DNA from: Pyrinomonadaceae bacterium
GTDB taxonomy: Bacteria; Acidobacteriota; Blastocatellia; Pyrinomonadales; Pyrinomonadaceae
Length of the DNA stretch: 64,000 bases
Direction: 5' to 3'
NCBI GenBank assembly: GCA_036263975.1
Contig: DATARW010000039.1
Coordinates: 30,669-94,668, forward strand
The position numbers and the translations under genes were made by a program. Every line of letters starts with the position of its first letter. The first letter of the stretch is position 1. The notes below the pieces were generated by a model that did not search any database, was not told the origin of the DNA, and saw only the letters and a program-made list of their open reading frames with translations. Positions 1 through 64,000 of this stretch are shown in pieces.

Positions 1-87
1 TGCGACTTCGACGGCCAGCCCGGCTACTCGCACGCGCAGGAGTAGGCCGCCCGACTTCGACTGTGGAATCTTCCGTTCGAGATTAGA

Positions 88-198
88 GGAAGAATGATTA
101 ACCACAGAGGCACAGAGGACTGGGAGGGTGCACGGAGATTTTATCTTAACTCCGTGACCTCCCCGTGCTCTTCGGTATCTGCGTTGGTTATTTCTTCC
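88..198. repeat. About 110-bp imperfect palindrome built from CACAGAGG-type words; same family as 46567-46659
   Basis: Left arm GGAAGAATGATTAACCACAGAGGCACAGAGG... pairs imperfectly with right arm ...GCGTTGGTTATTTCTTCC. The 21-mer ATTAACCACAGAGGCACAGAG (97-117) recurs identically at 46567-46587. Confidence 0.8.
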
Positions 199-255
199 AC
201 GACACGCACAGGCATTGATTTAAACTGAAAACCTACGCGCGAAGGAGCAAGCAAA

Positions 256-780
256 ATGTCAGCAACGGCCCCCGCCAGACCCGAAGCGAACGAATACGCG
301 TCCTACTACGAGAAGTACATCTCGCTCGTCCCCGACGCCGGAGTGGTCGAGACGCTGGAGCGGCAGAACGAGGAGACGCTTGCGCTGCTCGGCACCGTCG
401 GGGAAGAGCGCGCGGGCTTCCGGTACGAGCCGGGCAAGTGGAGCATCAAGGAGGTCGTCGGCCACCTGATTGATGCCGAGCGCATCTTCGCCTACCGCGC
501 GCTGGCATTCGCGCGCGGCGAGCGGCAAGCTCTGCCCGGCATGGATCAAGACGAGTACATGGCCGGCGCGGACTTCGACGCGCGCACGCTCGTCAGCCTC
601 GCCGAAGAGTTCGCGCACGTGCGCCGCTCGAACGTCCTCATGCTGCGCGGACTCTCCGCCGATGCGTGGTCGCGCCGCGGCGTGGCGAGCGACAACGAGG
701 TGACGGTGCGCGCCCTCGCCTACATCATCGCCGGCCACGAAGCGCACCACGTACAGATTCTGCGCGCGAGATACCTGTAA
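256..780 (+). CDS. DinB-family (DinB_2 / YfiT-like) metal-dependent protein
   Basis: 174-aa ORF with a GAAGGAG RBS at 241-247. His-containing motifs HLIDAERIF and [10 protein letters not shown] are typical of the DinB four-helix-bundle family. Confidence 0.85.
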
Positions 781-786
781 GAGCAG

Positions 787-895
787 GGATGAAGGCGGAA
801 GGATGAAGACCGAGAAAAAGACGAGGCGAGTCGGAAAAAAGTCGAAGCCGACGAAGGATGACTCCGCCTCATCCTTCATCCTTCCGCCTTCATCC
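787..895. repeat. Palindrome with perfect 22-bp arms GGATGAAGGCGGAAGGATGAAG (7-nt words GGATGAA/GGCGGAA)
   Basis: Arm 787-808 is the exact reverse complement of 874-895. An inner second pair is GAGGCGAGTC / GACTCCGCCTC. Confidence 0.85.
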
Positions 896-1378
896 TTGCC
901 TTTGATCGCCGTCATCATGGGCAGCACGTCGGACTGGGAGACGATGCGCCACGCTGACGAAGTGCTGAAGCAGTTCGGCGTGCCGCACGAGTGTCTGGTC
1001 GTGTCGGCACATCGCACGCCGCAATGGATGGCGGAGTTCGCTTCCGGCGCAGAAGGACGCGGCCTCGAAGTAATCATCGCGGGCGCGGGCGGCGCGGCGC
1101 ATTTGGCCGGAATGGTCGCCGCACAGACGACCGTGCCCGTCCTCGGCGTGCCCGTCGAGAGCAAGGCTTTGAAGGGCTTGGACTCTCTGCTCTCAATCGT
1201 GCAGATGCCCGCAGGCGTCCCCGTCGGCACGCTCGCCATCGGCGTGAGCGGCGCGACCAACGCCGCCCTGCTCGCCGTCGCCATGCTCGCCAACACGCGG
1301 CCAGAACTGAGGGAAAAGCTACGGCGATTCCGCGAGGAGCAGACCGCGAAGGTGCGAGGGGTCACTCTGCCGACATGA
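803..1378 (+). CDS. purE: N5-carboxyaminoimidazole ribonucleotide mutase PurE (start uncertain)
   Basis: [11 protein letters not shown]...VSAHRTP...[14 protein letters not shown]...VPVLGVPV...[17 protein letters not shown] matches PurE throughout. The ATG at 803 lies inside the 787-895 palindrome, so the first ~30 codons are doubtful. TTG 896 or ATG 917 are alternative starts; none has a good RBS. Confidence 0.9.
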
Positions 1379-2535
1379 GCGCGATACTGCCCGGAGCCAC
1401 GGTCGGCGTACTCGGCAGCGGCCAGTTGGGTCGCATGTTCGCCATCGCCGCGCGAAGGATGGGCTACCGCGTCCACACCTTCTCGCCCGACTCCGACACG
1501 CCGACGGGACAGATTTCCGACCGCGAGTACCAGCGACCTTACGAAGACCTCGACGCCGTTGCCGAGTTCGCGCGCGGCGTCTCGGTGTTGACTTTCGAGT
1601 TCGAGAACGTGCCCGCCGAAGCGGTCGAGGCCGCCTCGCAGCGCGTGCCCGTCAGACCCTCCGGCGAGGTTCTCTACACGACGCAGAACCGACTGCGCGA
1701 AAAAAACTTTCTCTCGCGCTGGGGCTTCCCCGTCACACGCTTCCGCCACATCACCTCCGAAGAATCTTTGCGCGCGGCGCTCGCAGAGATCGGCTACCCG
1801 GCGATTCTCAAGACGGCAAGCTCCGGCTACGACGGCAAGGGACAGATGCGTCTGGACTCCGCCGAAGATGTCGAGCAAAGGGCCGCCTCTCTCGGAGAGC
1901 GCGAATGGATTCTCGAAGCCTTCGTTGACTTCGAGCGCGAGGTTTCGGTCGTCGCCGCACGCACCGCGGCAGGCGAGTTCAGGCACTACGGCGTCATCGA
2001 GAACGCGCACCGCCGTCACATACTCGATCTCTCGGTCGCGCCCGCGCGCGTCGCGGAATCGGTCGTGCGCGAAGCGGTCGAGATCACGCGCGCAGTCCTC
2101 GAAGCGCTCGACGTGGTCGGCGTCATGTGCGTCGAGTTCTTCCACGCGCGCGACGGTCGCCTGCTCATCAACGAACTCGCGCCGCGCCCGCACAACTCCG
2201 GCCACCTCACCGTTGACGCCTGCTTGACCAGCCAGTTCGAGCAGCAGCTCAGGGCCGTCTGCGGCCTGCCGCTCGGTTCGACCGAGATGACGCGGCCCGC
2301 GGCGATGGCGAACCTGCTCGGCGACCTCTGGCACGAGGGCGAGCCGGACTGGCGCGCGGTGCTCACGTTTCCCGCCGTCAAGCTCCACCTCTACGGCAAG
2401 TCGGAGGCGCGGCCCGGTCGGAAGATGGGACACCTCACGGCGCTCGCCGCGAGTGCGGAAGAGGCCGCACGCACCGTGCTCGCCGCGCGCGACGCGCTCA
2501 TGCGCTCGCGCGCCAGCGGACGAGGAAATCTTTAA
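1375..2535 (+). CDS. purK: N5-carboxyaminoimidazole ribonucleotide synthase PurK (ATP-grasp)
   Basis: The ATG at 1375 overlaps the purE stop (ATGA). N-terminus [21 protein letters not shown] plus ATP-grasp motifs ([26 protein letters not shown]). Confidence 0.9.
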
Positions 2536-3418
2536 GCGCGCCGTACATTTCCTTAAACGAGTCGGCGCAGAAAAGCGCGGGCTGAAAACGTGTCGGGTCG
2601 TACTCGGCGCGCGCGGCCTCTTCGAGATTGAGCGGTCGCAGCTCCGCCCCGCTCATCGCCTCAAGCTCGCCCGCCGAAGAGAGCAGCCCCGTGCCGTAAG
2701 CCTTGACCTCGCCGCCTTCGCGCAGCACGCCGAACTCGATTGTGAACCAGTAGACGCGAGACAGGCGTTCGAGTGCCTCCGGCGCGTCGGTGCGGCGGAC
2801 GGCTTCGCCGAAGAGCCGGTTGAGTTCGGCGAAGCGTGGGCTGGCGAGCGTCAGCGCGTGGCCGAGCAGCTCGTGAACCACGTCCGGCTCCGGCGTGTAG
2901 AACGGCGTCGAGTGGTGGCGTATGTACTGCGTGCACAGGAACACACCGTCGGCCAGCGATTCGAGGAAGACGCGCGGCGCGACGAGTCCGGCCACAGGCT
3001 CAAGCCGGAATCCGCTGATCGCCTGCACCCTCTCCGACACCTCGCGGAGCTGCGGAATCGAAGCGCGCGGAAGGTCGAGGCGGCGCGCGGCTTCGAGATA
3101 CTCGGCGCAGGCGTGTTGGCGGTGCGCGGGTTCGAGCGCGTCGCGGATCGCGCGCCAGAGCGCGTGCTCCTCTGCGGTGTAAGGCGCGTCGGGGACGGTC
3201 GCGCCGGGTTTATGATCGAGCGCGAGCTGCGCGATGCGATTACGGCGCGCGCGGTACTCGGCGTCGCGGAAGCCCGGATGATCCGGGTCGAGCCGGACGA
3301 TTGCGTTGCGATCAGATGTCTTGTCGTCCGCGCCCGCCTGTTCGTCCGCCTCCGCCGTTACCTGCCGCGCGTCAACGTGGTCGAGGAGCAGTTGCTTGCC
3401 TGCCTGCGTCGTGTCCAT
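2498..3418 (-). CDS. phhA: Phenylalanine-4-hydroxylase (aromatic amino acid hydroxylase)
   Basis: DHPGFRD..YRARR, VFLCTQYIRHHSTPFYTPEPDVVHELLGH and YWFTIEFG...KAYGTGLLSS are hallmark motifs. ATG at 3418 with GGAGG 8 nt upstream. The longer track ORF (to 3577) runs through a terminator hairpin. Confidence 0.9.
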   Translation of the reverse strand: MDTTQAGKQLLLDHVDARQVTAEADEQAGADDKTSDRNAIVRLDPDHPGFRDAEYRARRNRIAQLALDHKPGATVPDAPYTAEEHALWRAIRDALEPAHRQHACAEYLEAARRLDLPRASIPQLREVSERVQAISGFRLEPVAGLVAPRVFLESLADGVFLCTQYIRHHSTPFYTPEPDVVHELLGHALTLASPRFAELNRLFGEAVRRTDAPEALERLSRVYWFTIEFGVLREGGEVKAYGTGLLSSAGELEAMSGAELRPLNLEEAARAEYDPTRFQPALFCADSFKEMYGALKDFLVRWRASA

Positions 3419-3720
3419 TTTGAAAACCTCCTTCGGGCGCGCGCCTGAAAACGCGCGCAAAAAAACGGCCACCGAATCCTCCCGCGTCGGAAGGTTCGAT
3501 GGCCGGTAAGCCTTTGAAGCCTGTCTTAAATTCGCGCCAGGTGACTTTACGTGCGCCGACAGCCTCTTACCGCCCAACCCCTCCGCGCGGGCGCGGGGCC
3601 GTAATAGTAGTAAGAGCGGTAGAGATTGTGCTGTCGAACGTTCATTGCGCTCACCCGTAACAGCGTCGCACGCGTTCGGCAGCGACGCTTCGACTCAACA
3701 CTAGCCGCGCCCCGCGCCCC
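3419..3720 (-). promoter_or_regulatory. About 300-nt structured 5' leader of phhA (candidate attenuator/riboswitch, class unknown)
   Basis: On the minus-strand transcript, the 5' GGGCGCGGGGC pairs with GCCCCGCGCCC about 130 nt downstream. That stem encloses AGCGTCGC/GCGACGCT and GTCGAA/TTCGAC stems. A second domain, GGTAAG..CTGTC/GACAG..CTTACC, precedes the terminator. Confidence 0.4.
3459..3504 (-). terminator. Intrinsic terminator/attenuator hairpin about 40 nt upstream of the phhA start
   Basis: Minus-strand RNA GGCCAUCGAA-(18 nt)-UUCGGUGGCC followed by G+U7 (plus-strand A-run 3459-3465). Confidence 0.6.
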
Positions 3721-3838
3721 TTGTCAACTCGGAAGCTTAGAGGATGTGTGTAGGCCGCCTTGCTTCGGCAGTCGCGGGCCGGGGTGTATAATTTCAGGCG
3801 ACTCCCCTGGTCTATACTTTGGCAGAACGGAGCAGGCA

Positions 3839-4480
3839 ATGAAACGCAGAATCGTCCTCGTCGTGTTGCTCGGCGCACTGGTGGTCGGCGCGTCGGCGGC
3901 ACGCGCGTTCGCGCACGCTCAAAACGCCGCGCCGCAGGTTCCGCCCGACCGCGTCTCGCTCGAAGAGTTCAAGACGCTGCGCGCGGAAGGTAAAGTCCTC
4001 GTCCTCGACGTGCGCGTCGGGGCCACGACGAAGATCAAGGGCGCTACCTACATCCCGCTCGACCAGCTTGAAGCGCATTTGTCGGAGCTTCCGCGCGACC
4101 GCGAGATCGTCACCTACTGCTCTTGACCGCAGGAGCACACCAGCGCCCGTGCGGCGCAGATACTCCGCGATAAAGGTTTCAAAGCGCGCGCCCTCCTCGG
4201 CGGCTTCCCCGCCTGGACAGCCGCGGGCGGCGAGACCGCGCCGATTACAGAGGCTGAGAAAACCATGCCGCAGCCGACCAGCAACGCGCAACCGGCGCAG
4301 CAGAAGCAGGTCGTCGCCTCGCCCAACCCGACCATAGACGACAGCAAGACGAAGCCGGGCGAAGCGACGAAGGTCGAGGGCACGCAGGTTCAGCCCGCCG
4401 CGACGACGACCGATGCGCCGTTGAAGACTACGAAGGGCAAGAAGTCGAAGCACCGGCGGACGAAGCCGAGCGGCGACTGA
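3839..4480 (+). CDS. Secreted rhodanese-domain protein interrupted by an in-frame TGA at 4124-4126 (selenoprotein candidate or nonsense pseudogene); the conventional call would be 3839-4126
   Basis: Signal peptide MKRRIVLVVLLGALVVGASAARAFA. The rhodanese core ends ...EIVTYCS-TGA. The same frame continues PQEHTSARAAQILRDKGFKARALLGGFPAWTAAGG, which is the rest of the rhodanese fold, plus a K/T/P-rich tail to the stop at 4478-4480. Confidence 0.6.
4132..4166 (+). promoter_or_regulatory. SECIS-like hairpin downstream of the in-frame TGA
   Basis: Lower stem GGAG(4132-4135)/CUCC(4163-4166). Upper stem GCGCC(4143-4147)/GGCGC(4153-4157). Apical loop CGUGC, with GU about 25 nt after the U of UGA. Confidence 0.35.
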
Positions 4481-4628
4481 GGTTCGCGCCCCGACCCCGA
4501 AAGGTTGGAACAGAGCAGCGGACTACTGAATCGTTCCGTCCGTTCCCGCCGTCCGATGCGCCGGGCGGCACAGCAATCTATAGTGCACTTGCCGTGAGCC
4601 AACGTATCCTTACAAAGAGGTGACAGGG

Positions 4629-7600
4629 ATGGTCTGCCTTAAATCATTCGCGCGAATTTTTTCGGCCCCGCGAGGACGCGTCGGGGCGACGTTGTTGCGG
4701 CTGGCGATGTTGTTGGCCTGCGCGCTGTCGGCGGGCGGCGCTGCGCGAGCGCAGCAGTACGGCCCGGATATGTTTGCAGGCATGCGCTGGCGTCTGATCG
4801 GGCCGCACCGCGCCGGGCGCGTGACGGCAGTGGCAGGCATTCCGGGCCGCCCCGCCGTCTACTACATGGCGACGCCGGGCGGCGGCGTGTGGAAGACGAC
4901 CGACGGCGGGCTGGTGTGGAAGCCGATCTTCGACGACGCGCGCGTGGCCTCAATCGGCGCGCTGGCGCTCGCGCCGTCGAACCCTGAAATCGTCTACGTC
5001 GGGACGGGCGAGCAGACAGAAGGCGACGGCGTTTACAAGTCCACGGACGGCGGCGCGACGTGGACGAACGTCGGCCTCCGAGAGACGCACTACATCACCT
5101 CGATCATCGTTGACCCGCGCGACCCGAACGTCGTCATCGTCGGAGCCTTCGGCGACCAGACTCCGTCTCAGGCGCACGGCGTCTTCAAGACGACCGACGG
5201 CGGCAAGAGTTGGAAGCAGACTCTCTTCCCCGGCGACCGAACCAGCATCGCGGACATGTGTGCCGCCCCCGGCGACAGCCGCGCTCTGTACGCCGCGACG
5301 TGGCCCCTCCGGTTCGCTCCCGGCGAACGACAGGAGGACTCGCAGATATTCAAGTCAACGGACGAGGGCGAGACGTGGCATCAACTGAGCGGCGCGGGCC
5401 TGCCGGAGAAGTCGCGCGGGCGCATCGGCGTCGTGGTCGCGCCGGGCGACAGCCGCGTCTACGCGATTATGAATCAGGGCTTCTTCCGCTCCGACGATGC
5501 GGGAGAGAGTTGGCAGCAGATCACGCGTGACCCGCGCGTCGTGGGCAGCGGGTATTTCAGCCGCGCGTTCGTTGACCCGAAGAACGGGGATGTCGTCTAC
5601 GTGATGCAGACTTCGATGTATCGCTCGACCGACGGCGGGAAAACCTTCGAGGCGTACAAGGGTGCGCCGAGCGGCGAGGACGAGCACGTCCTCTGGATAG
5701 CGCCCGACGACACGCGGCGAATGATCTTAGGCTCGGATCAGGGCGCGACCATCAGCCTCGACGGCGGCCAGACGTGGAGCCTCTGGTACAACCAGCCCAC
5801 GGGCCAGTTTTACCACGTCATCACGGACGACCAGTTCCCTTATTTCAACTACGCGTCGCAGCAGGACAGCGGCTCGGTCGCCGTGCCCTCGCGCAGCGAC
5901 TTCGGACAGATAACCTTCCGCGACTGGTTCTCGACGGGCGCGTTCGAGAGCGGCTACATCGCTCCCGACCCCTCAAACCCGAACCTCATTTACTCCATCG
6001 GCTGGTACGGCTCAGTCCTGCGTCTGGACAGGCAGACGGGGCAAGTCTCGACCGTCTTCATCCCCGGCCCGAAGTACCGCTACACTTGGGAGACGCCGCT
6101 CGTTTTTTCGCCGGGCGATAAAAAGAGTCTCTACGTCGGCATGCAGCACTTGCTCAAGAGTGACGACGGCGCGGCGACGTGGCGCGAGATCAGCCCCGAC
6201 CTGACGCAGACGAACGCCGCCGCGCGACAGACGGAGAAACCATTCGCGCAGCTCGCCCGCGCCGGCCACTCCGAGGAGAGAGAAGACGAGGAGGAGGGCG
6301 AGGGCGGGCAGCAGAGGTCGGAGCAGGGTGTGATTCTGTCAATCGCGCCGTCGGCGTTGCAGGCAGGGGAAATCTGGGTGGGCACGAGTTCGAGTCAGGT
6401 TCAGCTCACGCGCGACGGCGGCGCGACCTGGCGCAACGTCGCGCCGCCGGAGATGCCCGCCAACAGCCGCGTCACGCGCATCGAAGCCTCGCCCACCGAC
6501 GCCGACACGGCCTACGCCGTCGCGTCGGCACGCAACGACCTGCACCCGTATATCTTCCGCACGCGCGACGGCGGCAAGACTTGGCAGAAAATCACGACGG
6601 GCTTGCCCGAACGCGGCGTCGCGCATGTCGTGCGCGAAGACCCCGCACGCAAAGGTTTGGCCTACGCGGGCACGGACAACGGCGCTTACGTCTCTTTCGA
6701 CGACGGCGACCACTGGCAGCCCATCCAGCTCAACCTGCCGACCTCGCCCGTGCGCGACCTCGCCGTTCACGGCGGCGACCTCGTGGCCGCGACCTACGGG
6801 CGCGGACTCTGGATTCTGGACGACCTCTCGCCGCTCAGACAACTCGACGCGCAGGTGGCCGGCGAAAGCGTTCATCTGTTCCGCCCCTCGACCGCGCTCC
6901 GCGTGCGTTGGGACAACTGGCAGGAGACTCCGCTTTCGGCGGAGACCCCTGCGGGAGAGAACCCGCCGGAAGGAGCCGTCATTGACTACTATCTGAAGTC
7001 GCCCCCATCGCGGGAGATCACGCTGGAGATTCGCGACGGGCGCGGCAACGTCGTGCGGCATTATTCGAGCACGCCGCCGCCGAAGGACAGCACTCCGGGG
7101 AACGCACCCGACTTCTGGTTCGCGCCGCCGGAGGTGCTGCCCACGAAGACGGGCCTGAACCGCTTCGTGTGGAACCTCCGGCTGCCAGACCCTTCCACGC
7201 TGCCTTATAGCTTTTACGGCAGGCGCATTGACTACATCGAATACACGCTCCCAGATCACGCCGTCCCCGGACAGACGCCGCGCCGACAGCCGCCGGGGCC
7301 GCTCGCCGCGCCGGGCAGTTACGAAGTGGTTCTCAGCGTCGGGGGCAAGACTTACCGCCAGCCGCTCGTCGTCCGTCCAGACCCGCGTCTGCGCGCGTCG
7401 CAGGCAGACCTCGACGCGCAGCTCGACCTCGCGCAGAAGATCAGCGACATGATGGCGGCGAGCTACAACTCCTACAACGAAGTGGCGACTTTGCGCGCGG
7501 CCCTCTCCGAGAGGCTGAAGAGCCTTTCGGGAAATCCGCAGGCGGTAGACGCGACCGCCGCCGCCGCGGCGCTGGCGAAGGAACTCGAAGAGATCGCCGA

Positions 7601-7871
7601 GGGGACGAGCGCGCCCCCCGCCCCCGGCTTCGGCTCCGTCAACCGCGACATGTCGCGGCTCATAACGATGGTCGAGAGCGGCGACATGCGTCCGGCTGAG
7701 ACGGCTCTGAGCGCCGCCGGGGAGTCCTGCGAGTCGCTCCGCAAGAGCATGGCGCGCTGGGCGAAGGTCAACGCCGAGAGCTTGCCTGCTCTGAATAAGC
7801 TTCTGAGGAAATACAATCTCGCGCCGCTGCCCGCGTCAACTCCCGCGGCGGACGCGCGGTGCGGCAACTAG
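4629..7871 (+). CDS. Secreted BNR/Asp-box repeat protein (sortilin/VPS10-like beta-propeller)
   Basis: At least 10 Asp-box repeats (STDGGATW, TTDGGKSW, STDEGETW, SDDAGESW, STDGGKTF, SLDGGQTW, SDDGAATW, TRDGGATW, TRDGGKTW). Signal peptide present. ATG 4629 has AGAGG 8 nt upstream; the track start 4620 is GTG. Confidence 0.85.
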   Translation: MVCLKSFARIFSAPRGRVGATLLRLAMLLACALSAGGAARAQQYGPDMFAGMRWRLIGPHRAGRVTAVAGIPGRPAVYYMATPGGGVWKTTDGGLVWKPIFDDARVASIGALALAPSNPEIVYVGTGEQTEGDGVYKSTDGGATWTNVGLRETHYITSIIVDPRDPNVVIVGAFGDQTPSQAHGVFKTTDGGKSWKQTLFPGDRTSIADMCAAPGDSRALYAATWPLRFAPGERQEDSQIFKSTDEGETWHQLSGAGLPEKSRGRIGVVVAPGDSRVYAIMNQGFFRSDDAGESWQQITRDPRVVGSGYFSRAFVDPKNGDVVYVMQTSMYRSTDGGKTFEAYKGAPSGEDEHVLWIAPDDTRRMILGSDQGATISLDGGQTWSLWYNQPTGQFYHVITDDQFPYFNYASQQDSGSVAVPSRSDFGQITFRDWFSTGAFESGYIAPDPSNPNLIYSIGWYGSVLRLDRQTGQVSTVFIPGPKYRYTWETPLVFSPGDKKSLYVGMQHLLKSDDGAATWREISPDLTQTNAAARQTEKPFAQLARAGHSEEREDEEEGEGGQQRSEQGVILSIAPSALQAGEIWVGTSSSQVQLTRDGGATWRNVAPPEMPANSRVTRIEASPTDADTAYAVASARNDLHPYIFRTRDGGKTWQKITTGLPERGVAHVVREDPARKGLAYAGTDNGAYVSFDDGDHWQPIQLNLPTSPVRDLAVHGGDLVAATYGRGLWILDDLSPLRQLDAQVAGESVHLFRPSTALRVRWDNWQETPLSAETPAGENPPEGAVIDYYLKSPPSREITLEIRDGRGNVVRHYSSTPPPKDSTPGNAPDFWFAPPEVLPTKTGLNRFVWNLRLPDPSTLPYSFYGRRIDYIEYTLPDHAVPGQTPRRQPPGPLAAPGSYEVVLSVGGKTYRQPLVVRPDPRLRASQADLDAQLDLAQKISDMMAASYNSYNEVATLRAALSERLKSLSGNPQAVDATAAAAALAKELEEIAEGTSAPPAPGFGSVNRDMSRLITMVESGDMRPAETALSAAGESCESLRKSMARWAKVNAESLPALNKLLRKYNLAPLPASTPAADARCGN

Positions 7872-8074
7872 CTCGGAAGAAGCCGGGCCGAGCTTCGCCT
7901 ATTTTATTCAGGAATCCTGCATGAACCGCGCATGAATGAGTATAAACGACGATTTATGCGCCCTTGCTGAGAACGGGCGAAGCTCCGCCGTGTTGACGCA
8001 AGCGATGCGCGGCGGGCGCGTCCCGCAGTTGTTTCCGGTCACAGGCAAGTGACGATTGAGAAGGAGCTGCAATA

Positions 8075-10756
8075 GTGACCAGCGAGGAAGACAGGCTGCG
8101 GGAGTCGCGCCAGCGCACGGCGCACTGGAATCGCTGGGGGCCGTACCTCGCAGAGCGCGCGTGGGGGACGGTGCGCGAGGACTACTCTGCCGAAGGCGAC
8201 GCGTGGGACTACTTCCCGCACGACCACGCGCGCTCGCGCGCCTACCGCTGGAACGAGGACGGACTGGCGGGCATCTGCGACCGACACCAGCAAATCTGTT
8301 TCGCGCTCGCCGTGTGGAACGGGCGCGATTCGATACTCAAGGAGAGACTCTTCGGGCTGACGGGCAAAGAAGGCAACCACGGCGAGGACGTGAAGGAGTA
8401 TTACTTCTACCTCGACTCGACGCCGACGCACTCCTACATGAAGTACCTCTACAAGTACCCGCAAAGCGAGTTCCCTTACGCGCGGCTTTTGGAGGAGAAT
8501 CGTCGGCGCGGCAAGCTCGACCCGGAGTTCGAGCTTCTGGACACGGGCGTCTTTGAAGAGGATCGCTACTTCGACGTGACGGTCGAGTACGCGAAGGCCG
8601 ACCCGGAGGACATACTAGTTAAGATCAGCGTCGCCAACCGCGGCCCCGAAGCGGCGACCGTTCACCTCCTGCCGCACCTCTGGTTCCGCAACACGTGGTC
8701 TTGGAGCGGCGACACCGTGCGCCCGCAGTTGCGCCGCGTCGAAGGGCTGAGGACGAAGGGGCGCGGCGCGGGGTCTGCGCCCGCGAGCGCGTCGGTCGTC
8801 GAGGTCGCACACGACGTTTACGGCGAACGCTACCTCTACTGCGAAGGCGAGCCGGAGTTGCTCTTCACCGAGAACGACACGAATACTCAAAGACTTTACG
8901 GCGCGGCTAACGGCGGTCACGTCAAGGACGGCATCAACGACTACGTCGTCAACGGCGAGCGGGGCGCGGTGAATCCCGCGCAGGCGGGGACGAAGGCCGC
9001 GGCGCGCTACGTGCTGACCCTCGCGCCCGGCGGCGAGGCGGTCGTGCGCCTGCGCTTCGCCGAGGAGCCGCCGTCGAGCGTTGACGTGTCCTTCGGTGAA
9101 GACTTCGAGCGCACGTTCGAGGCGCGGCGTCTTGAGGCTGACGAGTTCTACGAGACGGTCATCCCTCGGCACCTGAGCGAAGACGCGAAGGGAGTCATGC
9201 GGCAGTCGCTGGCGGGCCTGCTCTGGTCGAAGCAGTTCTACCACTACGTCGTCAAGCAGTGGCTCGACGGCGACCCGGCGATGCCGCCGCCGCCGCCCGA
9301 ACGAAGACGCGGGCGCAACTGCGAATGGAAGCACCTCTACAACTCGGACGTGATCTCGATGCCGGACAAGTGGGAGTATCCCTGGTACGCCGCCTGGGAC
9401 TTGGCCTTCCACTGCGTCGCGCTCTCCATCGTGGACCCGGACTTCGCCAAAGAGCAGTTGATCCTGTTGCTGCGCGAGTGGTACATGCACCCGAACGGGC
9501 AGCTCCCGGCCTACGAGTGGAACTTCTCGGACGTGAACCCGCCCGTCCACGCGTGGGCGGCGCTGAGGGTTTACCGAATCGAGAGGAAGCGCAGGGGCGG
9601 CGCGGGCGACCGCGCGTTTTTGGAGCGCGTCTTCCACAAGCTGATGCTGAACTTCACGTGGTGGGTCAACCGCAAGGACGCCGAGGGCAACAACATCTTC
9701 GAGGGCGGGTTCCTCGGACTAGACAACATCGGCGTCTTCGACCGCAACAAGCCGCTCCCGAACGGAGGCCATCTGGAACAGTCGGACGGCACGAGCTGGA
9801 TGGCGATGTATACTTTGAACCTGCTCGCCATTGCGATGGAACTCGCCAGAGAAGACCCGACCTACGAGGATGTGGCCTCGAAATTCTGGGAGCACTTCAT
9901 CTACATCGCCGACGCGATGAACAACGTCGGCCCCGACAACTACTCGCTCTGGGACGACGAAGACGGCTTCTACTACGACGTGCTGCACGCGCAGGACGGC
10001 ACGCACCTCCCCATCCGCGTGCGCTCGATGGTCGGGCTGATCCCTCTGTTCGCCGTCGAGATTCTCGACTCTGATGTCGTTGACCGGCTGCCCGGCTTCA
10101 AGAAGCGCATGGAGTGGTTCATCGAGAACCGGCCCGACCTGACGCGCAACGTCGCCTCCATGCACGTGCTCGGCATGGGCGAGCGTCGTCTCTTCGCCGT
10201 CGCCGATCAGGAGAAGCTGACGCGCGTGCTCCGCTTCATGCTCGACGAGCGCGAGTTCCTCTCGCCCTACGGCGTGCGCGCGCTCTCGCGCTACCACCTT
10301 GAGCACCCCTACGTGTTGAATCTCGGCGGCGAGGAGAACCGCGTTGACTACGAGCCGGCGGAGTCAACGACGGGAATGTTCGGCGGCAACTCCAACTGGC
10401 GCGGCCCCGTCTGGTTCCCCGCCAACTACCTCATCATCGAGTCGCTGCAAAAGTTCCACTACTACTTCGGCGACGACTTCCGCGTCGAGTGCCCCACGGG
10501 GTCGGGCCGGATGTTGACTCTGTGGGAGGTGGCGGCGGAGTTGTCGCGCCGTCTGTCGCGCATCTTCCTGCGCGACGAAGGGGGGCGCAGGCCCGTCTTC
10601 GGCGGGGCGGAAAAGTTCCAGACGGACGAGCACTGGCGCGACCACCTTCTCTTCTACGAATACTTCCACGGCGACGAAGGCGCGGGCCTCGGCGCGTCGC
10701 ACCAGACGGGATGGACGGGTCTCGTCGCCAAGCTGCTCCAGCAGAGCGGGGAATGA
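8075..10756 (+). CDS. GH63-like (MGH1-like) glucosidase
   Basis: 893-aa ORF. GTG start with AAGGAG 8 nt upstream. The N-terminal [39 protein letters not shown] and the (alpha/alpha)6-type C-terminal half resemble GH63-family glucosidases. Confidence 0.75.
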
Positions 10757-10759
10757 AAA

Positions 10760-10838
10760 GTGGGTGTTGGGTGTTGGGTGCTGGTGAAACCGGCGCACCG
10801 AGCTTAACACCCAACACCAACACCTAACACCCAGCACC
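10760..10838. repeat. Periodic palindrome, 7-nt words GGGTGTT/GGGTGCT versus CACCCAA/CACCTAA
   Basis: GTGGGTGTTGGGTGTTGGGTGCTGGTG (10760-10786) pairs, with bulges, to CACCCAACACCAACACCTAACACCCAGCACC (10808-10838). Confidence 0.8.
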
Positions 10839-10859
10839 TAACATCCATCGGAGGGATTT

Positions 10860-11963
10860 ATGAAAGCAATCGCAGTCACACCGGGGAAGCCAAACAGCAT
10901 GCACCTCGTCGAGATGCGGACGCCGGAAGTTGCGGACGTTTCCGGCGGACGCGGCGTGCTCGTCAAGGTGCTGAGGGTGGGAGTTGACGGAACCGATAAG
11001 GAGATCAACGCGGCACAGTACGGGCAAGCGCCGCCGGGCTTCGACTTCCTCGTCACAGGCCACGAGAGCTTCGGACAGGTCGAGGCAGTTGGGCCTGCGG
11101 TGACGGAAGTTAAGCCGGGCGACTACGTTGTCGCCACCGTCCGTCGTCCGGGCAAGAGCATCTACGACCTCATCGGCACGAGCGACATGACGACCGACTC
11201 CGTTTACTACGAGCGCGGCATCAATCTCCTGCACGGCTACCTCGCCGAGTTCTACGTGGACTACGCCGAGTTCATCGTCAAGATGCCGCAGGGCTTGAAA
11301 GAGGTGGGCGTGCTTTTGGAGCCGCTGACGGTCGTCGAGAAGGGCATCACGCAAGCCTTCGAGATTCAACGCCGTCTGCGCGTGTGGAAGCCGAAGCGCG
11401 CGGCGGTGATGGGCGCGGGCACGATTGGGCTGCTCGCCACGCTCGTCCTTACCTTGCGCGGGCTGGAAGTCATCACCTTCGGGAAGATACCGAAGCCGTA
11501 TCTCAACTCGGATTTGATCGAGGCGCTCGGCGCGACCTACTTGACGAGCGACGAGCTGCCCGTCGCCGAGTCGCCTAAAAAATATGCAGGCGGCTTCGAT
11601 CTCATCTTCGAGGCCACAGGCTACTCGCCCATCGCCTTCGACTCGATGCAGGCGCTCGCCAAAAACGGCGTGCTCGTCCTTTCGAGCGTCACGGGCGGCG
11701 ACCGGCGCATCGAGGTTCCGGCGGACAAGATCAATCTGGAGTTCGTCCTCGGCAACAAGGTGATGGTCGGGACGGTCAACGCCAACCGCGAATATTTCGA
11801 GGCGGGCGTGCGGGATATGTCGCAGGCCGAGCTGGAATACCCCGGCTGGCTCGCGCGTCTGTTGACCCACCCGGTCAGAGGACTTGAGAACTACCGGGAA
11901 CTGCTCGACAAGCTGACGAACGCGAAAGACGCCATCAAGGTCTTCTGCCAGGTGGCGGAGTGA
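10860..11963 (+). CDS. Zn-dependent MDR-family dehydrogenase, archaeal-type glucose 1-dehydrogenase-like
   Basis: MKAIAV...[18 protein letters not shown]...[16 protein letters not shown] and GAGTIGLL Rossmann motif. GGAGGG RBS. Confidence 0.8.
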
Positions 11964-11974
11964 AAGCAAGGCAA

Positions 11975-12071
11975 AAGTAAAAAGGCAAAAGAAGGGTTTC
12001 GGGTGCTGGGCGCTGGTGATTTTCAACAAGCCAGAACTCAGAACCTAACACCCTTCGCTGCCTTTTTACTT
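11975..12071. repeat. Palindrome AAGTAAAAAGGCA..GAAGGGT / ACCCTTC..TGCCTTTTTACTT with an inner GGGTGCTGGGCGCTGGTGA word
   Basis: Outer arms 11975-11997 and 12050-12071 are complementary. The inner part shares GGGTGCTGG with the 10760-10838 element. Confidence 0.8.
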
Positions 12072-12087
12072 TTGACTTCTTCGGCGC

Positions 12088-12399
12088 TTGCGAAATCGTG
12101 CGGGAAGCGGTAGAAATTCAGTAAACCGACAAGCAGGGACTACAGCCGTGGAGTTTTACGCAGCCCTCATACTCGCCTTGACGCTGGCCGCCGCCGCGGG
12201 CGTGCTCTACTTCTACTCGATGTTTCTCGAAGCCCGCGGGCGACAGATGAAAAAACACATCGCGGAGCTTGAGCGCGCGAACGCCGAGTTGCTCGAAGAG
12301 CTGCGGCAGGCGAAGACACTTCTGAAGCGCGAGCTTGAGCGCAGCCGCGAACTCTGGCCCGAAGTGCTCGACGAGAGCGGCGACCTCTCGCGCAACTGA
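12088..12399 (+). CDS. Small membrane-anchored coiled-coil protein (hypothetical; start uncertain)
   Basis: One hydrophobic helix (AALILALTLAAAAGVLYFY) followed by heptad-like ELERANAELLEELRQAKTLLKRELE. The 12088 start is TTG; GTG 12148 is an alternative. Confidence 0.45.
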   Translation: MRNRAGSGRNSVNRQAGTTAVEFYAALILALTLAAAAGVLYFYSMFLEARGRQMKKHIAELERANAELLEELRQAKTLLKRELERSRELWPEVLDESGDLSRN

Positions 12400-12403
12400 C
12401 GCG

Positions 12404-12457
12404 CCGACGTTATCAACGCCGCCCGCGTTATCAACACTGTCCGTGTTATCAACACGG
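12404..12457. repeat. 3 x 18-bp tandem repeat carrying GTTATCAAC
   Basis: GTTATCAAC at 12409, 12427 and 12445. The last unit forms the hairpin CCGTGTT-ATC-AACACGG. It lies between convergent genes. Confidence 0.8.
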
Positions 12458-12497
12458 TCGGACGACGACAGGTTCGCCGTACCCGCCTCTCAAAACC

Positions 12498-14654
12498 CTA
12501 TTCGATTTTTCCCTGCAACTTGATCTCGTGCGTCGTGCCCGCCTCGCCCGTGACTTCGACGGGCGCGCGCCAGGTGAGCGTCTTGATGCGGCACGTGCCC
12601 GTGTTGTCCTCGCGGCAGTAGTAGAGCGTGAGTTGGACGCGAAGGGTCGCCGCACCCGGCGCGAGCGCGCGCAGGGGCAGGCTGAGCGGCAGGCGCAAAT
12701 CTTTCGCCGTCCTGCCGAGCGACGGCGCGTCGGCTGCCGCGCCGTCGCCGAGCGCGAGACGCTCTGCGCCGCCCTCGACGGAGACTTTGTAGTGCTGCGG
12801 CGCGGACGGGTTGAGGTGATAACCGGCGGGCAGCGCGACATCAACGACGAGCATGGCGTCGCCCGAAGCGGCGATGCGCTGCGGCGCGGCCTTGAACTCT
12901 TCGGCGTTCGGCCCTGCCGATTCCGGCTCGCCCGACGCGTTCGTGCTCGCCGTCGCGGGCTGCGCGGGCGGTTGCAGGCCGCGTATGACGAGCGTGGTGG
13001 TCTGCTTCGACGCGAGGTCAACGACGCGGACGGCGTGGTTGTTCGTGTCGGCGACGTAGAGATGCCCGCGGGCGACGGCAAGGCCGCCCGGCTCGTAGAA
13101 GGAGGCTCCTGCGCCGTCCGTCTGGCCGGGCTTGCCCGTCCCGGCGAAGGTCTTGACGGTGCGGGCGCGCGGGTCGAGCACCTTGATCTTGTGGTTGTAG
13201 GTGTCGGCGATGAAGAGTCGCCCGTCGCTGAGCGCCAGGCCGAGCGGGTGTTGCAGGCGCACGTCGTCGCCCTCGCCGTCGCGGTCGCCGAAGTCGAAGA
13301 GGTCGCCGCCCGCGAGCGTCTGCACCTCTCCGGCGGAGACGGATGATGAGAGCGACGCCGCTCGCAACTCCGCCTCGTTCATCTTCGAGTCGCCGCGCGC
13401 CGCGTTCGTCTTCGAGTCGTCGCGCGAGAGCGCGCCCGCCAGCGAGACGGCGCGGATTGTGTTCGACTCGGCGTCTGAGACGTAGAGCGTCTTGCCGTCC
13501 GAGGCCAGACCCGAAGGCTGCGCGAACCCGGCTTCGTCGCGCGGGCCATCGGCGCGCGCCTCACGGCCCGTCCCGGCGAAGACTGAAAGCTGCTGCGTGT
13601 CGAGGTCGAGCCTCCAAATCTGGTGCGGCCCGGCCATCGCGATGTAGAGAGCGCGCCCCACGCAAGCCAAGTCCCACGGCGAGCTGATCGGCGTCGAGCG
13701 CGCGGGGCCGCCGCGCACGCCCATGTCGAGGAGCTGCGCGCCCGTGCCCGCGATGGTCTGCACGTTGCGCGCCTTCAGGTCAACGCGGCGGATGAGATGA
13801 TTCTCCGTGTCGGCGACGTAAAGCGTGTCGCCGTCGAGCGCCAACCCTTGCGGGCGGTTGAACGTTGCGGCGTCGAACGCGCCGTCTCGCGCGCCGTGCT
13901 CGCCCGTGCCGATGGTGTCGAGGAGCGTGCCGTCGAGCCGCGTGACGACGACGCGGTTGTGGTTCGAGTCGGCGATGAAGAGGCGTTCGCTTTTTTCATC
14001 AGCCAGAATTTTTCCGGGGAAGGCGAGCGGCAGGTCGCCCGTCTTCGCGCGCTCCAACGCGAGCTTTAAAGGCTGCTCGTTGAGCGTGCCGCGCTTGCGT
14101 GCGTCCTCGACCAGCTCGCCGATGGCTTTGTCGAGCGCATCGTAGTGGCCTTCGCCCGCGGCCTCGCCGACGACGTAGCCGTCCGTGTCAATCAGCGCGA
14201 GCGTCGGCCACGCGTTGACGGCGTAGGCGTGCCAGATGCGGAAGTCGGCGTCGTTGACGACGGGGTGTTCGATCCCGTAGCGGAGGATGATGTGTCGTAT
14301 GTTTTCGGTCTCCTTCTCGTTCTCGAACTTCGCGGAGTGGACGCCGATGACGACAAGCTGCTTCGAGTATTTCTCTTCGAGCCGCTTGAGGTCTGGGATG
14401 ATGTGCATGCAGTTGACGCAGCCGTAAGTCCAGAAGTCGAGGAGCACCACCTTGCCGCGCAAGCCCGCAATCGAGAGCGGCTTGTCGGTGTTCAGCCAGC
14501 CGCGCCCGCCCTCCAGTTCCGGCGCGCGCACACGCCCCCGCAGCCGCGCTTGCAACACGTCGTCACCGCCTTTCTCTTGATCGTCCTGCGCCCGCGCGCC
14601 CGCCGACAGCGACAGGCAAACGCAGAACGCCAGCAGCAATACTCTCTTCGACAT
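12498..14654 (-). CDS. Secreted thioredoxin-like + NHL-repeat protein (NHLRC2-like)
   Basis: Signal peptide MSKRVLLLAFCVCLSLSAGARA. Redoxin motif FWTYGCVNCMH. Repeated NHL-type units (LYVADTxNHxIR). ATG 14654 with GGAGG upstream. Confidence 0.85.
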   Translation of the reverse strand: MSKRVLLLAFCVCLSLSAGARAQDDQEKGGDDVLQARLRGRVRAPELEGGRGWLNTDKPLSIAGLRGKVVLLDFWTYGCVNCMHIIPDLKRLEEKYSKQLVVIGVHSAKFENEKETENIRHIILRYGIEHPVVNDADFRIWHAYAVNAWPTLALIDTDGYVVGEAAGEGHYDALDKAIGELVEDARKRGTLNEQPLKLALERAKTGDLPLAFPGKILADEKSERLFIADSNHNRVVVTRLDGTLLDTIGTGEHGARDGAFDAATFNRPQGLALDGDTLYVADTENHLIRRVDLKARNVQTIAGTGAQLLDMGVRGGPARSTPISSPWDLACVGRALYIAMAGPHQIWRLDLDTQQLSVFAGTGREARADGPRDEAGFAQPSGLASDGKTLYVSDAESNTIRAVSLAGALSRDDSKTNAARGDSKMNEAELRAASLSSSVSAGEVQTLAGGDLFDFGDRDGEGDDVRLQHPLGLALSDGRLFIADTYNHKIKVLDPRARTVKTFAGTGKPGQTDGAGASFYEPGGLAVARGHLYVADTNNHAVRVVDLASKQTTTLVIRGLQPPAQPATASTNASGEPESAGPNAEEFKAAPQRIAASGDAMLVVDVALPAGYHLNPSAPQHYKVSVEGGAERLALGDGAAADAPSLGRTAKDLRLPLSLPLRALAPGAATLRVQLTLYYCREDNTGTCRIKTLTWRAPVEVTGEAGTTHEIKLQGKIE

Positions 14655-14713
14655 CGTTCGGCCTCCGGGCGGGCAAAGCCCCCGCCCCGGCTTCATCGCG
14701 TCAGCACCGGCGT

Positions 14714-15070
14714 TTATTCCCGGCTCGCCTCCGCGTTATGTTCTTCGAGGAGTTGGTCTAACCTCTCGACCGCGCGGCGCAGGTGCGGGATCGTAATCGA
14801 GCCGCCGACCACGAGCGCCACGTTGAAGGCGTCCAGGAATTCCTCGCGCGTCACGCCCACCGAGACGCACTGCTTGACGTGGTACGTGATGCAGTCGTCG
14901 CAGCGCAGCACGGTCGAGGCGGCGAGTCCCATCAGCTCCTTCGTCTTCTTGTCGAGCGCGCCCTGCTCGTAGGCTTGCGTGTCGAGCGCGAAGAAGCGCT
15001 TGATGCCGAGATGACCCGCCCCCAGCAGGCGCTCGTTCATCTCCGCGCGGTAGCGGTCGAATTCGTCCAT
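14714..15070 (-). CDS. Carboxymuconolactone decarboxylase / AhpD-like family protein
   Basis: LAASTVLRCDDCITYHVKQC (CxxC-type AhpD motif). ATG 15070 preceded by GGGAGGG. Confidence 0.85.
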   Translation of the reverse strand: MDEFDRYRAEMNERLLGAGHLGIKRFFALDTQAYEQGALDKKTKELMGLAASTVLRCDDCITYHVKQCVSVGVTREEFLDAFNVALVVGGSITIPHLRRAVERLDQLLEEHNAEASRE

Positions 15071-15186
15071 CGTCCTCGCCCTCCCTTTTAAGATGCTCCG
15101 CGCCGCGACGACGCCCGCGCGGAATTTACGTGTCGTCACGCCCTTCCGGTTTGCAGACAGTTTAGCAGAACGGGGAGCAGCCAGTA

Positions 15187-15270
15187 CCGCGAGCGGGCTG
15201 CGAGCGGGTTGCGGCTTCAGAGGCGCGGACTTCGCCTCGGAGCGTAAACCCGCTCGCAGCCCGCTCGCGG
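15187..15270. repeat. Palindrome with perfect 24-bp arms (11-nt words GCGAGCGGGCT/GCGAGCGGGTT) in a divergent intergenic region
   Basis: CCGCGAGCGGGCTGCGAGCGGGTT (15187-15210) is the exact reverse complement of 15247-15270. Confidence 0.85.
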
Positions 15271-15353
15271 CTCTGTTCTCTAACCGCCTTGCCTTCCGCT
15301 TCCACGCGTGCTAGAAACCAAACGCTCTCACGCGCAAACTCCCCCGTCAGAAG

Positions 15354-15956
15354 ATGAGCGAACACGAAAACACAGGGACGGACAGACGGGCAGCACAAGC
15401 TTCGCCGCCCGCGCCAGACGAGACGCGCGAGCTTCTGCTGATGCGCGCGGGCGTGCACGTCTTCGCCGTCTGCGCCGACGAGACGGACGGACACGCGCAA
15501 CAGTGCCCGAAGCCTACGCCTTTGCCGCACGCGCCGCGCGCCGTCCTGGGTGTCGTCTGCGTGCGCGGGCGCATGCGGACGGTGCTCGACCCGCTCGCGC
15601 TCGTCAACTCTCAAGACGAACGCGATGCCGCCGCAGGCGACGACGAGACGCAACTCGAAGAAGAGACGCAGCCCGGCAACGAGACGCAGCGCCGGGAAGA
15701 GGCGCGGCCAGACGAAGAGAGGCAAGCTCTCTTCGTCACGCTGCGCGGCGACGAACAACTCGCGCTCGCCGTCGAGCGCGTCGAGGGAATCATCCGCGTC
15801 CCCGTCGAAGCCCTCGCGCCGTCGCGTCCGCCGCCGCGCCCCTTGCGCGCCACGCTCGAACACGAAGGCACGCGCGTCTTCGTCCTCGCCCCCTCGCAAC
15901 TCTTCGACGCCGCCATGCAGGGGACGGAGCGCAGGAGACAGAGACAGGGGCAGTAA
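15354..15956 (+). CDS. CheW-like domain protein with an acidic insertion
   Basis: LLLMRAGVHVFAV...PTPLPHAPRAVLGVVCVRGRMRTVLDPLAL and ...LALAVERVEGIIRVP follow the CheW-domain pattern. No other che genes are in the window. Confidence 0.65.
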   Translation: MSEHENTGTDRRAAQASPPAPDETRELLLMRAGVHVFAVCADETDGHAQQCPKPTPLPHAPRAVLGVVCVRGRMRTVLDPLALVNSQDERDAAAGDDETQLEEETQPGNETQRREEARPDEERQALFVTLRGDEQLALAVERVEGIIRVPVEALAPSRPPPRPLRATLEHEGTRVFVLAPSQLFDAAMQGTERRRQRQGQ

Positions 15957-15963
15957 CTGAAGC

Positions 15964-16524
15964 ATGTCCGCTTACTGTGAGTTCGCCGTCGGCGACCCTT
16001 TGCACAAGCCTTATCACGACCGCGAGTACGGTTTCCCGCTCGCGGACGACTCCGCTCTCTTCGAGAGACTCGTGCTTGAAATAAATCAGGCGGGACTGTC
16101 CTGGGCGACGATTTTGAGGAAGCGCGCTGCGCTACGCTCGGCCTACGAAGGCTTCGACGTTGATCGGGTCGCCGCCTACGGCGAAGCGGACAGGCAGCGG
16201 CTCCTCCTCGACGCCCGAATCATACGCAACCGCCTGAAGGTCAACGCCGCGATTGAGAACGCGCGCCGCCTCGTCGGGCTGCGCGCGGAGTTCGGCTCGT
16301 TCCGAGGGTGGCTCGACCGGCATCATCCGCGTTCTAAGGAAAGCTGGGTGAAGCTGTTCAAGGCGACCTTCCTCTTCACCGGCGGCGAGATCGTCAACGA
16401 ATTTCTGTTGAGCACAGGGTATCTGCCGGGCGCGCACGTGCCGGGCTGCCCCGTGTACGCTCAGGTCGTCGCTTCCGAGCCGCCCTGGTTAACGTCGGGG
16501 CCGGGCGAAGAGTCCGACGGTTGA
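15964..16524 (+). CDS. tag: DNA-3-methyladenine glycosylase I
   Basis: YHDREYGFP..DSALFERLVLEINQAGLSWATILRKR...IRNRLKVNAAIENA are canonical Tag motifs. Confidence 0.9.
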   Translation: MSAYCEFAVGDPLHKPYHDREYGFPLADDSALFERLVLEINQAGLSWATILRKRAALRSAYEGFDVDRVAAYGEADRQRLLLDARIIRNRLKVNAAIENARRLVGLRAEFGSFRGWLDRHHPRSKESWVKLFKATFLFTGGEIVNEFLLSTGYLPGAHVPGCPVYAQVVASEPPWLTSGPGEESDG

Positions 16525-16595
16525 GCCGAACAGTTGAGCCGGACGCGCAAGCCTTTGTCTTACCACCGCCCAACATTTACTATTAGCCATCGCCT

Positions 16596-19082
16596 ATGAA
16601 CGAGCAAGCTTTTGCCACGCTTGAGTACGAGGGATTGCGCTCGCTCGTGCGACGCTACGCGCAGACGCCCGTGGGGGGGGCGCGCGCGGGCGAACTCGCG
16701 CCGCTCGACTCGGTGGGCGAGGTGCGTCGCGCGCTGCGCGCCGTCGCCGAGTGCGCGGAGCTGCGCGCGCGCGGGGCGCGCTGGTCGTTCAGCGAGTTGG
16801 CCGACCCCGCGGACGCGCTCGCGCGGCTCCGCGTAGAGGGCACGATCCTTGAGCCGCTGGTGCTGCTCGAACTCGCGCGTTTGTGCGAGCAGGCGGCGGA
16901 CGCGCGCGCCGCCGTTGCCGCCGAGCGCGAACTCGCGCCGGTGTTGTGGGAGTCGGTCGCGGAGTTGCCGCGCACGCTGCCCGGCCTCGCCGCGCGCGTC
17001 TTCTCGAAGATACTTCCGTCGGGCGAGCTGGACGACCGAGCCAGCCCGGAACTGGCGCGCATACGCGCCGACATCGTGCGTCTGCGCTCGACCATCACGC
17101 GCTCGCTCGAAGCCCTGATGCGCCGCTCCGAGGAGGCGATTCAGGACGAACTCGTCACTGTCAGGAATGACCGCTTCGTCATCCCCGTCCGCAACGACCA
17201 CCGCGGGCGCGTCGCCGGGGTCGCGCACGGCTTCTCGTCTTCGGGCGCGACCGTCTTCGTCGAGCCGCTGGAGACCATCGAGTCGAACAACGAGCTGCAA
17301 GCCCTACGCGAGACGGAGGAGCGCGAGGTCACGCGCATCCTCTTCACGCTCACGCAGGAGCTGCGCGCCGAGCTGCCTGCCATAGAACTCGCCTCGCGCG
17401 CCGTCGCCGAACTCGACTTCGTGGGCGCGAAGGCCGCGCTGGCCGCGCACCTCCGGTGCGTCGAGCCTCTGATTGACGAAGGGGACACGCTCGAACTCGA
17501 CGACGCCCGCCACCCTCTGCTCGAAGAGAATCTGCGCGAGCAAAGCTCGGAGGTCGTGCCGGTCTCTTTGCGACTCGACGCCGCGCACCCCGTGATGGTC
17601 ATCTCCGGCGCGAACGCGGGCGGCAAAACCGTCGTGCTCAAAACCGCGGGCCTGCTCTCGCTCATGGCTCTCTCAGGTCTGCACGTCCCGGCGCGCGGGG
17701 CGAGGGTTCCGCCCTACGCTTCGGTGCTCGCAGACATCGGCGACCGCCAGTCGCTGGCCGCCAACCTCTCGACCTTCACCTCGCACGTCGCCAACATCCG
17801 GAGCATGGTCGAGCTGTGCCGCGCGCCCGCGCTCGTCCTGCTCGACGAAGTCGGCACGGGCACAGACCCGGAAGAGGGATCGGCGCTCGGCGTCGCCGTC
17901 GTTGACCATTTCCGGCGCGCGTGCGGCGCGCACGTCATCGCGACGACTCACTACAGCGGGCTGAAGATGTACGCGGCGAACGAGGAGGGAATCCAAAACG
18001 CGAGCGTCGAGTTCGACGAGCGCACCTTGCAGCCGACCTACCGCCTGCTCGTCGGCGTCGCCGGCTCGTCCGCGGGGCTGGAGATCGCGCGCCGCTTCCG
18101 GCTCCCCGAAGAGATCATCACGTCCGCGCTCTCGCGCGTTGACGAACGCTCGCTCGCCGCCTCGGAGTACCTGCGCCGCATCCAGCGCGAGTCGGAACAG
18201 GCCGAACAACTCCGCCGCGCGCTCGAAGAGGAGCGCCGCGCCGTCGCCGACAAGTACGCCGCGCTCGACGCGGAAGCCGCGCGCCGCGAGCGCGAGCGTC
18301 AGGCGGAGTTCGCGCGCCTGCTCGAACACGCCGTCACAGATTTCGAGCGACAGGCGCGCGAACTCTACTCGAAGATCGAAGACCGCGCGCAGCGCGTGAG
18401 GGTCGAGCGCGAGGCCGAGCGCCGCGCCGCCGAACTCCGACGCGAAGCGCAGAAGGTGCGCGCCGAGACGCGCGCCGCCTCCGCGCCGCACGCTGCCCGG
18501 ACGAGCGGCGTCCGCGTCGTCCGCCCGGCGCGTGCAGACGAAGGAACGCAGGCCGCGTCGCCTTCATCAAACGCCGACGCGGCAGCGCCGCGCGAGATCG
18601 CGGTCGGAGACGAGGTGCGGCTGCCGTTGCTCGGCATGAACGGCACGGTCGAGCGCATCAACCACGGCGAGGCCGAGGTGCGCGTCAAGAATTTGCGCTT
18701 CCGCGAGAAGCTCTCGAACCTCGAACTCGTCGCCCCCGCGCCGAAACAGAAGGACGACGACGACACGCTCGCCGGTCGCCTGCGCCGCATGCAGCAGAAG
18801 GGCACGGAGGTTCGCCTGCGCTCGTCGCGCGAAGCGCCCGACGCCGAGTTGAAACTCATCGGCAAGACCACGGACGAGGCGCGCGACGAGCTTGATAAGT
18901 TTCTCGACGAAGCATACCTGCACGGCTACGCGCACGTCCGCGTCATCCACGGCCACGGCACGGGCGCGCTGCGCCGCGCGGTCGCCGCGCTGTTGCAGCA
19001 CCACCCGCACGTCGCCACGTTCGACCTCGCCCCCGAAAATCAGGGCGGCGCGGGCGCGACCGTCGTCGAGCTGAAGCAGTAA
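16596..19082 (+). CDS. mutS2: Endonuclease MutS2 (MutS domain V + C-terminal Smr)
   Basis: Walker A ISGANAGGKT, DEVGTGTDP, coiled-coil middle region, and C-terminal Smr domain (LIGKTTDEARDELDKFLDEA...VRVIHGHGTGALR). Confidence 0.95.
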   Translation: MNEQAFATLEYEGLRSLVRRYAQTPVGGARAGELAPLDSVGEVRRALRAVAECAELRARGARWSFSELADPADALARLRVEGTILEPLVLLELARLCEQAADARAAVAAERELAPVLWESVAELPRTLPGLAARVFSKILPSGELDDRASPELARIRADIVRLRSTITRSLEALMRRSEEAIQDELVTVRNDRFVIPVRNDHRGRVAGVAHGFSSSGATVFVEPLETIESNNELQALRETEEREVTRILFTLTQELRAELPAIELASRAVAELDFVGAKAALAAHLRCVEPLIDEGDTLELDDARHPLLEENLREQSSEVVPVSLRLDAAHPVMVISGANAGGKTVVLKTAGLLSLMALSGLHVPARGARVPPYASVLADIGDRQSLAANLSTFTSHVANIRSMVELCRAPALVLLDEVGTGTDPEEGSALGVAVVDHFRRACGAHVIATTHYSGLKMYAANEEGIQNASVEFDERTLQPTYRLLVGVAGSSAGLEIARRFRLPEEIITSALSRVDERSLAASEYLRRIQRESEQAEQLRRALEEERRAVADKYAALDAEAARRERERQAEFARLLEHAVTDFERQARELYSKIEDRAQRVRVEREAERRAAELRREAQKVRAETRAASAPHAARTSGVRVVRPARADEGTQAASPSSNADAAAPREIAVGDEVRLPLLGMNGTVERINHGEAEVRVKNLRFREKLSNLELVAPAPKQKDDDDTLAGRLRRMQQKGTEVRLRSSREAPDAELKLIGKTTDEARDELDKFLDEAYLHGYAHVRVIHGHGTGALRRAVAALLQHHPHVATFDLAPENQGGAGATVVELKQ

Positions 19083-19235
19083 GCAGACCCTTCGGCCCCG
19101 ACGTGTGCAACGGCGCTCGAACCGGCGGGCGGCTCGGTGCGAAGAAATTAAAACGCTTCTTCGCGCATATCGTTTAGAGGCGTGCCGCGCCATTCTTCCG
19201 ACGAAGTGACAGGTTGAGATTGAAGTTAGAGGGCG

Positions 19236-21098
19236 ATGCGTTACCCGCAAGTATTCATTGACGACCTCCGGCGACAGGCGGACATCGTCCGCGTCGTGTC
19301 GGACTACGTCAGCCTGAAGAAGAAGGGCGCGAACTGGATGGCGTGCTGCCCTTTCCACCAGGAGAAGACGCCTTCGTTTTCGGTGAACCCGTCGAAGGAC
19401 ATCTTCTACTGCTTCGGGTGCGGCAAGGGCGGGTCGGTCTTCAACTTCGTGATGGAGATGGAGCGCGTGTCGTTCCCCGAAGCCGTGCGGGTCGTGGCGG
19501 AGAAGGCGGGCGTGCCCCTGCCCGCTCTGGTCGAGGATAAGCGGTTCGAGGCGCGGCGCAAGGAATCGGACGAGGTCATCCAGCTCAACGCGTGGGCGCT
19601 CGAATTCTGGGAGCAGCACCTCGCCGAAGAGAACTCGGAAGCGCGCGCGGCGCGCGACTACGTCGAGGGGCGAGGGATTACGGACGAGACGCGGCGCGTC
19701 TTTCGCCTGGGCTACGCGCCGAACAGTTGGGACGCGCTGGGGCCGTATCTCAAGAGCCGAGGGGCAACCATCGGGCAGATAGAACGAAGCGGCCTCGTCG
19801 TGAAGAAGGAGGCGGGCGGCTACTACGACCGCTTCCGCGGGCGCTTGATCTTCCCCGTCTTGGACGCGCAAGGAAGGCCCGTGGCTTTCGGCGCGCGGGC
19901 GATGCGCGCCGGAGACGAGCCGAAGTATCTGAACTCGCCGGAGACGGCTGCCTACACGAAGGGCCGCCACCTGTTCGGCCTCGGCGTCTCGCGCGAAGAG
20001 ATAAGAAGGAAGAAGTTCGTGATCCTCGTCGAAGGTTATCTGGACTTAATCATCCCTTTTCAGTTTGGGGTGCGTAACGTCGTCGCGAGTTTGGGGACGG
20101 CGCTGACGCAGGAGCAGGCGCGACTCCTGGGCAGGTTTGCGCGCAAAGTGGTCGTCAATTATGATGGTGACCGCGCCGGAATCAACGCGGCGAAACGCGC
20201 CATAGAGGTTCTCCTGCCCGAAGATTTTGAAGTCAAAGTTTTGGTCTTGCCCGATGGCTCAGACCCCGACGAGTTCGTGCGTGCGCGCGGCGTCGAGGAG
20301 TACAACGAAAGACGCGGGCGGGCCGTCCCGCACATGCAGTTCGTGTCGGAGCAGGCCGCGAGCGGGCGCAACCTTCGCAACCCCGCGCAGAAGGCCGAGG
20401 CGGTCGAGGAGGTCTTGCCCTTCGTCCGCGCGGTGCGTAACTCCGTTCAGCGGCGCGAGTATTTCGACATGGCGATGGATGCGCTGCGCGTCGAAGAGAC
20501 GGGACTCAGGCAGGAACTCTGGAAGACCGTGAGCGCACGCGCGAACGCTTCGGCGGCGAACGCCGACGACGTGAGGAAAAGGGTCGTGCGCGCCGAGACG
20601 GAAGCGCCGACCGTCGCCGAGCGCAGGCTTCTGGAACTGCTCGTGCACGACGCGGAGTTGCGCGAGGCGATGCTCCCGCACGTGGAAGAGGGCGACTACG
20701 AAGAGCTGCCGAGCGCCGCCGTCTTCCGCGCCTTGAAAGAGCTGCACGCGCGCGGGTCGTCCGTTGATTTTTCGACGCTCGGCGAGATGACCGCCGCCGA
20801 CGCGGTGGCCGCCGACCTCGTGCCCCTCGTCCTGATGCACGAGCAGGAGCGCGCCGAGGGCGAGGCGACCGATCAATTCCTGGCCGAGGCCGAGAGCTGC
20901 CTGTTGACCCTGCGCGTGATGCAGCTCGACAGGCGCATCAAGGAACTCGCCGCCGAGATCGCGGAGGCCGACCGCGCCGGCGACGAGGCCCGCCGCGACC
21001 GGCTCGTCATGGAAGACTTCGACCTGAAACGCCGCCGCACGGCGCTGCTGCCACGCACGGGCGGCGTGACCGCGGGCGGCCAGTCCTCATTCTCCTGA
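19236..21098 (+). CDS. dnaG: DNA primase
   Basis: Zinc finger CCPFHQEKTPSFSVNP..FYCFGCGKGG and TOPRIM region (ILVEGYLD..., NYDGDRAG). Confidence 0.95.
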   Translation: MRYPQVFIDDLRRQADIVRVVSDYVSLKKKGANWMACCPFHQEKTPSFSVNPSKDIFYCFGCGKGGSVFNFVMEMERVSFPEAVRVVAEKAGVPLPALVEDKRFEARRKESDEVIQLNAWALEFWEQHLAEENSEARAARDYVEGRGITDETRRVFRLGYAPNSWDALGPYLKSRGATIGQIERSGLVVKKEAGGYYDRFRGRLIFPVLDAQGRPVAFGARAMRAGDEPKYLNSPETAAYTKGRHLFGLGVSREEIRRKKFVILVEGYLDLIIPFQFGVRNVVASLGTALTQEQARLLGRFARKVVVNYDGDRAGINAAKRAIEVLLPEDFEVKVLVLPDGSDPDEFVRARGVEEYNERRGRAVPHMQFVSEQAASGRNLRNPAQKAEAVEEVLPFVRAVRNSVQRREYFDMAMDALRVEETGLRQELWKTVSARANASAANADDVRKRVVRAETEAPTVAERRLLELLVHDAELREAMLPHVEEGDYEELPSAAVFRALKELHARGSSVDFSTLGEMTAADAVAADLVPLVLMHEQERAEGEATDQFLAEAESCLLTLRVMQLDRRIKELAAEIAEADRAGDEARRDRLVMEDFDLKRRRTALLPRTGGVTAGGQSSFS

Positions 21099-21164
21099 AG
21101 CGCCGAACGGCAGGACTCAAACGCGCGGCGCATTCTCCTTAACGTTCCGAGGTAGAATTAAGAG

Positions 21165-22898
<1,734 letters not shown>

Positions 22899-22928
22899 CT
22901 CAGACCGCTGTAACTGCGGTACACTGTT

Positions 22929-22976
22929 GGCAAGTCTGAATCATCAAATTCACGACTTGCCGATGAGTTTTTTTGC
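22929..22976 (+). terminator. Intrinsic terminator after rpoD
   Basis: GGCAAGTC-(17 nt)-GACTTGCC followed by GATGAG and a T-run. Confidence 0.65.
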
Positions 22977-22982
22977 TGAGGT

Positions 22983-24872
22983 ATGTCTAAAAAAGTCGTA
23001 GAAAGTTACCGGCGCAGGCTGGCGTCTGAAGAGGGTTGGATATGGAAGCGCGGCGCGCGTCTGCGCGTGGCTTTGTGCTACCCGAACGTGTACGGCGTCG
23101 GGATGGCGAACCTCGGCTTCCAGTCGGTCTACGAGCTTTTCAACCGCATCCCCGACGTGTCGTGCGAGCGCGTCTTTCTGCCGGACGAGACGGAGATGCG
23201 CGAGTACGAGCGCACGAATACTCCGCTCCTCTCGCTTGAGTCGCAGACGCCCGTCGGCGACTTCGACCTCGTCGCCTTCTCCATCTCGTTCGAGACGGAC
23301 TTTCTCAACATGGCGCGCATGCTACGCCTCGCGCGCGTGCCCGTGTGGGCAGGTGACAGGACGCACCACGACCCGCTCGTCCTGATGGGCGGCGCGGCTT
23401 CGTTCCTCAACCCCGAACCCATCGCGGAGTTCACGGACGTGATCGCCGTCGGCGAGGGCGAGATTCTCGTCCCACGCCTCGTTGACCTCCTCTTTGAGAA
23501 CGCCGACGAAGGCGGGACGAAGGAAGACCTGCTTTTGAAGCTGGCGCTGACGGGGCGAGGCTTCTACGTGCCCTCGCTCTACGAAGTAACTTACCATCCG
23601 GACGGCACCATCGAGGCTTACACGCCGAAGGCCGAGGGCGTGCCCGCGAGCGTCGGGAGAATCGTCGCGGCGGAGAACCCGAAGGAAGGTTCTCTCAGGC
23701 GCGCGATGCGTCGTGGCGACCTGGACATCGTGGAGAAGTTGAAGGAGCCTGAAGTCTTCGCGCCGTCGTCAATCATCTGGGCACCCGAAGCCGAGATGGG
23801 CGAGCGATTCCTCGTGGAGATTTCGCGCGGGTGCTCGCAAGGGTGTCGCTTCTGCTGGGCGGGCTTCAACTACTGGCCGCCGCGCGTCGTGCCGGCGCGC
23901 GACATACTCGCCAAAGCAGCCGAGTGGCGCGCGCGCACAGACAAGATCGGACTCGTCTCCACAGCCGTCTGCGACCACCCGGAGATCAGTGAAATCCTCA
24001 CGGGCCTGCGCGAGATGGGCTATCGTATCTCCGTCTCTTCGCTCAGGCTCGATCAGATAGAAGACGAGCTTTTGGACGCGCTCGTCGAGTCGGGCGACCA
24101 GCAGATCGCGGTCGCGCCGGAGACCGGAAGCGACCGGCTGCGCCGCGTCATCAACAAGAACCTGACGAACGACGAGATAGTTGACATCTGCGGCGCGGTC
24201 TTCGACCGCGGCATGCTGACCGTCAAGCTCTACATGATGACGGGCCTGCCGACCGAAACCGACGAAGACCTTGAAGCGATGGTCGAGTTGGTCACGCACA
24301 TCAAAGACCGCATGCTCGAAGCGGGGCGCAGGTTCGGGCGCGCGGGGAAGATCATCCCGGCCTTGAACGGCTTCGTGCCCAAGCCGAACACGCCGTTTCA
24401 GTGGGAACCGATCTGCGAAGAGAGGGAACTCAAGCGACGCCTGAAGTGGCTCTCGAAGAATCTCGCGCGCATCCCGAACGTCGAGGTTCGCGTGATGTCG
24501 GCGCGTGTGGCGCACGAGCAGGCGCTCTTCTCTTCGGGCGACCGCAGCGTCGCGCGCGTCATCGAGTCAATGACGCGCCACCGCGGCGACCTGCACGCGG
24601 CGCTGCGCGAGACGGGAGTTGACACAGGCTTTCACACGAGCCGCGCCCGTTCATACGAAGAGGTTCTGCCGTGGGAGATCGTTGACTCAGGCATGGGCCG
24701 CCCCTTCCTCGAAAAAGAGCACCGGCGCTCGCACGCCGCGCGCTCGACCGCGCCCTGCCCGTCCGTTGACACCTGCACGCGCTGCGGCGTCTGCCCGACG
24801 ACGTGGCTCGCCGCCGCGCCCGCGGGGCTGGTGCAGTTGCAGAGTAAAAAAGTTGCCGCGGCAGCCGCGTGA
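22983..24872 (+). CDS. Radical SAM protein with an N-terminal B12-binding-like domain
   Basis: CSQGCRFCWAG (CxxxCxxC cluster motif) after a Rossmann-like N-terminal domain. C-terminal Cys-rich tail (CPSVDTCTRCGVCP). Confidence 0.85.
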   Translation: MSKKVVESYRRRLASEEGWIWKRGARLRVALCYPNVYGVGMANLGFQSVYELFNRIPDVSCERVFLPDETEMREYERTNTPLLSLESQTPVGDFDLVAFSISFETDFLNMARMLRLARVPVWAGDRTHHDPLVLMGGAASFLNPEPIAEFTDVIAVGEGEILVPRLVDLLFENADEGGTKEDLLLKLALTGRGFYVPSLYEVTYHPDGTIEAYTPKAEGVPASVGRIVAAENPKEGSLRRAMRRGDLDIVEKLKEPEVFAPSSIIWAPEAEMGERFLVEISRGCSQGCRFCWAGFNYWPPRVVPARDILAKAAEWRARTDKIGLVSTAVCDHPEISEILTGLREMGYRISVSSLRLDQIEDELLDALVESGDQQIAVAPETGSDRLRRVINKNLTNDEIVDICGAVFDRGMLTVKLYMMTGLPTETDEDLEAMVELVTHIKDRMLEAGRRFGRAGKIIPALNGFVPKPNTPFQWEPICEERELKRRLKWLSKNLARIPNVEVRVMSARVAHEQALFSSGDRSVARVIESMTRHRGDLHAALRETGVDTGFHTSRARSYEEVLPWEIVDSGMGRPFLEKEHRRSHAARSTAPCPSVDTCTRCGVCPTTWLAAAPAGLVQLQSKKVAAAAA

Positions 24873-24876
24873 AGCT

Positions 24877-24964
24877 AAAGTCAGAAGTCCGCAACGCTGA
24901 AACGCTGAACTGAAGGATGACTGTCTTTCAGTTCAGCGTTTCAGCGTTGCGGACTTCTGACTTT
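24877..24964. repeat. Perfect palindrome with 38-bp arms and a 12-nt loop; probable bidirectional terminator between convergent genes
   Basis: AAAGTCAGAAGTCCGCAACGCTGAAACGCTGAACTGAA (24877-24914) is the exact reverse complement of 24927-24964. The internal 8-nt word AACGCTGA is repeated. Confidence 0.9.
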
Positions 24965-24965
24965 C

Positions 24966-25373
24966 TTATTTCGGGTTGATGAAGCCGCTGCTGCGGGCCG
25001 TGTTGTCGAACTTGTATTCGTAGGCGAAGCCGGGCAGTTGGATTTCCTGCGCCCACTGGACGTGTGCGGCGATGTGACCGTCCTCGTTCTGCACGTTGAC
25101 CTGCATGTTCTTCGGCATGTGGTATTCGTCCGCGGCGGAGCGCAACTGCGACGCAACCCAATCGTTAGTCTGCCCCGGCGGGTAGGCGGCCTTGTTCACC
25201 ATCTCCTGCATGTAGTCTTTAAAGAGGTACGCGTTATAGGCGACGGGCACATATTGGTATGCGGAGTAGCCGCCGAGCGCGATGATGAGGATGATGAGGA
25301 TGAAATTAAAGCGCGAGCCGCCCCACTCGCCGCGCGCTGTGCGCCCGCGCCGTCCCCGCTGTTCGACAGTCAT
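24966..25373 (-). CDS. Hypothetical single-pass membrane protein
   Basis: MTVEQRGRRGR.. followed by the TM helix FNFILIILIIALGGYSAY. ATG 25373 has a GAAGGGAAG upstream. I recognise no family. Confidence 0.6.
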   Translation of the reverse strand: MTVEQRGRRGRTARGEWGGSRFNFILIILIIALGGYSAYQYVPVAYNAYLFKDYMQEMVNKAAYPPGQTNDWVASQLRSAADEYHMPKNMQVNVQNEDGHIAAHVQWAQEIQLPGFAYEYKFDNTARSSGFINPK

Positions 25374-25407
25374 GTCGGGCTTCCCTTCGACCGTAAAAGA
25401 ATGGGCT

Positions 25408-26649
25408 TCAACGAGTGCCGAGCGCCGCGCGGATTGACTCGCCGATGACGCGCGGCGAGACTTCCCTCCCATCCACGATGCGCGCCAGACCGATTCGCTC
25501 CAGGAGCACCCAGCGGACGCTTCCGCCGACCGCCTTCTTGTCCGCGCGGAGCGCGCGGGCGATTGCGCCGGCGTCGAGGTCGGAGGCCGCGGGCAATTGA
25601 CCCGCAGCCCGGACGGCCCCGCGCAGAGATTCTAGCTCTGAATCGTCCAGCAGTCCTAATCTTTTTGAAATCTCGGCGGCGGCAATCATCCCGTGGCCGA
25701 CCGCCTCGCCGTGGCGGAAGCGCCTGTAATTCGTCAGCGTTTCGAGCGCGTGCCCGACCGTGTGGCCGAAGTTCAGCACGCGGCGCGAGCGCGCGTCCGC
25801 GCGTGAAATGTCCTCGCGCTCGTCGCCCGCGACGATCTTCGCCTTGAACGCGCACTGCGCGGCGATGAGTTCCGCAAGCTCTTCGTCGCGGCCTTCGTCA
25901 ACGACTCCACCCCGGCCTTCGCCGCGCGCCTCGCCTTGAGCCTCGACGCGGCTTGCGTTACGCCCCGCGCCGCAGCGGCCCGCGACCGTCCGTCGCAACT
26001 CGCCTTCGAGAAACTTCAGCGTGCGCTCGAACAGCGTGCGGTCGCCGACCGCGCCCTGCTTGATCGCCTCGCACCAGCCGGCGGTCAGCTCACGCGCGGG
26101 CAGAGTCCGAAGTGTCTTCGTGTCAACGACGACGGCGCGCGGCTGGTGGAACGCGCCGAAGAGGTTCTTGCCCGCGCGCGTGTTGACGCCGGTCTTGCCG
26201 CCGACCGACGAATCAATCTGCGCGAGCAGCGTCGTCGGCACCTGCATGAACGCGACGCCGCGCAGGTACAGTGCAGCCGCGAACCCCGCGAGGTCACCCA
26301 CGACCCCGCCGCCGAGCGCCGCAACGGCGTCTGTCCGCTCAAGTCCCGATTCCGACAGGAAGCGCAGACAACGCTCCGCCGTCCGCAAATTCTTGAAGCG
26401 CTCGCCGTCGCCCATCAGCCACCGCGAGACTTTGAAGCCCGCGCCGCGCAGAGAGGCGACGGCGCGCGCGCCGTAGAGGTCGAACACGCACGGGTTCGAG
26501 ACGAGCGCCACGCGGCGCGCTTCCGCAGCGAGTTGCAGGCGCGCGACCGCACCGAGACTCGAAAGCGTGCCTGGCCCGACATCAATCGGGTAGCCCCCGC
26601 CACCTTTGAGACACACGCGAACGCGCCGCACTTGTCCGCCAAACGCCAT
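25408..26649 (-). CDS. aroB: 3-dehydroquinate synthase with a ~30-aa low-complexity insertion
   Basis: GGGVVGDLAGFAAALYLRGVAFMQVPTTLLAQIDSSVGGKTGVN, NFGHTVGHALE and HGEAVGHGM. ATG 26649 with a GAGGA RBS; the track start 26661 is TTG. Confidence 0.9.
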   Translation of the reverse strand: MAFGGQVRRVRVCLKGGGGYPIDVGPGTLSSLGAVARLQLAAEARRVALVSNPCVFDLYGARAVASLRGAGFKVSRWLMGDGERFKNLRTAERCLRFLSESGLERTDAVAALGGGVVGDLAGFAAALYLRGVAFMQVPTTLLAQIDSSVGGKTGVNTRAGKNLFGAFHQPRAVVVDTKTLRTLPARELTAGWCEAIKQGAVGDRTLFERTLKFLEGELRRTVAGRCGAGRNASRVEAQGEARGEGRGGVVDEGRDEELAELIAAQCAFKAKIVAGDEREDISRADARSRRVLNFGHTVGHALETLTNYRRFRHGEAVGHGMIAAAEISKRLGLLDDSELESLRGAVRAAGQLPAASDLDAGAIARALRADKKAVGGSVRWVLLERIGLARIVDGREVSPRVIGESIRAALGTR

Positions 26650-26846
26650 TGCCGTCCTCAAACGCCGCCGTCAATACTTCGAGCCTGCGGCCTTCGGGAG
26701 ATGCGCCGCCGCGCTCGCCCTTCTTCACAGGAGGGGCGCACCTCCTTCAGATACGCCTTTCGAGAAGTGCGTTAACGTCCGTTCGATTGTAGCATGCGTT
26801 GAATGTCGGTTGCGGGCGGGTCGGTGTGCTGCGCGGATTCCGTGTG

Positions 26847-26890
26847 CAAAATAGCGCGGGCGCGGCAAACTTGGGGAATGCCGCGCCCGC
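26847..26890 (-). terminator. Intrinsic terminator about 240 nt downstream of glmM
   Basis: Minus-strand GCGGGCGCGGCA-(11 nt)-UGCCGCGCCCGC followed by GCUAUUUUG. Confidence 0.6.
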
Positions 26891-26967
26891 TCTAATGTGT
26901 GGTCACTGTCCTCACCCCAGCAACCACTGAGACGGAGGATTCACCAACCGTCTCTCTTGCCCCACAC
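26847..26967 (-). ncRNA. Candidate ~120-nt small RNA (speculative)
   Basis: A TATAAA box (complement of 26968-26973) lies just upstream of GUGUGGGG. Nested stems GUGUGG/CCACAC and GAGACGG/CCGUCUC are followed by the terminator above. Confidence 0.2.
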
Positions 26968-27133
26968 TTTATATCGCAACGCATGTGCCATTCGAGCACA
27001 AACAAAACGACATTGAAAAGCCGCGCCTTTGCAGGATTTTTCGCGGGCCGGCTGAAAGGGCCGCGAGTAAAATACGGGGTGAGGTGTAAGTCTTACATTC
27101 GCCGCCGCGTAAAATTTTCTCGACTCTCACACC

Positions 27134-28564
27134 TCAGCTCGCCCCCAGGCTTCGACGGATGACACCGGCGAGCCTTTCGGCCAGCCGCTCGATCTCGTCC
27201 TGGCGTTCCCCTTCGATCATGACGCGCGCCAGAGGCTCGGTGCCCGAATAACGAAGCAGCAGCCGCCCGCGCCCGCCGAGTTGCGCGCGCACGTCGCCCA
27301 CACAACTCTCGATCTCCGTCACCTCTTCAAAGGGCGGTTTCTCGCGCACGCGCACGTTGGTGAGCACCTGCGGCAGACGCTTGAAGCCTTCGGTCAGCTC
27401 GTGCAGCGGTCGGCCCGCCTCGCGCATCGCGCGCAGGAGGTTGACGGTCGTAATCAGCCCATCGCCCGCGAGGCTCGTGCGCGGGAAGATGATGTGGCCC
27501 GACTGCTCGCCGCCCAGCGCCGCGCCCGTCCGCAAAAGCTCTTCGAGCACGTACTTGTCGCCCACGTCAGCGCGCAGCAGCTTGACGCCGAGCGAGCGCA
27601 GCGCAAGCTCCAGGCCGAGATTACTCATCACCGTGGCGACGACGCAATGGTCAGCGAGTTCGCCGCGCTCCAGCATGCGCTTCGCCAGCACCCACAGCGT
27701 CGCGTCGCCGTCCACGAGTTGGCCGCGCGCGTCCACGAAGAGCGAGCGGTCCGCGTCGCCGTCGTAAGCGACGCCGAGCTGCGCGCCTTCGGCGATGACG
27801 CGGCGCTGCAACGCCTCGGTGTGGAGCGAGCCGCAATCGCGGTTGATGTTTCGACCGTCGGGCGCGTCGTTGATTGAGGTGACGCGCGCGCCGAGTCGCG
27901 CGAGCAACGCGGGCGCGAGTTCGGAGGCCGCGCCGTTGGCGCAATCCACGACGACGCCCAGGCGTTCGAGGTCGAGGCCCGCGGCGACTTCTTCGGCGAG
28001 GTAGTCGAGGTAACGCGCCCTCAACTCAGCCGAGCGACGCGCGCCCTCTGCGTTGACGCCCCCGTCAACTCCGGCGGCGTTCTCGTCAACTGCGGCGGCG
28101 CTCTCGTCGAACTCTTTCGACTCCGGCGACGCGCCCGGCATTGCGCCGCTTTCCCTCTCGGCATAGATGTCTGCCTCGACAAGTCGCTCCGTCGCGTCGT
28201 CGAGCTTGCGGCCCGTGGGGGCGAAGATTTTGATGCCGTTGTCCTCGAACGAATTGTGCGAGGCGCTGACGACGATGCCCGCGTCCGCGGGAAGCGTGCG
28301 CGCGAGGTAGGCCACGCCCGGCGTCGTGATGACGCCAGCCGACTCGACCTCCGCACCAGCCGAGCGCGCGCCTTCGAGCAGCGCGCGCTCGATCCAAGCG
28401 CCCGACTCGCGCGTGTCGCGCCCCGCCACGACGCGCGGCACGCGACCGAGTTTTTCCGCAAGGTGCGCGGCAAGCGAGCGCCCCGCCGTCCGCACCGTCG
28501 CGGCGTCGAGCGGGAAACGCCCCGCCGCGCCGCGCATGCCATCCGTGCCGAAAAGTTTCTTCAT
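27134..28564 (-). CDS. glmM: Phosphoglucosamine mutase
   Basis: MKKLFGTDGMRG, active-site GIVVSASHNSFEDNGIK, GDGDADR-type loop (YDGDADRS) and GGEQSGH. Confidence 0.95.
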   Translation of the reverse strand: MKKLFGTDGMRGAAGRFPLDAATVRTAGRSLAAHLAEKLGRVPRVVAGRDTRESGAWIERALLEGARSAGAEVESAGVITTPGVAYLARTLPADAGIVVSASHNSFEDNGIKIFAPTGRKLDDATERLVEADIYAERESGAMPGASPESKEFDESAAAVDENAAGVDGGVNAEGARRSAELRARYLDYLAEEVAAGLDLERLGVVVDCANGAASELAPALLARLGARVTSINDAPDGRNINRDCGSLHTEALQRRVIAEGAQLGVAYDGDADRSLFVDARGQLVDGDATLWVLAKRMLERGELADHCVVATVMSNLGLELALRSLGVKLLRADVGDKYVLEELLRTGAALGGEQSGHIIFPRTSLAGDGLITTVNLLRAMREAGRPLHELTEGFKRLPQVLTNVRVREKPPFEEVTEIESCVGDVRAQLGGRGRLLLRYSGTEPLARVMIEGERQDEIERLAERLAGVIRRSLGAS

Positions 28565-28587
28565 CGGAGCAATCATAAAAGCTCGAA

Positions 28588-28664
28588 GTTCAAGGTTCAA
28601 AGCTCAAAGCTCAAAGTCGGAGGCCATGTTCTCAACTTTGAACCTGGAACCCGGAACCTTGAAC
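28588..28664. repeat. Periodic palindrome, 7-nt words GTTCAAG/GTTCAAA/GCTCAAA versus GAACCTG/GAACCCG/GAACCTT
   Basis: GTTCAAGGTTC (28588-28598) is complementary to GAACCTTGAAC (28654-28664). The inner arms pair imperfectly. Confidence 0.8.
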
Positions 28665-28670
28665 TGACAT

Positions 28671-29633
28671 TCACTTGTTGATGGCGAACTCGGACGGACT
28701 CGTGGAGACGAGTTCGACGCGGCCCGCGGCGGCGGGCGGGAGCGAGAGGCGCGTCGAGATGGAGTCGTCGGGCGCGGCCTCGACGACGAGCCGCACGTCT
28801 TCGGGGCGCAAAGCTTCGACGACGGAGCGCGGGCCGCGGAGCGTGACCGAGGCGGTCGAGGGGCTTACCGGCCCACCGGCGGCGGAGCGCACGGGGACGT
28901 TCGTGAAGCGGCGCTGCGACTGCTCCTCGGCGATCTCGACGTGCACCGAGACCGTGGGGTCGAGCGGCGTGACCTTGTGGTCGGGGATGTCTATGGCGGT
29001 CTGCGGCATGGTGAGGCTCTCGCGCTGGCCCGCGAGCGAGATGGTTTCGGTGTACGCCTTTTCAATCGCCTCGACGTGGCTTTCGGGGCCGCGCAGACGC
29101 ACCTGTGCGGGCGTGACCTCGACGCCGGGCCGCCCGAAGCCTTCGGGCAACTCACCCTCGAAACGCGCCTCGACGGGGACGGCGCGCACGACGACGGGTT
29201 CAAGGTGAAGCGTGACGCTGCGCGGCGTGACCTCGACGACGTGGACGCCTTCGGGCAAGTCCATCCTGATGTTGTCGGAGAGTCGCGCCACGCGGTCGCC
29301 CGGTCTGAGGTTGGTCACGTCGGCGCGCGCGACGAGGTTGCGCGCGTTCAACTCGGCGAGCTTCCCCTGACTGCCTTCGAGCGTCACGTCCACCTCCTCG
29401 ACCGGGTCGTTGCCGATGTCCACGTTCTCCGGGAGGATGAACTCCAACTGCACGGCGCGCAGGCGCATCGTCGCCGGGGCGCGCTGCGTCGTCACGGCGT
29501 ACCAGAGGCCGAGCGTGATGAGGAACGCCATGATCTTCAGCGTCCAGTCCTCGAATAGCAGCGCGCGCAACCAGCGCCCGCCCACGCTTTGGGTGTCGCC
29601 GCCCGCTCTGGTTTTGGTGAACCGAAAAGCCAT
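28671..29633 (-). CDS. cdaR: YbbR-domain protein, CdaA regulator CdaR
   Basis: N-terminal TM helix followed by repeated beta-rich YbbR-like units. It sits between cdaA and glmM, as in the conserved cdaA-cdaR-glmM module. Confidence 0.8.
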   Translation of the reverse strand: MAFRFTKTRAGGDTQSVGGRWLRALLFEDWTLKIMAFLITLGLWYAVTTQRAPATMRLRAVQLEFILPENVDIGNDPVEEVDVTLEGSQGKLAELNARNLVARADVTNLRPGDRVARLSDNIRMDLPEGVHVVEVTPRSVTLHLEPVVVRAVPVEARFEGELPEGFGRPGVEVTPAQVRLRGPESHVEAIEKAYTETISLAGQRESLTMPQTAIDIPDHKVTPLDPTVSVHVEIAEEQSQRRFTNVPVRSAAGGPVSPSTASVTLRGPRSVVEALRPEDVRLVVEAAPDDSISTRLSLPPAAAGRVELVSTSPSEFAINK

Positions 29634-29658
29634 CGAATTAGAGGCCGGAGATCAGAGG

Positions 29659-30555
29659 TCAGAGATTACTGGTCGTGTTCGAGCTGACATCCAGCCTCTG
29701 GCCCCCTGCCTCCGCTTGCAAGTTTTCAGTGTCCGCCCCGACCCTCTTCATTTCTTCCCCGGCGGCATCGCGCGTGCGGGGTTCGAGCGCATCGAGGATG
29801 GCGGCGCGCAGGCGCGTGCCGTCGAGTCCGCGGCGTATCTGCCCGGCCTGCACGAAGGAGATGAGGCCGGTCTCCTCCGAGACGACGACGGCGACGGCAT
29901 CCGTGTCTTCGGTGATGCCGATGGCGGCGCGGTGGCGCGTGCCGAGGTCTTTCGAGAGCAGAGGGTTCAGCGTCAACGGCAGGAAGCACGCGGCGGCGGC
30001 GGCGCGGTGGCCGCGGATGACGACCGCGCCGTCGTGCAGCGGGGTCGCCGGATTGAAGATCGTGACCAGCAGGTCGTAGGAAAGCTCTGCGTCCATCTTC
30101 ACGCCGCCCTCGATGACGTTGCGGAGGTTGACGCCGCGCTCGACGACGATGAGCGCGCCGGTCTTCGTCGAGGCGAGCGTCGTCGCCGCCAGGACGATCT
30201 CGTCGTAGACGCCCTCGCCGAACTGCCCCCGGTGGCGCAGAAGGAAAGGCATGCGAAAGCGGTTGCCGAAGGAGATGAGCGCCTGCCGGATTTCGTTCTG
30301 GAAGAGGACGATGATGGCGACGCCGACGTAGAGCGGTGCGGGCCGCAGAATGAATTCCAGAGTTGCCAGGTCGTAGCGCGCGGCAGTCCAGTAGAGCAGG
30401 GCGAGTCCGCCGATGCCGGCGGCCATCGGCGCTGCGCGCGTGCCGCGGATGAGCCTCAGCAGCGCGTAAACCAGCAGGAAGACCAGCGCGATGTCCGCGA
30501 AGTTTCGCGGCTCGCGCAGGCTTTCGAGGTACTGGTTTGGCGACTGAAGCAGCAT
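29659..30555 (-). CDS. cdaA: Diadenylate cyclase CdaA (DAC domain, 3 TM)
   Basis: TPLHDGAVVIRG...ACFLPLT...LGTRHRAAIGITEDTDAVAVVVSEETGLIS is the DisA_N/DAC signature. Confidence 0.9.
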   Translation of the reverse strand: MLLQSPNQYLESLREPRNFADIALVFLLVYALLRLIRGTRAAPMAAGIGGLALLYWTAARYDLATLEFILRPAPLYVGVAIIVLFQNEIRQALISFGNRFRMPFLLRHRGQFGEGVYDEIVLAATTLASTKTGALIVVERGVNLRNVIEGGVKMDAELSYDLLVTIFNPATPLHDGAVVIRGHRAAAAACFLPLTLNPLLSKDLGTRHRAAIGITEDTDAVAVVVSEETGLISFVQAGQIRRGLDGTRLRAAILDALEPRTRDAAGEEMKRVGADTENLQAEAGGQRLDVSSNTTSNL

Positions 30556-30558
30556 GAT

Positions 30559-30683
30559 GGATTTTTGATTTTAGATTTTTGATTTGCGATTTGCGCGCGC
30601 GGGCGAAGGTCGGGTTGTGTCGCAACTTGGAAATTCAAAGTCGAACTCCAAATCAAAAATCGGAAATCGGAAATCAAAAATTC
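30559..30683. repeat. Periodic palindrome, 7-nt words GATTTTT/GATTTTA/GATTTGC versus AAATCAA/AAATCGG
   Basis: Left arm 30559-30595 and right arm 30648-30683 are reverse-complementary in register, with mismatches. Confidence 0.8.
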
Positions 30684-30686
30684 TGT

Positions 30687-31634
30687 CTAGCCGATGTGCT
30701 GGGGTATCGGCTCGTCCGGCCCCGGCTCGCTCTCGCGCGCCGTCTCCAGAAAGATCATGTCCACCATCGGCTCGGCGCGCTTAATGTTGCGCTCGATCTG
30801 CCGGATGGAGCGCTCGATCTCATCGGTCTCCAGCTCGTCGCGGAAGTTGACGTGCGCGTTTATCAGAATCTGCTTCGGCGCGAGGTGCATCGTCAGAAGC
30901 TCGACCACCTCGACCACGTTCGGGTGTTCGAGTATGGCGTGGCGGATGGCCTCGCGCACCTTCTCGGTCGCGGCCTCGCCGAGGAGGAGTCCGCGCGACG
31001 AGCGCGCGAGCGCGAACGCGACGACGGCGAGCACGATGCCGATTGAGATCGAAGCGAGGCCGTCCCAGTACGCGCCCCCCTGCGGCCCCACCCCGTGCTC
31101 GGTCAGGTACAGCCCGGCGGCGGCGATCAGGATGCCGAACAGAGCCGCCGAGTCTTCAAAGAGCACGGTCTTCGCGGTCGGGTCTTTCGACTCGCGCAGG
31201 TACTCGGCGAACGTCATCCCTTCGTGCCGCGCCTCCCTCAACTCCTGATAGATCGCCACCGAGATCGAGACGCCTTCGAGGAGGAACGAGGCGGCGAGCA
31301 CGCCGTAGGCCCAACCCAAACGCTCCGGCGCGTGCGGGTGGTAGAGCTTGACGACGCCTTCGTAGATGGCGTAGGTCGCGCCGACGCCGAAGATGAAGAT
31401 GGCCGCGATGAACGACCAGAAGAAGCGTTCCTTGCCGTAGCCGAACGGGTGCTTCTCCGAAGCGGGGCGACGGTAAAATCTCAAACCCAGCAGGAGGAAA
31501 ATCTGGTTCGTCGTGTCCGCGAGCGAGTGTAGCGCCTCGGCCATCATCCCCGAAGAGCCGGTGATGCCGGCGGCGATGAACTTGAGTACACCTATCAGCG
31601 CATTGCAGAGCAGCGCGCCGACCACCGCCAGCAT
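30687..31634 (-). CDS. Cation diffusion facilitator (CDF) family metal exporter
   Basis: SSGMMAEALHSLADTTNQ (TM2 HxxxD site), six TM helices, and a C-terminal cytoplasmic domain (HLAPKQILINAHV). GGAGG RBS. Confidence 0.9.
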   Translation of the reverse strand: MLAVVGALLCNALIGVLKFIAAGITGSSGMMAEALHSLADTTNQIFLLLGLRFYRRPASEKHPFGYGKERFFWSFIAAIFIFGVGATYAIYEGVVKLYHPHAPERLGWAYGVLAASFLLEGVSISVAIYQELREARHEGMTFAEYLRESKDPTAKTVLFEDSAALFGILIAAAGLYLTEHGVGPQGGAYWDGLASISIGIVLAVVAFALARSSRGLLLGEAATEKVREAIRHAILEHPNVVEVVELLTMHLAPKQILINAHVNFRDELETDEIERSIRQIERNIKRAEPMVDMIFLETARESEPGPDEPIPQHIG

Positions 31635-31950
31635 AAGCGACCTCCGCCCTTGTGTGCTTGCACGCCTCCGCGCCGATTATGCTGCAAAAACGGGCGCAAA
31701 TCAACGCGCCCGTCTCTCTGGTACTGATGGAATTCCTGTCGCCGGCCTGACCAGAGGTGTCAATACGGCGAGGCCGCGCACGCGACCACCCGAAGCGCAC
31801 GCGGCCCCTCGCGCCCCGGACTGTGAAGCCGGGGCAGCGGCTCAGTCTCACCCTAAGACGCGCCCGCACTAATCAACAACTAAAATGCCTTTATCCGTGA
31901 CGCTCATATGGTATCCTCTCGCACGTTCCAGTCTTTGAAAATAAGGCAAC
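31635..31950 (-). promoter_or_regulatory. Structured leader upstream of the CDF exporter (candidate metal-sensing riboswitch/attenuator)
   Basis: A 12-bp stem (plus coordinates 31772-31806), a CCCCGG/CCGGGG stem and further helices precede the terminator at 31686-31713. Confidence 0.4.
31686..31713 (-). terminator. Intrinsic terminator inside the 5' leader of the CDF gene
   Basis: Minus-strand ACGGGCGC-GUUGAUUU-GCGCCCGU followed by U5, about 50 nt upstream of the start codon. Confidence 0.6.
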
Positions 31951-32040
31951 GACCGGATGCTTGACTCTCCCACTACCGGGTGATGGGCGTCGCCGAGAGA
32001 AGACCGCGAGGACTTTTGGCGACATCAAGCGGCGAGAGCA

Positions 32041-32064
32041 GTTTAGTCACATTCGTGACTAAAC
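32041..32064. promoter_or_regulatory. Perfect 10-4-10 palindrome, candidate operator of the XRE regulator
   Basis: GTTTAGTCAC-ATTC-GTGACTAAAC, 47 nt upstream of ATG 32111. Confidence 0.35.
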
Positions 32065-32110
32065 GCAAGCGGTGCGTGCGAGCGAGGGCCTTATCAGGAG
32101 GAAACTCCTG

Positions 32111-32410
32111 ATGGGTGGCGCTGCGCGAGAGCGGCCTGCGAGGCTCGCCGAGAAGCTTCTTCAGATACGCAATGCTTTCGGCTTGTCGCAGACTGAAATG
32201 CTCAGCCGCGTTGGGCCAGATAAGAGCGGCTACCGACATTACATCTCACATTTCGAGACGGGGAAACGCGAGCCGTCGCTGCTCATCCTCCTGGAATACG
32301 CCCGCGTAGCTAACGTCTATGTCGAGGCTTTGATTGACGACGAGCTAGACCTGCCCGCCAGGCTGCCGAGCGCGAAGAAGCACGAAGGCGTGAGGCGTCG
32401 CGGTCGGTAA
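32111..32410 (+). CDS. XRE-family helix-turn-helix transcriptional regulator
   Basis: LLQIRNAFGLSQTEMLSRVG...ISHFETGKREPSLLILLEYARV is a Cro/C1-type HTH. ATG 32111 has AGGAGG 8 nt upstream; the track start 32072 is GTG. Confidence 0.75.
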   Translation: MGGAARERPARLAEKLLQIRNAFGLSQTEMLSRVGPDKSGYRHYISHFETGKREPSLLILLEYARVANVYVEALIDDELDLPARLPSAKKHEGVRRRGR

Positions 32411-32467
32411 GCACTTCGCTCCCGCGTAGGAATTTCCTTCAACTTCAAAACTAAGCCGGAACAAACT

Positions 32468-33595
32468 TCAGGATTTGACTTTGACGCGACGTTTAAGGCG
32501 ACCGCGCAGGAGGAGGCCGACGAGTTCGCCCGCGCTGTTGACGACGGCTAAAGCGCCCGCGCCGTTCTCGCTCAACAGGCGCTCGGCGCGGGCGAGCGGC
32601 GTCTGCGGCGCGACGAAGAGTTCGGGCGAGACGGGGCGCATCACGTCGCGGACGCGCGTCGTGTGCCAGCGCTCGCGCGGGAGTTGTTTGATGTCTCGGA
32701 GCGTGAGTATGCCGTGAAGCCTTTGCGCGTGGGCGACGGCGACGGCCTCCTGTCGATGGAGCGGGAGCAGGTTGTCTATGAAGTTGCCGACCGTCGTGTC
32801 CGGCTCGACCGAGACGGGCGCGGTCATCGCCTCACCCGCGGTTCTCAGTCCCCGCGGGCGGCGGACGACCGAGCGCGCCGCGTCGAAGAGGAAGAAGCCG
32901 ACGAGCGCGAGCCAGAGGCCCATGAAGGGGTCACCCGCGCGGTAGTAGAACCAGCCGCCGAAGACGACGAGCGCGCCGCCGATGAGTTGGCCGCCGAGGC
33001 TGGCGATGCGGGTGGCGTCTTCGAGTTGGCCCGTCTTCTTCCAGAGGAAGGCGCGCAGCACGCGCCCGCCGTCGAGCGGGTAGCCGGGCAGGAGGTTCGA
33101 CGCGGCGATGGTGAAGTTCCAGAAGCCGACGATTGAAGACGCGGCGGCCAGCGCGTCGAGGCGCGCGAGTTTGGAGACGTAGAAGCTTGCGAACGCGGCT
33201 ACGCCGATCAAAAAACTCGCGCTCGGCCCCGCGATGGCGATGCGGAACTCGGCGCGCGGGCTGTCCGGCTCGCGGCGCAGACGCGTGAGTCCGCCGAAAG
33301 GATGGAGCACGATCTCGTCGCTCTCAATGCCTTCGGCGCGGGCGAGGAGCGCGTGCGAAAGCTCGTGGCCGAAGATGGAGAGGAAGAGGGAGAAGGTCGT
33401 CGCTATCCCTGCGACCCACGACCACGCCTCGCCGAGACGGACGAACTGCGTCATCGTCGTGCCCTCGCGGAAGCTGAACGCGATGACCCACGCCGAGAGC
33501 GCGAAGACGAGGAACCAGCGGTAGTCAATGCGGACAGGGATGCCGGAGACGCGCGCCACCTGTATCTGCCTTCGGAACAGGTCGAGGAAATTCAT
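32468..33595 (-). CDS. Site-2 (M50) metalloprotease with a C-terminal CBS pair
   Basis: HELSHAL zinc motif within TM helices. Two CBS-like units follow (TAPVSVEPDT..., VMRPVSPELFV...). Confidence 0.85.
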   Translation of the reverse strand: MNFLDLFRRQIQVARVSGIPVRIDYRWFLVFALSAWVIAFSFREGTTMTQFVRLGEAWSWVAGIATTFSLFLSIFGHELSHALLARAEGIESDEIVLHPFGGLTRLRREPDSPRAEFRIAIAGPSASFLIGVAAFASFYVSKLARLDALAAASSIVGFWNFTIAASNLLPGYPLDGGRVLRAFLWKKTGQLEDATRIASLGGQLIGGALVVFGGWFYYRAGDPFMGLWLALVGFFLFDAARSVVRRPRGLRTAGEAMTAPVSVEPDTTVGNFIDNLLPLHRQEAVAVAHAQRLHGILTLRDIKQLPRERWHTTRVRDVMRPVSPELFVAPQTPLARAERLLSENGAGALAVVNSAGELVGLLLRGRLKRRVKVKS

Positions 33596-33600
33596 AAAGG

Positions 33601-33678
33601 CCGTAAACCGCGAGCCGTAAACCGTGACGAGATGAGAACAGGTCTCGACCCGTCACGATTTACGGTTCACCTGTCACG
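33601..33678. repeat. Periodic palindrome, 14-nt words CCGTAAACCG(C/T)GA..
   Basis: CCGTAAACCGCGAGCCGTAAACCGTGACGAG (33601-33631) pairs with CTCGACCCGTCACGATTTACGGTTCACCTGTCACG (33644-33678). Confidence 0.8.
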
Positions 33679-34780
33679 CTTCAAATGCGCTCTCGTCCAG
33701 CATATGCGACTGGTCGTTGCGTGAGACGCGGCGGAGCAGCAGCGGCTCGTCGAAGAGTTGGGAGAGTCCGCGGACGATGGCGTAGCGCGGCTCTTCGGGC
33801 ATGTGTGTGGGGAGCCTGGTCTCGCGCTGGAGGAACTCGGCCATGCCTTCGAGGAGCGCGCCGCCGCCGGTCAGGATGAGGCCGCGGTCGTAGATGTCGG
33901 AGGCGACTTCGGGCTGCAATTCGCCGAGCGCGCGGTTGACGACGCGCGAGAGGCGTTTGACCACGCCGTCGGCAGCGAGGCAGACCTCCTCGCTCGTCAC
34001 CTCGACGGCGCGCGGCGCTCCCGTCTGCACGTCGCGCCCCCTGACCTCCGACGAGCGCGCAGGGTTCGCAGGCTCTATCGCCGAGCCGAGTTCCTGCTTC
34101 AAGGTCTCGGCGGTCGGCGCGCCGATGATGAGGCCGTGGTGGCGTCGCAGGCGGTCTATGATGGCGTCGTCTATGTCAACGCTGCCGACGCGCTCGGCCT
34201 GCGCGTAGACGATCATGCCGCGGGCGACGACGGCGACGTTCGTCGTCCCGCCGCCGATGTCCACGACCGCCGAAGCCTTTTTATCTTCGACCGAGACGCC
34301 CGCGCCGATGGCCGCGGCCAGACCCTCCTCGACCATGTAGACGCGACCGATGTGCGCCTGCTCGGCGGCGGACAGAAGCGCGCGCTGTTCGACCTGCGTG
34401 ATGCCGGACAGAACGCTCACGACGGCGCGGCGGCTGAAGTGGGAGATGCCGCTGCGGGCCTGCCGGACGAAGTTGTCGAGCATCCTTAGCGTGCGCTCGA
34501 AGTCGGCGACGACGCCGTCAACTAGCGGGGCGACCAGCGTCACGTCGCGCGACTCCCGGCCCAGCATGTCGCGCGCCTCGCGCCCGACGGCGACCGTCTC
34601 GCCGGAGACTTTGTTGACGGCGACCACCGCCGGCTCGTCCACGATGACGCCGCGGCCCCGGACGGCGATGATGACCGAGGTCGAGCCGATGTCAATCGCC
34701 ATCGAGTCCGAGACCAGATCGCGCAGGCCCTCGAACGACATCAGCGAGCGCGTCTTCCGCATGAACGTGTTTGATGACAT
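33674..34780 (-). CDS. mreB: MreB-family actin-like protein (no mreC/mreD nearby; start uncertain)
   Basis: AIDIGSTSVIIAV..., VDGVVADF, DIGGGTTNVAVV and LTGGGALL are actin-fold phosphate/adenosine motifs, collinear with MreB. Confidence 0.85.
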   Translation of the reverse strand: MSSNTFMRKTRSLMSFEGLRDLVSDSMAIDIGSTSVIIAVRGRGVIVDEPAVVAVNKVSGETVAVGREARDMLGRESRDVTLVAPLVDGVVADFERTLRMLDNFVRQARSGISHFSRRAVVSVLSGITQVEQRALLSAAEQAHIGRVYMVEEGLAAAIGAGVSVEDKKASAVVDIGGGTTNVAVVARGMIVYAQAERVGSVDIDDAIIDRLRRHHGLIIGAPTAETLKQELGSAIEPANPARSSEVRGRDVQTGAPRAVEVTSEEVCLAADGVVKRLSRVVNRALGELQPEVASDIYDRGLILTGGGALLEGMAEFLQRETRLPTHMPEEPRYAIVRGLSQLFDEPLLLRRVSRNDQSHMLDESAFEA

Positions 34781-34817
34781 AAAACTGTTTTCGCACTTCG
34801 CGTGTGCGCCGCGTCAA

Positions 34818-36530
<1,713 letters not shown>

Positions 36531-36731
36531 ACTCCTTAATCCTTGTAGTGCCGTGAGAATCTCCGCCGCGAAATTCTACATGCAAAGGTGAGCGGGTGAC
36601 AACGGCAACAAGGCAGAGGCTAGTCTCTGGCCTCCGGACTCTGTTTTATAGCTTCCTTTTCGGAAAAAATGTAAGGTACGATTCGTAGCGCGAAGCCTTC
36701 GCGCCACAAACTTTTCAAAGTGAGGAATCGA

Positions 36732-38582
36732 ATGCTCCAGAAAACTCTTCGTGCTGCCTTCTTGTGTGCGCTCGTCGCCGCCTCCGCCGCGGGCGCGAGC
36801 GCACAGTCATCAGCCCCGCCGCAAAACGCGAACCCGGCGACCCGACCCGACGCTACCGCGCAGAACAATGCGGCGGGCGTAAGCGTGTCGGGCAGTCTCT
36901 TCGGCCTCGAAGAGATGCGGCAGCAGTTGCGCGAGCAGCGCGAGCAGATAGACGAGCTGCGCGCCGCGCTCAAAGAGCAGTCGCGTCTCATCGGCGAGCT
37001 GAGCGCGCGCGTCGAGCGGGCCGGGACTCAGGTGGCGACTCAAGGCTCGAAGGCGGTCGTCCGCGAAGCGGCCTACTCGCCCGGCGCTGCCGAAGCGGGA
37101 GGCTCGGCGCGAGCTACGAGCAGCGCGGCGGAGGCGGCAGGAGGCGAAGCGGCGGGGGCCGCGCCGAACCCGGAGATGGAGCGGCGCGTCGAGAAGCAGT
37201 CGAAGAAGACGGGCGAGGCGGTCGCGAAGCAGCTCGGCTCGCTCACCTTCAGCGGCGACCTGCGACTCCGCTACGAATCTTTTTACGGCCAGCAGAACGC
37301 GCTCGCCAGCAGCGACAACCCCAACACGCTCGGCAACCCGCTCTCGACGCGCCAGCGCCTGCGCCTGCGCGCGCGCTTGGGCGTGCGAGGCCGTGTCACG
37401 GACGAGTTCGAGTGGGGACTGCGCCTCGCCACCGGCTCTTTCGCAGACATGACCTCGACCAACCAGACGCTCACGGACTTCTTCACCCGCAAGCCCTTCG
37501 CGCTCGATCAGGCGTACATCACTTACAAGCCGAAGGCGCTTCCGGGCTTCCAGATTCAGGCGGGAAAATTCGAGACGCCGTGGACGCGCACTGAGCTGAC
37601 ATGGGACAACGACATCTCGACCGAGGGCTTGAGCGAGAGCTACACGCGCGCGTTCAAAGATTCCGCGTTCAAAAATCTCGCGCTCGTCGCGTGGCAACTC
37701 CCGATGCTCGAACGCAACGCCGCCTTCGTCGTCGGCGCGGACGGCCACGTTGACCTCTCGGCTTCGGCGCGCGCGGGCCGCGACCTCGCGCTCTACGGCG
37801 CACAGGCGCGCATCGAGGTCGCGCCGTCGAAGCATGTCTCGCTCAAGCTCTCGGCCTCAGACCTCTACTTTTCGGGGACGCAGCTCATCACCCCCGCGCA
37901 GGTCTTCGGCGCGAACATACAGTTCCCCGTCACCGTCAACATCCCCGCGTCGGGCACCAGCCCGGCGCGCACCGTCACCACGCAGGTCTCCATCCCGCGC
38001 GACCTGCTCGTCGCCGGCAACGCCAACCTCGGCCTCTTGACCGCGAACACAAACGCCGTGAACCGCGACGGACGACTCTCCTCCGGCTACAATCTCGTTG
38101 ACCTCATCGCGCGCGCAGATCTCACGCACAGCAAGCGTTGGCCCGTCATGCTGCTCTTCGACTTCGTTGACAACACGCAGACGCACGCGGTCGTCGTGGC
38201 GGGGCCGACCGGCGCGGACGTTCTGCTGCCGAACCACGAGGGCCGTGGCTACTGGGCCGAGTTTCAGGTCGGCAAGGACGTGCTCCGCCTGCCCGTGGAC
38301 AATATCGCGCGCGGCGATGTGATGCTCAGCTACACGTTCATGCGCATCGGGAAGGACGCCATCCTTTCGCCCTTCAACGCCAGCGACATCGGCCAGTCAA
38401 CGGACGCGCGCGTGCACCGCTTCATCGTCGGCTACGCCCTCGACCCGCGCGTCCAGCTCACGCTGACCGGCTTCTTCACCGAGCGACCCAACGGGGTCAA
38501 CGGCCCTTTCGCGCCGACGCCGCCCGGCTCGCTCAACCGCACGGCGACGCGTTTGCAGTTCGACACGATTCTGCGCTTCTGA
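36732..38582 (+). CDS. Outer-membrane porin-like beta-barrel with an N-terminal coiled coil
   Basis: Signal peptide MLQKTLRAAFLCALVAASAAGASA, a coiled coil, alternating beta-strand pattern, and the C-terminal ...LQFDTILRF aromatic terminus. Confidence 0.7.
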   Translation: MLQKTLRAAFLCALVAASAAGASAQSSAPPQNANPATRPDATAQNNAAGVSVSGSLFGLEEMRQQLREQREQIDELRAALKEQSRLIGELSARVERAGTQVATQGSKAVVREAAYSPGAAEAGGSARATSSAAEAAGGEAAGAAPNPEMERRVEKQSKKTGEAVAKQLGSLTFSGDLRLRYESFYGQQNALASSDNPNTLGNPLSTRQRLRLRARLGVRGRVTDEFEWGLRLATGSFADMTSTNQTLTDFFTRKPFALDQAYITYKPKALPGFQIQAGKFETPWTRTELTWDNDISTEGLSESYTRAFKDSAFKNLALVAWQLPMLERNAAFVVGADGHVDLSASARAGRDLALYGAQARIEVAPSKHVSLKLSASDLYFSGTQLITPAQVFGANIQFPVTVNIPASGTSPARTVTTQVSIPRDLLVAGNANLGLLTANTNAVNRDGRLSSGYNLVDLIARADLTHSKRWPVMLLFDFVDNTQTHAVVVAGPTGADVLLPNHEGRGYWAEFQVGKDVLRLPVDNIARGDVMLSYTFMRIGKDAILSPFNASDIGQSTDARVHRFIVGYALDPRVQLTLTGFFTERPNGVNGPFAPTPPGSLNRTATRLQFDTILRF

Positions 38583-38706
38583 AGGTGAGAGAGGAAGAGA
38601 GATGCGTAACGGAAATTTAACCGGGCGGTAACTCTTTGCTAGCCCCGCGCGGCTACACTTCGCTACAAATGCCCGCCTGAATGTTCCTCTCTCTGTGGCT
38701 GCGCGA

Positions 38707-38750
38707 GAAGGGGCCGCGGACTCGAACGAAGTCCGCGGCCCCTTCGTTTG
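38707..38750. terminator. Strong bidirectional intrinsic terminator between the porin gene and nuiA
   Basis: GAAGGGGCCGCGGACT-CGAACGA-AGTCCGCGGCCCCTTC (16-bp perfect stem) followed by GTTTGT. Confidence 0.75.
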
Positions 38751-38806
38751 TCACGGGCGTGAATTAGCCGCGGCGGCGCAAGGTGCCTGCGCCGCCGCCG
38801 CGGCGT

Positions 38807-39217
38807 TTACGTCTCGACGACGCGCGTCGAAAGCCCGATGAGGCCGCCCGACGGGCCGCGCCCCAACACATAGACGGGCATGTTGACGACGCCCACGCGG
38901 AAGACCTTCAAGTCCGACAAGTTCTCTTCGAGCAGCCGCAGCAGCGCCTGAAATCTGCGCGCCGCAGCCAGCTCCGCCCCGCCCTTCCACTCAGGCTCGG
39001 ACGCGGCGGCGCGGAAGAACTCGGCGGCGCTAAGCGCCTCGACCGGGGCTGCGGGGTCATGCCCCGTCAGGCCGCGCAGGAACTCCGGCGTCAAGGAGGC
39101 GACGCCTTCCCATCTGAACACCTCCAGCGGGTAGTCCGACTCGCTCATGAAAGACAGCCCGCGCGTCGCCTCTTCCAACTCCTCAATCAATTGGTCGTCG
39201 GTCTTCATAATTTTCAT
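38807..39217 (-). CDS. nuiA: Nuclease A inhibitor-like protein (NuiA family)
   Basis: 136 aa. SESDYPLEVF.W and the overall pattern resemble NuiA. It lies immediately downstream of a NucA-type nuclease gene. Confidence 0.7.
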   Translation of the reverse strand: MKIMKTDDQLIEELEEATRGLSFMSESDYPLEVFRWEGVASLTPEFLRGLTGHDPAAPVEALSAAEFFRAAASEPEWKGGAELAAARRFQALLRLLEENLSDLKVFRVGVVNMPVYVLGRGPSGGLIGLSTRVVET

Positions 39218-39237
39218 GCTCGGTCTTCATAATTTTC
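39199..39237. repeat. Direct duplication (period 22 bp) covering the nuiA start
   Basis: CGGTCTTCATAATTTTC occurs at 39199-39215 and again at 39221-39237. Confidence 0.85.
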
Positions 39238-39312
39238 GAGCGCTGCCCAAAGCAGTCCACCCCCTGCGGGGCGGGAGGCGGACTGTCCCGCGCGCGCCGC
39301 GGTGGGCGCGGC

Positions 39313-40605
39313 CTACTGGTTGTCCACCGTCGCCTCGATGACGTTCTGGATGCTGACGGGGACGTTCGAGAAAAAGTCGTAGCCCGTCAAAGCCTCCACC
39401 TGGTCAACGCTCACGCGATAGCTGCGCCAGTCGTTGGCGCGTATCCCCTGCGTGTTCGGCAGGATGACGGCGATGGTGCGCGTCGAGGTCGTGACGCGCG
39501 ACACGTCGTTCGTGCCGACGGGCAAGACCATGATGACCTTCCAGGTCTGCGAAGGGACGGCGACGTGCCCGGAGGCGATGGTGGTGGTCGTCCCGCCGTT
39601 CGACCCCGTGCCGCCCGAACCCGACCCGCCCGCGATGATGTACAGCTCGTCGCCGGAGCTGACGAGCGTGCGGCAGTAAGATTCGAGAGCCTCCCAGGGC
39701 CCCTGGTTGTTGTCGGGAGCCTGCGGCATCATGTTGCTCATCAGGAACGTGGCCGAGTTGTCCGCGACCGTGCTCGTGCGGTCGCCGGAGGGGCAGTGGT
39801 GGCCGCGGTCGAAGCCCGACCCCGTGTAGTCCGTGCCCTGCACCTGATACCAGCCCGCGGGCAGGGTGGTGTCGTTGCGGAAGTCGTCCTGGCGCGCGGT
39901 GCTGCCGAGCCACGTCGAATCCAGGTGCCAGCTTACCCAGTTGGGACGCCCCTTGTCGCGGTTGTATGAGACGGCGTACTGCGGCTTGTCGAGCAGGTAG
40001 TTCGAGGGCTGGTTCACGTCCGCCGTCGCGTTCGAGGGGTTGCCCATCGTCAGGTGCTCGCCCGCCGGGGGCGGCGGCGCGCCGCTGGGATTGACGGTGA
40101 CGTTGTCAATGTTGATGCGGTTGGCCCCGCCGCTCACCTTGCGGATCGAGAGGCGGACGGCACCAGCCGAGTTGACGTTGAAGGTCGCCGTCTGAAGCGT
40201 CGTCGAAGTCGTGCTGACGGTCGAGCCGACCTTGGAGTAGCTGGAGCCGCCGTTGGTCGAGGCCCAAAGCTCCCAGGACGACGCGCCGTCGGAGCTGAAG
40301 ACGGCGTGCTGGACGGTGACGGTTCCGGCGCTTGAGAAGTCGAAGTTGGTGCTGATCGCGCCGACGTTGCGAATGCGCGCGGAGGCCGCGCCCGTCTTGC
40401 GGTCGGTCGAGAGGTTGCCGATGAGCGCGTCGTCGAAGAACCACCATCCCGTCGAGAGGAAAACGTTGGCGGCGGCGTAAGCGGTCTTCGAGCCGCTCTC
40501 GAAGCCTTCGGTCATGGCTTGCGCCCCGGCCTTGAACGGCAGCGAGAGCGCGACGAGCAGTGCGAGCGCGCAGGCGAGCGCGGCGTGGGTGCGGAACTTT
40601 CTCAT
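39313..40605 (-). CDS. nucA: Secreted DNA/RNA non-specific endonuclease (NucA-like, beta-beta-alpha-Me) with an N-terminal beta-rich domain
   Basis: Signal peptide MRKFRTHAALACALALLVALSL. Catalytic motif GFDRGHHCPSGDR. ATG 40605 with AGGAGG upstream. Confidence 0.85.
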   Translation of the reverse strand: MRKFRTHAALACALALLVALSLPFKAGAQAMTEGFESGSKTAYAAANVFLSTGWWFFDDALIGNLSTDRKTGAASARIRNVGAISTNFDFSSAGTVTVQHAVFSSDGASSWELWASTNGGSSYSKVGSTVSTTSTTLQTATFNVNSAGAVRLSIRKVSGGANRINIDNVTVNPSGAPPPPAGEHLTMGNPSNATADVNQPSNYLLDKPQYAVSYNRDKGRPNWVSWHLDSTWLGSTARQDDFRNDTTLPAGWYQVQGTDYTGSGFDRGHHCPSGDRTSTVADNSATFLMSNMMPQAPDNNQGPWEALESYCRTLVSSGDELYIIAGGSGSGGTGSNGGTTTTIASGHVAVPSQTWKVIMVLPVGTNDVSRVTTSTRTIAVILPNTQGIRANDWRSYRVSVDQVEALTGYDFFSNVPVSIQNVIEATVDNQ

Positions 40606-40838
40606 CAAAAGTCTCCTCCTGTGGTTTGGGAAAGGGAAAGGCGTGCGCGCCCGACCGCTGGCTGGCCGGGCACACGTCGAGAGTTGCGAAGGGTTAGTGC
40701 GCGGCTGCCGGGGGGCAGGCCGTCCCCGGTAACTGCGCGGACTCAGAAGCTGAGGAGGGTTGAACTGCGGGGCGAAGTGGGTGTCACTGTATCCCGTGCC
40801 GGGGAAGCCTTCAAGTTTTTTTTCGTTAAAGAGGTTTC

Positions 40839-40878
40839 GGAAAAGGCGGAAGCCTGATTGTGTAAGGAGGGCTTCCGC
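40839..40878 (-). terminator. Intrinsic terminator after the AIM24 gene pair
   Basis: Minus-strand GCGGAAGCC-(15 nt)-GGCUUCCGC followed by CUUUUCC, 8 nt after the stop at 40886. Confidence 0.6.
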
Positions 40879-40885
40879 TTCCCAG

Positions 40886-41797
40886 TTACCACCGTTGTCT
40901 GGTCGCCGTGCTGTGGCGCGTGATGTTGCGGCCATTGTCGTGCATGTGCGCGTAGGCCGACTGCACGGCCACGCGGCCCGGCCCGAAGAGGCGCAGCCAG
41001 AGGTAGCGCTCGCCCCACGAGCGCCAGGAGCGCGTCGTCCCGTTCGGGTGCTCGAAGTGGAGCTGCATCTGCACGGAAGGGTCTTTGAAGAGAAGCGCCG
41101 TCGGCTTCACCAGAATCGTCTGCCCCTGCGCGAGGTGGCGCGTGAAGACGTTGCCCGCGGCGTGCAGCAGCAGAAGGCCCGGCGACTGCGGGGCGTAGAA
41201 GCGATCCATGTATGCGCCCAGGGGGTAGTGCGTCTCGGTCTCGTCGCCGTTGCGCGTGTTGAACCAGACGTTCGTGGAGAACCAGTCGTAGGTGATGTTG
41301 AGGGTCGCCACCATGAAGATGTGCTCGCGCACGTCAACGCCCTGGCCGGGTTGGAGCGGGAGTGCGATCACTTCGCCTGCGGCGTCCATCGAGAAGGCGA
41401 TGTGGCCGGGGCCGACGGCCTGCGTCATGATGAGCGGGAGTCCCGCGAAGAGGCGCTTCCAAGCGCCTTTCAGAGACATCGCGGTGATGTTCACCTGCGG
41501 CTCTTTCCACAGAAGGACGTGGTGCGAGAAGTAGACGCCGTCCGCAGGCGAGAGGTTGAAGTCGGCGACGGGGACGTAAGTTCCTTCGATCTGGCAGTGG
41601 GAGTTGCCGAACTGCAACTTCGCCATGTCGTGCCTGCCCGGTAGCTCCGTCCAGCCGGAGTTCGTCACGATTCGCTCGACATCAATGGTCGCGCCGCAGG
41701 CGGGGCAGTTCAACTGCGTGCCGTCCGAGACGAGGCCGCACCAGGGGCACGTGTGCGTGCGCGTCGGTTGGTTCGGGGCCGTGCCGCCGAGAGTCAT
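40886..41797 (-). CDS. Zinc-ribbon + AIM24/DUF124 (TIGR00266-like) protein
   Basis: N-terminal CPWCG...CPACG ribbon. The AIM24-like body follows (FSHHVLLW, GPGHIAFS, VDVREHIFMVAT, GLLLLHAAGNVF, LVKPTALLF, LFGPGRVAVQS). Confidence 0.75.
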   Translation of the reverse strand: MTLGGTAPNQPTRTHTCPWCGLVSDGTQLNCPACGATIDVERIVTNSGWTELPGRHDMAKLQFGNSHCQIEGTYVPVADFNLSPADGVYFSHHVLLWKEPQVNITAMSLKGAWKRLFAGLPLIMTQAVGPGHIAFSMDAAGEVIALPLQPGQGVDVREHIFMVATLNITYDWFSTNVWFNTRNGDETETHYPLGAYMDRFYAPQSPGLLLLHAAGNVFTRHLAQGQTILVKPTALLFKDPSVQMQLHFEHPNGTTRSWRSWGERYLWLRLFGPGRVAVQSAYAHMHDNGRNITRHSTATRQRW

Positions 41798-41812
41798 GGC
41801 CGAAAGCCCTCC

Positions 41813-42850
41813 TCAGTCTGTGTGGTGGTGGACATACATGGACTGGATGCCGACTCTACCGGGGCCGGTCATGCGCGCGAGGTTCATCCCCGTGCCGCCG
41901 AAAAAGCCCGTGGTCAGCTTCTGCGTCTCGACGTTCATCGTCACGGAGGCGTCCTTGTAGAGGAACGCGCCCGGCTCGATCATGATGCTCTCGCCCGGCT
42001 GCAACACGCGCTCGAACACGTCGCCGTAGCCGTGCAGCAGAAGCAGTCCCGGCTGCTGGCCCGTGACGAAGCGATCCATGAACATGCCCTGCCCGCCGAA
42101 GAGGATGTTCCGAAGGCCCTTGATGCGGACGTAGGAATAAGAGATGTGGTGCGAGGCGAGGAGGAAGGCGTGCTCGCGCACGTCCAGCTCCATGCCGGGG
42201 TGCAAAGGCATGACGACCAGCTCGCCCGTGGCGTCGCGCGAGAAGGCGATGCGGCCCGGCCCGTAGGCGAGGCTGATGATGAAGGGCATGCCGGCGAGAG
42301 CGCGCTTGATGCCGCCTTGCAGGGGCATCACGCCCATCGGCGTGCGGTCGTCCTTCCAGAGCATGACGTGGTGCTCGAAGAAGACCGAATCGCCCTGCGC
42401 GAGGTTCAGCTCGGCGACGGGGACGATCTCGCCCTCGACCTGGCAGGTGCTCGCGCCGAAGTGAATCTCCGTCATGTCCTTGATGCGCGGGGCCTCGCGC
42501 CAGCCCGACTCGCTCACAAGGTTCTTGATGTCCAAAGGCGCACCGCACGCGCGGCACGACAGCGCCGTCTTCTCGTTCATCGCCTGACACCACTCGCAAC
42601 GGAGGCGTTCGAGCGGGTCTGCCGCCGGAGCATTCGCGACGCGCGGCGCTTCGACGCGTCGCGGCTCGGCGTGCTGCGGCGCGGGCGTCGGCTGAACGAC
42701 CGGGCCTGACGGCCAGCCCTGCGCCGCCGGCTGGTTGTACTGCTGCCCGGCTGAAGGCGTCGGCGCGTCTTCGACCAGACGCGTGCCGTCGAGACCGCAG
42801 AAAGCCTTCGTGTCGTCGAAGGTTCGGTTACACGTGGGACAGTGCTTCAT
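41813..42850 (-). CDS. Double zinc-ribbon + AIM24/DUF124 (TIGR00266-like) protein
   Basis: CPTCN..FCGLDG and CEWCQ...CRACG ribbons, then an AIM24-like body collinear with the downstream paralogue. ATG 42850 with a GGAGG RBS. Confidence 0.75.
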   Translation of the reverse strand: MKHCPTCNRTFDDTKAFCGLDGTRLVEDAPTPSAGQQYNQPAAQGWPSGPVVQPTPAPQHAEPRRVEAPRVANAPAADPLERLRCEWCQAMNEKTALSCRACGAPLDIKNLVSESGWREAPRIKDMTEIHFGASTCQVEGEIVPVAELNLAQGDSVFFEHHVMLWKDDRTPMGVMPLQGGIKRALAGMPFIISLAYGPGRIAFSRDATGELVVMPLHPGMELDVREHAFLLASHHISYSYVRIKGLRNILFGGQGMFMDRFVTGQQPGLLLLHGYGDVFERVLQPGESIMIEPGAFLYKDASVTMNVETQKLTTGFFGGTGMNLARMTGPGRVGIQSMYVHHHTD

Positions 42851-42913
42851 TGATTCCTCCGAGTTGACTCGATGTTCTCGCCCCGACAAGATCGCGCGCG
42901 GGCGGCACGCAAG

Positions 42914-44821
42914 CTACTCGCGCCCCTTCAGCGTGTAGGCGAGCAGGCGCTCATCCTTCGCAGTGTAGAGCAGGCCCGACACCTCGTCGCTGATGAAGCG
43001 CGCGTCCGGCTCATTGAGACGGACAGAGCGCGCGGCCTCGCCCGTGTTGACGTTGACGCCGACGAGTCCGCGCCCGCCGCCGCCTCTTAACTCCGTGTAG
43101 AAATACATCCACTGCCCTTGCAGGGCCGCGAGGCGGCGGCGACGCAGGAGGAAGCGCGAGAGCCGATCCAACTGGCTCGCCGGGTCGAGCCGGTCGAGCA
43201 GTCGGTCTTCCACGTCAACTGAGGGTCGCGGCACGTTCTGAACGGACGGGCGCGGCACGCTCGGCAGGCGCGGCGCGGAAGCCAGACGTGCGCGTGAGAG
43301 AATGCCGAAGGTCGAGAACTGTTGGCGCACGTAGTCGCGTGCGTAATCGCGCGCGCGGTTTTCGGCGAGCGTGGTCAGCCCCGGCAGCGTCGCGTGCGCC
43401 GCGAGACCCGACCAGCGAAGGCTGTTGAGCGTGCCGAGCAACTGCGCGCTGCGGAAGACGGTCGAGGCCGTGCCGCCATAGCGGAAGTAGAGCGAGGCCG
43501 CGCGCGCCGCGACCGCCGCCACGGTGCGCAGGACGCCGCGGCCCGGCGGGTCGTGCCGCTCGCGCCAGAGTTCGCTCCCGCCCGTAGAGTTGAAGGCCGC
43601 CAGCTCGTTCGTCCCGCCGACGACCACCTCGCCGCCCTCGTTGACGAGGACGAAGGCCGCGCGCTCGACGTGGTGCGAAACCTTCAGCCGCCGCTTGCCC
43701 GTCGCCGCGTCGAGGAAGATGAGGTCGTCGTGGTCTGCGACGACGACCGTGGAGGCGTCCGGGAGCGCGATGTTCGTGATGCCCTTGTCAGCGCCCTTGT
43801 AGCGCCAGATGACTTTGCCGCTCGACGCCTCGACGGCGCTGACGCCGAAGGGGCCGCGCGCGCGCGGCTCGCCGTCCGCGAGGCGCGTGAACTCGCCGCC
43901 CGTCCTGACGTAGATGACGCCGCCCGCGAGAATCATCTCCGGCGTCACGCCCAGGTCTTTCGACTCCCAGACGGTATCGCCGTCCTCGCGCGCGACGGCG
44001 CGCACGTGGCCGCGCCCCGAAATGTAAACGTTGCGCTCGTCGGCGAGCGGTTCCGCGTCCGTGAGTGCGAGTCCGTCCTCGTTGACGTGAAACTTCTCGC
44101 GGCGGCGCTCGCCGCCCGTCTGCGCGTCGAGCGAGGTGACGCCCTCGTAGAAGAGGTAGAGCCGCCCGTCGAGGAAGGCGGGCGGGCGATAGTTGTCGAG
44201 CGTGTAATCTACTTCGTCGCCCTCGCCCTCGCCTCCGCCGAGCGCAGGCATCATCTCGACTTCGCTCTCCAGCTCGCGATGCCAAAGCTCCTCGCCCGCC
44301 GCGAGGTCGAAGAGATGAACGACCGGCTTCTTCTTGAAGCCGTCGCGCGCCGTGCCGTGCGCGCCGTGCACGAGGACTGCGGCGAGCAGGTGCGCTTCGG
44401 GGTCGAAGGCCGTCTGCATCAAGGAGCCGCGCACCTTGTCGCTGCGCCAGAGCGCGTCGCCGGTGAGCAGGTCTGCGGCTTCGAGCCGCGTCTTGTCGCC
44501 GCGCTCGAAGGTCAGGAGCAGAACGTCCGTGCCGGGAACGGGCGCAACATCCGTCTCGTTGAGGCGCGCGTTCTTCAGACGCCAGAGCACGTCGCCCGTC
44601 TCGCCGTCCACGCCGTAGAGAGACTTCTCCGTGCCGACGACGACGACGCCCAGCTCCGTCGCCTGATAGAAGCGAACCCGCCCGTCGAACTTCGCAGCCC
44701 ACTGCTGCGCCGCCGACGCGCGCCGCGCGCCGCCGCAAAGAAGCAGGGCGACGGCGGCCAGCAAAAGCAGGAGACGTTTTTGCGCCGTCCGGCGCAGGCT
44801 TCCATGTGTCGAGCGAGGCAC
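42914..44821 (-). CDS. Secreted PQQ-like (BamB-type) beta-propeller repeat protein
   Basis: Signal peptide, then repeated G(D/E)xxW(R/E) propeller blades (GDVLWRL, GDALWRS, GEELWHR, GDTVWES, GKVIWRY, GSELWRE). Confidence 0.8.
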   Translation of the reverse strand: MPRSTHGSLRRTAQKRLLLLLAAVALLLCGGARRASAAQQWAAKFDGRVRFYQATELGVVVVGTEKSLYGVDGETGDVLWRLKNARLNETDVAPVPGTDVLLLTFERGDKTRLEAADLLTGDALWRSDKVRGSLMQTAFDPEAHLLAAVLVHGAHGTARDGFKKKPVVHLFDLAAGEELWHRELESEVEMMPALGGGEGEGDEVDYTLDNYRPPAFLDGRLYLFYEGVTSLDAQTGGERRREKFHVNEDGLALTDAEPLADERNVYISGRGHVRAVAREDGDTVWESKDLGVTPEMILAGGVIYVRTGGEFTRLADGEPRARGPFGVSAVEASSGKVIWRYKGADKGITNIALPDASTVVVADHDDLIFLDAATGKRRLKVSHHVERAAFVLVNEGGEVVVGGTNELAAFNSTGGSELWRERHDPPGRGVLRTVAAVAARAASLYFRYGGTASTVFRSAQLLGTLNSLRWSGLAAHATLPGLTTLAENRARDYARDYVRQQFSTFGILSRARLASAPRLPSVPRPSVQNVPRPSVDVEDRLLDRLDPASQLDRLSRFLLRRRRLAALQGQWMYFYTELRGGGGRGLVGVNVNTGEAARSVRLNEPDARFISDEVSGLLYTAKDERLLAYTLKGRE

Positions 44822-45174
44822 GCTGGTGAGACTACCTTATCGCGCGACCGCCCCGCAAATTCTCTCGCGGTCGGAGGCGCGTTGGCCGCGCGGCTCTGTT
44901 TTTTTCAGTGCCTCGGACTCGAAGCGGCTTTCGGTGAGGACGGAGGGAGCGCAGCGCAACTCCGGCGTGAGACCGCCGAAAGCGATGAGCTTCTGTAGAT
45001 TTCTCTCAAGCGAAGGCGGGCGGTCAAGCGAATCACTTGCCCCAAACGCCGATGCGTTTTTGCACCAGCTTTTCAACCTCCAGCGGCACGCCGTCGGCTT
45101 TCGCCTGACGAATGAACTCGCCGTCAATCTTGAAAATCCGCATCTTGGGTGCAGAACCCCTTCGCCGAAGTTGA

Positions 45175-45540
45175 CTTCAAGACGAGCGGCGGCTCGGACA
45201 GCTACAACGCCTTCCCGGCTTCTGGCAGTCAGACCTGATCTTGAGCAAGCGCATCCCCGTGACCGAGACCGTCAGGCTCGAATTCCGCACGGAGATTTTC
45301 AACGTCTTCAACCACGCGAACTTCGCCAACCCGTCCTCGACGCTCAACGTCGCGTTGCCGTCGCTCAACTTCAATCCGGCGGCGGGCGGCTTCGTGCTCG
45401 GCGCGGGGCAGCAGCCCGGACAAGCCTACACGCAGTCGGCTGCGGGCGCGTCCTTCGGCCTCCTGCGCCAGACGGTCGAGCGCGTGGTCGGCCTCGGCAC
45501 GAACCGCCAGATTCAGTTCGCGCTGCGCCTGAGTTTCTAA
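45175..45540 (+). pseudogene. C-terminal remnant of a TonB-dependent outer-membrane receptor
   Basis: ...SDLILSKRIPVTETVRLEFRTEIFNVFNHANF...RQIQFALRLSF is the last ~100 aa of a TonB-dependent barrel ending in Phe. There is no upstream plug/barrel sequence. A GSDSYNA fragment lies in another frame at about 45190. Confidence 0.65.
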
Positions 45541-45568
45541 TACCGGGTTGGTAAGGGGGCATGGTTCG

Positions 45569-45624
45569 GAGTTCAAGCTTTGGCTTGCTCCCCCGTCGAG
45601 GACGGCAAGCCAAAGCTTGAACTC
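45569..45624. repeat. Perfect 20-bp-arm hairpin after the receptor remnant
   Basis: GAGTTCAAGCTTTGGCTTGC (45569-45588) is the exact reverse complement of 45605-45624. Confidence 0.85.
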
Positions 45625-45784
45625 TGAAACCCTCCTTCAATTGCATCCTGGGATAAGAAGCCGCTTGACGAAGCTCTTGGGCGGCGCGCGCGTCCACGCG
45701 CCGGGCGCAGTTGTGATAACCTTACAGCCTGCTTTGCCGACGACTTGACTCTCGAACATCCCGCGGGCCGACGGCCTGACTCTT

Positions 45785-46495
45785 ATGACCAGACGCGTAG
45801 TGATCGTCGAAGACGACCCGGACATCGCCGAAGGGCTGAAGTACAACCTGGAGCGCGAGGGGCTGGAGACGCGCGTGGCGCTCACGGGCGAGCAGGGATT
45901 GCAGGCGGCGCTCGACACACGGAACCCGCCCGCGCTTATCATCCTCGACCTGATGCTGCCCGGCATGTCCGGGACGGAGCTGTGCCGGCGTCTGCGCCGC
46001 GAGCCGCAGACGCGCCGCACGCCCATCATCATGCTCACGGCGCGCACGAGTGAGGCCGACCGCGTTGCGGGCCTCGACCTCGGCGCGGACGACTACATCT
46101 CGAAGCCCTTCTCCGTGCGCGAGCTGCTGGCGAGGGTGCGCGCCGTCCTGCGCCGCGCCGACGAGTCCGTCTCGCCGCGCTACGAGGACGCGCGTCTCTC
46201 GATAGACTTCGACGACATGCGTGCCACCTGCGACGGTGCAGCGGTCAAGCTCACGCGCAAGGAGTTCTCCCTGCTCACGACGCTCGTGCGCGCCGCGGGC
46301 CGCGTCGCCACGCGCCAGCAGCTTCTCGACAACGTCTGGGGCTACGACTACTACGGCGACACGCGCACGCTCGACGTGCACATCCGCCGCCTGCGCCAGA
46401 AGCTCGGCCCCTGCGGCGACGCAATCGAGACGGTCGTCGGCGTCGGCTACCGCTTCACCGGCTGCTCCGACAAAAGGGAAGCGACCAGCGAGTAA
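45785..46495 (+). CDS. OmpR/PhoB-family response regulator
   Basis: Receiver domain (VVIVEDDPDI..., LIILDLMLPGMSG, MLTA) plus winged-helix (LTRKEFSLL..., RTLDVHIRRLRQKL, GVGYRF). Confidence 0.9.
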   Translation: MTRRVVIVEDDPDIAEGLKYNLEREGLETRVALTGEQGLQAALDTRNPPALIILDLMLPGMSGTELCRRLRREPQTRRTPIIMLTARTSEADRVAGLDLGADDYISKPFSVRELLARVRAVLRRADESVSPRYEDARLSIDFDDMRATCDGAAVKLTRKEFSLLTTLVRAAGRVATRQQLLDNVWGYDYYGDTRTLDVHIRRLRQKLGPCGDAIETVVGVGYRFTGCSDKREATSE

Positions 46496-46566
46496 GGGAA
46501 GCGACCGGCAGCGAGTGACGGGCGGCCTCGCCCTTTTCAATTCAGACTCAAAGCCTGCCGCGCCGG

Positions 46567-46693
46567 ATTAACCACAGAGGCACAGAGAGCACCGAGGATG
46601 CACAGAGGGATTTGAGTTCTCTGTGTCATCTCAGTGCCCTCTGTGCCTTTGTGGTTAATGGAACTTGGGGTCTGTGGTTAATGGAACTTGGGG
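46567..46693. repeat. CACAGAGG-family palindrome (46567-46659) followed by a 2 x 20-bp direct repeat (period 23), lying between the response-regulator and kinase genes
   Basis: ATTAACCACAGAGGCACAGAGAGCACCGAGGATGCACAGAG pairs with CTCTGTGTCATCTCAGTGCCCTCTGTGCCTTTGTGGTTAAT. GTGGTTAATGGAACTTGGGG occurs at 46651-46670 and 46674-46693. Confidence 0.85.
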
Positions 46694-46720
46694 AAGGCTC
46701 GACTATAATCGAAGACAGTC

Positions 46721-48025
46721 GTGATTATGCGCCCGTCACTCTCCATTGCCATCATGCTCGGCCTCGCGCTTCTGGCGTGCGCGGCGCTCTACGCGTGGAG
46801 TCCGGTGTTGGCGCTCTTCTCGCTCGGCTCGGCGCTGGCGGGGTTCGCCGCCGCGCGGCTCGTCCGCCCGGCGGGGGCGTCTGAAGGGGCGGAGCGTGCG
46901 CTCTCCGAGGCGAGGCTGCCGGAGGCGACGACGCCGAACGTGGCCGCCGCGGTCGCCGCGGGCGAGGTGCCGGCGGCGGCGCTGCTGGAAGTGACGATGG
47001 ACAGCATGCGCGAGGGCGTGCTCGTCATTGACAGCGCGATGCGCGTCGTGGCGTCGAACAACTCGGCGCGCGACATCTTCCGCTCCGACGGAGCCGACTC
47101 GCTCGGCGCGCGGCGGCTGAGCGACCTGACGCGAAACCCGTCCATCTACTCGGCGTTCGCCGCGGCGGTCGCGCGCGGGGTGCGGGCCGAGGTCAAGGTC
47201 GAGACGACGCGCGGCACTGAACGGAGGGTTTACGATCTGCACGTCGCGCCCCTGCGCCAGCGCGAGGTCGTCTACGGCAGCGATGTGCGCGGCGCGGTCG
47301 GCGTCTTCTTCGACATCACACGGCTCGAACGTCTCGAACGTGTCCGGCAGGAGTTCCTCTCCAACGTCTCGCACGAACTGCGCACGCCTCTGACGGCCAT
47401 CATCACCTTCGTCGAGACGCTCGAAAACGGTGCCGACGAAGACCGGGAGAACAGCCGCCGCTTCCTCTCCGTCATTCGCCGCAACGCCGAGCGCATGCAC
47501 GTCCTCATCAACGACATCCTTGAACTGTCGGCCATCGAGGCCGGCACCGTATCGGTCGAAACCAGAGACGTGCGCCTCGCGTCACTCGTCGGCGAATGCT
47601 TCACGGCGCTCGCGTCGCACGCCGCAGAGCGACGCATCTCGCTTCGCAGCGAAGTCCCCACGGACGTACTCGTCCGCGCCGACGCGCGCCGGCTCGAACA
47701 GATGCTGACGAACCTCCTGGACAACGCCGTCAAATTCAACCGAGAGGGCGGCGAGGTCGTCGTCACACACGAGCGCAGCGGGGGCCGCGACCGCATCATC
47801 GTCCGCGACACGGGCGAAGGCATCGCACCCGAACACCTGCCGCGCATCTTCGAGCGCTTCTACCGCGTTGACCGCGCGCGCTCGCGCGCCCTCGGCGGCA
47901 CTGGCCTCGGCCTCGCCATCGTCAAGCACCTCGCGCGCGCGCATGGAGGCGAGGCCACCGTCCGCTCCGCGCCCGGCGAAGGCTCGGCCTTCACCGTCGA
48001 GCTGCCCGCCAGACAAGAGCCTTGA
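46721..48025 (+). CDS. PhoR-like sensor histidine kinase (TM - PAS - HisKA - HATPase_c)
   Basis: H-box FLSNVSHELRTPLT, N-box LLDNAVKFN, G-boxes RDTGEGI and GGTGLGLAIVK. Confidence 0.9.
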   Translation: MIMRPSLSIAIMLGLALLACAALYAWSPVLALFSLGSALAGFAAARLVRPAGASEGAERALSEARLPEATTPNVAAAVAAGEVPAAALLEVTMDSMREGVLVIDSAMRVVASNNSARDIFRSDGADSLGARRLSDLTRNPSIYSAFAAAVARGVRAEVKVETTRGTERRVYDLHVAPLRQREVVYGSDVRGAVGVFFDITRLERLERVRQEFLSNVSHELRTPLTAIITFVETLENGADEDRENSRRFLSVIRRNAERMHVLINDILELSAIEAGTVSVETRDVRLASLVGECFTALASHAAERRISLRSEVPTDVLVRADARRLEQMLTNLLDNAVKFNREGGEVVVTHERSGGRDRIIVRDTGEGIAPEHLPRIFERFYRVDRARSRALGGTGLGLAIVKHLARAHGGEATVRSAPGEGSAFTVELPARQEP

Positions 48026-48628
48026 ACAGCGGTGCGCGAGCCTCATTGACCGCGCTTCGGCTGGCGGAGCGGCGAACGCGCGTCGAACGTTTTCTCGCGG
48101 CGGTATCACCCGCGCTGTTGCAATTTCGACTAGGAAGATTCTGCTCCCTTACGTTCCTTTTCCTCCCTTAACACATCGTTACGCTGCTTACGCCGCCGGA
48201 AGGCTGAACGGGTTTCGATTCGTGTCGGTTCGTGTCAGAGTTCGCGGACACTATTTGGACACAAGCATCCGCCGCGTGTTGTAAAGGGTGGCAGTTATGC
48301 CCGTGAAGACGCTGGTCGAAGACGAAGGGTTGAAGCGGCCGGGCGCGATAGCCGAAGGCTCGCGCAGGTTTGAAGCTTCAGGGCGATGACTTGTTGTAAT
48401 CTTGAGAGCGTGGGGTTATGAACTCCAGAGAACAGCCCGATCAACTTTTTCCTCCACAAAACCGCATGAACACAGGGCCGCGGTCTAAGGAAAGGCGTTT
48501 ATGTACCCCACGCGAAATGCTCTACGATATGGATCTCGGCAAATGTAATTAACGTCAATCCGAGATAAGGAATAAAGAACTCCTGAAAGGGTAAGATGTC
48601 GCCAACCAACACTAGGCTGTGTGCCCAA

Positions 48629-48682
48629 GGAATGGGCGGGATTCGGACCCGCGGTGGCCTTTCGACCACTCCGGTTTTCGAG
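48629..48682 (-). pseudogene. Orphan 3' part of a tRNA-Ser(CGA) gene (anticodon loop to acceptor 3' strand)
   Basis: The minus strand reads CTCGAAA-ACCGG-AGTGGTCGAAAGGCCACC-GCGGG-TCCGAAT-CCCGC-CCATTCC. That gives an anticodon loop with CGA, a 3' anticodon stem, a long variable arm, a T-arm and an acceptor 3' strand. There is no D-arm and no complementary 5' acceptor strand upstream. Confidence 0.6.
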
Positions 48683-49165
48683 TCCCACCAAATGCCATCA
48701 CCCAGAGGCTCTGAGCGAATAATTGCGGATATTTCAACCCACAGTCGCCGTCAAAGCACCGCAATTACCCGCACGACTCGACACGCAATCCCACCAAGCG
48801 CCCACCAACCACTCGAAGAAAACCCTTTCTGGCAAGTTGCATCAATGGCTTGGGAACTCTTTGCATTTTCACTGCCGTCGCGGGCACACCAGCGATCTGC
48901 GTCCGAAGGCTTCATGCGGCCGATGAGTTCTAAAGTCAGGACGCGAGCCTAGCGAGCATAGGAAGGGACGGACAATGGCTGTGGAGATGATGTCATCACC
49001 AATGTCGGTCGGTACGATTTAATGCTTGCGTCGGCCTCAGGTGGAACTAAAGTGTTCACGTCCGTCTCCTTTGCGGATCCAAATAGCAGGGCCGGGCCAT
49101 CTCGCCCCGACATTTGAGACCCTCATCAGATCCGGAACTTGATGTACATTTGGCTCGGGGTCAAC

Positions 49166-51064
49166 TTATCTGCGCGGATAGCCGAGAGCAGCCAAGTTTA
49201 CCGCGATCTCGTCAAAGATGGCAGGGTCATCGATAGTCGGGGGGATGCGGTAGTCTTTACCATCAGCAATTCTCTTTATGACGCCGCGCACGATTTTACC
49301 TGAGCGAGTTTTAGGCAGCCGCCGCACGACTGTCGCCGCTTTAAACGACGCAACGGGGCCTATCTCCTCGCGCACCATCCTGACCAACTCCGCGATGACC
49401 TCTTCATGTGGCCGTGTAGCGTTTGCTTTCAGCACGACGAGTCCCAGAGGGACTTCACCTTTGATCTCGTCGACCACGCCCACCACGGCGCACTCAGCAA
49501 TGTCCGCGTGTATGGCAAGCACTTCCTCTATCGCACCGGTAGAAAAGCGGTGCCCGGCGATGTTGATAATGTCGTCCGTGCGCCCCATGATCCAGAGGTT
49601 TCCGTCGCCGTCCTTGTAGCCCGCGTCGGCCGTTTTGTAGTAACCGGGGTATGAATTTAGGTAAGACTCCAGATAGCCTGCTTCGTTCTGCCACAGAGTC
49701 GTCAGGGAGCCGGGCGGGAGTGGAAGTTTGATAACCACGTTGCCCGTCCGGCCTGCGGGCACCTCAAGCCCTTCATCATCGAGCACGCGCACATCGTAGC
49801 CGGGCACGGGCCGCCCGCAGGAGCCGGGTTTGATGTGCGCGTCTCCCAGCCCGACGCAGGTAGCACCCACCGGCCAGCCCGTCTCCGTTTGCCACCAATG
49901 GTCTACGACCGGGACGCCGAGCTGTTGCTCCGCCCAGAGCAGTGTGGACGAGTCGCAACGCTCGCCAGCGAGGAAGAGCGCGCGAAAGTGGCTCAAGTTA
50001 TATCGGCGGATGTGCTTGCCCTCGGGGTCTTCGCGCCTGATGGCGCGCAAGGCAGTCGGCGCGGTGAAGAGGACTCTCACCCCGTGGTCGGAGATGACGC
50101 GCCAGAACGCCCCGGCGTCGGGCATGCCGACCGGCTTCCCTTCGTAGAGGACGGTCGTGCAGCCGTGGAAGAGCGGGCCGTAGACGATGTATGAGTGGCC
50201 AACGGCCCACCCTAAATCGGAGGCCGCCCAGAAGACCTCGCCCGGCTCGATGCCGTAGATGTGCCTCATGCTCCACTTGAGCGCGACGAGGTGGCCGCCG
50301 TTGTCACGCACGACGCCCTTGGGCAAGCCCGTCGTCCCGGAGGTGTAGAGGATGTAGAGCGGGTCGTCGGAGGCGACCGTTACACAGTCCGCGGGCCGCG
50401 CGCGTGACATCAGCTCTGACCAATCGGCGTCGCGCCCGCGCGCGAGTGTCGCTTCAAGTTGCGCTCGCTGAAGGATGACGCAGCGCAACGACTCGGCCCC
50501 GGCCAACTCAATCGCTCTGTCGAGGAGCGGCTTGTAAGGTACAATGCCGCCCGGCTCGATGCCGCACGAGGCGCTGACGACGAGTTTGGGTTGAGCGTCC
50601 TTGATGCGCGCGGCCAACTCCGCAGCCGCGAACCCGCCGAATACGACTGAGTGGACAGCCCCGACACGCGCGCAGGCCAGCATGGCGATGACCGCCTCAG
50701 GCACCATCGGCATGTAGATGATGACGCGGTCGCCGCGCCCGACTCCCTCTTCAAGAAGCACGCCCGCGAAGCGCGCCACTTCGTCGAGCAGCTGACGGTA
50801 GGTGTAGACGCGGACGGCGGAGGTGGCGGTGCTGTCGTAGATGAGCGCGGGCTGTCCGCCGCGTCCGTTGAGCACGTGCGCGTCGAGCGCGTTGTAGCAA
50901 CTGTTGACTAACCCGCCCGTGAACCAGCGGTAGAATGGCGGACGCGAAGCATCGAGCACCTTCTCATACTTCCGGTGCCAGAAGACCGCGTCCGCCGCCT
51001 CCGCCCAGAATCCTTCCGGGTCACTCAACCAACGTCCGTACGTCGCTTCGTAAGCGCCCGACAT
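49166..51064 (-). CDS. prpE: Propionate--CoA ligase (acyl-CoA synthetase, PrpE-like)
   Basis: Collinear with PrpE/Acs: PEGFWAEAA, RPPFYRWFTGG, AMP-binding LYTSGTTGLPKG, GRTDDIINIAGHR, PKTRSGKI and a TIDDPA tail. ATG 51064 with GGAGG. Confidence 0.8.
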   Translation of the reverse strand: MSGAYEATYGRWLSDPEGFWAEAADAVFWHRKYEKVLDASRPPFYRWFTGGLVNSCYNALDAHVLNGRGGQPALIYDSTATSAVRVYTYRQLLDEVARFAGVLLEEGVGRGDRVIIYMPMVPEAVIAMLACARVGAVHSVVFGGFAAAELAARIKDAQPKLVVSASCGIEPGGIVPYKPLLDRAIELAGAESLRCVILQRAQLEATLARGRDADWSELMSRARPADCVTVASDDPLYILYTSGTTGLPKGVVRDNGGHLVALKWSMRHIYGIEPGEVFWAASDLGWAVGHSYIVYGPLFHGCTTVLYEGKPVGMPDAGAFWRVISDHGVRVLFTAPTALRAIRREDPEGKHIRRYNLSHFRALFLAGERCDSSTLLWAEQQLGVPVVDHWWQTETGWPVGATCVGLGDAHIKPGSCGRPVPGYDVRVLDDEGLEVPAGRTGNVVIKLPLPPGSLTTLWQNEAGYLESYLNSYPGYYKTADAGYKDGDGNLWIMGRTDDIINIAGHRFSTGAIEEVLAIHADIAECAVVGVVDEIKGEVPLGLVVLKANATRPHEEVIAELVRMVREEIGPVASFKAATVVRRLPKTRSGKIVRGVIKRIADGKDYRIPPTIDDPAIFDEIAVNLAALGYPRR

Positions 51065-51085
51065 TTCGCCTCCGACGTTCATAGA

Positions 51086-52432
51086 CTACGCCTGCACGAG
51101 CCGCACTTCCGACTTCGGCCTGATGTCCCTGTGCGCGGTCTCTGCGGCGAGCAGCACGGAGGCCACTGTGACCGCGCACATCCCGACGACAATCAACCCG
51201 ACAGGCCATAAGCTCTTCGTCTCATGGAGCAGGTCCACGGCGTAGACCGGCATCAGCCCGCCCGCGAAGATGGTCGCGACCTGCGCGCCGAGCGACGCGC
51301 CGCTGTAGCGCACGCGCGTGTCGAACAGCTCGGAGAAGAAGCTGGCCTGCGGCGCGTACATTGCCGCCCAGCCGAGCGCGAGCGCGAGCAGCAGCGAGAG
51401 AATAACCCAGCCGGGCCGTCCCGTCTCCAACATCATGAAGGACGGGAAGACGAACAGCCCCGCGAAGACCGCGCCGCAGAGGTAGATGAGCCGACGGCCG
51501 AAGCGGTCCGACAGGTGGCCGAAGAACGGGATCGTCAGGCCCGTCACGAGGGCGGCCAGCGAGATGGCGAGGAGTACCATCGTCTCTTCGAGTACGGGCT
51601 TGTCGCCGACCTTGAGGCTCCTGGCGAAGGCGATGACGAAGACCGTGTAGATGTAGAAGACACAGTTCTCAGCCACCTTCGAGCCCATCGCCAGCAGCAC
51701 GTCGCGGCGCTGCCGCCGCCACAGGTCGCGCAGTGGCAGCTTACTACAACTCTGCCTGACCGCGGCGAACATCGGCGACTCGGCCACCGAGAGCCTGATG
51801 TAGAGCCCCACGGCGACGAGCGCGCCGCTCATCAGGAAGGGCGCACGCCAGGCCCACTCGCGCACGTCCGGCGGCAGGCTGCGCACCCCGAGGATGATGA
51901 CGTTGGCGAGGAACAGGCCGATGGGCACGCCCATCTGCGGCCAGCTCCCGTAGAAGCCGCGGCGGCGGCTCGGCGAGTGCTCGATGGCCATGAGGACGGC
52001 CCCACCCCACTCGCCGCCGATGCCGAAGCCCTGCGCGAAGCGCATCAGCACGAGCAGTAACGTCGCCGCGAGGCCGACGCCCGGGTGACTCGGCATCAGC
52101 CCGGCGAGAGTCTGGTATCCCGGCAGCAGCCCGATGACAAACGTGGCCCCGCCGGTGATGAGGAGCGCGAAGACGAGCATCGACTTGCGCCCGATGCGGT
52201 CGCCGAAGTGCCCGCAGACCATCCCGCCGACGGGCCGCGCGAGGAAGCCGACGGCATACGCGACGTAGGCGTTGACCTCGCCCGCCACGCCACTGCCGGG
52301 CGGGAAGAAGAGTTGCGTGAAGATGAGCGCCGTCGCCAGGTTGTAGAGGAAGAAGTCGAACCATTCGATGGCCGTCCCGGTAAAGCTCGCGAAGGCCACC
52401 TTGCGGATTGAAGCCGAGTCGTAAGTCTTCAT
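51086..52432 (-). CDS. MFS transporter, metabolite:H+ symporter (MHS) type
   Basis: 12 TM helices. GTAIEWFDFFLY and GHFGDRIGRK are MHS-family signatures. The stop lies 22 nt upstream of the prpE start. Confidence 0.9.
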   Translation of the reverse strand: MKTYDSASIRKVAFASFTGTAIEWFDFFLYNLATALIFTQLFFPPGSGVAGEVNAYVAYAVGFLARPVGGMVCGHFGDRIGRKSMLVFALLITGGATFVIGLLPGYQTLAGLMPSHPGVGLAATLLLVLMRFAQGFGIGGEWGGAVLMAIEHSPSRRRGFYGSWPQMGVPIGLFLANVIILGVRSLPPDVREWAWRAPFLMSGALVAVGLYIRLSVAESPMFAAVRQSCSKLPLRDLWRRQRRDVLLAMGSKVAENCVFYIYTVFVIAFARSLKVGDKPVLEETMVLLAISLAALVTGLTIPFFGHLSDRFGRRLIYLCGAVFAGLFVFPSFMMLETGRPGWVILSLLLALALGWAAMYAPQASFFSELFDTRVRYSGASLGAQVATIFAGGLMPVYAVDLLHETKSLWPVGLIVVGMCAVTVASVLLAAETAHRDIRPKSEVRLVQA

Positions 52433-52541
52433 CTCGAATAGTCCTCCTCACTGTCGGATTCTTGAACACCGCCCGCGTGGTGCGGGCGGAGGGACGGGAG
52501 GGGCGTCGGTTGCGCCCCTCCCGCGCGCTCGTCGCGCTTCG

Positions 52542-54035
52542 TTACTTGTCGTCGCGGCGGCACTGGCCGTCCTTGCAGAAGATTTTCAGGATGCGATTGC
52601 CCGCCTCGCCGTGTTTGCTCCGGGTGGCGAACCTGCGCGCGCGGGCCGTCTCGCCGCGCAGGTGGCAGACTGCGGACTTCGCACCGTAGAAGAGCTTCTG
52701 GTAGAAGGGGCGCTTGACGGTGCGGGCCAGCCGCTCGGCCTCCGAGAGGTAGTGGGCGATGTCGGGCTCAAGGTAACGGCTTGGGCGGTTGAGCCGCGCG
52801 GCGGCGACGGCGTGGCTGCAATTGAAAACCAAGGAAGCGAACTTATTTCCGCTGATCGCAGAGTAGGTCGCGGCCTGGCTCAGGCATTCAAGCGCTTTCT
52901 CGTCCTCGCCGCAGACAAGGTGGTAGACGCCGGTGAAGCCGTGACGAACGTACTGGCTGACAATAGCCGTGTCGTCAATCGCGTCGAAGGCTTCCTTTAT
53001 CTTCTCGTGCAGGTAACCGGCGGACATCCCTTCTTCCAAAAGCAGCAGCGTGAGATAGAAGCCGAAGTAGGCGTGTGAGAAACTCAGGGAGGTCGGCTCG
53101 CCCTCGCAGACGCGCTTCGCCTCCGCATACCACTCTTCCGCCCAACGCAGGCGGCAAGTGCGCTCGTCCGGCGTGAGTTTGTCGTAGACCTCGCAACTCG
53201 GCCAGAACTCCGGCTCGAAGCAGGGCTGCTCGTTGAAGGCCGCGGCGAGGATGATGTGGCGCGGGACGGCGAGGATGGGGTTCAGGATGAGGCAGCCTGA
53301 CAGTCGTTTTTTCAGCGCCTCCTTCTCGCCGTCGTCGAGCGAAGCGAAGTAGCGACTCCACTGTCCGGCCATGAGCCGCATTGCCTTCTTGAAGTCACCG
53401 AGGAAGAGCGTCGAATAAAAATATCCGTAGGAGGCGATCCACTTCAGCTCGGACTTGTCGCCTGACTCCAGCCGGTGCGCCTCCTTGAAATTCTCCGCGC
53501 CGAGTTCGTTTCCGGCGATGAGGTCACCGAGCGCGTACTTGACGATGGCTACCGCGCTGAGGCCGCGCAGGCGCGTCACCTCGTCAATCACAGGTTCGTC
53601 GGCCGCGTCGAGGATGGTCCTGATGTAGCCGCAGAGGATGTCGGGCGCCTTGCCATCGAGCCAGCCCGCGTTCAACTGCCTAACGGCGGAATCGAATATC
53701 TCCTCAATCATCTCGCGCTTCCTACCGCGGAGTTCCCCGGTCAGGCGCTTGAGTTCGAAGGGGCGGAAAAGGATGGTCAGCAGCACGGCGAGCGGGTGCG
53801 GGAGAGAGCGGTCTACAACCCACTGGTCAATTGATTCCTTAAAGTCCTTCTGCGCGTCGTCCTTCAGCACGCGGGCCACCGACGATTTGCCGAGGGCGGC
53901 CCGCCACCACACGTCCTCAACGACAATCCACGCCCTCGGGGCCAGCAACTCCACCCCGAAGAGAATGACGACGACGTATCCGACCGGTCCGAGCACGAAC
54001 GGCGGAATGACGAACAACACTGCCTGTCCCTTCAT
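52542..54035 (-). CDS. Hypothetical membrane-anchored all-alpha protein (no family recognised)
   Basis: 497-aa ORF with a good RBS (GGGAGG). N-terminal hydrophobic hairpin (VLFVIPPFVLGPVGYVVVILFGV), then helical-repeat-like sequence. G+C is visibly lower than in the core region. Confidence 0.6.
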   Translation of the reverse strand: MKGQAVLFVIPPFVLGPVGYVVVILFGVELLAPRAWIVVEDVWWRAALGKSSVARVLKDDAQKDFKESIDQWVVDRSLPHPLAVLLTILFRPFELKRLTGELRGRKREMIEEIFDSAVRQLNAGWLDGKAPDILCGYIRTILDAADEPVIDEVTRLRGLSAVAIVKYALGDLIAGNELGAENFKEAHRLESGDKSELKWIASYGYFYSTLFLGDFKKAMRLMAGQWSRYFASLDDGEKEALKKRLSGCLILNPILAVPRHIILAAAFNEQPCFEPEFWPSCEVYDKLTPDERTCRLRWAEEWYAEAKRVCEGEPTSLSFSHAYFGFYLTLLLLEEGMSAGYLHEKIKEAFDAIDDTAIVSQYVRHGFTGVYHLVCGEDEKALECLSQAATYSAISGNKFASLVFNCSHAVAAARLNRPSRYLEPDIAHYLSEAERLARTVKRPFYQKLFYGAKSAVCHLRGETARARRFATRSKHGEAGNRILKIFCKDGQCRRDDK

Positions 54036-54341
54036 GTGACTTTACCTCCCGTCTGTTTTCTCGCATCGCTTCTGTCGTCCCCGGCCTGCGCCGCCCTAGT
54101 TCGCCTTTACGACGTGTCGGCCGTTTGACCATTGCCACGTCGTCAGGGTAGATGCTATCCTCCGCACTGACCACGGAAATACTGCCTTTCAGGCGTGAAA
54201 CCTCTGCCTAGCAATCCGTTTCACTCTGAAGCGCACTGAAGTTGCTTTATCTCACAACCCTGAACTACCGAACCCTTGAGCCTGAAAAGCTGAACTCTGC
54301 CTTTTCAGTGGCCTTCTCAGGGCACGCTAAGGAGCCAAAGC

Positions 54342-55937
54342 ATGTCGTCTCACGACAACGAACAGAAGCAGAAAAATCCCCACGACCCCGCGAAAGGCAG
54401 AGGAGGAGGGAGTGAGTCACATGCCTCTGAGCAGACCAGGTACGTCTATGAATTCAGTGATTTCAGACTCTACCCGAAGGGCGCGCGCAACTACCGGCTC
54501 ATGCGAAACGGACAGCCCTACAAGATTCGGGACATGCCCTTCCGCCTGCTCTGCGTGCTCGCCGAGAACCACGGGCGGGAGTTAAGCAACGATGAGTTAA
54601 TCAGGCATCTCTGGCCGGACGAGGCCGCGGCCACGGACGACAACTCTTCCTACGTGATTAGGCTGCACACGCAAGTCCGCAACCTGCGGAAGGACGTTGG
54701 GAGAGAGTTGATCGGGTACAGGAAGGGCGGCGGGTATTACGTCAACGTGCCCGTGAATGAGCCGGAGCCGCTGCCTCCGTCGCCGCCGGAGGACGAGTTG
54801 GACTTCGAACGATGGTTAGTCCGCTCGCGCGAGAGTCTGGGCATAAAGCTCTTCATAGGTGCGGGCGTCGCGCTCTCGCTCGTCTGCTTCGCACTCTACC
54901 TCTTCGACCCGAGCCTATTCGGGACGCCCTCCGACAGGGTGGTCGTCACGAGCAGGCTGCTCAGCAGGATTCAACTCGCCATCGTCACCGGCGCGCTGAT
55001 AGCTAGCTTCTGGGTCTTCGACCGGAACCGCAAAGGTTTCCCCACATCGCCGGAGGCCGACGCCGAGTTGATGAGGATTTCCGGCTACTCCGACTGGGAC
55101 AGGTGGGGTAAGGCCAAAGCCGGCGCGCTCAGCTCGATGGGACAGTTCTCGCGCTACTGGAAGCTACTCCTCGGGGCGTGGGTCTTCCTGTACCTTCTGC
55201 TGTCCCTGCCGACCGCGGCGTCCGCCGCCGTGCAAGCTCAAGCGCAGGCCAGCCATCACGCCTTCGACTGGCAGCGCGACGGCAGTAGCATTCTCCTGAC
55301 TGTCTTCAACAACTGTAACTCTTGGATGATCTCTCTATGCTTCATCGTCCTCAATCACCCGACGGTCATCAGGGGCAAGGGTCAGAAGGTTTTGCGCGCG
55401 GCGGCCGGCGCAGACCTCGCCGATGAACCCGGCGCGGAGGGCGAGCAGGACACGAGTCTCCCGCGCTTGAGCAGGCGGATTAGAGTCTGGGGCCTCGCAG
55501 CCGTGATACTGTTCGCGGCGGTCGAGTGCGCGCTCGTCTCCCCCAGCCTCTCGAAGTTGTGGGGCCAGGCGTTGGAGCCCGAGGGCGTGTTGTGGGCAGC
55601 CGATTTCTTCAGCGGAATCGTCGGCGCGATAACGCTCGCATTGTTCGTCGGTCGCATACAGAGCAAATTCCTTGGAACTTCCGCGTGGCTACCGCTCGCC
55701 TTCTTCCTCTACGCGGCGATTCAGTCCCTTTACCCGGCCCTTAACGCGGACGAGCATTGGAAGACGTGGAGCCCGACGATGATTGAGGCGGCGCTGGTTC
55801 TCAAGTGTCTCCTGTATCTCTACGTGGCTTGGCTCTTCAAGTCGGGCCGGCTCCTTTTCTACCTCGTCAAGGTGAGGACGGTCTACGAGCGGGTCAATAT
55901 AGATTGGCACGACTTCCTCGGGAATCTGAACAGATGA
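54342..55937 (+). CDS. Membrane-integral one-component regulator: CadC/OmpR-type winged helix + about 8 TM helices
   Basis: YEFSDFRLYP......RLLCVLAENHGRELSNDELIRHLWPD...VIRLHTQVRNLRKDVG...GGGYYV is a trans_reg_C domain. About 8 hydrophobic helices follow. AAGGAG RBS. Confidence 0.7.
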   Translation: MSSHDNEQKQKNPHDPAKGRGGGSESHASEQTRYVYEFSDFRLYPKGARNYRLMRNGQPYKIRDMPFRLLCVLAENHGRELSNDELIRHLWPDEAAATDDNSSYVIRLHTQVRNLRKDVGRELIGYRKGGGYYVNVPVNEPEPLPPSPPEDELDFERWLVRSRESLGIKLFIGAGVALSLVCFALYLFDPSLFGTPSDRVVVTSRLLSRIQLAIVTGALIASFWVFDRNRKGFPTSPEADAELMRISGYSDWDRWGKAKAGALSSMGQFSRYWKLLLGAWVFLYLLLSLPTAASAAVQAQAQASHHAFDWQRDGSSILLTVFNNCNSWMISLCFIVLNHPTVIRGKGQKVLRAAAGADLADEPGAEGEQDTSLPRLSRRIRVWGLAAVILFAAVECALVSPSLSKLWGQALEPEGVLWAADFFSGIVGAITLALFVGRIQSKFLGTSAWLPLAFFLYAAIQSLYPALNADEHWKTWSPTMIEAALVLKCLLYLYVAWLFKSGRLLFYLVKVRTVYERVNIDWHDFLGNLNR

Positions 55938-56102
55938 TGTCGGCCGACACGTTCAACAAGCTTCAGCCTATGTGGACGAAACGGGCCGTGACCGAAGGGG
56001 CGGGCGCGATCCGCTTGGACTGTCGCGCGTCGGCGACACGATAGAAGACTTTCTCCTGAGCGGCCTCAGCGCAAATAATATGCGCGCCCGTTACCACTCC
56101 TT

Positions 56103-56531
56103 CTACACTCGGGCCTGTTCGACGCCAGAGCCGAGTGCGTCGAACTCGCTACGCAGCGCCTTGAGCGCGTACTTCTCACGGTCGATCTCCTTACGCGTGC
56201 GCACCCCAAGTCTGCTGAACAGGGGTACGGGCGGGCACCAGCCCTGCACCGCGTGCTGGAATAGGAAGGCCGTCACCACGCCTGGCAGTATGAGCCAGCG
56301 CCTCCTCCTTATTGCGCCCAGCAGGACGCCGAGAAAGGCGAGTGCGGCGGCGTTCGTCTCGAGCACCCGCTCCATGTCCCATTCGCGGTCTAACTCTTCG
56401 ATGCGATGCGTGATCCCTTCCTGCCCCCTGGCTGCGTACTCAGTGACCCGCAATTCGGTCTCGCGGTCGATCCGTGCGTTGATCTCGTCCGCGGTGTTTC
56501 TTCGGATGCGGTCGGCGGACCTAGAAGTCAT
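56103..56531 (-). CDS. DUF2892 (YgaP-like membrane domain) protein; its ATG lies inside the IS terminal repeat
   Basis: ADRIRRNT...ELDREWDMERVLETNAA...LQHAVQGWCPP...ALKALR matches the DUF2892 pattern. The remaining 5' part of the 330-aa track ORF is antisense to the transposase. Confidence 0.75.
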   Translation of the reverse strand: MTSRSADRIRRNTADEINARIDRETELRVTEYAARGQEGITHRIEELDREWDMERVLETNAAALAFLGVLLGAIRRRRWLILPGVVTAFLFQHAVQGWCPPVPLFSRLGVRTRKEIDREKYALKALRSEFDALGSGVEQARV

Positions 56532-57391
56532 CCCGAAACCGGTTGACAAGTAGTTGCGATGCGATAGCTTACCAAGTCTATGACTTGGCGAGCCGTGACA
56601 GATAAGCAGTGGAAGCTCATCGAAGCGCAGCTCCCTAAACGCAAGCGCAACCCGCGCGGAGGTCGCCCGCCCGTTGACGACCGCCGCTGCTTTGAAGGCA
56701 TCCTCTGGATTTTGTGGACGGGCGCGCCGTGGAGCGAGTTGCTCGCGAGGTACGGCTCGAAGACGGCGGTGCACCGCCGCCTGAGCCGGTGGGCCGAGTC
56801 CGGCGTGCTGCTCGACCTGTGGCGCGCCTTCCTCGACCAGTTGAATGACCAGAAGAAGATCCGCTGGAACGAGTGCTTCGTGGGCGGCATGTTCGTCACC
56901 GCCAAAAGGGGGCGAGCGTGTGGGCAAGACCAAGCGCGGCAAGGGGACGAAGCTTATGGTTCTGGCAGATGGCGCGGGTCTTGCGCTCGGAGTATGCGTG
57001 GAGGCGGCTTCCCCGGCGGAGGTCAAGCTCCTCGAACGCACGCTCGACAGCGTCAAGGTGAAGCGGCGGCGCGGAGAGAATCGCCGCCCGCACAAGCCTG
57101 AGCGGCTGATCGCCGACCGCGGCTACGACAGCAACCCGGCGCGGGCGCTCTTGGTGAAGCGCGAGATCGAGCCGATCATCCCGGCGCGCTCGAACAACCG
57201 AGTCGCCACGCACCAGGACGGGCGGAAGCTGAGGCGCTACAAGCGCAGGTGGATCATCGAGCGGACGAACTTGTGGCTGCAAAACTTCCACCGCCTCGGG
57301 GCGCGCTACGAGCGGAAGGTCAAGAACTTTGAGGCGCTGGTTCATCTGGCTTGTGCTGTGATCGCGCTCAAACAGGTTTCGGGATGACTTC
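56524..57391 (+). mobile_element. IS5-family insertion sequence (IS427/IS1031-like), 868 bp
   Basis: 17-bp perfect terminal inverted repeats GAAGTCATCCCGAAACC (56524-56540; complement at 57375-57391). Flanking TA/TA lies within CTA...TAG. A two-frame DDE transposase is present. Confidence 0.85.
56580..57387 (+). CDS. IS5-family DDE transposase in two frames (needs a +1 shift at A4G5, 56904-56912)
   Basis: Frame A: MTWRAVTDKQWKLIEAQLP...GILWILWTGAPW...NECFVGGMFVTAK. Frame B: GGERVGKTKRGKGTKLMVLADG...LIADRGYDS...RWIIERTNLWLQNFHRL. The joined product is about 268 aa. Confidence 0.8.
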
Positions 57392-57394
57392 TAG

Positions 57395-58324
57395 TATGAC
57401 GGTACCAAGCTACTCAAATACTGTGTGGCGCTCGCCAATGAGGGCGGCGGGAAGCTCATACTCGGAGTGACGGACAAACTCCCGCGCCGCGTCGTCGGCA
57501 GCCAAGCCTTCCTCAATGTCGAGGAGGTCAAGGCAAGGCTCCTGGATAAGCTGAAGATGCGGGTGGAGGTCGAGGTAGTCGCACACACGCAGGGGCGCGT
57601 CGTGGTCTTCCATGTGCCGCCGCGCCCTGTCGGCACACCGCTGCACCTCGACGGCCAGTACCTGATGCGCGCCGGCGAGGAACTCGTCCCGATGACGCCC
57701 GACAAGCTGCGGCGCATCTTCGACGAAGGCAAGGCCGACTTCCTCGCGCAGACCGCGGCCGCAGGCCTGTCGGCCGACGATGTGGTGCGCCTCTTGGACA
57801 CCCAAGGGTATTTCGACCTCGTCAAGCTGTCTTACCCGGCCGAGCGCGCCGGCGTGCTAGAGCGCTTCGCGAGCGAGAGGCTGGTCAACCCCCGCGAGGG
57901 GCTTTATGACATCACCAACCTCGGCGCGCTGCTCTTCGCCAAAGACTTGGACGAGTTCGACGGGCTCGCACGCAAGGCCCCGCGTGTGATCGCCTATGCG
58001 GGCAAGGGCAAGCTCTCGACGCGCTCCGACCAGTTCGTTCCGAAGGGCTACGCGGTCGGCTTCAAGACCCTCATCCGCTACGTCAACGCGCAGCTCCCCT
58101 CGAACGAAATCATCGGCCGCGCGCTGCGTGAGACCATCCGCATGTACCCGGAGGTCGCGGTGCGCGAGTTGATCGCCAACGTCCTCATCCACCAAGATTT
58201 GAACGAGACGGGGACGTCCGTCGTGATCGAACTCTACTCGGACCGCCTCGAGATCGCCAGCCCCGGCCAGCCGTCTATAAAGACGTAGCGCTTCATAGAC
58301 GGGTACAGGTCCCGCCGGCCATAA
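57395..58324 (+). pseudogene. AlbA_2 + HATPase_c_4 (RecG-like C-terminal) putative DNA-binding protein, 5'-truncated by the IS, with an internal TAG and 3' truncation
   Basis: The reading frame runs directly from the IS boundary (YDGTKLLKYCVALANEGGGKLILGVTD). It continues ...VRELIANVLIHQD...IELYSDRLEIASPG, then TAG at 58286-58288. Homology continues (RFIDGYRSR) and ends at 58324. Confidence 0.75.
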
Positions 58325-59489
58325 ATTTGAAATCGTTGACAACCCTGACCTCCACGTTATTTAATGAATTAGTCGCCGCCCTTCCGCGGCACCGATCTTT
58401 CAGGAGCGATTGCACACGATAATGGCAAACCCGCCGCGAGGCGGGGGCGCAAAGCCGTGAGTCTCCGGGACGGCAACGAGTTTTTTCTGCCCTTGGAGAT
58501 CGTCTGGTTGCCGAAGAGTAGTCAGCATCCGCCACTCTGCATAATCCTCCCTTCGGACTGACCACGTCACCTCCACGCCCCGGCTAACGAGCGCAGCAAC
58601 GCGGCAACGGAACGCGATACGCAATCTCTCATCGGACTTCCCGGCCACAGACTTCCGACCGGTCGAACAGTCAGACGCGCAGGTCTTTGAAACTAAGAGT
58701 GCAGCCGCCAGCAGAGTGCGCGGCGGGAGTGCTGCGGCGCTCGTCCGGCTACCCTTCCCGTTCCGCCTCGGAATTAAAGACAGCCCTTTCCGCCACCGTG
58801 GCCGAAAGGCCGGCTAGGCTATAGGGCCCATGTCGTACGACGAGCAGGCAACGATTCCCCGCAGAGTCATGTCGGACAGGTGCGTAGCGCTAATTCTTGC
58901 CTCCCGAGCGACTGGCTGAAAAAGGATATGATTTTAACGAAATCAGCAAGAATTAGGCGTCTACTAAGGTGGTTACGGCAAGGTTGATGATTTCGACCAT
59001 GGGCGTCGGGGCATCAGTGCGAAGCCCTTGGTCGCGGTGCCCCGTACGCGCCCGGCGACCGGAAATGGCGGAAGCCGCGGCGGCATAAGATTTGTTCCTG
59101 AACCGAGGCGTCCCGGCTAGGGGCGCATTATTGGCGGTTCTTGGCTCTTTTCACACAACGCTGCGTAAATTTCCTCTGTGGGGGAATGAGGCAGCCGTCA
59201 CTATTCAGGTCACGGGTGTGTTAAACCTTGGTTGACAAGGTAAACCGTCACCCGCGCTCCCGAATAGCTTTACCTGAGGCGGGCAGGGTTCTCGCAAATG
59301 AGAGCTTGCGCGAACACGGCGATAAGTATAGACTGCGCTTTCGCGGTCCGGTCAGGCTCATCCAAGATGCGATCACACTTCGTGACCGTCTCGAACCTTA
59401 CGTTTTTCCGCCTCTTACGCGGCGGCCCTTTCAGTGCTTCTCGGCTTCACCCTTAGATTAAGCGACCGCCGTAGCGTGGGGAGGCGAAA
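58325..59489. other. 1.16-kb ORF-free segment rich in tetraloop-capped GC stems (structured RNA or decayed DNA)
   Basis: No credible ORF. Stems include CCCGCC-GCGA-GGCGGG (58430-58445), GGCC-GAAA-GGCC (58800-58811), nested GCAGC/CGCC...GGCG/GCTGC (58701-58735) and the palindrome CGACCGGTCG (58656-58665). Confidence 0.3.
58336..58363 (+). promoter_or_regulatory. Sigma-70-like promoter pointing into the ORF-free region
   Basis: TTGACA (58336-58341), 16-nt spacer, TATTTA (58358-58363). Confidence 0.3.
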
Positions 59490-60074
59490 ATGGATCTTCA
59501 GAAACTGACAAAAAACTACCAGATTTTAAAAGTTGTCACTCATCTTTCTGAAGAGGCGCGACGGGTGATGGACGAGGCTCCCGCGTATTATGTGGAGCGT
59601 GGCAGGTTCAGGCTCATATACGTAGAACCTAAAGATCTTGATCGTGTGACAGGAGAGCTGGGTATTTACGGGGCGCGCGGGTTCGTCTTGGCCGATTACC
59701 TGCTGACCGACCTTATTTATAATGGTACGAAGGTAGGTTTTTCCGTCGTTGATGTTGAACTCGCGAATAACAGAATGTTCAGGACTCTGACGAGGACACT
59801 TATCGGCAGCGGCAGATGGGCGGAACTGCGCGAGTTACTCGAAGGGGCAAAGGAGCCCATAACGGCGGTCGAACTCGAGTACGAGGGGTTCAAACTAAAG
59901 CTGTACGGCTCGGGTATAATAAGTGTTAATGGTCCCGCAAGGGAGTTTGAATTTAGGATTAAAGAAATTCTGGAGCGAGTTACCGACTGCCTTTCGGAAT
60001 CACTCGAAGGCGTCGAATCGGGCCACGCCTTAGCGGTATCTGCTGCCAATATGAGCGAAGCAGCAGTCCGCTGA
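59490..60074 (+). CDS. Hypothetical protein (194 aa, lower G+C, no family recognised)
   Basis: GGAGG RBS 6 nt upstream. AT-rich third codon positions, unlike the core genes. FKLKLYGSGIISVNGPAREFEF is faintly TBP-fold-like, but this is only a weak impression. Confidence 0.6.
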   Translation: MDLQKLTKNYQILKVVTHLSEEARRVMDEAPAYYVERGRFRLIYVEPKDLDRVTGELGIYGARGFVLADYLLTDLIYNGTKVGFSVVDVELANNRMFRTLTRTLIGSGRWAELRELLEGAKEPITAVELEYEGFKLKLYGSGIISVNGPAREFEFRIKEILERVTDCLSESLEGVESGHALAVSAANMSEAAVR

Positions 60075-60380
60075 CTGCGCGCGATTAATTCTGCTCGTCA
60101 GATTTACGACGAGTGGGCGGGACATCCGGAAGAGTCTTAGGACACGGCATATTGGGAAGTGTCCTGCCCAACGCCATCCGGCGCAATTAAATATTTTACT
60201 CCTTCATCTATACCTTTCGTCATCTTCTTAGGCACCGAAGAGGTTAGACCGAGAGGAGTTTCCCTCTCGCTAATACTAAACTCGACCGAGTGATTGTCGG
60301 ATCCGTATCAGAAGGGATCCGGCGATCATCCTTTATTTATGAGGGAGGCATCGTAGCCGTCTCCTCCGGGGCCTCACCTG

Positions 60381-62732
60381 ATGATTTCGCAACTCAAAGA
60401 ATTTTTCACATTAAAGAACTTACTCGGCAACAGCATCATCCCCCTGCTCGCCTTCCTGACCCTAGGATACATCCAGAGGAATGTTTACGACTGGACTAAG
60501 CTGAACAATGCCGGGTATGAGCGAAGCATTGAAATCGGCGGCTACCTTATAATCAACTTTCTACTCTATTCAGTAAGCAGGCCGCTTTTCTGGCTGCGCC
60601 CCCAACTCAAGGTTAAGGTTTATAAAGAAGGCTCGTCCCAGGAACAGCCGGAGACCTCACACGTGTTCGACTTCGCCCACAGAAAGCCGGGCGCCGACAT
60701 CAACAAGACGATGGCCGACATTAACATAGAGTTGGAATTCGTCCCCAACTTCTTAATCAGGCGGCGCGTACAAAAAAAGCGGCACCAGGACTTAGGCATA
60801 AAATTGCTGTGGAGCCCTGACAATCTGTTTTCGTGCGAGAGTCGTCATGCGGGAGACAAAATATTCAGTAAGGTGCTTGATAACGGAATCTACCTTTTCC
60901 CGTTCGGGAAGATGGAGTATTCAAACTTCAGCTTGTATTCATTCCGTTTCGCGCTGGGCACGACCGAGGTGGTCGAGCGGCTGAAGTTAAAGCCGAGGCA
61001 TTTAAACTGGAAGTCCCGACTACTTTTCGGGCTGATCAGCGAGACGGAATTTTTGTTCGACGTCAGAAACTCGGAGCCTCGTATCACCTCACCGGCCACA
61101 GAAGAACGGGCGTCCTCGCCACAAAGCGCCGGCGCTTCGACAGAAGACGGGTCGTCACCGCTGACCGTGCCCGCCCCGAGCACCGGGCGGCACCGACGCG
61201 TTCCGGGTTTAGCGAGCTTTGGAGCCGCTTGGCCGCGGTTAAGCGAGCATAAGGTGCTGAGCTCTGCCGTGACCACGGTGTTGTTCATCGCCCTTCTTTT
61301 TTCTCTCTATTATCTCCGGGGCGGTGAACCTGCCGTTAAGCGGATTAACTCCCTCGCGGTGCTACCTTTCACTTACGAGAAAGCTAATGCCGCGGGGATC
61401 GATGAGTCCGAATACCTGCCGCGGGGGATTCCAGGCAGCATCATCGAAGGCCTATCCAAGGTGCAGGCTTTTAAGATTGCCCGTCTCAACTCGGTCATTC
61501 GTTACAACGGGACAGCCGACCCGCAAAGGGTCGGACAGGAGCTTAATGTACGAGCCGTGATGGTCGGCAAGATAGTTCAGATGGGGGGCCACCATTATCA
61601 GGTCATTACTGACTTGTGGGACACTCAGAGCCGAAACCGCATCGGGGGAGAAACCATAGATTATACGTCTTCAGACCTCCACATCATTCCGGCCAAGATC
61701 GCGCAAGAGATCATCGAGAAACTACAACTCGGCCTGACGCCGGATGAACAAAAAGAGGTGAATGAGACCTTCACGAATAATGCCGAAGCTTTCATGCTTT
61801 ACCTGAAGGGGCGCACCTTCTGGGACAAGAGGGGTGAGGATAATTTAAAGAAGGCCAGTGAGTATTTTAAACAGGCGATAGATAAAGATCAGGACTACGC
61901 CCTCGCATATGCTGGACTGGCGGACTGTAACATCCTGCTCGGATATTACTCGTACCTGAAACCTAAGGATAGCTTTCCGCTGGCGGAAGAGGCCGCGCAA
62001 CACGCGATAAAACTCGACCCGGATCTCGCAGAGGCTCACACGTCGCTCGCTTATGTAACCGGTTTTTATAAATGGGACTGGGGCGGGGCCGACGCGGAGT
62101 TCAATAAGGCCATTAAGCTGGACCCCAATTACGCCACGGCTCACCACTGGTATGCGTTGTTCCTGGCGAGGAGGGGGCAGCCGCAGGCCCACGACCAGAT
62201 CAACACTGCCTTGGACCTTGACCAAAACTCTCTCATCATCAACAGGAGCCTCGGCCTTTTATACTATTATGAAGGCAAATATTCGGACGCCATACAGCAG
62301 TTCCAGAAGACGATAGACATAGACCCTAACTATTCGCAGGCCTACGTCTTGCAGGGGCGGGCTTACGCACTGTCAGGAAACATCGATGAGGCGATTAATT
62401 CAATCACCAAAGCACAGTCCATTGCCCCGGAAGATCCGAGCATCCTGCCGTACCTCGGCTGGGCGTATGCCCTGTCTGGCAACGTAAGAGAGGCCAAAAA
62501 AATACGCGACCAACTCAGGCAAATAGAGGACCGGAGTTACATTTCACCGTTCGATGAGGCGGTGCTATACGTAGGTCTTAAAGACTATCGGGAGGCATTT
62601 AAATTGCTCGACAAGGCATACGACGAGCAGTCCGATAAATTAGTCTCACTCAAAGTAGACCCTATCTTTAATGACCTGCGCACCAATGCTAACTATGCCA
62701 AGCTGCTCAGAGGTATGAATCTTGAGCCGTAA
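60381..62732 (+). CDS. Membrane protein: unknown N-terminal 2-TM + beta-rich domain - P/S linker - TM - TolB_N-like module - TPR repeats
   Basis: SLAVLPFTYE...LPRGIPGSIIEGLSK is the TolB-N-like motif seen in TPR signalling proteins. At least 6 TPR units follow (AEAFMLYLKGR..., ALAYAGLADC..., AEAHTSLAY..., ATAHHWYAL..., SQAYVLQGRAY...). Confidence 0.75.
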   Translation: MISQLKEFFTLKNLLGNSIIPLLAFLTLGYIQRNVYDWTKLNNAGYERSIEIGGYLIINFLLYSVSRPLFWLRPQLKVKVYKEGSSQEQPETSHVFDFAHRKPGADINKTMADINIELEFVPNFLIRRRVQKKRHQDLGIKLLWSPDNLFSCESRHAGDKIFSKVLDNGIYLFPFGKMEYSNFSLYSFRFALGTTEVVERLKLKPRHLNWKSRLLFGLISETEFLFDVRNSEPRITSPATEERASSPQSAGASTEDGSSPLTVPAPSTGRHRRVPGLASFGAAWPRLSEHKVLSSAVTTVLFIALLFSLYYLRGGEPAVKRINSLAVLPFTYEKANAAGIDESEYLPRGIPGSIIEGLSKVQAFKIARLNSVIRYNGTADPQRVGQELNVRAVMVGKIVQMGGHHYQVITDLWDTQSRNRIGGETIDYTSSDLHIIPAKIAQEIIEKLQLGLTPDEQKEVNETFTNNAEAFMLYLKGRTFWDKRGEDNLKKASEYFKQAIDKDQDYALAYAGLADCNILLGYYSYLKPKDSFPLAEEAAQHAIKLDPDLAEAHTSLAYVTGFYKWDWGGADAEFNKAIKLDPNYATAHHWYALFLARRGQPQAHDQINTALDLDQNSLIINRSLGLLYYYEGKYSDAIQQFQKTIDIDPNYSQAYVLQGRAYALSGNIDEAINSITKAQSIAPEDPSILPYLGWAYALSGNVREAKKIRDQLRQIEDRSYISPFDEAVLYVGLKDYREAFKLLDKAYDEQSDKLVSLKVDPIFNDLRTNANYAKLLRGMNLEP

Positions 62733-62744
62733 TTATCTTTAACC

Positions 62745-62962
62745 GCTGATGTCTGGACACATTTAGGAAGTTGTTTGTTTACCGCGTTTACTGGCGCTTC
62801 TAGCAAACCAAATTTGCAGTGTCAAGCGTGCAGCCAAAACCTGTTTTGCTCGACTTTTCAAGCCTGACCTTGCTGAAGTCGTTAAGCGCCCAATTTCTGG
62901 CCGAGCCAAAATCATGTTAACTGCTGCAATTACGTGACTTAAAAATGTGTCCGGACATCAGC
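62745..62962. repeat. MITE-like unit: 20-bp terminal inverted repeats (19/20 match) enclosing 178 bp of AT-richer DNA
   Basis: GCTGATGTCTGGACACATTT (62745-62764) versus AAATGTGTCCGGACATCAGC (62943-62962). Confidence 0.75.
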
Positions 62963-63435
62963 TCGAGGAGTTGAGACACGAGATCGCCGAGTTGACGGTG
63001 GCGGCGAAGCACGAAACCACTCGAAAAAGTATTCTGAAGCTCGGCGGGATGCTGGGTACTTTCAGGGCATCGTTCGCAATGGCCGTCAAGACTCAGGCGA
63101 GTAGCGTGCTTCCTATGGTGGGGGCCGCCGGCATGGGGGCAGCCGCGGCGGGGCTACTCGCCCTTTGGAAACAGGCCGCGGAGCGTGAACAGAGTATGGC
63201 GGCGAATCCGTACTTCATCCTCTGGAAACTGGGCGTGTCCCGACCGTCCGAGGTCAGGAGAACCTCGAAGGTGAGCCTTGTGAAGCCGCCGAAGCTGCCT
63301 CCCGGACACTTTAAGCTGAACGCCGCACATCATTGGCTGTGCCCGCCGACAGCCGGGGTGAATTTCCTAGCCGTAAGAAAAAGTGAGCTTCGTTCTTCAA
63401 CTCGATCTCATCTTGAGGTGCGAAATCCGTCATGA
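62947..63435 (+). CDS. Small protein with two predicted TM helices (start uncertain), translationally coupled to the cyclase
   Basis: Hydrophobic segments ILKLGGMLGTFRASFAMAV and VLPMVGAAGMGAAAAGLLALW. The stop TGA 63433-63435 overlaps the downstream ATG 63432-63434. The GTG start lies inside the right inverted repeat; ATG 63049 is an alternative. Confidence 0.5.
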   Translation: MSGHQLEELRHEIAELTVAAKHETTRKSILKLGGMLGTFRASFAMAVKTQASSVLPMVGAAGMGAAAAGLLALWKQAAEREQSMAANPYFILWKLGVSRPSEVRRTSKVSLVKPPKLPPGHFKLNAAHHWLCPPTAGVNFLAVRKSELRSSTRSHLEVRNPS

Positions 63436-63983
63436 CGCAGGGCGCGCAGGACTTGGTAGTGGCCATCTTCGACGTGCTCGGCTTCGAGGATCGGATCAGG
63501 AGGTTCTCCCTCGAAGAGGTTCACGGCCAGTACAAGGAGTTGCTGGCGATAGCCACCTCGAAGGGCAGCCACGCCTTCTTCGACGCGCGCCCCGCCGGCG
63601 GCGGGACGATGGTCCCGTTCTTCGGCTTCATCGAGATCGAGCAGGACTACTTCAGCGACACGATCCTGCTTTGGACGCGCTTCAGCCCGCCGACGCTCGG
63701 CCCGTTCCTCCACGTCTGTTGCAGCCTCATGTGCGAAGCGCTGCGGGCGGGACTCCCCCTGCGCGGCGCGCTGGCGTTGGGTGATGCCATCATGGACAAG
63801 TCCGCGCGGACGTACCTCGGGGAGCCGCTCGTGGAGGCGGCCAGGCTGGAGAAGGCGCAGCAGTGGGTCGGCCTCTCCTTCGGCCGCTCATTCACTTCCA
63901 GGCGAGGCGTCCCTTTTAACGCGGAGCTGGTGAGGCCCTACTCCAAGCACCGCAAGCCCGGCTCCTCCGACTTGGTCGCGTAA
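63432..63983 (+). CDS. Stand-alone minimal class III nucleotidyl cyclase-like protein (183 aa)
   Basis: VAIFDVLGFEDRI (first metal-Asp strand, FxDxxGF), DYFSDTILLW (second Asp), LRGALALGDAIMD and YLGEPLVEAARLEKAQQWVGLSF (xGxxVNxAARLE-type helix). No sensor or TM domain. Confidence 0.7.
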   Translation: MTQGAQDLVVAIFDVLGFEDRIRRFSLEEVHGQYKELLAIATSKGSHAFFDARPAGGGTMVPFFGFIEIEQDYFSDTILLWTRFSPPTLGPFLHVCCSLMCEALRAGLPLRGALALGDAIMDKSARTYLGEPLVEAARLEKAQQWVGLSFGRSFTSRRGVPFNAELVRPYSKHRKPGSSDLVA

Positions 63984-64000
63984 TTAGTCGTTGACTGGCC

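Follow-up and report, generated by a model that had tools for sequence, protein, structure and literature searches.

Why does a single stretch of 64,000 nucleotides from a Pyrinomonadaceae bacterium (hereafter the window) carry long palindromes in one intergenic spacer after another, and are these palindromes local products or members of a larger population? The earlier note on this sequence described hairpins whose arms are short tandem words, with the same architecture and a different sequence at each locus. It attributed them to word slippage and palindromisation rather than to the copying of one consensus, and proposed a REP/BIME-like class distinct from terminators. The analysis described here covers the window, the assembly to which it belongs (4.4 Mb, 88.5% complete) and related genomes.

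The hairpins of the window

All the palindromes listed earlier are present, at coordinates that were exact or off by a few bases, and all fold as long, low-GC hairpins with computed minimum free energies of −32 to −87.7 kcal/mol. Their GC content is 0.43–0.56, except at 15182–15275 (0.70), in a genome of GC 0.65. The word lengths had also been read correctly: 7 nt at 783–899, 10760–10838, 28587–28665 and 30550–30685, 8 nt at 88–198, 24877–24964 and 46567–46659, and 11 nt at 15182–15275; at 33601–33678, where 14-nt words had been proposed, words of 7/14 nt are found. The idea of a different sequence at each locus, however, fails: every arm recurs 4 to 170 times elsewhere in the genome, so the loci belong to multi-copy families and are not unique.

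Four loci are heptameric. The GGATGAA/GGCGGAA hairpin at 783–899 (arms 783–808 and 874–899, 26 nt, 96% complementary) begins 3 nt past the stop codon of a DinB-family gene, ahead of purE, and its arm recurs at 93 genome places. The GGGTGTT/GGGTGCT hairpin at 10760–10838 (arms 10763–10786 and 10815–10838, 88% complementary) lies 4 nt past a glycoside-hydrolase stop codon and has an arm with 76 recurrences. The two others occupy spacers in a row of conserved genes: the GTTCAAG/GCTCAAA hairpin at 28587–28665 (arms of 31 nt, 77% complementary) fills the cdaR(YbbR)-glmM spacer, and the GATTTTT/GATTTGC hairpin at 30550–30685 (arms of 33–37 nt, 78–82% complementary, 48 recurrences) fills the CDF-cdaA spacer. 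Pfam matches to a GlmM-type mutase, YbbR (CdaR), DAC (CdaA), a CDF transporter, and a response regulator and kinase bear out the gene contexts described earlier, likely operons included.

The 8-nt words form three hairpins. The degenerate one at 88–198, upstream of the DinB-family gene, belongs to the CACAGAGG family (ATTAACCACAGAGGCACAGAGG...); TRF detects its 8-nt unit twice, its fold is −52.5 kcal/mol, and its arm recurs at 7 genome places. A second member of this family lies at 46567–46659, between response-regulator and histidine-kinase genes, with arms of 41 nt that are 83% complementary; its cluster has 9 members and TTAACC termini. The 23-nt direct repeat that TRF finds at 46650–46693 on the plus strand (1.9 copies, 100% matches) duplicates the last 10 nt of this palindrome together with 13 nt of flank. 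The third, at 24877–24964 between convergent genes, is nearly perfect (AACGCTGA; 41-bp arms, 98% complementary, fold −86.3 kcal/mol) and its arm recurs at 17 places.

The remaining loci vary the theme. The 'related case' of the earlier note turns out to be a nested pair at 11968–12078, in which an outer AAGGCAA/AAGTAAA stem (arms of 20 nt, 95% complementary, 170 recurrences) carries a GGGTKCT stem in its loop, for a nested fold of −59.3 kcal/mol. The hairpin at 33601–33678 occupies a co-directional spacer and is a folding member of the CCGTRAA family with the inner end CCGTGACGAG; its arm recurs at 76 places. A hairpin absent from the earlier list, at 45565–45628 (GAGTTCAAGCTTTGGCTTGC; arms of 24 nt, 96% complementary, −55.1 kcal/mol), represents a small multi-copy family with a 7-member cluster. 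The GC-rich hairpin at 15182–15275, with 11-nt words (GCGAGCGGGCT) and arms of 29 nt (93% complementary), lies between divergent genes and folds at −87.7 kcal/mol; with only 4 recurrences, and as a clustering singleton, it is an atypical or borderline member.

A genome-wide population of paired heptamer arrays

Hairpins with 20 or more paired positions number 488 in the 2514 intergenic regions of the assembly, compared to 0–1 in five dinucleotide-preserving shuffles. Among 538 hairpins, 436 have arms whose best period is 7 or 14 nt, and the mean lag-7 self-match is 0.65 in arms versus 0.28 in other intergenic DNA. Counted as arrays, there are 847 intergenic heptamer arrays, 88% of which have a complementary partner within 600 nt. 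The palindromes are a genome-wide population of dispersed repeat elements in a soil acidobacterium: about 500 long hairpins and about 850 arrays, occupying about one fifth of the intergenic spacers. Each element is an inverted pair of tandem arrays, with about 3–6 copies of a 7-nt word, occasionally of 8 or 11 nt. Stems are low in GC (median 0.50). The loop is variable (5–82 nt within one family, differing in length and sequence among copies) and sometimes holds a second, nested element.

The arms follow a polarity rule: on both strands, the G/A-rich array is 5' and the C/T-rich array is 3'. The 5' arm has more G than C in 440 hairpins and less in 65, and the bias persists when it is counted by family (66 versus 25, p=2e-5). 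Similarly, the partner of an intergenic G-rich array lies to its right in 310 cases and to its left in 40. This rule, and the bracketing of PF05635 genes by the arms, are new here; the earlier note had missed both.

PF05635 cassettes and a probable reading of the hairpins

The same kind of arms encloses genes of the PF05635 family, small genes for an S23p/Avd-like four-helix bundle. The five PF05635 genes of this genome all lie between heptamer arms, and so do the 28 analysable genes (28/28) sampled from 28 other genomes of the family, one per genus, which makes 33 of 33 genes from 29 genomes. Cassettes with the same word are found at non-orthologous sites. The words of the hairpin at 783–899 are the arm words of a cassette on contig C5, and the word family at 10760–10838 matches a cassette on contig C2. 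The loci of the window itself are gene-less, as are about 99% of element copies, and they have only the arms in common with the cassettes. Gene-less loops searched for PF05635 remnants yielded none, so that decay from cassettes is only a hypothetical origin. The PF05635 genes of this genome lack the context of accessory proteins (Avd) of diversity-generating retroelements, an adjacent reverse transcriptase: the 88.5%-complete genome has no match to PF00078.

The closest parallel is the intervening sequence of the 23S rRNA of Coxiella burnetii, in which tandem GACAGAT heptamers, variable in number among strains, lie ahead of an S23p ORF and RNase III cuts at the first repeat; ORF-bearing intervening sequences also occur in Leptospira, Brucella and Haemophilus (PMC4990558). 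The elements described here resemble them in the inverted flanks that form a long stem around a PF05635/S23p ORF, in tandem heptamers located 5' with a copy number that varies between strains, as in Coxiella, and in a G+C content below that of the host genome. They differ in that they lie between protein-coding genes and not in helix 25 or 45 of the 23S rRNA, and in that nearly all copies are ORF-less, with dozens of word families per genome. The 23S rRNA of this organism (2926 nt, for a model of 2925 positions) has no intervening sequence.

Since the arms always bracket PF05635 in Pyrinomonadaceae, the hairpins of the window can be read as the gene-less form of this cassette type and, since the Coxiella sequence is built of the same parts and is a substrate of RNase III, as gene-less relatives of such sequences. 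We consider it somewhat probable that they are multi-copy, fast-changing repeat elements of this type, which probably act as RNA stems processed by RNase III. The hairpins would be transcribed within mRNAs, where they directly follow stop codons and lie shortly ahead of the next start codon, and their transcripts would fold into double-stranded RNA stems of 20–40 bp. A gene for RNase III is present in the genome. Cutting of the stem is published for the Coxiella intervening sequence; for the elements here we infer that RNase III would act in the same way; cistrons would thereby be separated, 3' ends would remain capped by a stem and short leaders would be released. A precedent outside rRNA is the 5'-UTR of the Haemophilus hmw genes, where RNase III cuts a heptamer-repeat hairpin and raises expression (PMC12721329).

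Placement relative to genes

Hairpins are commonest in convergent spacers (32%), less frequent in co-directional ones (21%) and depleted in divergent ones (9%). Their start lies at a median of 4 nt past the stop codon, and they take up 73% of the spacer. This placement would suit bidirectional terminators without a U-tract, or 3'-end protectors, kept by the host, the words being an easy way to grow a stem. The hairpin persists at the same spacer in relatives even when its words have changed, as expected of such a function, and the stabilization of transcripts or translational coupling has been proposed for cyanobacterial 7-bp repeat hairpins (PMC2670836). However, a T-tract follows the hairpin on the sense side in 56 of 379 cases and on the antisense side in 62, many hairpins lie within conserved sets of co-directional genes, for instance CDF-cdaA-cdaR-glmM, and some orthologous spacers have no hairpin at all (window 34783–34818 versus the relative L086, 783–899 versus the same-genus genome G025). 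Terminators that evolved locally would not be expected to share near-identical multi-copy arms across species, nor to hold PF05635 genes in their loops. We regard this explanation as unlikely on balance.

Canonical intrinsic terminators were rejected, based on the same absence of a sense T-tract bias and on the low GC of the stems. Hairpins of the terminator type with a T-tract do occur in the window, at 22929 and 38707, and the separation of the two classes made in the earlier note stands. G-U and A-C mismatches in the stems (234 versus 207, p=0.22) have no sense-strand bias, and thus offer no positive indication that one RNA strand is under selection.

Do PF05635 proteins recognise the words?

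The identity between PF05635 proteins covaries with their arm words (permutation p=0.0014): across genera it is 74% at a word distance of 0, versus 42–48% at a distance of at least 2. Moreover, cassette arms retain their word across genus-level divergence (L106/L084 and L101/L104), and arms of this genome have matches of 97–100% identity at many non-orthologous sites of another genome of the genus, although the coding DNA of the two is only 81–85% identical.

One reading is that the heptamer-armed hairpins form with the PF05635 cassettes one mobile or self-maintaining system devoid of a conventional transposase. The pentameric four-helix-bundle protein would recognise its cognate tandem heptamers, which would explain the covariation of protein and word, and would promote the copying or the retention of word-armed stems in transcribed spacers. 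If this were true, the ORF-bearing intervening sequences of rRNA would be copies of these elements that landed there, and the G-rich-5' polarity would be the signature of the copying mechanism. We hold this reading to be distinctly unlikely.

Another reading sees the words as DNA or RNA binding sites of an oligomeric protein, in its sharpest form one PF05635 pentamer per cognate array, the palindrome being two arrays bound in mirror image. The covariation, the retention of cassette words and the near-identity of arms between species are all in its favor; S23p is a homopentamer (PMC4990558), and paired tandem hepta- and octamers of Geobacter have been proposed as regulator sites (PMC2700814). 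But the genome has 161 consensus words for only five PF05635 genes, and its most abundant families (AAGGCAA, CCGTRAA and GTGATGA) have no resident cassette. Among the sampled genomes, the density of hairpins does not follow the number of PF05635 genes: G003 has no PF05635 match yet the highest density, and hairpins are few in the 25–60 kb sampled from several genomes rich in PF05635. The covariation can also arise from cassettes that are inherited or moved as units. Sites of this kind appear quite improbable.

Word families and their turnover

Clustering with blastn places 473 of 580 hairpins in 20 multi-copy clusters (217, 112, 30, 23... members) and leaves 107 singletons, which is largely the outcome that the earlier note had named as refuting its proposal that the palindromes do not derive from copying one consensus. 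Many word families coexist, each multi-copy. Recurring arms share a non-periodic inner end, e.g., CCGTGACRAG; in the CCGTRAA family, 33 copies have about 90% identity in their inner 24 nt, and the composite nested element recurs as a unit. The 161 consensus words are linked into a single network by one-mismatch steps. In five families, the arms of a copy match each other better than those of other copies (p<=0.002), which could reflect subfamily descent instead of selection.

Comparison of orthologous spacers in relatives that are 84–90% identical reveals a one-word indel, a two-sided compensatory change and family replacement. At 30550–30685, one arm in the 90%-identical relative L086 has an extra GATTTTA word (7 nt), which confirms that word slippage occurs. 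At 28587–28665, the family is retained in L086 with many substitutions, among them a two-sided change from C-G to A-T, and L006 and L013 have other words. In place of the hairpin at 33601–33678, L086 carries GCAGGAG words and L088 carries AGTGACG words with AGCTAAC words nested in them; L088 also has GGATGAA words at the site of 24877–24964 and GCTGTTA words at that of 30550–30685. In G025, a solo GGATGAA array stands in place of the hairpin at 88–198, the site of 10760–10838 lacks both the hairpin and the following gene, and the nested element at 11968–12078 keeps its outer stem with a different loop. The elements evolve fast, by gain and loss of whole words and by swaps of family at the same spacer.

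An origin in place, by slippage and palindromisation, with similar words as convergent products of a mutational bias, accords with the whole-word indel, the clustering singletons and the single-mismatch network of words. It is nevertheless very improbable, given arms that recur with a common non-periodic inner end, a composite element that recurs as a unit, identical arms at non-orthologous sites of another species and the abrupt replacement of a family at one spacer between 90%-identical genomes.

Comparison with other repeat elements

Ordinary MITEs or REP/REPIN sequences mobilized by a RAYT or by the transposase of an IS would also be high-copy, extragenic and palindromic, the genome has 2–3 Y1-transposase (PF01797) genes and the CACAGAGG family has TTAACC...GGTTAA termini, but this explanation is scarcely credible because target-site duplications do not exceed the control (direct repeats compared with 15 nt further out), loops are not conserved between copies, arms start with AAGG, AAAG, GTGA, GAAG, CGTG and others, without a common REP-type head, and the GTAG-headed palindromes of the genome are a separate family that is not heptameric. 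The flanks of the PF01797 genes, checked for the GTAG-headed family only, contain none of it. The likeness to enterobacterial REP/BIME seen by the earlier note holds for placement, as those are also concentrated at 3' ends and inside operons and have inverted units with variable linkers, and not for the sequence: tandem-word arms, longer stems and many families are found here, and no conserved GTAG/CGTC head.

Repeats of similar build are known in other bacteria. [quoted passage not shown] The cyanobacterial STRR (short tandemly repeated repetitive) sequences are likewise intergenic 7-bp tandem repeats able to form hairpins, e.g., between hupS and hupL (PMC2670836), but their hosts are low in GC, few word types are described, and few arrays are paired in Nostoc (PMC4692102).

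Xanthomonas campestris and X. axonopodis carry convergent pairs of GGGAATC heptamer arrays (Rehm et al. 2015, PMC4692102). As here, these are intergenic, rare between divergent genes and found in genomes of about 65% GC, with G-rich strands that converge in 70–75 opposite-strand pairs; the length of the repeats differs between species while their type is preserved. The arrays of Xanthomonas consist of essentially a single word, which has been discussed as forming G-quadruplexes, whereas most of the words here are unable to form a G-quadruplex; most arrays are paired here, and the link to PF05635 is unreported for Xanthomonas. With arms of 7-nt words and opposite-strand pairs in which the G-rich strands converge, the elements of this genome have the features of the heptamer-hairpin class of the STRR and Xanthomonas type.

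Abundance and Structure of the Hairpins

The palindromes of the window belong to a real and abundant class of repeats, which comprises many families and has heptamer arms, a fixed polarity and a rapid turnover. An inverted-repeat scan recovers the loci reported in the earlier note, with arms of 20-41 nt and 77–98% complementarity; folding gives a long hairpin at every locus, and TRF recovers the 7-, 8- and 11-nt units attributed to the arms. Pfam confirms the gene contexts that had been named (phosphoglucosamine-mutase-type, YbbR (CdaR), DAC (CdaA), cation-efflux, response regulator and kinase). No Rfam family matched any hairpin.

The source assembly comprises 4.43 Mb in 81 contigs with 64.6% G+C, the window being C14:30669-94668. 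The best matches to the GlmM-type protein of the window, with up to 75% identity, come from metagenome-assembled genomes of Pyrinomonadaceae (Acidobacteriota, class Blastocatellia). Our own seed-and-extend scan, with a threshold of at least 20 paired arm positions, finds 580 hairpins genome-wide, 538 of which are mainly intergenic as judged from our own codon-usage gene calls. The excess over shuffled DNA is large: 488 such hairpins lie in 2514 intergenic regions, compared to 0–1 in five dinucleotide-preserving shuffles. A period of 7 or 14 nt fits the arms best in 436/538 hairpins, and the mean lag-7 self-match is 0.65 in the arms versus 0.28 in other intergenic DNA.

A complementary partner lies at most 600 nt away from 88% of the 847 intergenic heptamer-periodic arrays. 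It is the G-rich array that forms the 5' arm, with its partner on the right-hand side 310 times and on the left-hand side 40 times. Likewise, the 5' arm has more G than C in 440 hairpins and less in 65, and purines are in excess in 433 versus 93. The polarity persists when it is counted by family (66 versus 25, p = 2e-5), and the requirement for a hairpin does not explain it on its own. All three reading frames are closed by the 5' arm in 160/538 hairpins and by the 3' arm in 30/538, mostly because of base composition.

Loop length varies between 5 and about 80 nt, and loops are not conserved between copies. Nested forms are recurrent, such as the combination seen at 11968-12078 of an AAGGCAA outer stem and an inner GGGTKYT stem. 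In five families, an arm matches its partner in the same copy better than it matches the arms of other copies (p <= 0.002), which shows that the two are not independent; selection, conversion and subfamily descent are all compatible with this result. In a strand test for RNA-level selection, G-U versus A-C mismatches in the stems have no significant sense-strand bias (234 versus 207). At 46650-46693, the end of the CACAGAGG palindrome and 13 nt of its flank are duplicated as a perfect 23-nt direct repeat, which could be the footprint of a slippage or insertion event.

Families of Hairpins

The earlier note described the palindromes as different in sequence at each locus, which does not hold: every arm of the window is found at 4-170 places of the genome (at least 80% identity over at least 70% of the arm length). 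Clustering with blastn places 473 of the 580 hairpins in 20 multi-copy groups, the largest of which have 217, 112, 30, 23 and 19 members. In the CCGTRAA family, 33 copies have a common non-periodic inner end, CCGTGACRAG, and are about 90% identical over 24 nt. The coding DNA of G025, a genome of the same genus, is 81–85% identical to that of the window; the GGATGAA/GGCGGAA, AAGGCAA and CACAGAGG arms occur there with 90–100% identity, at many non-orthologous places. Taken together, the multi-copy clusters, the recurring arms and the matches in G025 indicate that the hairpins are largely copies of consensus repeats, an outcome that the earlier note had named as refuting its inference, but that the families are many rather than few.

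There are 161 distinct consensus heptamers, all of them connected by single-mismatch steps. A rotation-aligned profile of all words, made in search of a shared core, has a loose N-R-R-N-N-K-Y pattern, which is taken as descriptive. Stop triplets are mildly enriched in the G-rich words (80 versus 68±5, p = 0.016).

Evolution in Related Genomes

The 21-42 kb part of the window has collinear counterparts in two metagenome contigs, L086 and L088, with about 90% and about 84% identity, respectively. Word slippage, part of the mechanism proposed earlier, is observed at 30550-30685, where the hairpin is kept in L086 and one arm has one extra 7-nt word. The 28587-28665 hairpin also keeps its family in L086 but has diverged by substitution much more than the flanking genes; a two-sided change from C-G to A-T is among the differences. 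The 33601-33678 spacer contains three different word families in the window, L086 and L088, and the sites at 24877 and 30550 have other families in L088. In the window, no hairpin occupies the 37-nt spacer at 34783-34818, which is filled in L086 and L088 by different families.

In G025, the 783-899 and 10760-10838 hairpins are absent, a solo GGATGAA array takes the place of the 88-198 hairpin, and the 11968-12078 hairpin has the same outer stem around another loop. The cdaR-glmM spacer of two more distant Pyrinomonadaceae loci (L006 and L013) has hairpins with yet other words, and 31 loci from Terriglobia and other Acidobacteria have almost none. A MITE model was rejected, since no target-site duplication was found.

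At the orthologous site of G025, neither the glucose-dehydrogenase gene (10899-11963) nor the GGGTGTT hairpin that precedes it is present; an AAGGCAA hairpin directly follows the stop codon of the glycoside hydrolase, and the dehydrogenase gene, 83% identical, is on another contig. When 10760-12078 is compared with G025 (C101/L163, C151/L168), the breakpoints of the rearrangement fall at hairpin boundaries.

PF05635 Cassettes

The genome has five genes of PF05635, the S23p/Avd-like four-helix-bundle family. All five lie between co-directional genes and are bracketed by inverted heptamer arrays, with a different word family in each of these cassettes; the 3' arm ends 4-8 nt before the next ATG. 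The words of the C5 cassette are those of the 783-899 hairpin, and the words of the C2 cassette are those of 10760-10838. The gene at G000:C50:112383-112698 matches the family in two pieces, residues 1-23 in one frame and residues 19-105 in another, and may be frameshifted.

PF05635 occurs in 54/61 genomes of the bacterial family, with up to 22 copies, and in 1/14 control genomes. We surveyed 29 loci from 29 other genomes of the bacterial family, one per genus, and heptamer arms surround the PF05635 gene at all 28 that could be analysed. PF05635 cassettes are invariably associated with heptamer arms, and the 5' arm is G-rich in 30/33 cassettes overall. The identity of the proteins decreases with the distance between the arm words: it averages 74% at distance 0, falls to 58% at distance 1 and is 42–48% at greater distances (permutation p = 0.0014). 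Cassettes sharing a word are found at orthologous as well as non-orthologous sites, so the gene and its arms travel as a unit.

PF05635 resembles Avd (PMC10053308), and one PF05635 protein of the set matches PDB entry 2RLD. A search of the assembly yielded no reverse transcriptase; a context of diversity-generating retroelements was therefore rejected, and it is unlikely that PF05635 has a retroelement (Avd) role here.

The hairpins that lack a gene could be decayed cassettes, but tblastn searches with 33 proteins found no PF05635 remnants in their loops, and this reading was rejected. The most abundant hairpin families of this genome have no resident cassette. In samples of 25-60 kb from seven PF05635-negative and seven PF05635-rich genomes, hairpin density has no clean relation with PF05635 copy number; G003 has no PF05635 and yet the highest density of these 14 small samples. 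These three observations argue against a simple relation of autonomous and non-autonomous elements.

Several systems described in the literature are similar. In Coxiella burnetii, the intervening sequence of the 23S rRNA is a stem-loop with an S23p (PF05635) ORF, preceded by tandem GACAGAT heptamers whose number differs between strains; it is excised by RNase III, which cuts at the first repeat (PMC4990558). Other precedents are the inverted pairs of GGGAATC heptamers in Xanthomonas (PMC4692102), the paired tandem hepta- and octamer sites in Geobacter (PMC2700814), the 7-bp STRR hairpins of cyanobacteria (PMC2670836) and a heptamer-repeat hairpin of Haemophilus which is cut by RNase III (PMC12721329). 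We found no paper on this hairpin class in Acidobacteria, nor on its general link with PF05635. Regarded as "intergenic palindromic repeats", the class is ordinary; its diversity, polarity and link with a gene are unusual. The pairing with PF05635 gives a testable handle on the role of S23p/Avd-like four-helix-bundle proteins outside diversity-generating retroelements, and on the origin of ORF-bearing rRNA intervening sequences.

Genomic Position and Possible Effects on mRNA

Among spacers of at least 40 nt, hairpins occupy 32% of the convergent, 21% of the co-directional and 9% of the divergent ones, the latter being the longest. In co-directional spacers, the median distance from the stop codon to the hairpin is 4 nt, with frequent overlap, and that from the hairpin to the next start is 20 nt; 73% of the spacer is taken up by the hairpin. 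A T-tract follows the hairpin in 56/379 cases in the sense direction and 62/379 in the antisense direction. The absence of asymmetry led us to reject their being canonical terminators; the usual T-tract hairpins exist separately, and the earlier distinction between the two types stands.

The hairpins are inferred to work as stems of double-stranded RNA within mRNAs, which RNase III would process; the gene of this enzyme is present in the genome. About 200 genes start at most 25 nt from the C/T-rich 3' arm of a hairpin, adjacent to a stem of 25-40 bp (in the window, those starting at 30555 (-) and 28600 (-)). A Shine-Dalgarno-like 4-mer precedes 17% of such genes and 45% of the others, according to crude start calls. 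About one fifth of the spacers of the genome are almost completely filled by a heptamer-armed stem. Given this proportion and the genes that start near stems, any effect on mRNA processing, stability or translation start would reach a large proportion of the genes of this abundant group of soil bacteria.

The repeats also create spurious ORFs, as had been anticipated: the longest purE ORF, 803-1378 (+), begins inside a hairpin, and the true start is probably near 905-917. Automated annotation thus tends to over-extend genes into the repeats and to assign wrong start codons. Assemblies are broken by the repeats as well, as seen in some contigs with a repeat at their end.

Other Features of the Window and of the Genome

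A separate family of non-heptameric palindromes with a GTAG head (GTAGGGGCAGGGCTTGTCCCTGCCCG...) has 19 exact sites genome-wide, e.g., C63:6721-6814 and C77:68413-68503, and looks like classical REP/REPIN. The genome has 2-3 genes of Y1 transposases (PF01797), none of which is within 1.5 kb of any site of this family.

Two stretches of the window, 38752-40888 (2.1 kb) and 31707-32459 (0.75 kb), are absent from the 90%-identical L086; the former has GC-rich terminator-like hairpins at both bounds (38707-38745 and about 40844-40880). The right quarter of the window (48000-64000) has a G+C content of 0.53-0.60, compared to about 0.65, and almost no heptamer hairpins; this DNA may be of foreign origin or evolve differently. 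The sole Rfam match of the window is a c-di-GMP-I-GGC riboswitch aptamer (RF03167) at 58415-58516 (+), with 62.3 bits, above the gathering score.

Follow-up and report, generated by a model that had tools for sequence, protein, structure and literature searches.

The question raised by this locus is whether the in-frame TGA at positions 4124-4126 is a selenocysteine (Sec) codon or the scar of a recent nonsense mutation. The initial annotation inferred that one of these two explanations must apply, and the comparative evidence presented here settles the choice in favour of Sec recoding. Our preferred reading, which rests on sequence comparison and which we hold with a probability of roughly 0.88, is that UGA 4124-4126 is decoded as Sec96 and that the gene would therefore specify one 213-residue exported rhodanese selenoprotein. 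Throughout, the window refers to the whole 64-kb stretch of DNA that was analysed, and all features described are on the forward (+) strand.

The gene occupies positions 3839-4480 and contains 213 codons including Sec96, from ATG 3839 to the stop codon TGA 4478-4480. A GGAG sequence resembling a Shine-Dalgarno element (3829-3832) was read 6 nt 5′ of the start codon. Further upstream, a consensus scan, which reports pattern only, identified a promoter-like site (TCGGCA-16 nt-TATAAT, 3765-3792) with 10 of 12 consensus matches versus 0.1 expected in shuffles. The rhodanese frame begins MKRRIVLVV and runs to ...EIVTYCS, where the codons TAC TGC TCT (Y-C-S) are followed directly by TGA 4124-4126; the position at which the open reading frame had been said to end was thus correct. 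This TGA is the sole interruption of the 213-codon frame from ATG 3839. On its 3′ side the same frame continues for 117 codons without a stop or frameshift until TGA 4478-4480, in agreement with the length of open frame given originally. A scan of the window for further in-frame TGA codons flanked on either side by coding-like GC3 gave nothing but antisense artefacts and a pair of neighbouring AIM24 genes.

The residues encoded beyond the TGA had been described as the missing remainder of a rhodanese domain, and profile comparison bore this out. With Cys placed at the TGA, the read-through product matched Pfam PF00581 over residues 41-129 (3959-4225), that is, across the TGA, aligning to profile positions 2-102 of 102 with a score of 43 bits, which passes the gathering threshold of 22.2 bits. 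In contrast, the truncated 95-aa product matched only profile positions 2-69 with 23.9 bits. Because the profile is complete only with read-through, the residues past the TGA constitute the missing part of the rhodanese domain, and because the match spans the TGA, a stop at this point would cut one globular domain inside its active-site loop. That outcome is hard to reconcile with the proposal that the TGA is a true stop separating a 95-residue secreted fragment from a second, downstream product. Both the JGI and NCBI pipelines call genes split in that way, and an ATG lies directly 3′ of the TGA in three homologous loci (L002, L003 and L004). However, the second half lacks a signal peptide, so that the two pieces would reach different compartments, and about 60 lineages have kept the frame, the sequence and a hairpin described below intact from one side of the junction to the other. 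We consider a true stop at this position very improbable.

The distribution of codons at the TGA column was determined from a motif scan of metagenome contigs, which returned 80 loci. TGA was present in 72 matches representing 58 distinct sequences, and TGT or TGC was present in 20 matches. A looser motif added L002, L003 and L004 to the TGA loci and about 10 more loci to the Cys forms, bringing the totals to at least 61 distinct homologous loci with TGA and about 30 with a Cys codon. Among the TGA forms, protein identity with the window protein ranges from about 82% to about 40%, and full-length homologues of up to 82% identity gave matches covering query residues 1-213 across the TGA. The alternation of TGA with TGT or TGC at one column, including in a close relative, is the Sec/Cys-pair signature that the initial annotation had invoked. 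Moreover, Cys homologues with Y-C-S-C-P-x-E were found, as anticipated from the assignment of this protein to a rhodanese subfamily with a Y-C-[ST]-C-P-x-E loop.

A protein database search gave a complementary picture. Some homologues (P0004 and P0017) carry Cys at the column, while four JGI proteins (P0001-3 and P0010) carry a W. The W is best read as a translation-table (code 4) artefact over TGA, a reading that was confirmed from DNA for P0001 (locus L001) only. Further homologues end at ...YCS (P0006 and P0009) or represent nothing but the second half of the gene (P0005 and P0018-20). For two other proteins of the window, a search for identical products gave no match, probably owing to a different choice of start codon. 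A scan of genome contigs was also carried out; it used a [WC] peptide pattern and could return Cys forms only.

Selection on the two halves of the gene was compared in close pairs, using ungapped segments. Values of dN/dS were 0.13-0.25 after the TGA versus 0.16-0.21 before it, so that purifying selection is equally strong on both sides; this measure applies to close pairs because indels and suppression of dS by the SECIS element make it unreliable for distant ones. These values bear on the possibility that the TGA arose recently by mutation of TGC and that the gene is a decaying pseudogene. A single base change from a Cys codon would be sufficient, and a close relative (L104) does have TGT at this position. 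Against this, TGA is the majority state, occurring in at least 61 distinct loci from deeply diverged clades, the 117 downstream codons have accumulated neither a frameshift nor a stop, and the downstream dN/dS in close pairs is as given above. The conservation of TGA down to about 40% identity, together with the dN/dS values, excludes a recent nonsense mutation, to which we assign a negligible chance.

The relative just mentioned, L104, encodes P0004. It shares the gene neighbourhood of the window gene, with a phenylalanine-hydroxylase-like gene upstream, and reads TAC TGC TCT TGT CCG, with TGT where the window has TGA. Its hairpin is nevertheless fully intact. L104 and the window gene form a direct Sec/Cys pair, in which L104 is a fresh Sec-to-Cys switch still bearing a fossil SECIS.

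The candidate bacterial SECIS hairpin, defined by comparison, is at 4143-4157. It is 15 nt long (GCGCC-CGUGC-GGCGC), starts 16 nt past the UGA and lies within the S-A-R-A-A codons; its stem (4143-4147/4153-4157) encloses the loop CGUGC (4148-4152). The GU of the loop is 23-24 nt past the A of the UGA, close to the SECIS-like spacing of about 25 nt estimated originally. A larger hairpin had been proposed at 4132-4166, of which the upper stem and the CGUGC loop held up while the lower stem did not: the lower stem (4132-4135/4163-4166) was rejected, as only 55% of cells pair. A possible extra pair between alignment columns 27 and 45 was kept in 42 of 56 sequences.

Taken as a single sequence, 4118-4190 did not fold better than its shuffles (z = -0.31), and the case for the hairpin therefore rests on comparison across loci. 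When 56 TGA loci were aligned without gaps and submitted to RNAalifold, the sole predicted structure was a 5-bp stem at columns 29-33/39-43, which correspond to window positions 4143-4147/4153-4157. All five pairs can form in each of the 58 TGA loci analysed, and the 16-nt spacing is invariant. Among the 56 aligned TGA sequences, pair 29-43 is G-C in 41, C-G in 10 and G-U in 5, and pair 30-42 is C-G in 52, U-A in 2 and U-G in 2. Two of the pairs thus carry compensatory changes, the kind of covariation for which the initial annotation had proposed to score orthologues; neither shuffles nor slid registers came near the observed pairing and covariation. The loop sequence CGUGC was found in 55 of the 58 TGA loci.

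Since the hairpin lies within coding sequence, we also compared codon usage between Sec and Cys forms. Third-position entropy of the codons GCC, CGT and GCG is 0, 0.22 and 0 bits, respectively, in the Sec forms versus 1.5-1.9 bits in the Cys forms, whereas codons neighbouring the hairpin vary freely in both. The complete 5-bp stem is present in only 1 of the 18 Cys forms analysed, L104 being one further Cys locus with an intact hairpin. Another Cys form, L008, has the same residues (TSARAA) specified by other codons and is without the hairpin. The frozen synonymous sites and the hairpin-less L008 show that the constraint is on the RNA and not on the protein.

The hairpin was also compared with the published bSECIS model (PMC13188914), which specifies a loop of 3-9 nt, an upper stem of 4-16 bp, a G at loop position 1 or 2, a UGA-to-loop distance of 16-37 nt and a free energy of -7.5 kcal/mol or lower. 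The 5-nt loop, the 5-bp stem, the G-U at loop positions 2-3, the UGA-to-loop distance of 21 nt and the free energy of -7.9 to -9.4 kcal/mol all fall within these constraints. It differs from the model in lying at the minimal end and in having no conserved lower stem. At gathering thresholds, Rfam reported no SECIS family at the site, and elsewhere in the window the hairpin sequence gave chance-level matches only.

Could the UGA simply have another meaning in this organism? Of the 29 Pfam-supported genes in the window, 16 end with TGA as their ordinary stop, as does the rhodanese gene itself, which rules out a genome-wide reassignment of the codon. A code 4/25 reassignment of TGA was accordingly rejected, since no other ordinary stop is as common in the window. 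With respect to the decoding machinery, ARAGORN detected no tRNA-Sec within the 64-kb window or in 43 loci, and a Pfam scan of the 36 long window ORFs identified no SelA, SelB or SelD; overall, selA, selB, selD and tRNA-Sec were absent from the window and from every fetched locus. We assume that the Sec machinery is encoded in the host genome. Literature precedent for Sec use is at the level of the phylum only: four selenoproteins in three families were known from Acidobacteria as of 2006, Occallatibacter riparius is listed as Sec-utilising, and Sec-containing hydrogenases are present in Acidobacteriota metagenome-assembled genomes.

These results leave a small chance that the UGA is read through without Sec. 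A suppressor or near-cognate tRNA would then insert Trp, Cys, Ser or Gly, and the hairpin would merely stimulate the event; candidates include the allo-tRNAs of Acidobacteria and the supply of Cys-tRNA(UCA) by a SelB-like system. Acidobacteria do carry unusual 8/4 and 9/3 allo-tRNAs, for which a role in nonsense suppression has been proposed in the literature, and other phyla have selC*-type tRNA-Cys systems. The failure to find Sec machinery in the window or the fetched loci points in the same direction, as does the base that follows the UGA. UGA followed by C is a leaky context, and C stands at this place in the window gene as in the 58 TGA loci analysed, with A in three further TGA loci. 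However, the hairpin fits the SelB-type bSECIS model, with the loop G-U at a fixed spacing, and it is lost in Cys forms, which is the pattern expected for Sec. Read-through of this kind does not account for the retention of a SelB-type hairpin precisely in those loci that have TGA. In addition, reports of selC* are confined to anaerobic Firmicutes, Thermodesulfobacteria, Nitrospirae and Proteobacteria, and the redox-type Cys found at this position in homologues is the classic Sec/Cys signature. For these reasons we regard non-Sec read-through as improbable, if somewhat less so than a true stop.

Sec recoding therefore remains the reading that we prefer. By this mechanism, the minimal SECIS hairpin at 4143-4157, located inside the coding sequence, would direct decoding of the UGA as Sec. 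As is established for Sec decoding in bacteria, the hairpin would be bound by SelB loaded with Sec-tRNA(Sec) when the ribosome has reached the UGA, and Sec would thereby be delivered to UGA 4124-4126.

In the pre-protein predicted from the gene, a signal peptide precedes the rhodanese domain, and a low-complexity tail of basic character follows it. A Sec-type signal peptide (MKRRIVLVVLLGALVVGASAARAFA, 3839-3913) was predicted by reading the sequence, with cleavage inferred at residue 25, behind A-F-A. Among the approximately 70 family members whose N-terminus was assigned, most have a hydrophobic signal-like or lipobox-like segment there, and in a few the start is long or ambiguous. The C-terminal tail (residues 131-213, 4229-4477) is predicted to be disordered and has a high content of Pro, Thr, Gln and Lys. 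It comprises about 85 residues and has a basic end, and its motifs ASPNPTIDDSKT and K-S-K-H-R-R-T-K-P are conserved among clade members. For structural analysis, the Cys homologue P0004 was modelled with AlphaFold as a stand-in for the window protein. The rhodanese domain of this model has pLDDT values of 81-96, exceeding 90 except in the active-site loop block, while the tail is disordered (pLDDT 50-60) and the signal-peptide region has low pLDDT. Structural comparison identified single-domain rhodaneses as the best matches to the model.

Within the active-site loop, Cys94 (TGC, 4118-4120) is invariant in all homologues. Alignment to solved rhodaneses, among them the rhodanese domain of the persulfide reductase 3nta, places it at the position of the canonical catalytic cysteine. 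Sec96 (4124-4126), in the motif C-S-U, would be two residues beyond it. After export, Cys94 as the persulfide-carrying nucleophile and Sec96 would constitute a redox pair, in which Sec96 could resolve or accept the Cys94 persulfide with formation of a selenenylsulfide. Based on this Cys94-Sec96 chemistry, we tentatively suggest, at somewhat below even odds, that the domain is a periplasmic sulfane-sulfur/selenium transferase or reductase and not a plain thiosulfate sulfurtransferase. Clustering of gene neighbourhoods revealed clade-level synteny only, without a family-wide operon partner.

Selenoproteins of this general kind have been anticipated. The initial annotation mentioned that rhodanese-type selenoproteins were already reported, and this holds even for the exact C-x-U motif: two reviews (PMC13188914, PMC9312934) list a predicted selenoprotein family, "rhodanese-like protein form 3, CxU", and credit it to Zhang & Gladyshev 2005 (bSECISearch). 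The corresponding model is NCBIfam NF041203 (rhodanese_LYCAU), with TKB26178.1 as its representative, and the Sargasso Sea survey also counted rhodanese selenoproteins. We found no experimental work on C-x-U rhodaneses in the literature, including on selenium incorporation.

NF041203 is the best NCBIfam match of the window protein, which scores 71.2 bits, the cut-off of the model being 115 bits; its relatives score from 63.6 to 134.9 bits. The shortfall of 71 against 115 indicates that the window protein belongs to a divergent clade. One relative, L099, passes the cut-off with 134.9 bits and has the identical 15-nt hairpin at the same spacing. In a neighbour-joining tree, the Sec forms make up one large clade with Cys revertants nested within it, and the window protein is in a distinct sub-clade bearing the tail. 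The L099 hairpin and the tree indicate that the Sec site and SECIS share an origin with those of bona fide NF041203 members. The window gene thus appears to encode a C-x-U rhodanese selenoprotein of the kind already predicted, from a divergent clade distinguished by its signal peptide and its long, basic and disordered tail, and this clade probably belongs to soil Acidobacteriota. Judged by the names that its relatives bear, the organism is likely to be one of the Acidobacteriota, possibly similar to Pyrinomonadaceae.

A broader interpretation would be that soil Acidobacteriota contain a large unannotated radiation of exported C-x-U selenoproteins, in which a nearly invariant, minimal 15-nt SECIS travels with the gene, the Cys94-Sec96 pair performs selenium-dependent redox chemistry in the periplasm, and side branches have undergone Sec-to-Cys replacement or acquired a UGA-AUG stop-start arrangement. 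We consider this interpretation doubtful in its entirety, at about one chance in four; if true, it would imply a periplasmic selenium-dependent sulfur/selenium redox reaction without a characterised counterpart.

The consequences for annotation are more immediate. In public databases, the window gene and dozens of its relatives are annotated in split or truncated form; for example, JGI gene calls divide the L102 sequence into 95-aa and 71-aa products, and public gene calls divide L002 into 94-aa and 125-aa products. Split or truncated relatives are publicly labelled "hypothetical protein" or "SseA". Annotation pipelines miss the gene because the window protein has diverged from NF041203 in score, motif, tail and clade, and since the NF041203 cut-off misses the window clade, counts of the soil Acidobacteriota selenoproteome are too low. 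The value of the locus lies in this correction and in a very clean SECIS covariation data set, which offers a textbook case of a 15-nt SECIS constraining a protein sequence (S-A-R-A-A) and of fossil SECIS elements lingering in fresh Cys revertants. Knowledge of Sec decoding itself is unchanged by the window gene, which would not surprise a selenoprotein specialist, and the predicted exported Cys-x-Sec active site is a reasonable target for biochemistry.

Comparison with known systems places the window gene among familiar relatives. Like the bacterial SECIS of E. coli fdhF, the window hairpin is an in-coding stem-loop just past the UGA with a G and then a U in its loop. The critical G23 and U24 of fdhF are three nt closer to the UGA than the GU of the window and are accompanied by a bulged U, whereas the window hairpin has no bulge. 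With NF041203 members the window protein shares a single rhodanese domain, a Sec two residues past the catalytic Cys and the existence of Cys homologues; it differs from them in its motif (T-Y-C-S-U-P-Q-E-H versus L-Y-C-A-U), in its extra basic and disordered C-terminal tail of about 85 residues and in its separate clade of the tree.

In fold, the P0004 model resembles the single-domain rhodaneses lp_1913 (3fnj), BH2092 (3nhv) and Alr3790 (3ilm), which are of unknown function, as well as PspE and GlpE, with target-normalised TM-scores of 0.68-0.77 for single-domain rhodaneses and rmsd values of 1.6-2.1 Å. By sequence, the window protein scores weakly against PspE (22 bits) and GlpE (18 bits). 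PspE is a periplasmic single-domain rhodanese and so shares with the window protein its export, which is predicted for the latter; however, PspE, the cytoplasmic GlpE, 3fnj, 3nhv and 3ilm all lack both a Cys or Sec at +2 and the tail. Finally, rhodanese selenoprotein forms 1, 2 and 4 (UxxS, UxxG) and TsoB (UxxxxU) also combine a rhodanese fold with Sec in the active-site loop. In those proteins Sec replaces the catalytic Cys, whereas the window protein keeps this Cys and would add Sec at +2.

Among the Cys forms of the rhodanese, a close relative sharing the gene neighbourhood of the window (locus L104, protein P0004) carries TGT at 1887-1889 where the window has TGA. The 15-nt SECIS hairpin is wholly kept in this Cys form. 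L104 is a recent switch from Sec to Cys in which a fossil SECIS survives. A second Cys form, L048, can likewise still form the stem.

Three TGA forms differ at the codon that follows the Sec-TGA. In metagenomic loci L002, L003 and L004 an ATG lies directly 3′ of the TGA, replacing the near-invariant CCG (Pro), such that the junction reads TGA ATG CAG/GAG GAG CAC (codon reading placed the TGA-ATG at 2016-2021 of L002, 654-659 of L003 and 2115-2120 of L004). The SECIS hairpin is intact in all three loci. Because L002 and L004 were placed in different sub-clades, the three-base change from CCG to ATG seems to have had two origins. Gene callers annotated the 3′ half of these variants as an ORF of its own (P0005 and P0018-20). 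The AUG may be a mere Met codon, or it may be a candidate stop-start or reinitiation site.

Locus L067 contains two C-S-U rhodanese genes in tandem on a single metagenomic contig, at 441 and 1020. Each gene has its own TGA and its own hairpin, and one of the two hairpins contains a compensatory U-A stem pair.

Several other features of the window were recorded. The GC3 scan picked up a TGA at 41813-41815, which separates two tandem AIM24-domain genes lying in the same reading frame on the minus strand (40886-42889); the next ATG is 16 nt further on. Most likely, these genes are merely adjacent paralogues. A Pfam scan identified a thioredoxin-like/AhpC-TSA domain and NHL repeats in a 732-residue protein encoded on the minus strand at 12498-14696. 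As this ORF is uninterrupted, the protein was ruled out as a selenoprotein in this genome. A long minus-strand ORF at 259-2433 (724 aa) had no Pfam match, and the near-identical contig L102 carries DinB_2, purE (AIRC) and purK on the plus strand in the region matching window positions 259-2535. The minus-strand ORF is probably an antisense artefact of GC-rich DNA. Finally, a c-di-GMP-I-GGC riboswitch aptamer was found on the plus strand at 58415-58516; its score for Rfam RF03167, 62.3 bits, exceeds the gathering threshold. No long ORF immediately follows the aptamer; the next plus-strand ORFs begin at 59228 and 59490.

Y-C-S-C-P, the Cys version of the motif, was also found in fusions of a DedA membrane protein with rhodanese (322-336 aa; P0011-P0016), as well as in proteins of about 540 aa from loci L018 and L020 that have a long C-terminal extension. 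GxGxG-type motifs in this extension suggest methyltransferase-like regions.

In one sub-clade (L066, L070, L079, L089, L092, L093, L097 and L098), a divergently oriented gene lies upstream of the rhodanese gene on the opposite strand. Clustering of neighbouring genes did not show this neighbour in the clade of the window. Its protein contains 4Fe-4S dicluster motifs and, after them, hydrophobic membrane segments, and may hint at a sulfur redox link in this sub-clade. Inspection of the sequence by eye suggested that it resembles proteins of the NrfC/NrfD or polysulfide-reductase type.

Follow-up and report, generated by a model that had tools for sequence, protein, structure and literature searches.

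The window analysed here is a stretch of 64,000 nucleotides, and the locus under study lies at its end. The initial annotation placed two open reading frames (ORFs) there, and both are present, at 62947-63435 (GTG start, 162 aa) and 63432-63983 (ATG start, 183 aa). They had been read as a small two-transmembrane (2-TM) protein that is translationally coupled to a minimal class III nucleotidyl cyclase. The features of the region are given below, where "partner" refers to the parent family of the upstream ORF and L033 is the locus that is the closest relative.

62745 to 62962, no strand: 218-bp element with 20-nt terminal inverted repeats (62745-62764 and 62943-62962), the arms being 95% complementary
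62947 to 63435, forward strand: chimeric 162-aa ORF, a 5'-truncated remnant with a 3' read-through extension (ORF listing, profile match)
62962 to 63381, forward strand: homologous part of the partner gene (tblastn, 60-65% identity to residues 276-416 of P0210 and P0216)
63031 to 63087 and 63103 to 63165, forward strand: moderately hydrophobic Ala/Gly-rich segments of the partner remnant (hydropathy)
63331 to 63348, forward strand: C-terminal HWLCPP motif of the partner remnant (HWL.PP is invariant in alignment A5)
63382 to 63435, forward strand: 17-codon extension and TGA stop, former intergenic spacer (comparison with L033 and L032)
63432 to 63983, forward strand: codons 1-183 of a 244-codon gene of predicted cyclase fold (family profile positions 3-182 of 248)
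63471 to 63473 and 63657 to 63659, forward strand: candidate active-site codons D14 and D76 (motif position, conservation)
63762 to 63764, 63834 to 63836 and 63843 to 63845, forward strand: candidate active-site codons R111, E135 and R138 (conservation)
63849 to 63851 and 63954 to 63956, forward strand: candidate active-site codons E140 and K175 (conservation)
63981 to 63983, forward strand: premature stop TAA at codon 184 (protein and nucleotide alignment; L033 has GAG, Glu)
63984 to 64000, forward strand: start of the severed 3' part in the same frame (LVVDWP...), the frame ending 166 nt past the window

The pair itself has a G+C content of 0.60-0.66 and is preceded by the block of lower G+C that had been noted (0.46-0.55, roughly 59230-63030). 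The inverted-repeat element adjoining the pair was also confirmed. The pattern of its 20-nt arms occurs at two places only in the window, and shuffled sequence gave 0 matches, with 0 expected by chance; the predicted hairpin energy is -78.7 kcal/mol. The element had been called MITE-like, but this label is unproven because it is single-copy within the window and a second copy was not seen. Scans of the region against Rfam and for sigma-70 promoters and terminators yielded nothing informative.

The right arm of the inverted repeat contributes codons 1-5 (VSGHQ) of the 162-aa ORF, and homology with the intact partner gene breaks off at this arm of the 218-bp element. At the protein level, the match with L033 and the partner family runs from 62962, and at the nucleotide level from about 62972. 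The ORF aligns to positions 258-399 alone of the 400-position partner-family profile, and no trace of the N-terminal domain of the partner was found anywhere in the 64-kb window. Judged from these alignments, the ORF is a chimera of five inverted-repeat codons, about 140 codons of the C-terminal third and 17 read-through codons. What had been described as a small 2-TM protein is really the C-terminal part of a family whose members are 390-427 aa long, typically about 400-420. The two helices that were called strongly hydrophobic have best 19-residue Kyte-Doolittle means of merely 1.25 and 1.74, which are moderate values.

The partner remnant at 62962-63381 also holds the end of a coiled coil and an NPYFILWKLG motif, and its dN/dS against L033 is about 0.075. 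The AlphaFold model of the partner family has a confidence below 40 over the hydrophobic region, and a Foldseek comparison of this model with the PDB gave nothing below E = 0.28. Pfam and PADLOC scans of the 162-aa ORF and its full-length relatives gave noise at most.

In L033 and L032, the C-terminus of the partner reads ...VKK, followed by TAA or TGA. The nucleotide alignment between the window and L033 contains small indels around the lost partner stop. The ATGA overlap, on which the proposed translational coupling was based, is present in the window, but it is secondary, as L033 has a TAA stop and 56 nt between this stop and the ATG of the cyclase-like gene. The overlap exists because the ancestral partner stop codon was lost and the ORF runs into the cyclase-like start. 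The two-gene cassette of the window as a whole shares 83% nucleotide identity with L033, with a dS of about 0.45-0.7, and the flanks are not alike.

The 183-aa protein is 100% identical to VHU19_06595, an NCBI MAG protein of a Pyrinomonadaceae bacterium. All full-length homologues have Glu where the window has the TAA at codon 184, and the frame after this TAA runs on as LVVDWPRAWRKEYK... for 60 further codons, past the window end. The translation of L001 10553-10735 is LVVDWPRAWRKEYKTSAVPALERLSLRGDVPEYYRCTIEFVRHSDENPEWYRAYQKEDAP, ending in a stop, and translation through the TAA revealed no other lesion before the normal stop. The ORF had been said to carry the catalytic pattern and nothing else; in fact, the in-frame TAA cuts off a conserved helical domain at the C-terminus, which nearly all homologues possess (they are 240-250 aa long, about 244 aa being normal). 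The residues D188, W189, R191, R194, Y218 and F224 of this domain are highly conserved. Over 57 codons, the post-TAA segment differs from L033 by 13 synonymous changes and one non-synonymous change (dN/dS 0.016), and the dN/dS of the pre-TAA codons is 0.12. Such strong constraint on the post-TAA codons is also compatible with a gene that is still translated in full.

On these comparisons, the lesions of the two-gene cassette are recent, and it is because of them that the pair gives the impression of translational coupling and of minimal size. Reassignment of stop codons, which was considered because of an in-frame TAA in L032, was rejected, since the long genes of the window read normally.

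It could be argued that the cyclase-like gene is intact at 244 aa, that the TAA arose as an error of sequencing or assembly or is read through, and that the annotation alone is truncated. The constraint on the 57 post-TAA codons and the frame that is clean up to the normal stop would agree with this. However, the TAA is shared by the NCBI MAG, the JGI contig Ga0376686_0000616 and a Logan contig from SRR11836029, which are three assemblies that are not necessarily independent. TAA is the least leaky bacterial stop codon, and other genes of the window, such as a 783-aa TPR gene, read normally under table 11. Moreover, the partner gene is damaged too, which fits decay of the whole cassette, and independent inactivating deletions in other copies, from another lineage, indicate that the family has been lost repeatedly. 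We consider an intact gene to be unlikely, and this genome's copy has most likely lost its function.

The cyclase-like family was modelled by AlphaFold with a pLDDT of 90.7 and a pTM of 0.88. In the predicted structure, residues 5-187 form the class III cyclase fold and residues 188-244 a conserved four-helix appendage. The best 49 Foldseek matches in the PDB were every one a class III adenylyl or guanylyl cyclase, with E-values from 1.7e-5 to 9.8e-3, probabilities of 0.98-1.00 and target-normalised TM-scores of 0.21-0.64; these 49 significant matches include neither GGDEF nor Cas10 nor a polymerase palm. The comparison of the same model with viral structures gave nothing convincing, only weak GGDEF-type matches. 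By tblastn, there was no match in phage genomes and one Bacillus match in plasmids.

Neither window ORF was matched by a Pfam (E<=10), NCBIfam or PADLOC model, Guanylate_cyc and PycC included. For 41 family members, Pfam at E<=1 and PADLOC were equally empty, PF00211 included, and PycC of PADLOC-DB v2 matched neither the window protein nor these 41 members. Searches of PDB sequences with the single sequence and with profiles of 41 or 108 sequences returned noise and no cyclase. When hhalign was run against five class III CHD sequences, consisting of an approximate consensus and four real AC8 and AC9 domains, the probabilities were 1% and 11%, and the beta-1 motif alone was aligned; the approximate consensus had been validated by matches to adenylyl cyclases at E=1e-71. 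As the sequence profiles contain no significant link to cyclases, the cyclase assignment rests on predicted structure and motif order. The class III reading of the initial annotation is supported in its fold and order of motifs by AlphaFold and Foldseek, but all sequence profiles are silent. Likewise, the comparison with cyclases and PycC that it proposed yielded a class III fold but no profile match.

The motifs FDVLGF, FSDT, LPLRGALALG and GEPLVEAARLE are present, as had been described, and it is at these positions that the family is most strongly conserved among 206 sequences. For each of the residues D14, D76, R111, G112, E140 and K175, conservation is 96% or higher in this set (D14 in 182/184, D76 in 200/202, R111 in 201/202, G112 in 202/202 and E140 in 196/199). 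The presence of the two putative metal-binding aspartates was also borne out, as D14 and D76 are near-invariant and were placed by motif position and predicted secondary structure. In the predicted structure, D14 (FDxxGF) ends beta-1 (strand 7-15) and D76 lies in the hairpin turn between strands 70-74 and 77-83. The RG....G motif is found on the next long strand, and G..LVEAARLE on the helix after it.

The transition-state Asn is not kept by the family. In the motif alignment of G-x-x-V-N-L-A-S-R-L-E with G130-E-P-L-V134-E135-A-A-R138-L-E140, V134 stands at the Asn position, and E135, one position later, is acidic (Glu or Asp) in 190/199 sequences. At R138, Arg occurs in 129/199 sequences and Lys in 23/199, which gives Arg or Lys in 76%. 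Four residues before D76, Ala or Asp predominates and neither Lys nor Glu is conserved, and Y128 (Tyr or Phe) is located at the expected site of the second base-specifying residue. A recognisable base-specifying pair (Lys/Asp, Glu/Cys, Glu/Ser) was not found by motif alignment. Because the Asn is lost, R138 is variable and no base-specifying pair was seen, the chemistry could differ from cNMP synthesis.

These features give a modest chance to the view that the family has a palm-type cyclase fold and is not a cNMP cyclase. Its members may instead make another nucleotide product, such as an oligonucleotide (linear or cyclic) or a nucleotidylated substrate, or they may act as an NTP-binding sensor or a lone toxin. 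The missing Asn, the partly conserved Arg and the lack of base-specifying residues point in this direction, together with profiles unconnected to PF00211, the lack of a cNMP-binding receptor and of a conserved partner, the mostly solitary genes and the fusions to unrelated domains. On the other hand, every significant structural match is to a class III cyclase and none is to a GGDEF, Cas10 or polymerase palm, and the near-invariance of both putative metal-binding aspartates and of the strand Arg is expected for two-metal cyclase-type NTP chemistry.

The family comprises 4269 cluster representatives at E<=1e-3 and is spread patchily over at least 10 phyla; its members have to date come only from metagenomes and metagenome-assembled genomes. 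Most copies are solitary genes; tandem paralogues of the cyclase-like gene also occur, as do fusions to DUF262-like and TPR domains and to long N- and C-terminal extensions without a Pfam match. An all-against-all comparison of the neighbours at about 85 loci revealed no shared partner gene. The upstream ORF of the window was expected to be conserved next to homologous cyclases, and it was found adjacent in L033 alone; of the full-length partner loci, 1/7 has a member of the cyclase-like family within 5-6 kb.

Several neighbours belong to defence or mobile-element types. A TIR_2 protein is encoded directly upstream in L035 and L044, ThsB and PDC-M50A downstream in L034, and an AbiJ-like gene upstream in L043. 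L003 contains the type IV secretion genes of an integrative element, integrases recur among the neighbours, and IS21 and GmrSD genes are also present. Housekeeping genes, such as those for an aldehyde dehydrogenase, FtsH, MutL and a P-type ATPase, are found too. The location of homologues in defence islands is suggested by the TIR, ThsB-like, AbiJ-like and integrase genes but weakened by the housekeeping neighbours, and the defence and mobile-element context of the family is only suggestive because some neighbours are such ordinary genes.

It might also be supposed that the gene is an ordinary housekeeping signalling cyclase of Acidobacteriota with no link to genetic conflict. Class III cyclases are abundant among soil bacteria, and the metabolic neighbours would suit this explanation. 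It is nevertheless very hard to reconcile with a patchy distribution seen in MAGs and metagenomes only, with the variable contexts, with tandem paralogues and recurrent pseudogenes, and with a cassette that is shared with L033 between differing flanks, so that we give it only the slightest chance.

The search for a receptor among the neighbours gave negative results. The cNMP_binding family is not among the 25 of 80 families listed for 149 neighbours, and the TIR_2 neighbours in L035 and L044 carry no cNMP_binding domain. A CRP-like domain was not found among the neighbour ORFs, in what was a weak test with an approximate query sequence. It had been suggested that a further effector could lie downstream, beyond 64,000. 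The gene after the window, 391 nt past the premature TAA, is of the staphylococcal-nuclease type and is unmatched in any other fetched locus; its product has one N-terminal hydrophobic segment, possibly a signal peptide. As effectors, both this gene and the pP_pnuc_1 gene of L005 were rejected, since they do not recur beside other family members.

A same-strand membrane protein is encoded directly upstream in L003, L036, L040, L093 and L018 (close relatives). An upstream membrane protein was rejected as a rule of the family, as it occurs in about 9 of roughly 70 non-redundant loci and these proteins are mutually unrelated. Among bacterial genes in general, those for membrane proteins are at least as frequent as about 9/70.

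These data bear on the original proposal of a working two-gene abortive-infection system, in which a minimal 183-aa cyclase would make cCMP, cUMP or another cNMP and the coupled upstream 2-TM protein would be the effector. The predicted cyclase fold, the conserved acidic residues and the ATGA overlap do exist, the remnant retains two hydrophobic segments and a conserved tail, and the membrane proteins upstream in the five loci just named would be in line with it. However, the 183-aa product lacks the last strand and the highly conserved C-terminal domain, and the upstream ORF is about one third of its parent and starts inside an inverted-repeat arm. The overlap is absent from the nearest relative, the PycC and cNMP-binding models are unmatched, and the upstream membrane proteins are confined to the small share of loci given above. 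Both ORFs are damaged leftovers, and therefore the window copy is most likely no functioning defence module of a minimal Pycsar-like kind; we hold such a system to be very improbable here.

Taken together, the locus is probably an accessory cassette of two genes that was inactivated recently and in which the second gene has the cyclase fold. The intact form of gene 1 encodes about 400-420 aa, in which a large soluble domain at the N-terminus is accompanied by a helical hairpin of weak hydrophobicity and by the invariant HWLCPP tail. About 270 codons are gone from the start of the window copy, with the break at the 218-bp element, and its stop is lost. Gene 2 encodes about 244 aa when intact, and the TAA at codon 184 deletes the last beta-strand and the whole appendage. 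In view of the structural model, this cyclase-like gene is a pseudogene from a new and divergent lineage within the class III cyclase fold. The intact enzyme would bind an NTP with two metal ions on D14 and D76, while R111 and K175 would contact the phosphates, and a nucleotide product, cyclic or other, may be formed. The family itself may be cargo of mobile elements and defence-type islands, sometimes placed beside TIR or membrane proteins.

More tentatively, and with a rather small probability, the intact family may consist of very divergent immune nucleotide-signal synthases with their own C-terminal regulatory domain, an altered catalytic helix and interchangeable upstream effectors that have no classical cNMP-binding domains. 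The effectors would then be TIR proteins, 2-TM proteins and the HWLCPP protein of roughly 415 aa. If this is true, it implies a new signal molecule, a new type of receptor, or both.

The combination of a minimal cyclase and a coupled 2-TM effector is best regarded as an artefact of two recent lesions and the window edge, and it would be wrong to list the pair in the window as a novel architecture of such systems. The family is of interest for another aspect, as it has several thousand representatives and a confident predicted class III fold and is covered by no Pfam, NCBIfam or PADLOC model. Sequence-based censuses take recognisable cNMP cyclases as their starting point (bioRxiv 10.64898/2026.08.12.744502). 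If the family is enzymatically active, conflict-linked nucleotide-signal synthases would extend past the reach of such censuses.

Among the known systems, Pycsar is the one to which the locus had been likened. Tal et al. in 2021 reportedly described the Pycsar anti-phage systems. In Pycsar and Pucsar, a PycC or PucC cyclase is combined with a CNBD-TIR or 3TM pJV1-spdB3 effector (PMC11224242; bioRxiv 10.64898/2026.08.12.744502), and Pycsar-1 loci contain several cyclase genes per locus (preprint bioRxiv 10.64898/2026.08.12.744502). The family resembles them in its stand-alone protein of predicted class III fold, its place in accessory DNA and the TIR or membrane proteins that sometimes lie beside it, and some family loci, like Pycsar-1, have several cyclase-like genes. 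In contrast to Pycsar, it is unmatched by the PADLOC PycC models, its TIR and membrane neighbours have no cNMP-binding domain and are unmatched by the Pycsar effector models, and it has no conserved partner, the candidate partner lying upstream where there is one. The assignment to a Pycsar-like system was not upheld, as a PycC match, a cNMP-binding partner and a conserved gene pair are all missing.

Panoptes consists of a minimal Cas10-like palm cyclase (mCpol) and a membrane effector (PMC12657230; PMC13577387). Common to both is the idea that a stand-alone palm-domain nucleotide synthase of very small size is paired with a small membrane protein. The signature of the present family is Y-F-S-D-T, of the class III type and not GGDD/GGDEF, it has no Pfam match, and its significant fold matches are class III cyclases, neither Cas10 nor GGDEF.

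The class III CHD (PF00211; Rv1264 1Y10, CyaC 1WC1, Cya2 2W01, Ma1120 4WP9) has the same predicted fold and provides the best structural matches. Its elements are shared in the same order, namely F-D-x-x-G-F, the hairpin Asp, the R...G strand and the G-x-x-[VL]-x-x-A-[AS]-R-L-E helix. In comparison with it, the family gives no sequence-profile match, lacks a recognisable base-specifying pair and has Val at the Asn position, followed by a conserved Glu or Asp. It is further distinguished by an extra beta-hairpin of about 18 residues between the two aspartates and by the C-terminal four-helix domain with the motif D-W-P-R-x-W-R.

The two ORFs at the end of the window are present as the initial annotation described them, joined by an ATGA in which the start codon of the second and the TGA stop of the first overlap.

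62947-63435, + strand: upstream ORF, GTG start, 162 aa
63432-63983, + strand: cyclase-like ORF, ATG start, 183 aa

The 183-aa product is 100% identical to hypothetical protein VHU19_06595 of a Pyrinomonadaceae (Acidobacteriota) metagenome-assembled genome. No Pfam, NCBIfam or PADLOC model matched either ORF, even at E<=10.

The second ORF had been regarded as a minimal cyclase, but it is a truncated gene, cut by an in-frame TAA beyond which the frame stays open. A protein search returned 59 homologues, all without Pfam annotation. Those that are complete have, for the most part, 240-250 aa, and in the alignment all of them extend beyond the last residue of the window protein with E-LVVDWPRxWR and ~60 further residues. 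In L001, a longer public contig carrying the same DNA (cyclase-like gene at 10001-10552), the frame goes on after the TAA as LVVDWPRAWRKEYKTSAVPALERLSLRGDVPEYYRCTIEFVRHSDENPEWYRAYQKEDAP and then reaches a normal stop; LVVDWP is already encoded by the final 17 nt of the window. In L033, the locus most closely related to the window pair, whose cyclase-like protein P0002 is 90% identical to the window protein, the nucleotide alignment places GAG at the position of the TAA. The TAA is common to the NCBI, JGI and Logan assemblies, which are possibly not independent of one another. Between the window and L033, the post-TAA segment shows 13 synonymous and 1 non-synonymous differences in 57 comparable codons (dN/dS 0.016), and codons 1-183 show a dN/dS of 0.12, so the stop must be very recent relative to the window/L033 divergence (dS ~0.45). 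As the window copy has lost the last strand and the entire C-terminal domain (residues 188-244), it is most likely inactive.

The upstream ORF was described as a 2-TM protein. Two hydrophobic segments are indeed present, but it is not a small complete protein; it is a fragment of a ~400-aa family, hereafter the partner family, with chimeric ends. A first search with the 162-aa ORF found only two relatives, one of them in contig L032, and the related L033 gene reaches much further upstream. The longer L032 sequence retrieved 54 proteins, whose lengths range over 296-465 aa and fall mostly within 390-430 aa. They have in common the conserved motifs FDFWARGNYTRR, DAGWGY and PAELIG, and their C-terminal H-W-L-(C)-P-P is invariant. 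The 162-aa ORF covers just positions 258-399 of the 400-position partner-family profile, and a profile search found no match to the missing N-terminal part anywhere else in the 64-kb window. Partner homology starts at 62962 (protein) or ~62972 (nucleotide), exactly where the right arm of an inverted-repeat element has its inner limit; the opening five codons of the ORF (VSGHQ) belong to that arm.

62745-62962: 218-bp inverted-repeat element between a TPR gene and the partner remnant, with near-perfect 20-nt arms at 62745-62764 and 62943-62962

The 64-kb window holds no second copy of this element, a possible MITE, which has no obvious target-site duplication and no Rfam match.

The other end of the ORF was altered as well. 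The partner genes of L033 and L032 stop after ...VKK, and in L033 a 56-nt spacer precedes the ATG of the next gene, so the ATGA overlap, initially taken as translational coupling, is not ancestral. In the window, small indels erased the ancestral partner stop and 17 extra codons now run into the ATGA; the apparent coupling is thus a product of decay. Both hydrophobic segments are rich in Ala and Gly and only moderately hydrophobic, with best 19-residue Kyte-Doolittle means of 1.25 and 1.74 (1.58 and 1.12 in the partner family). The AlphaFold model of the partner family is confident in the N-terminal domain (pLDDT 83-97) and below 40 in the hydrophobic region, and Foldseek found no fold match for it in the PDB. 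The surviving part is still strongly constrained between the window and L033 (dN/dS ~0.075), so this lesion is recent too. The L033 gene itself lacks 19 codons that the window and L032 have (KQAAEREQSMAANPYFILW; window 63169-63225) between two LWK repeats, probably through a slippage deletion that removed the conserved NPYFILW motif. The 1.1-kb contig L032 has an in-frame TAA (607-609) between the N-terminal domain and the hydrophobic region, and additional stops upstream of the partner-gene ATG; its partner gene is probably decaying as well.

Nucleotide identity between the window and L033 is 83% over the stretch that begins at ~62972 and closes with the natural end of the cyclase-like gene. 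As the flanks are unrelated, the two genes travelled together as a unit, a cassette of partner gene followed by cyclase-like gene. The location of the pair in an accessory end was borne out; it is preceded by a lower-G+C block and, a few kb upstream of the cassette and just upstream of that block, by a DDE transposase fragment and a Schlafen/AlbA_2 gene.

~59230-63030 (L001 5800-9600): lower-G+C block, G+C 0.46-0.55 against 0.60-0.68 on either side, with a 194-aa orphan ORF and a 783-aa protein (one hydrophobic segment, TPR repeats)

Given the G+C shift and these genes, the DNA at this end of the window appears to be acquired. Beyond the window, 391 nt separate the premature TAA codon from the start of the next gene. 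Its 258-aa product is of the staphylococcal-nuclease type, has a single hydrophobic segment at the N terminus (a possible signal peptide) and has no match in any other fetched locus.

Members of the cyclase-like family seem to be lost often. Within a Blastocatellia population, the gene is intact in one contig but has internal deletions, of 82 nt and 173 nt, in two others whose DNA is otherwise 100% identical, which suggests polymorphic gene inactivation.

L013 2006-11112; L060; L039 5001-5714; L046 3837-4467: Blastocatellia locus with four tandem paralogues, one of them intact in one contig and internally deleted in two

The fold was modelled with AlphaFold from 41 homologues, with full-length P0002 as target, and the model is confident (mean pLDDT 90.7, pTM 0.88). 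Class III adenylyl or guanylyl cyclases account for every one of its 49 best Foldseek PDB matches, including Rv1264, the photoactivated cyclase OaPAC, Cya2, CyaC, Ma1120, Rv1900c, Rv1625c and soluble and membrane mammalian cyclases (E-values 1.7e-5 to 9.8e-3, 29 of them <=1e-3; target-normalised TM-scores up to 0.64). No sequence-profile method ties the family to cyclases. The motifs originally noted do sit at the cyclase signature places in alignment and predicted structure, as compared with a class III consensus that matches adenylyl cyclases at E=1e-71.

F13-D14-x-x-G17-F18: end of the first strand
S75-D76: hairpin turn
R111-G112....G117: next long strand
G130-x-P-L-V-E135-A-A-R138-L-E140: following helix

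Across 206 sequences, D14 (182/184), D76 (200/202), R111 (201/202), G112 (202/202), E140 (196/199) and K175 (182/189) are nearly invariant, a pattern that would be expected of an active two-metal nucleotide-processing site. The family has an extra hairpin between D14 and D76; the transition-state Asn aligns with V134, with a conserved acidic residue, E135, one position later; position 138 is Arg or Lys in just 76% of sequences, and no base-specifying residue pair is recognisable in the 206-sequence alignment. A conserved helical domain spans residues 188-244 (D188, W189, R191, W193, R194, Y217, Y218, F224, S228).

When 1.84 billion cluster representatives were searched with a profile, 4269 matched the family at E<=1e-3, 206 of them at E<=1e-30. 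Many of the best matches have a 120-190-residue N-terminal extension or a long C-terminal one; one of ten extended proteins scanned had a recognisable domain (TPR). The sole match among complete plasmids was WP_215559167.1 of Bacillus wiedmannii plasmid p536 (NZ_CP036072.1, 5428-6744), annotated 'DUF262 domain-containing protein', whose C-terminal 250 residues contain the family motifs as FLDILGF, ISDS, IPLRGA and LVEAYKKE; it indicates that Firmicutes carry a GmrSD/ParB-like domain fused to the cyclase-like domain of this family.

About 110 loci with family members were collected from genomes and metagenomes. All the genomes are metagenome-assembled, from many phyla (among them Acidobacteriota, Nitrospirota, Pseudomonadota, Actinomycetota, Bacteroidota, Planctomycetota, Verrucomicrobiota, Desulfobacterota-type deltaproteobacteria, Bipolaricaulota and Hydrogenedentota). 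An all-against-all comparison of neighbouring ORFs revealed no family-wide partner gene; tyrosine recombinases recur in ~7 independent loci, family paralogues recur as neighbours (up to four copies per 10 kb in a Blastocatellia genome), and a few recurring partners are each confined to one sub-clade. Close relatives at 56-80% identity to the window gene differ in the gene that immediately precedes them on the same strand.

L003, L041, L042: 2-TM protein overlapping the start codon
L036: 2-TM protein ending 4 nt before the start codon
L040: 2-TM protein of a different kind
L005: membrane protein with zinc ribbons
L035, L044 (the latter at 56% identity): TIR_2 protein
L043: AbiJ-like protein
L034: integrase; ThsB-like TIR and PDC-M50A gene downstream

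L003 is also flanked by type IV secretion genes and an integrase. The commonest Pfam families among 149 non-redundant neighbours were Phage_integrase (4), TIR_2 (3) and DNA methylases (2); single neighbours include GmrSD_N, AAA_15, IS21 IstB, a resolvase, an RHS protein, a phage portal protein and an addiction-module antidote, and plainly housekeeping genes also occur. Domain searches, one of them a weak test, found no CRP-type cyclic-nucleotide-binding domain near any copy.

The upstream partner is not conserved beside cyclase homologues, since the window type is adjacent in L033 only. Seven loci contain a full-length partner; in L116 a family member follows it 2.2 kb downstream, and the other six have none within 5-6 kb. 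The two genes thus do not form an obligate pair. A connection between their families is nevertheless conceivable, because three independent loci place a family member opposite a convergent gene whose product joins TPR repeats to a relative of the partner N-terminal domain.

L014 6757-9096, L056 2517-4337, L037 3826-4362, - strand: large proteins, N-terminal TPR repeats, C-terminal region related to the partner N-terminal domain

L116 (JGI contig Ga0467045_0000008) also contains a second, different cyclase-like ORF (7579-8304, 241 aa, no Pfam match; VFADINGHS ... NDSLMAGF ... GDPLILAARLL), with a 539-aa family member directly downstream (8427-10046) and the full-length partner-type gene 2.2 kb further upstream, all on one strand; DUF5677, pEK499_p136 and PDDEXK genes lie in the same cluster.

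Taken together, the window feature is a decaying and probably non-functional cassette. The locus itself is of low interest; the family is of higher interest and merits a biochemical test. The class III cyclase fold of the earlier interpretation stands, while the two-gene cyclic-nucleotide system does not. By its predicted structure, the family is an unannotated, very divergent variant of this fold; it gives no PF00211 match, which places it outside the sequence-based definition of class III cyclases, and lacks their catalytic Asn signature. The likeness to Pycsar failed at each point compared: no PycC model matches, no CNBD-TIR or 3TM pJV1-spdB3 effector of Pycsar/Pucsar lies beside the family, and there is no conserved pair. 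Panoptes differs in that mCpol has a Cas10/GGDEF-type palm domain. Nevertheless, the conserved catalytic-type residues, accessory or defence-type neighbourhoods, variable upstream TIR or membrane neighbours, paralogue arrays and frequent loss provide circumstantial backing that the family could act, by analogy with Pycsar and Panoptes, as a small enzyme making a nucleotide signal to which an adjacent effector responds.
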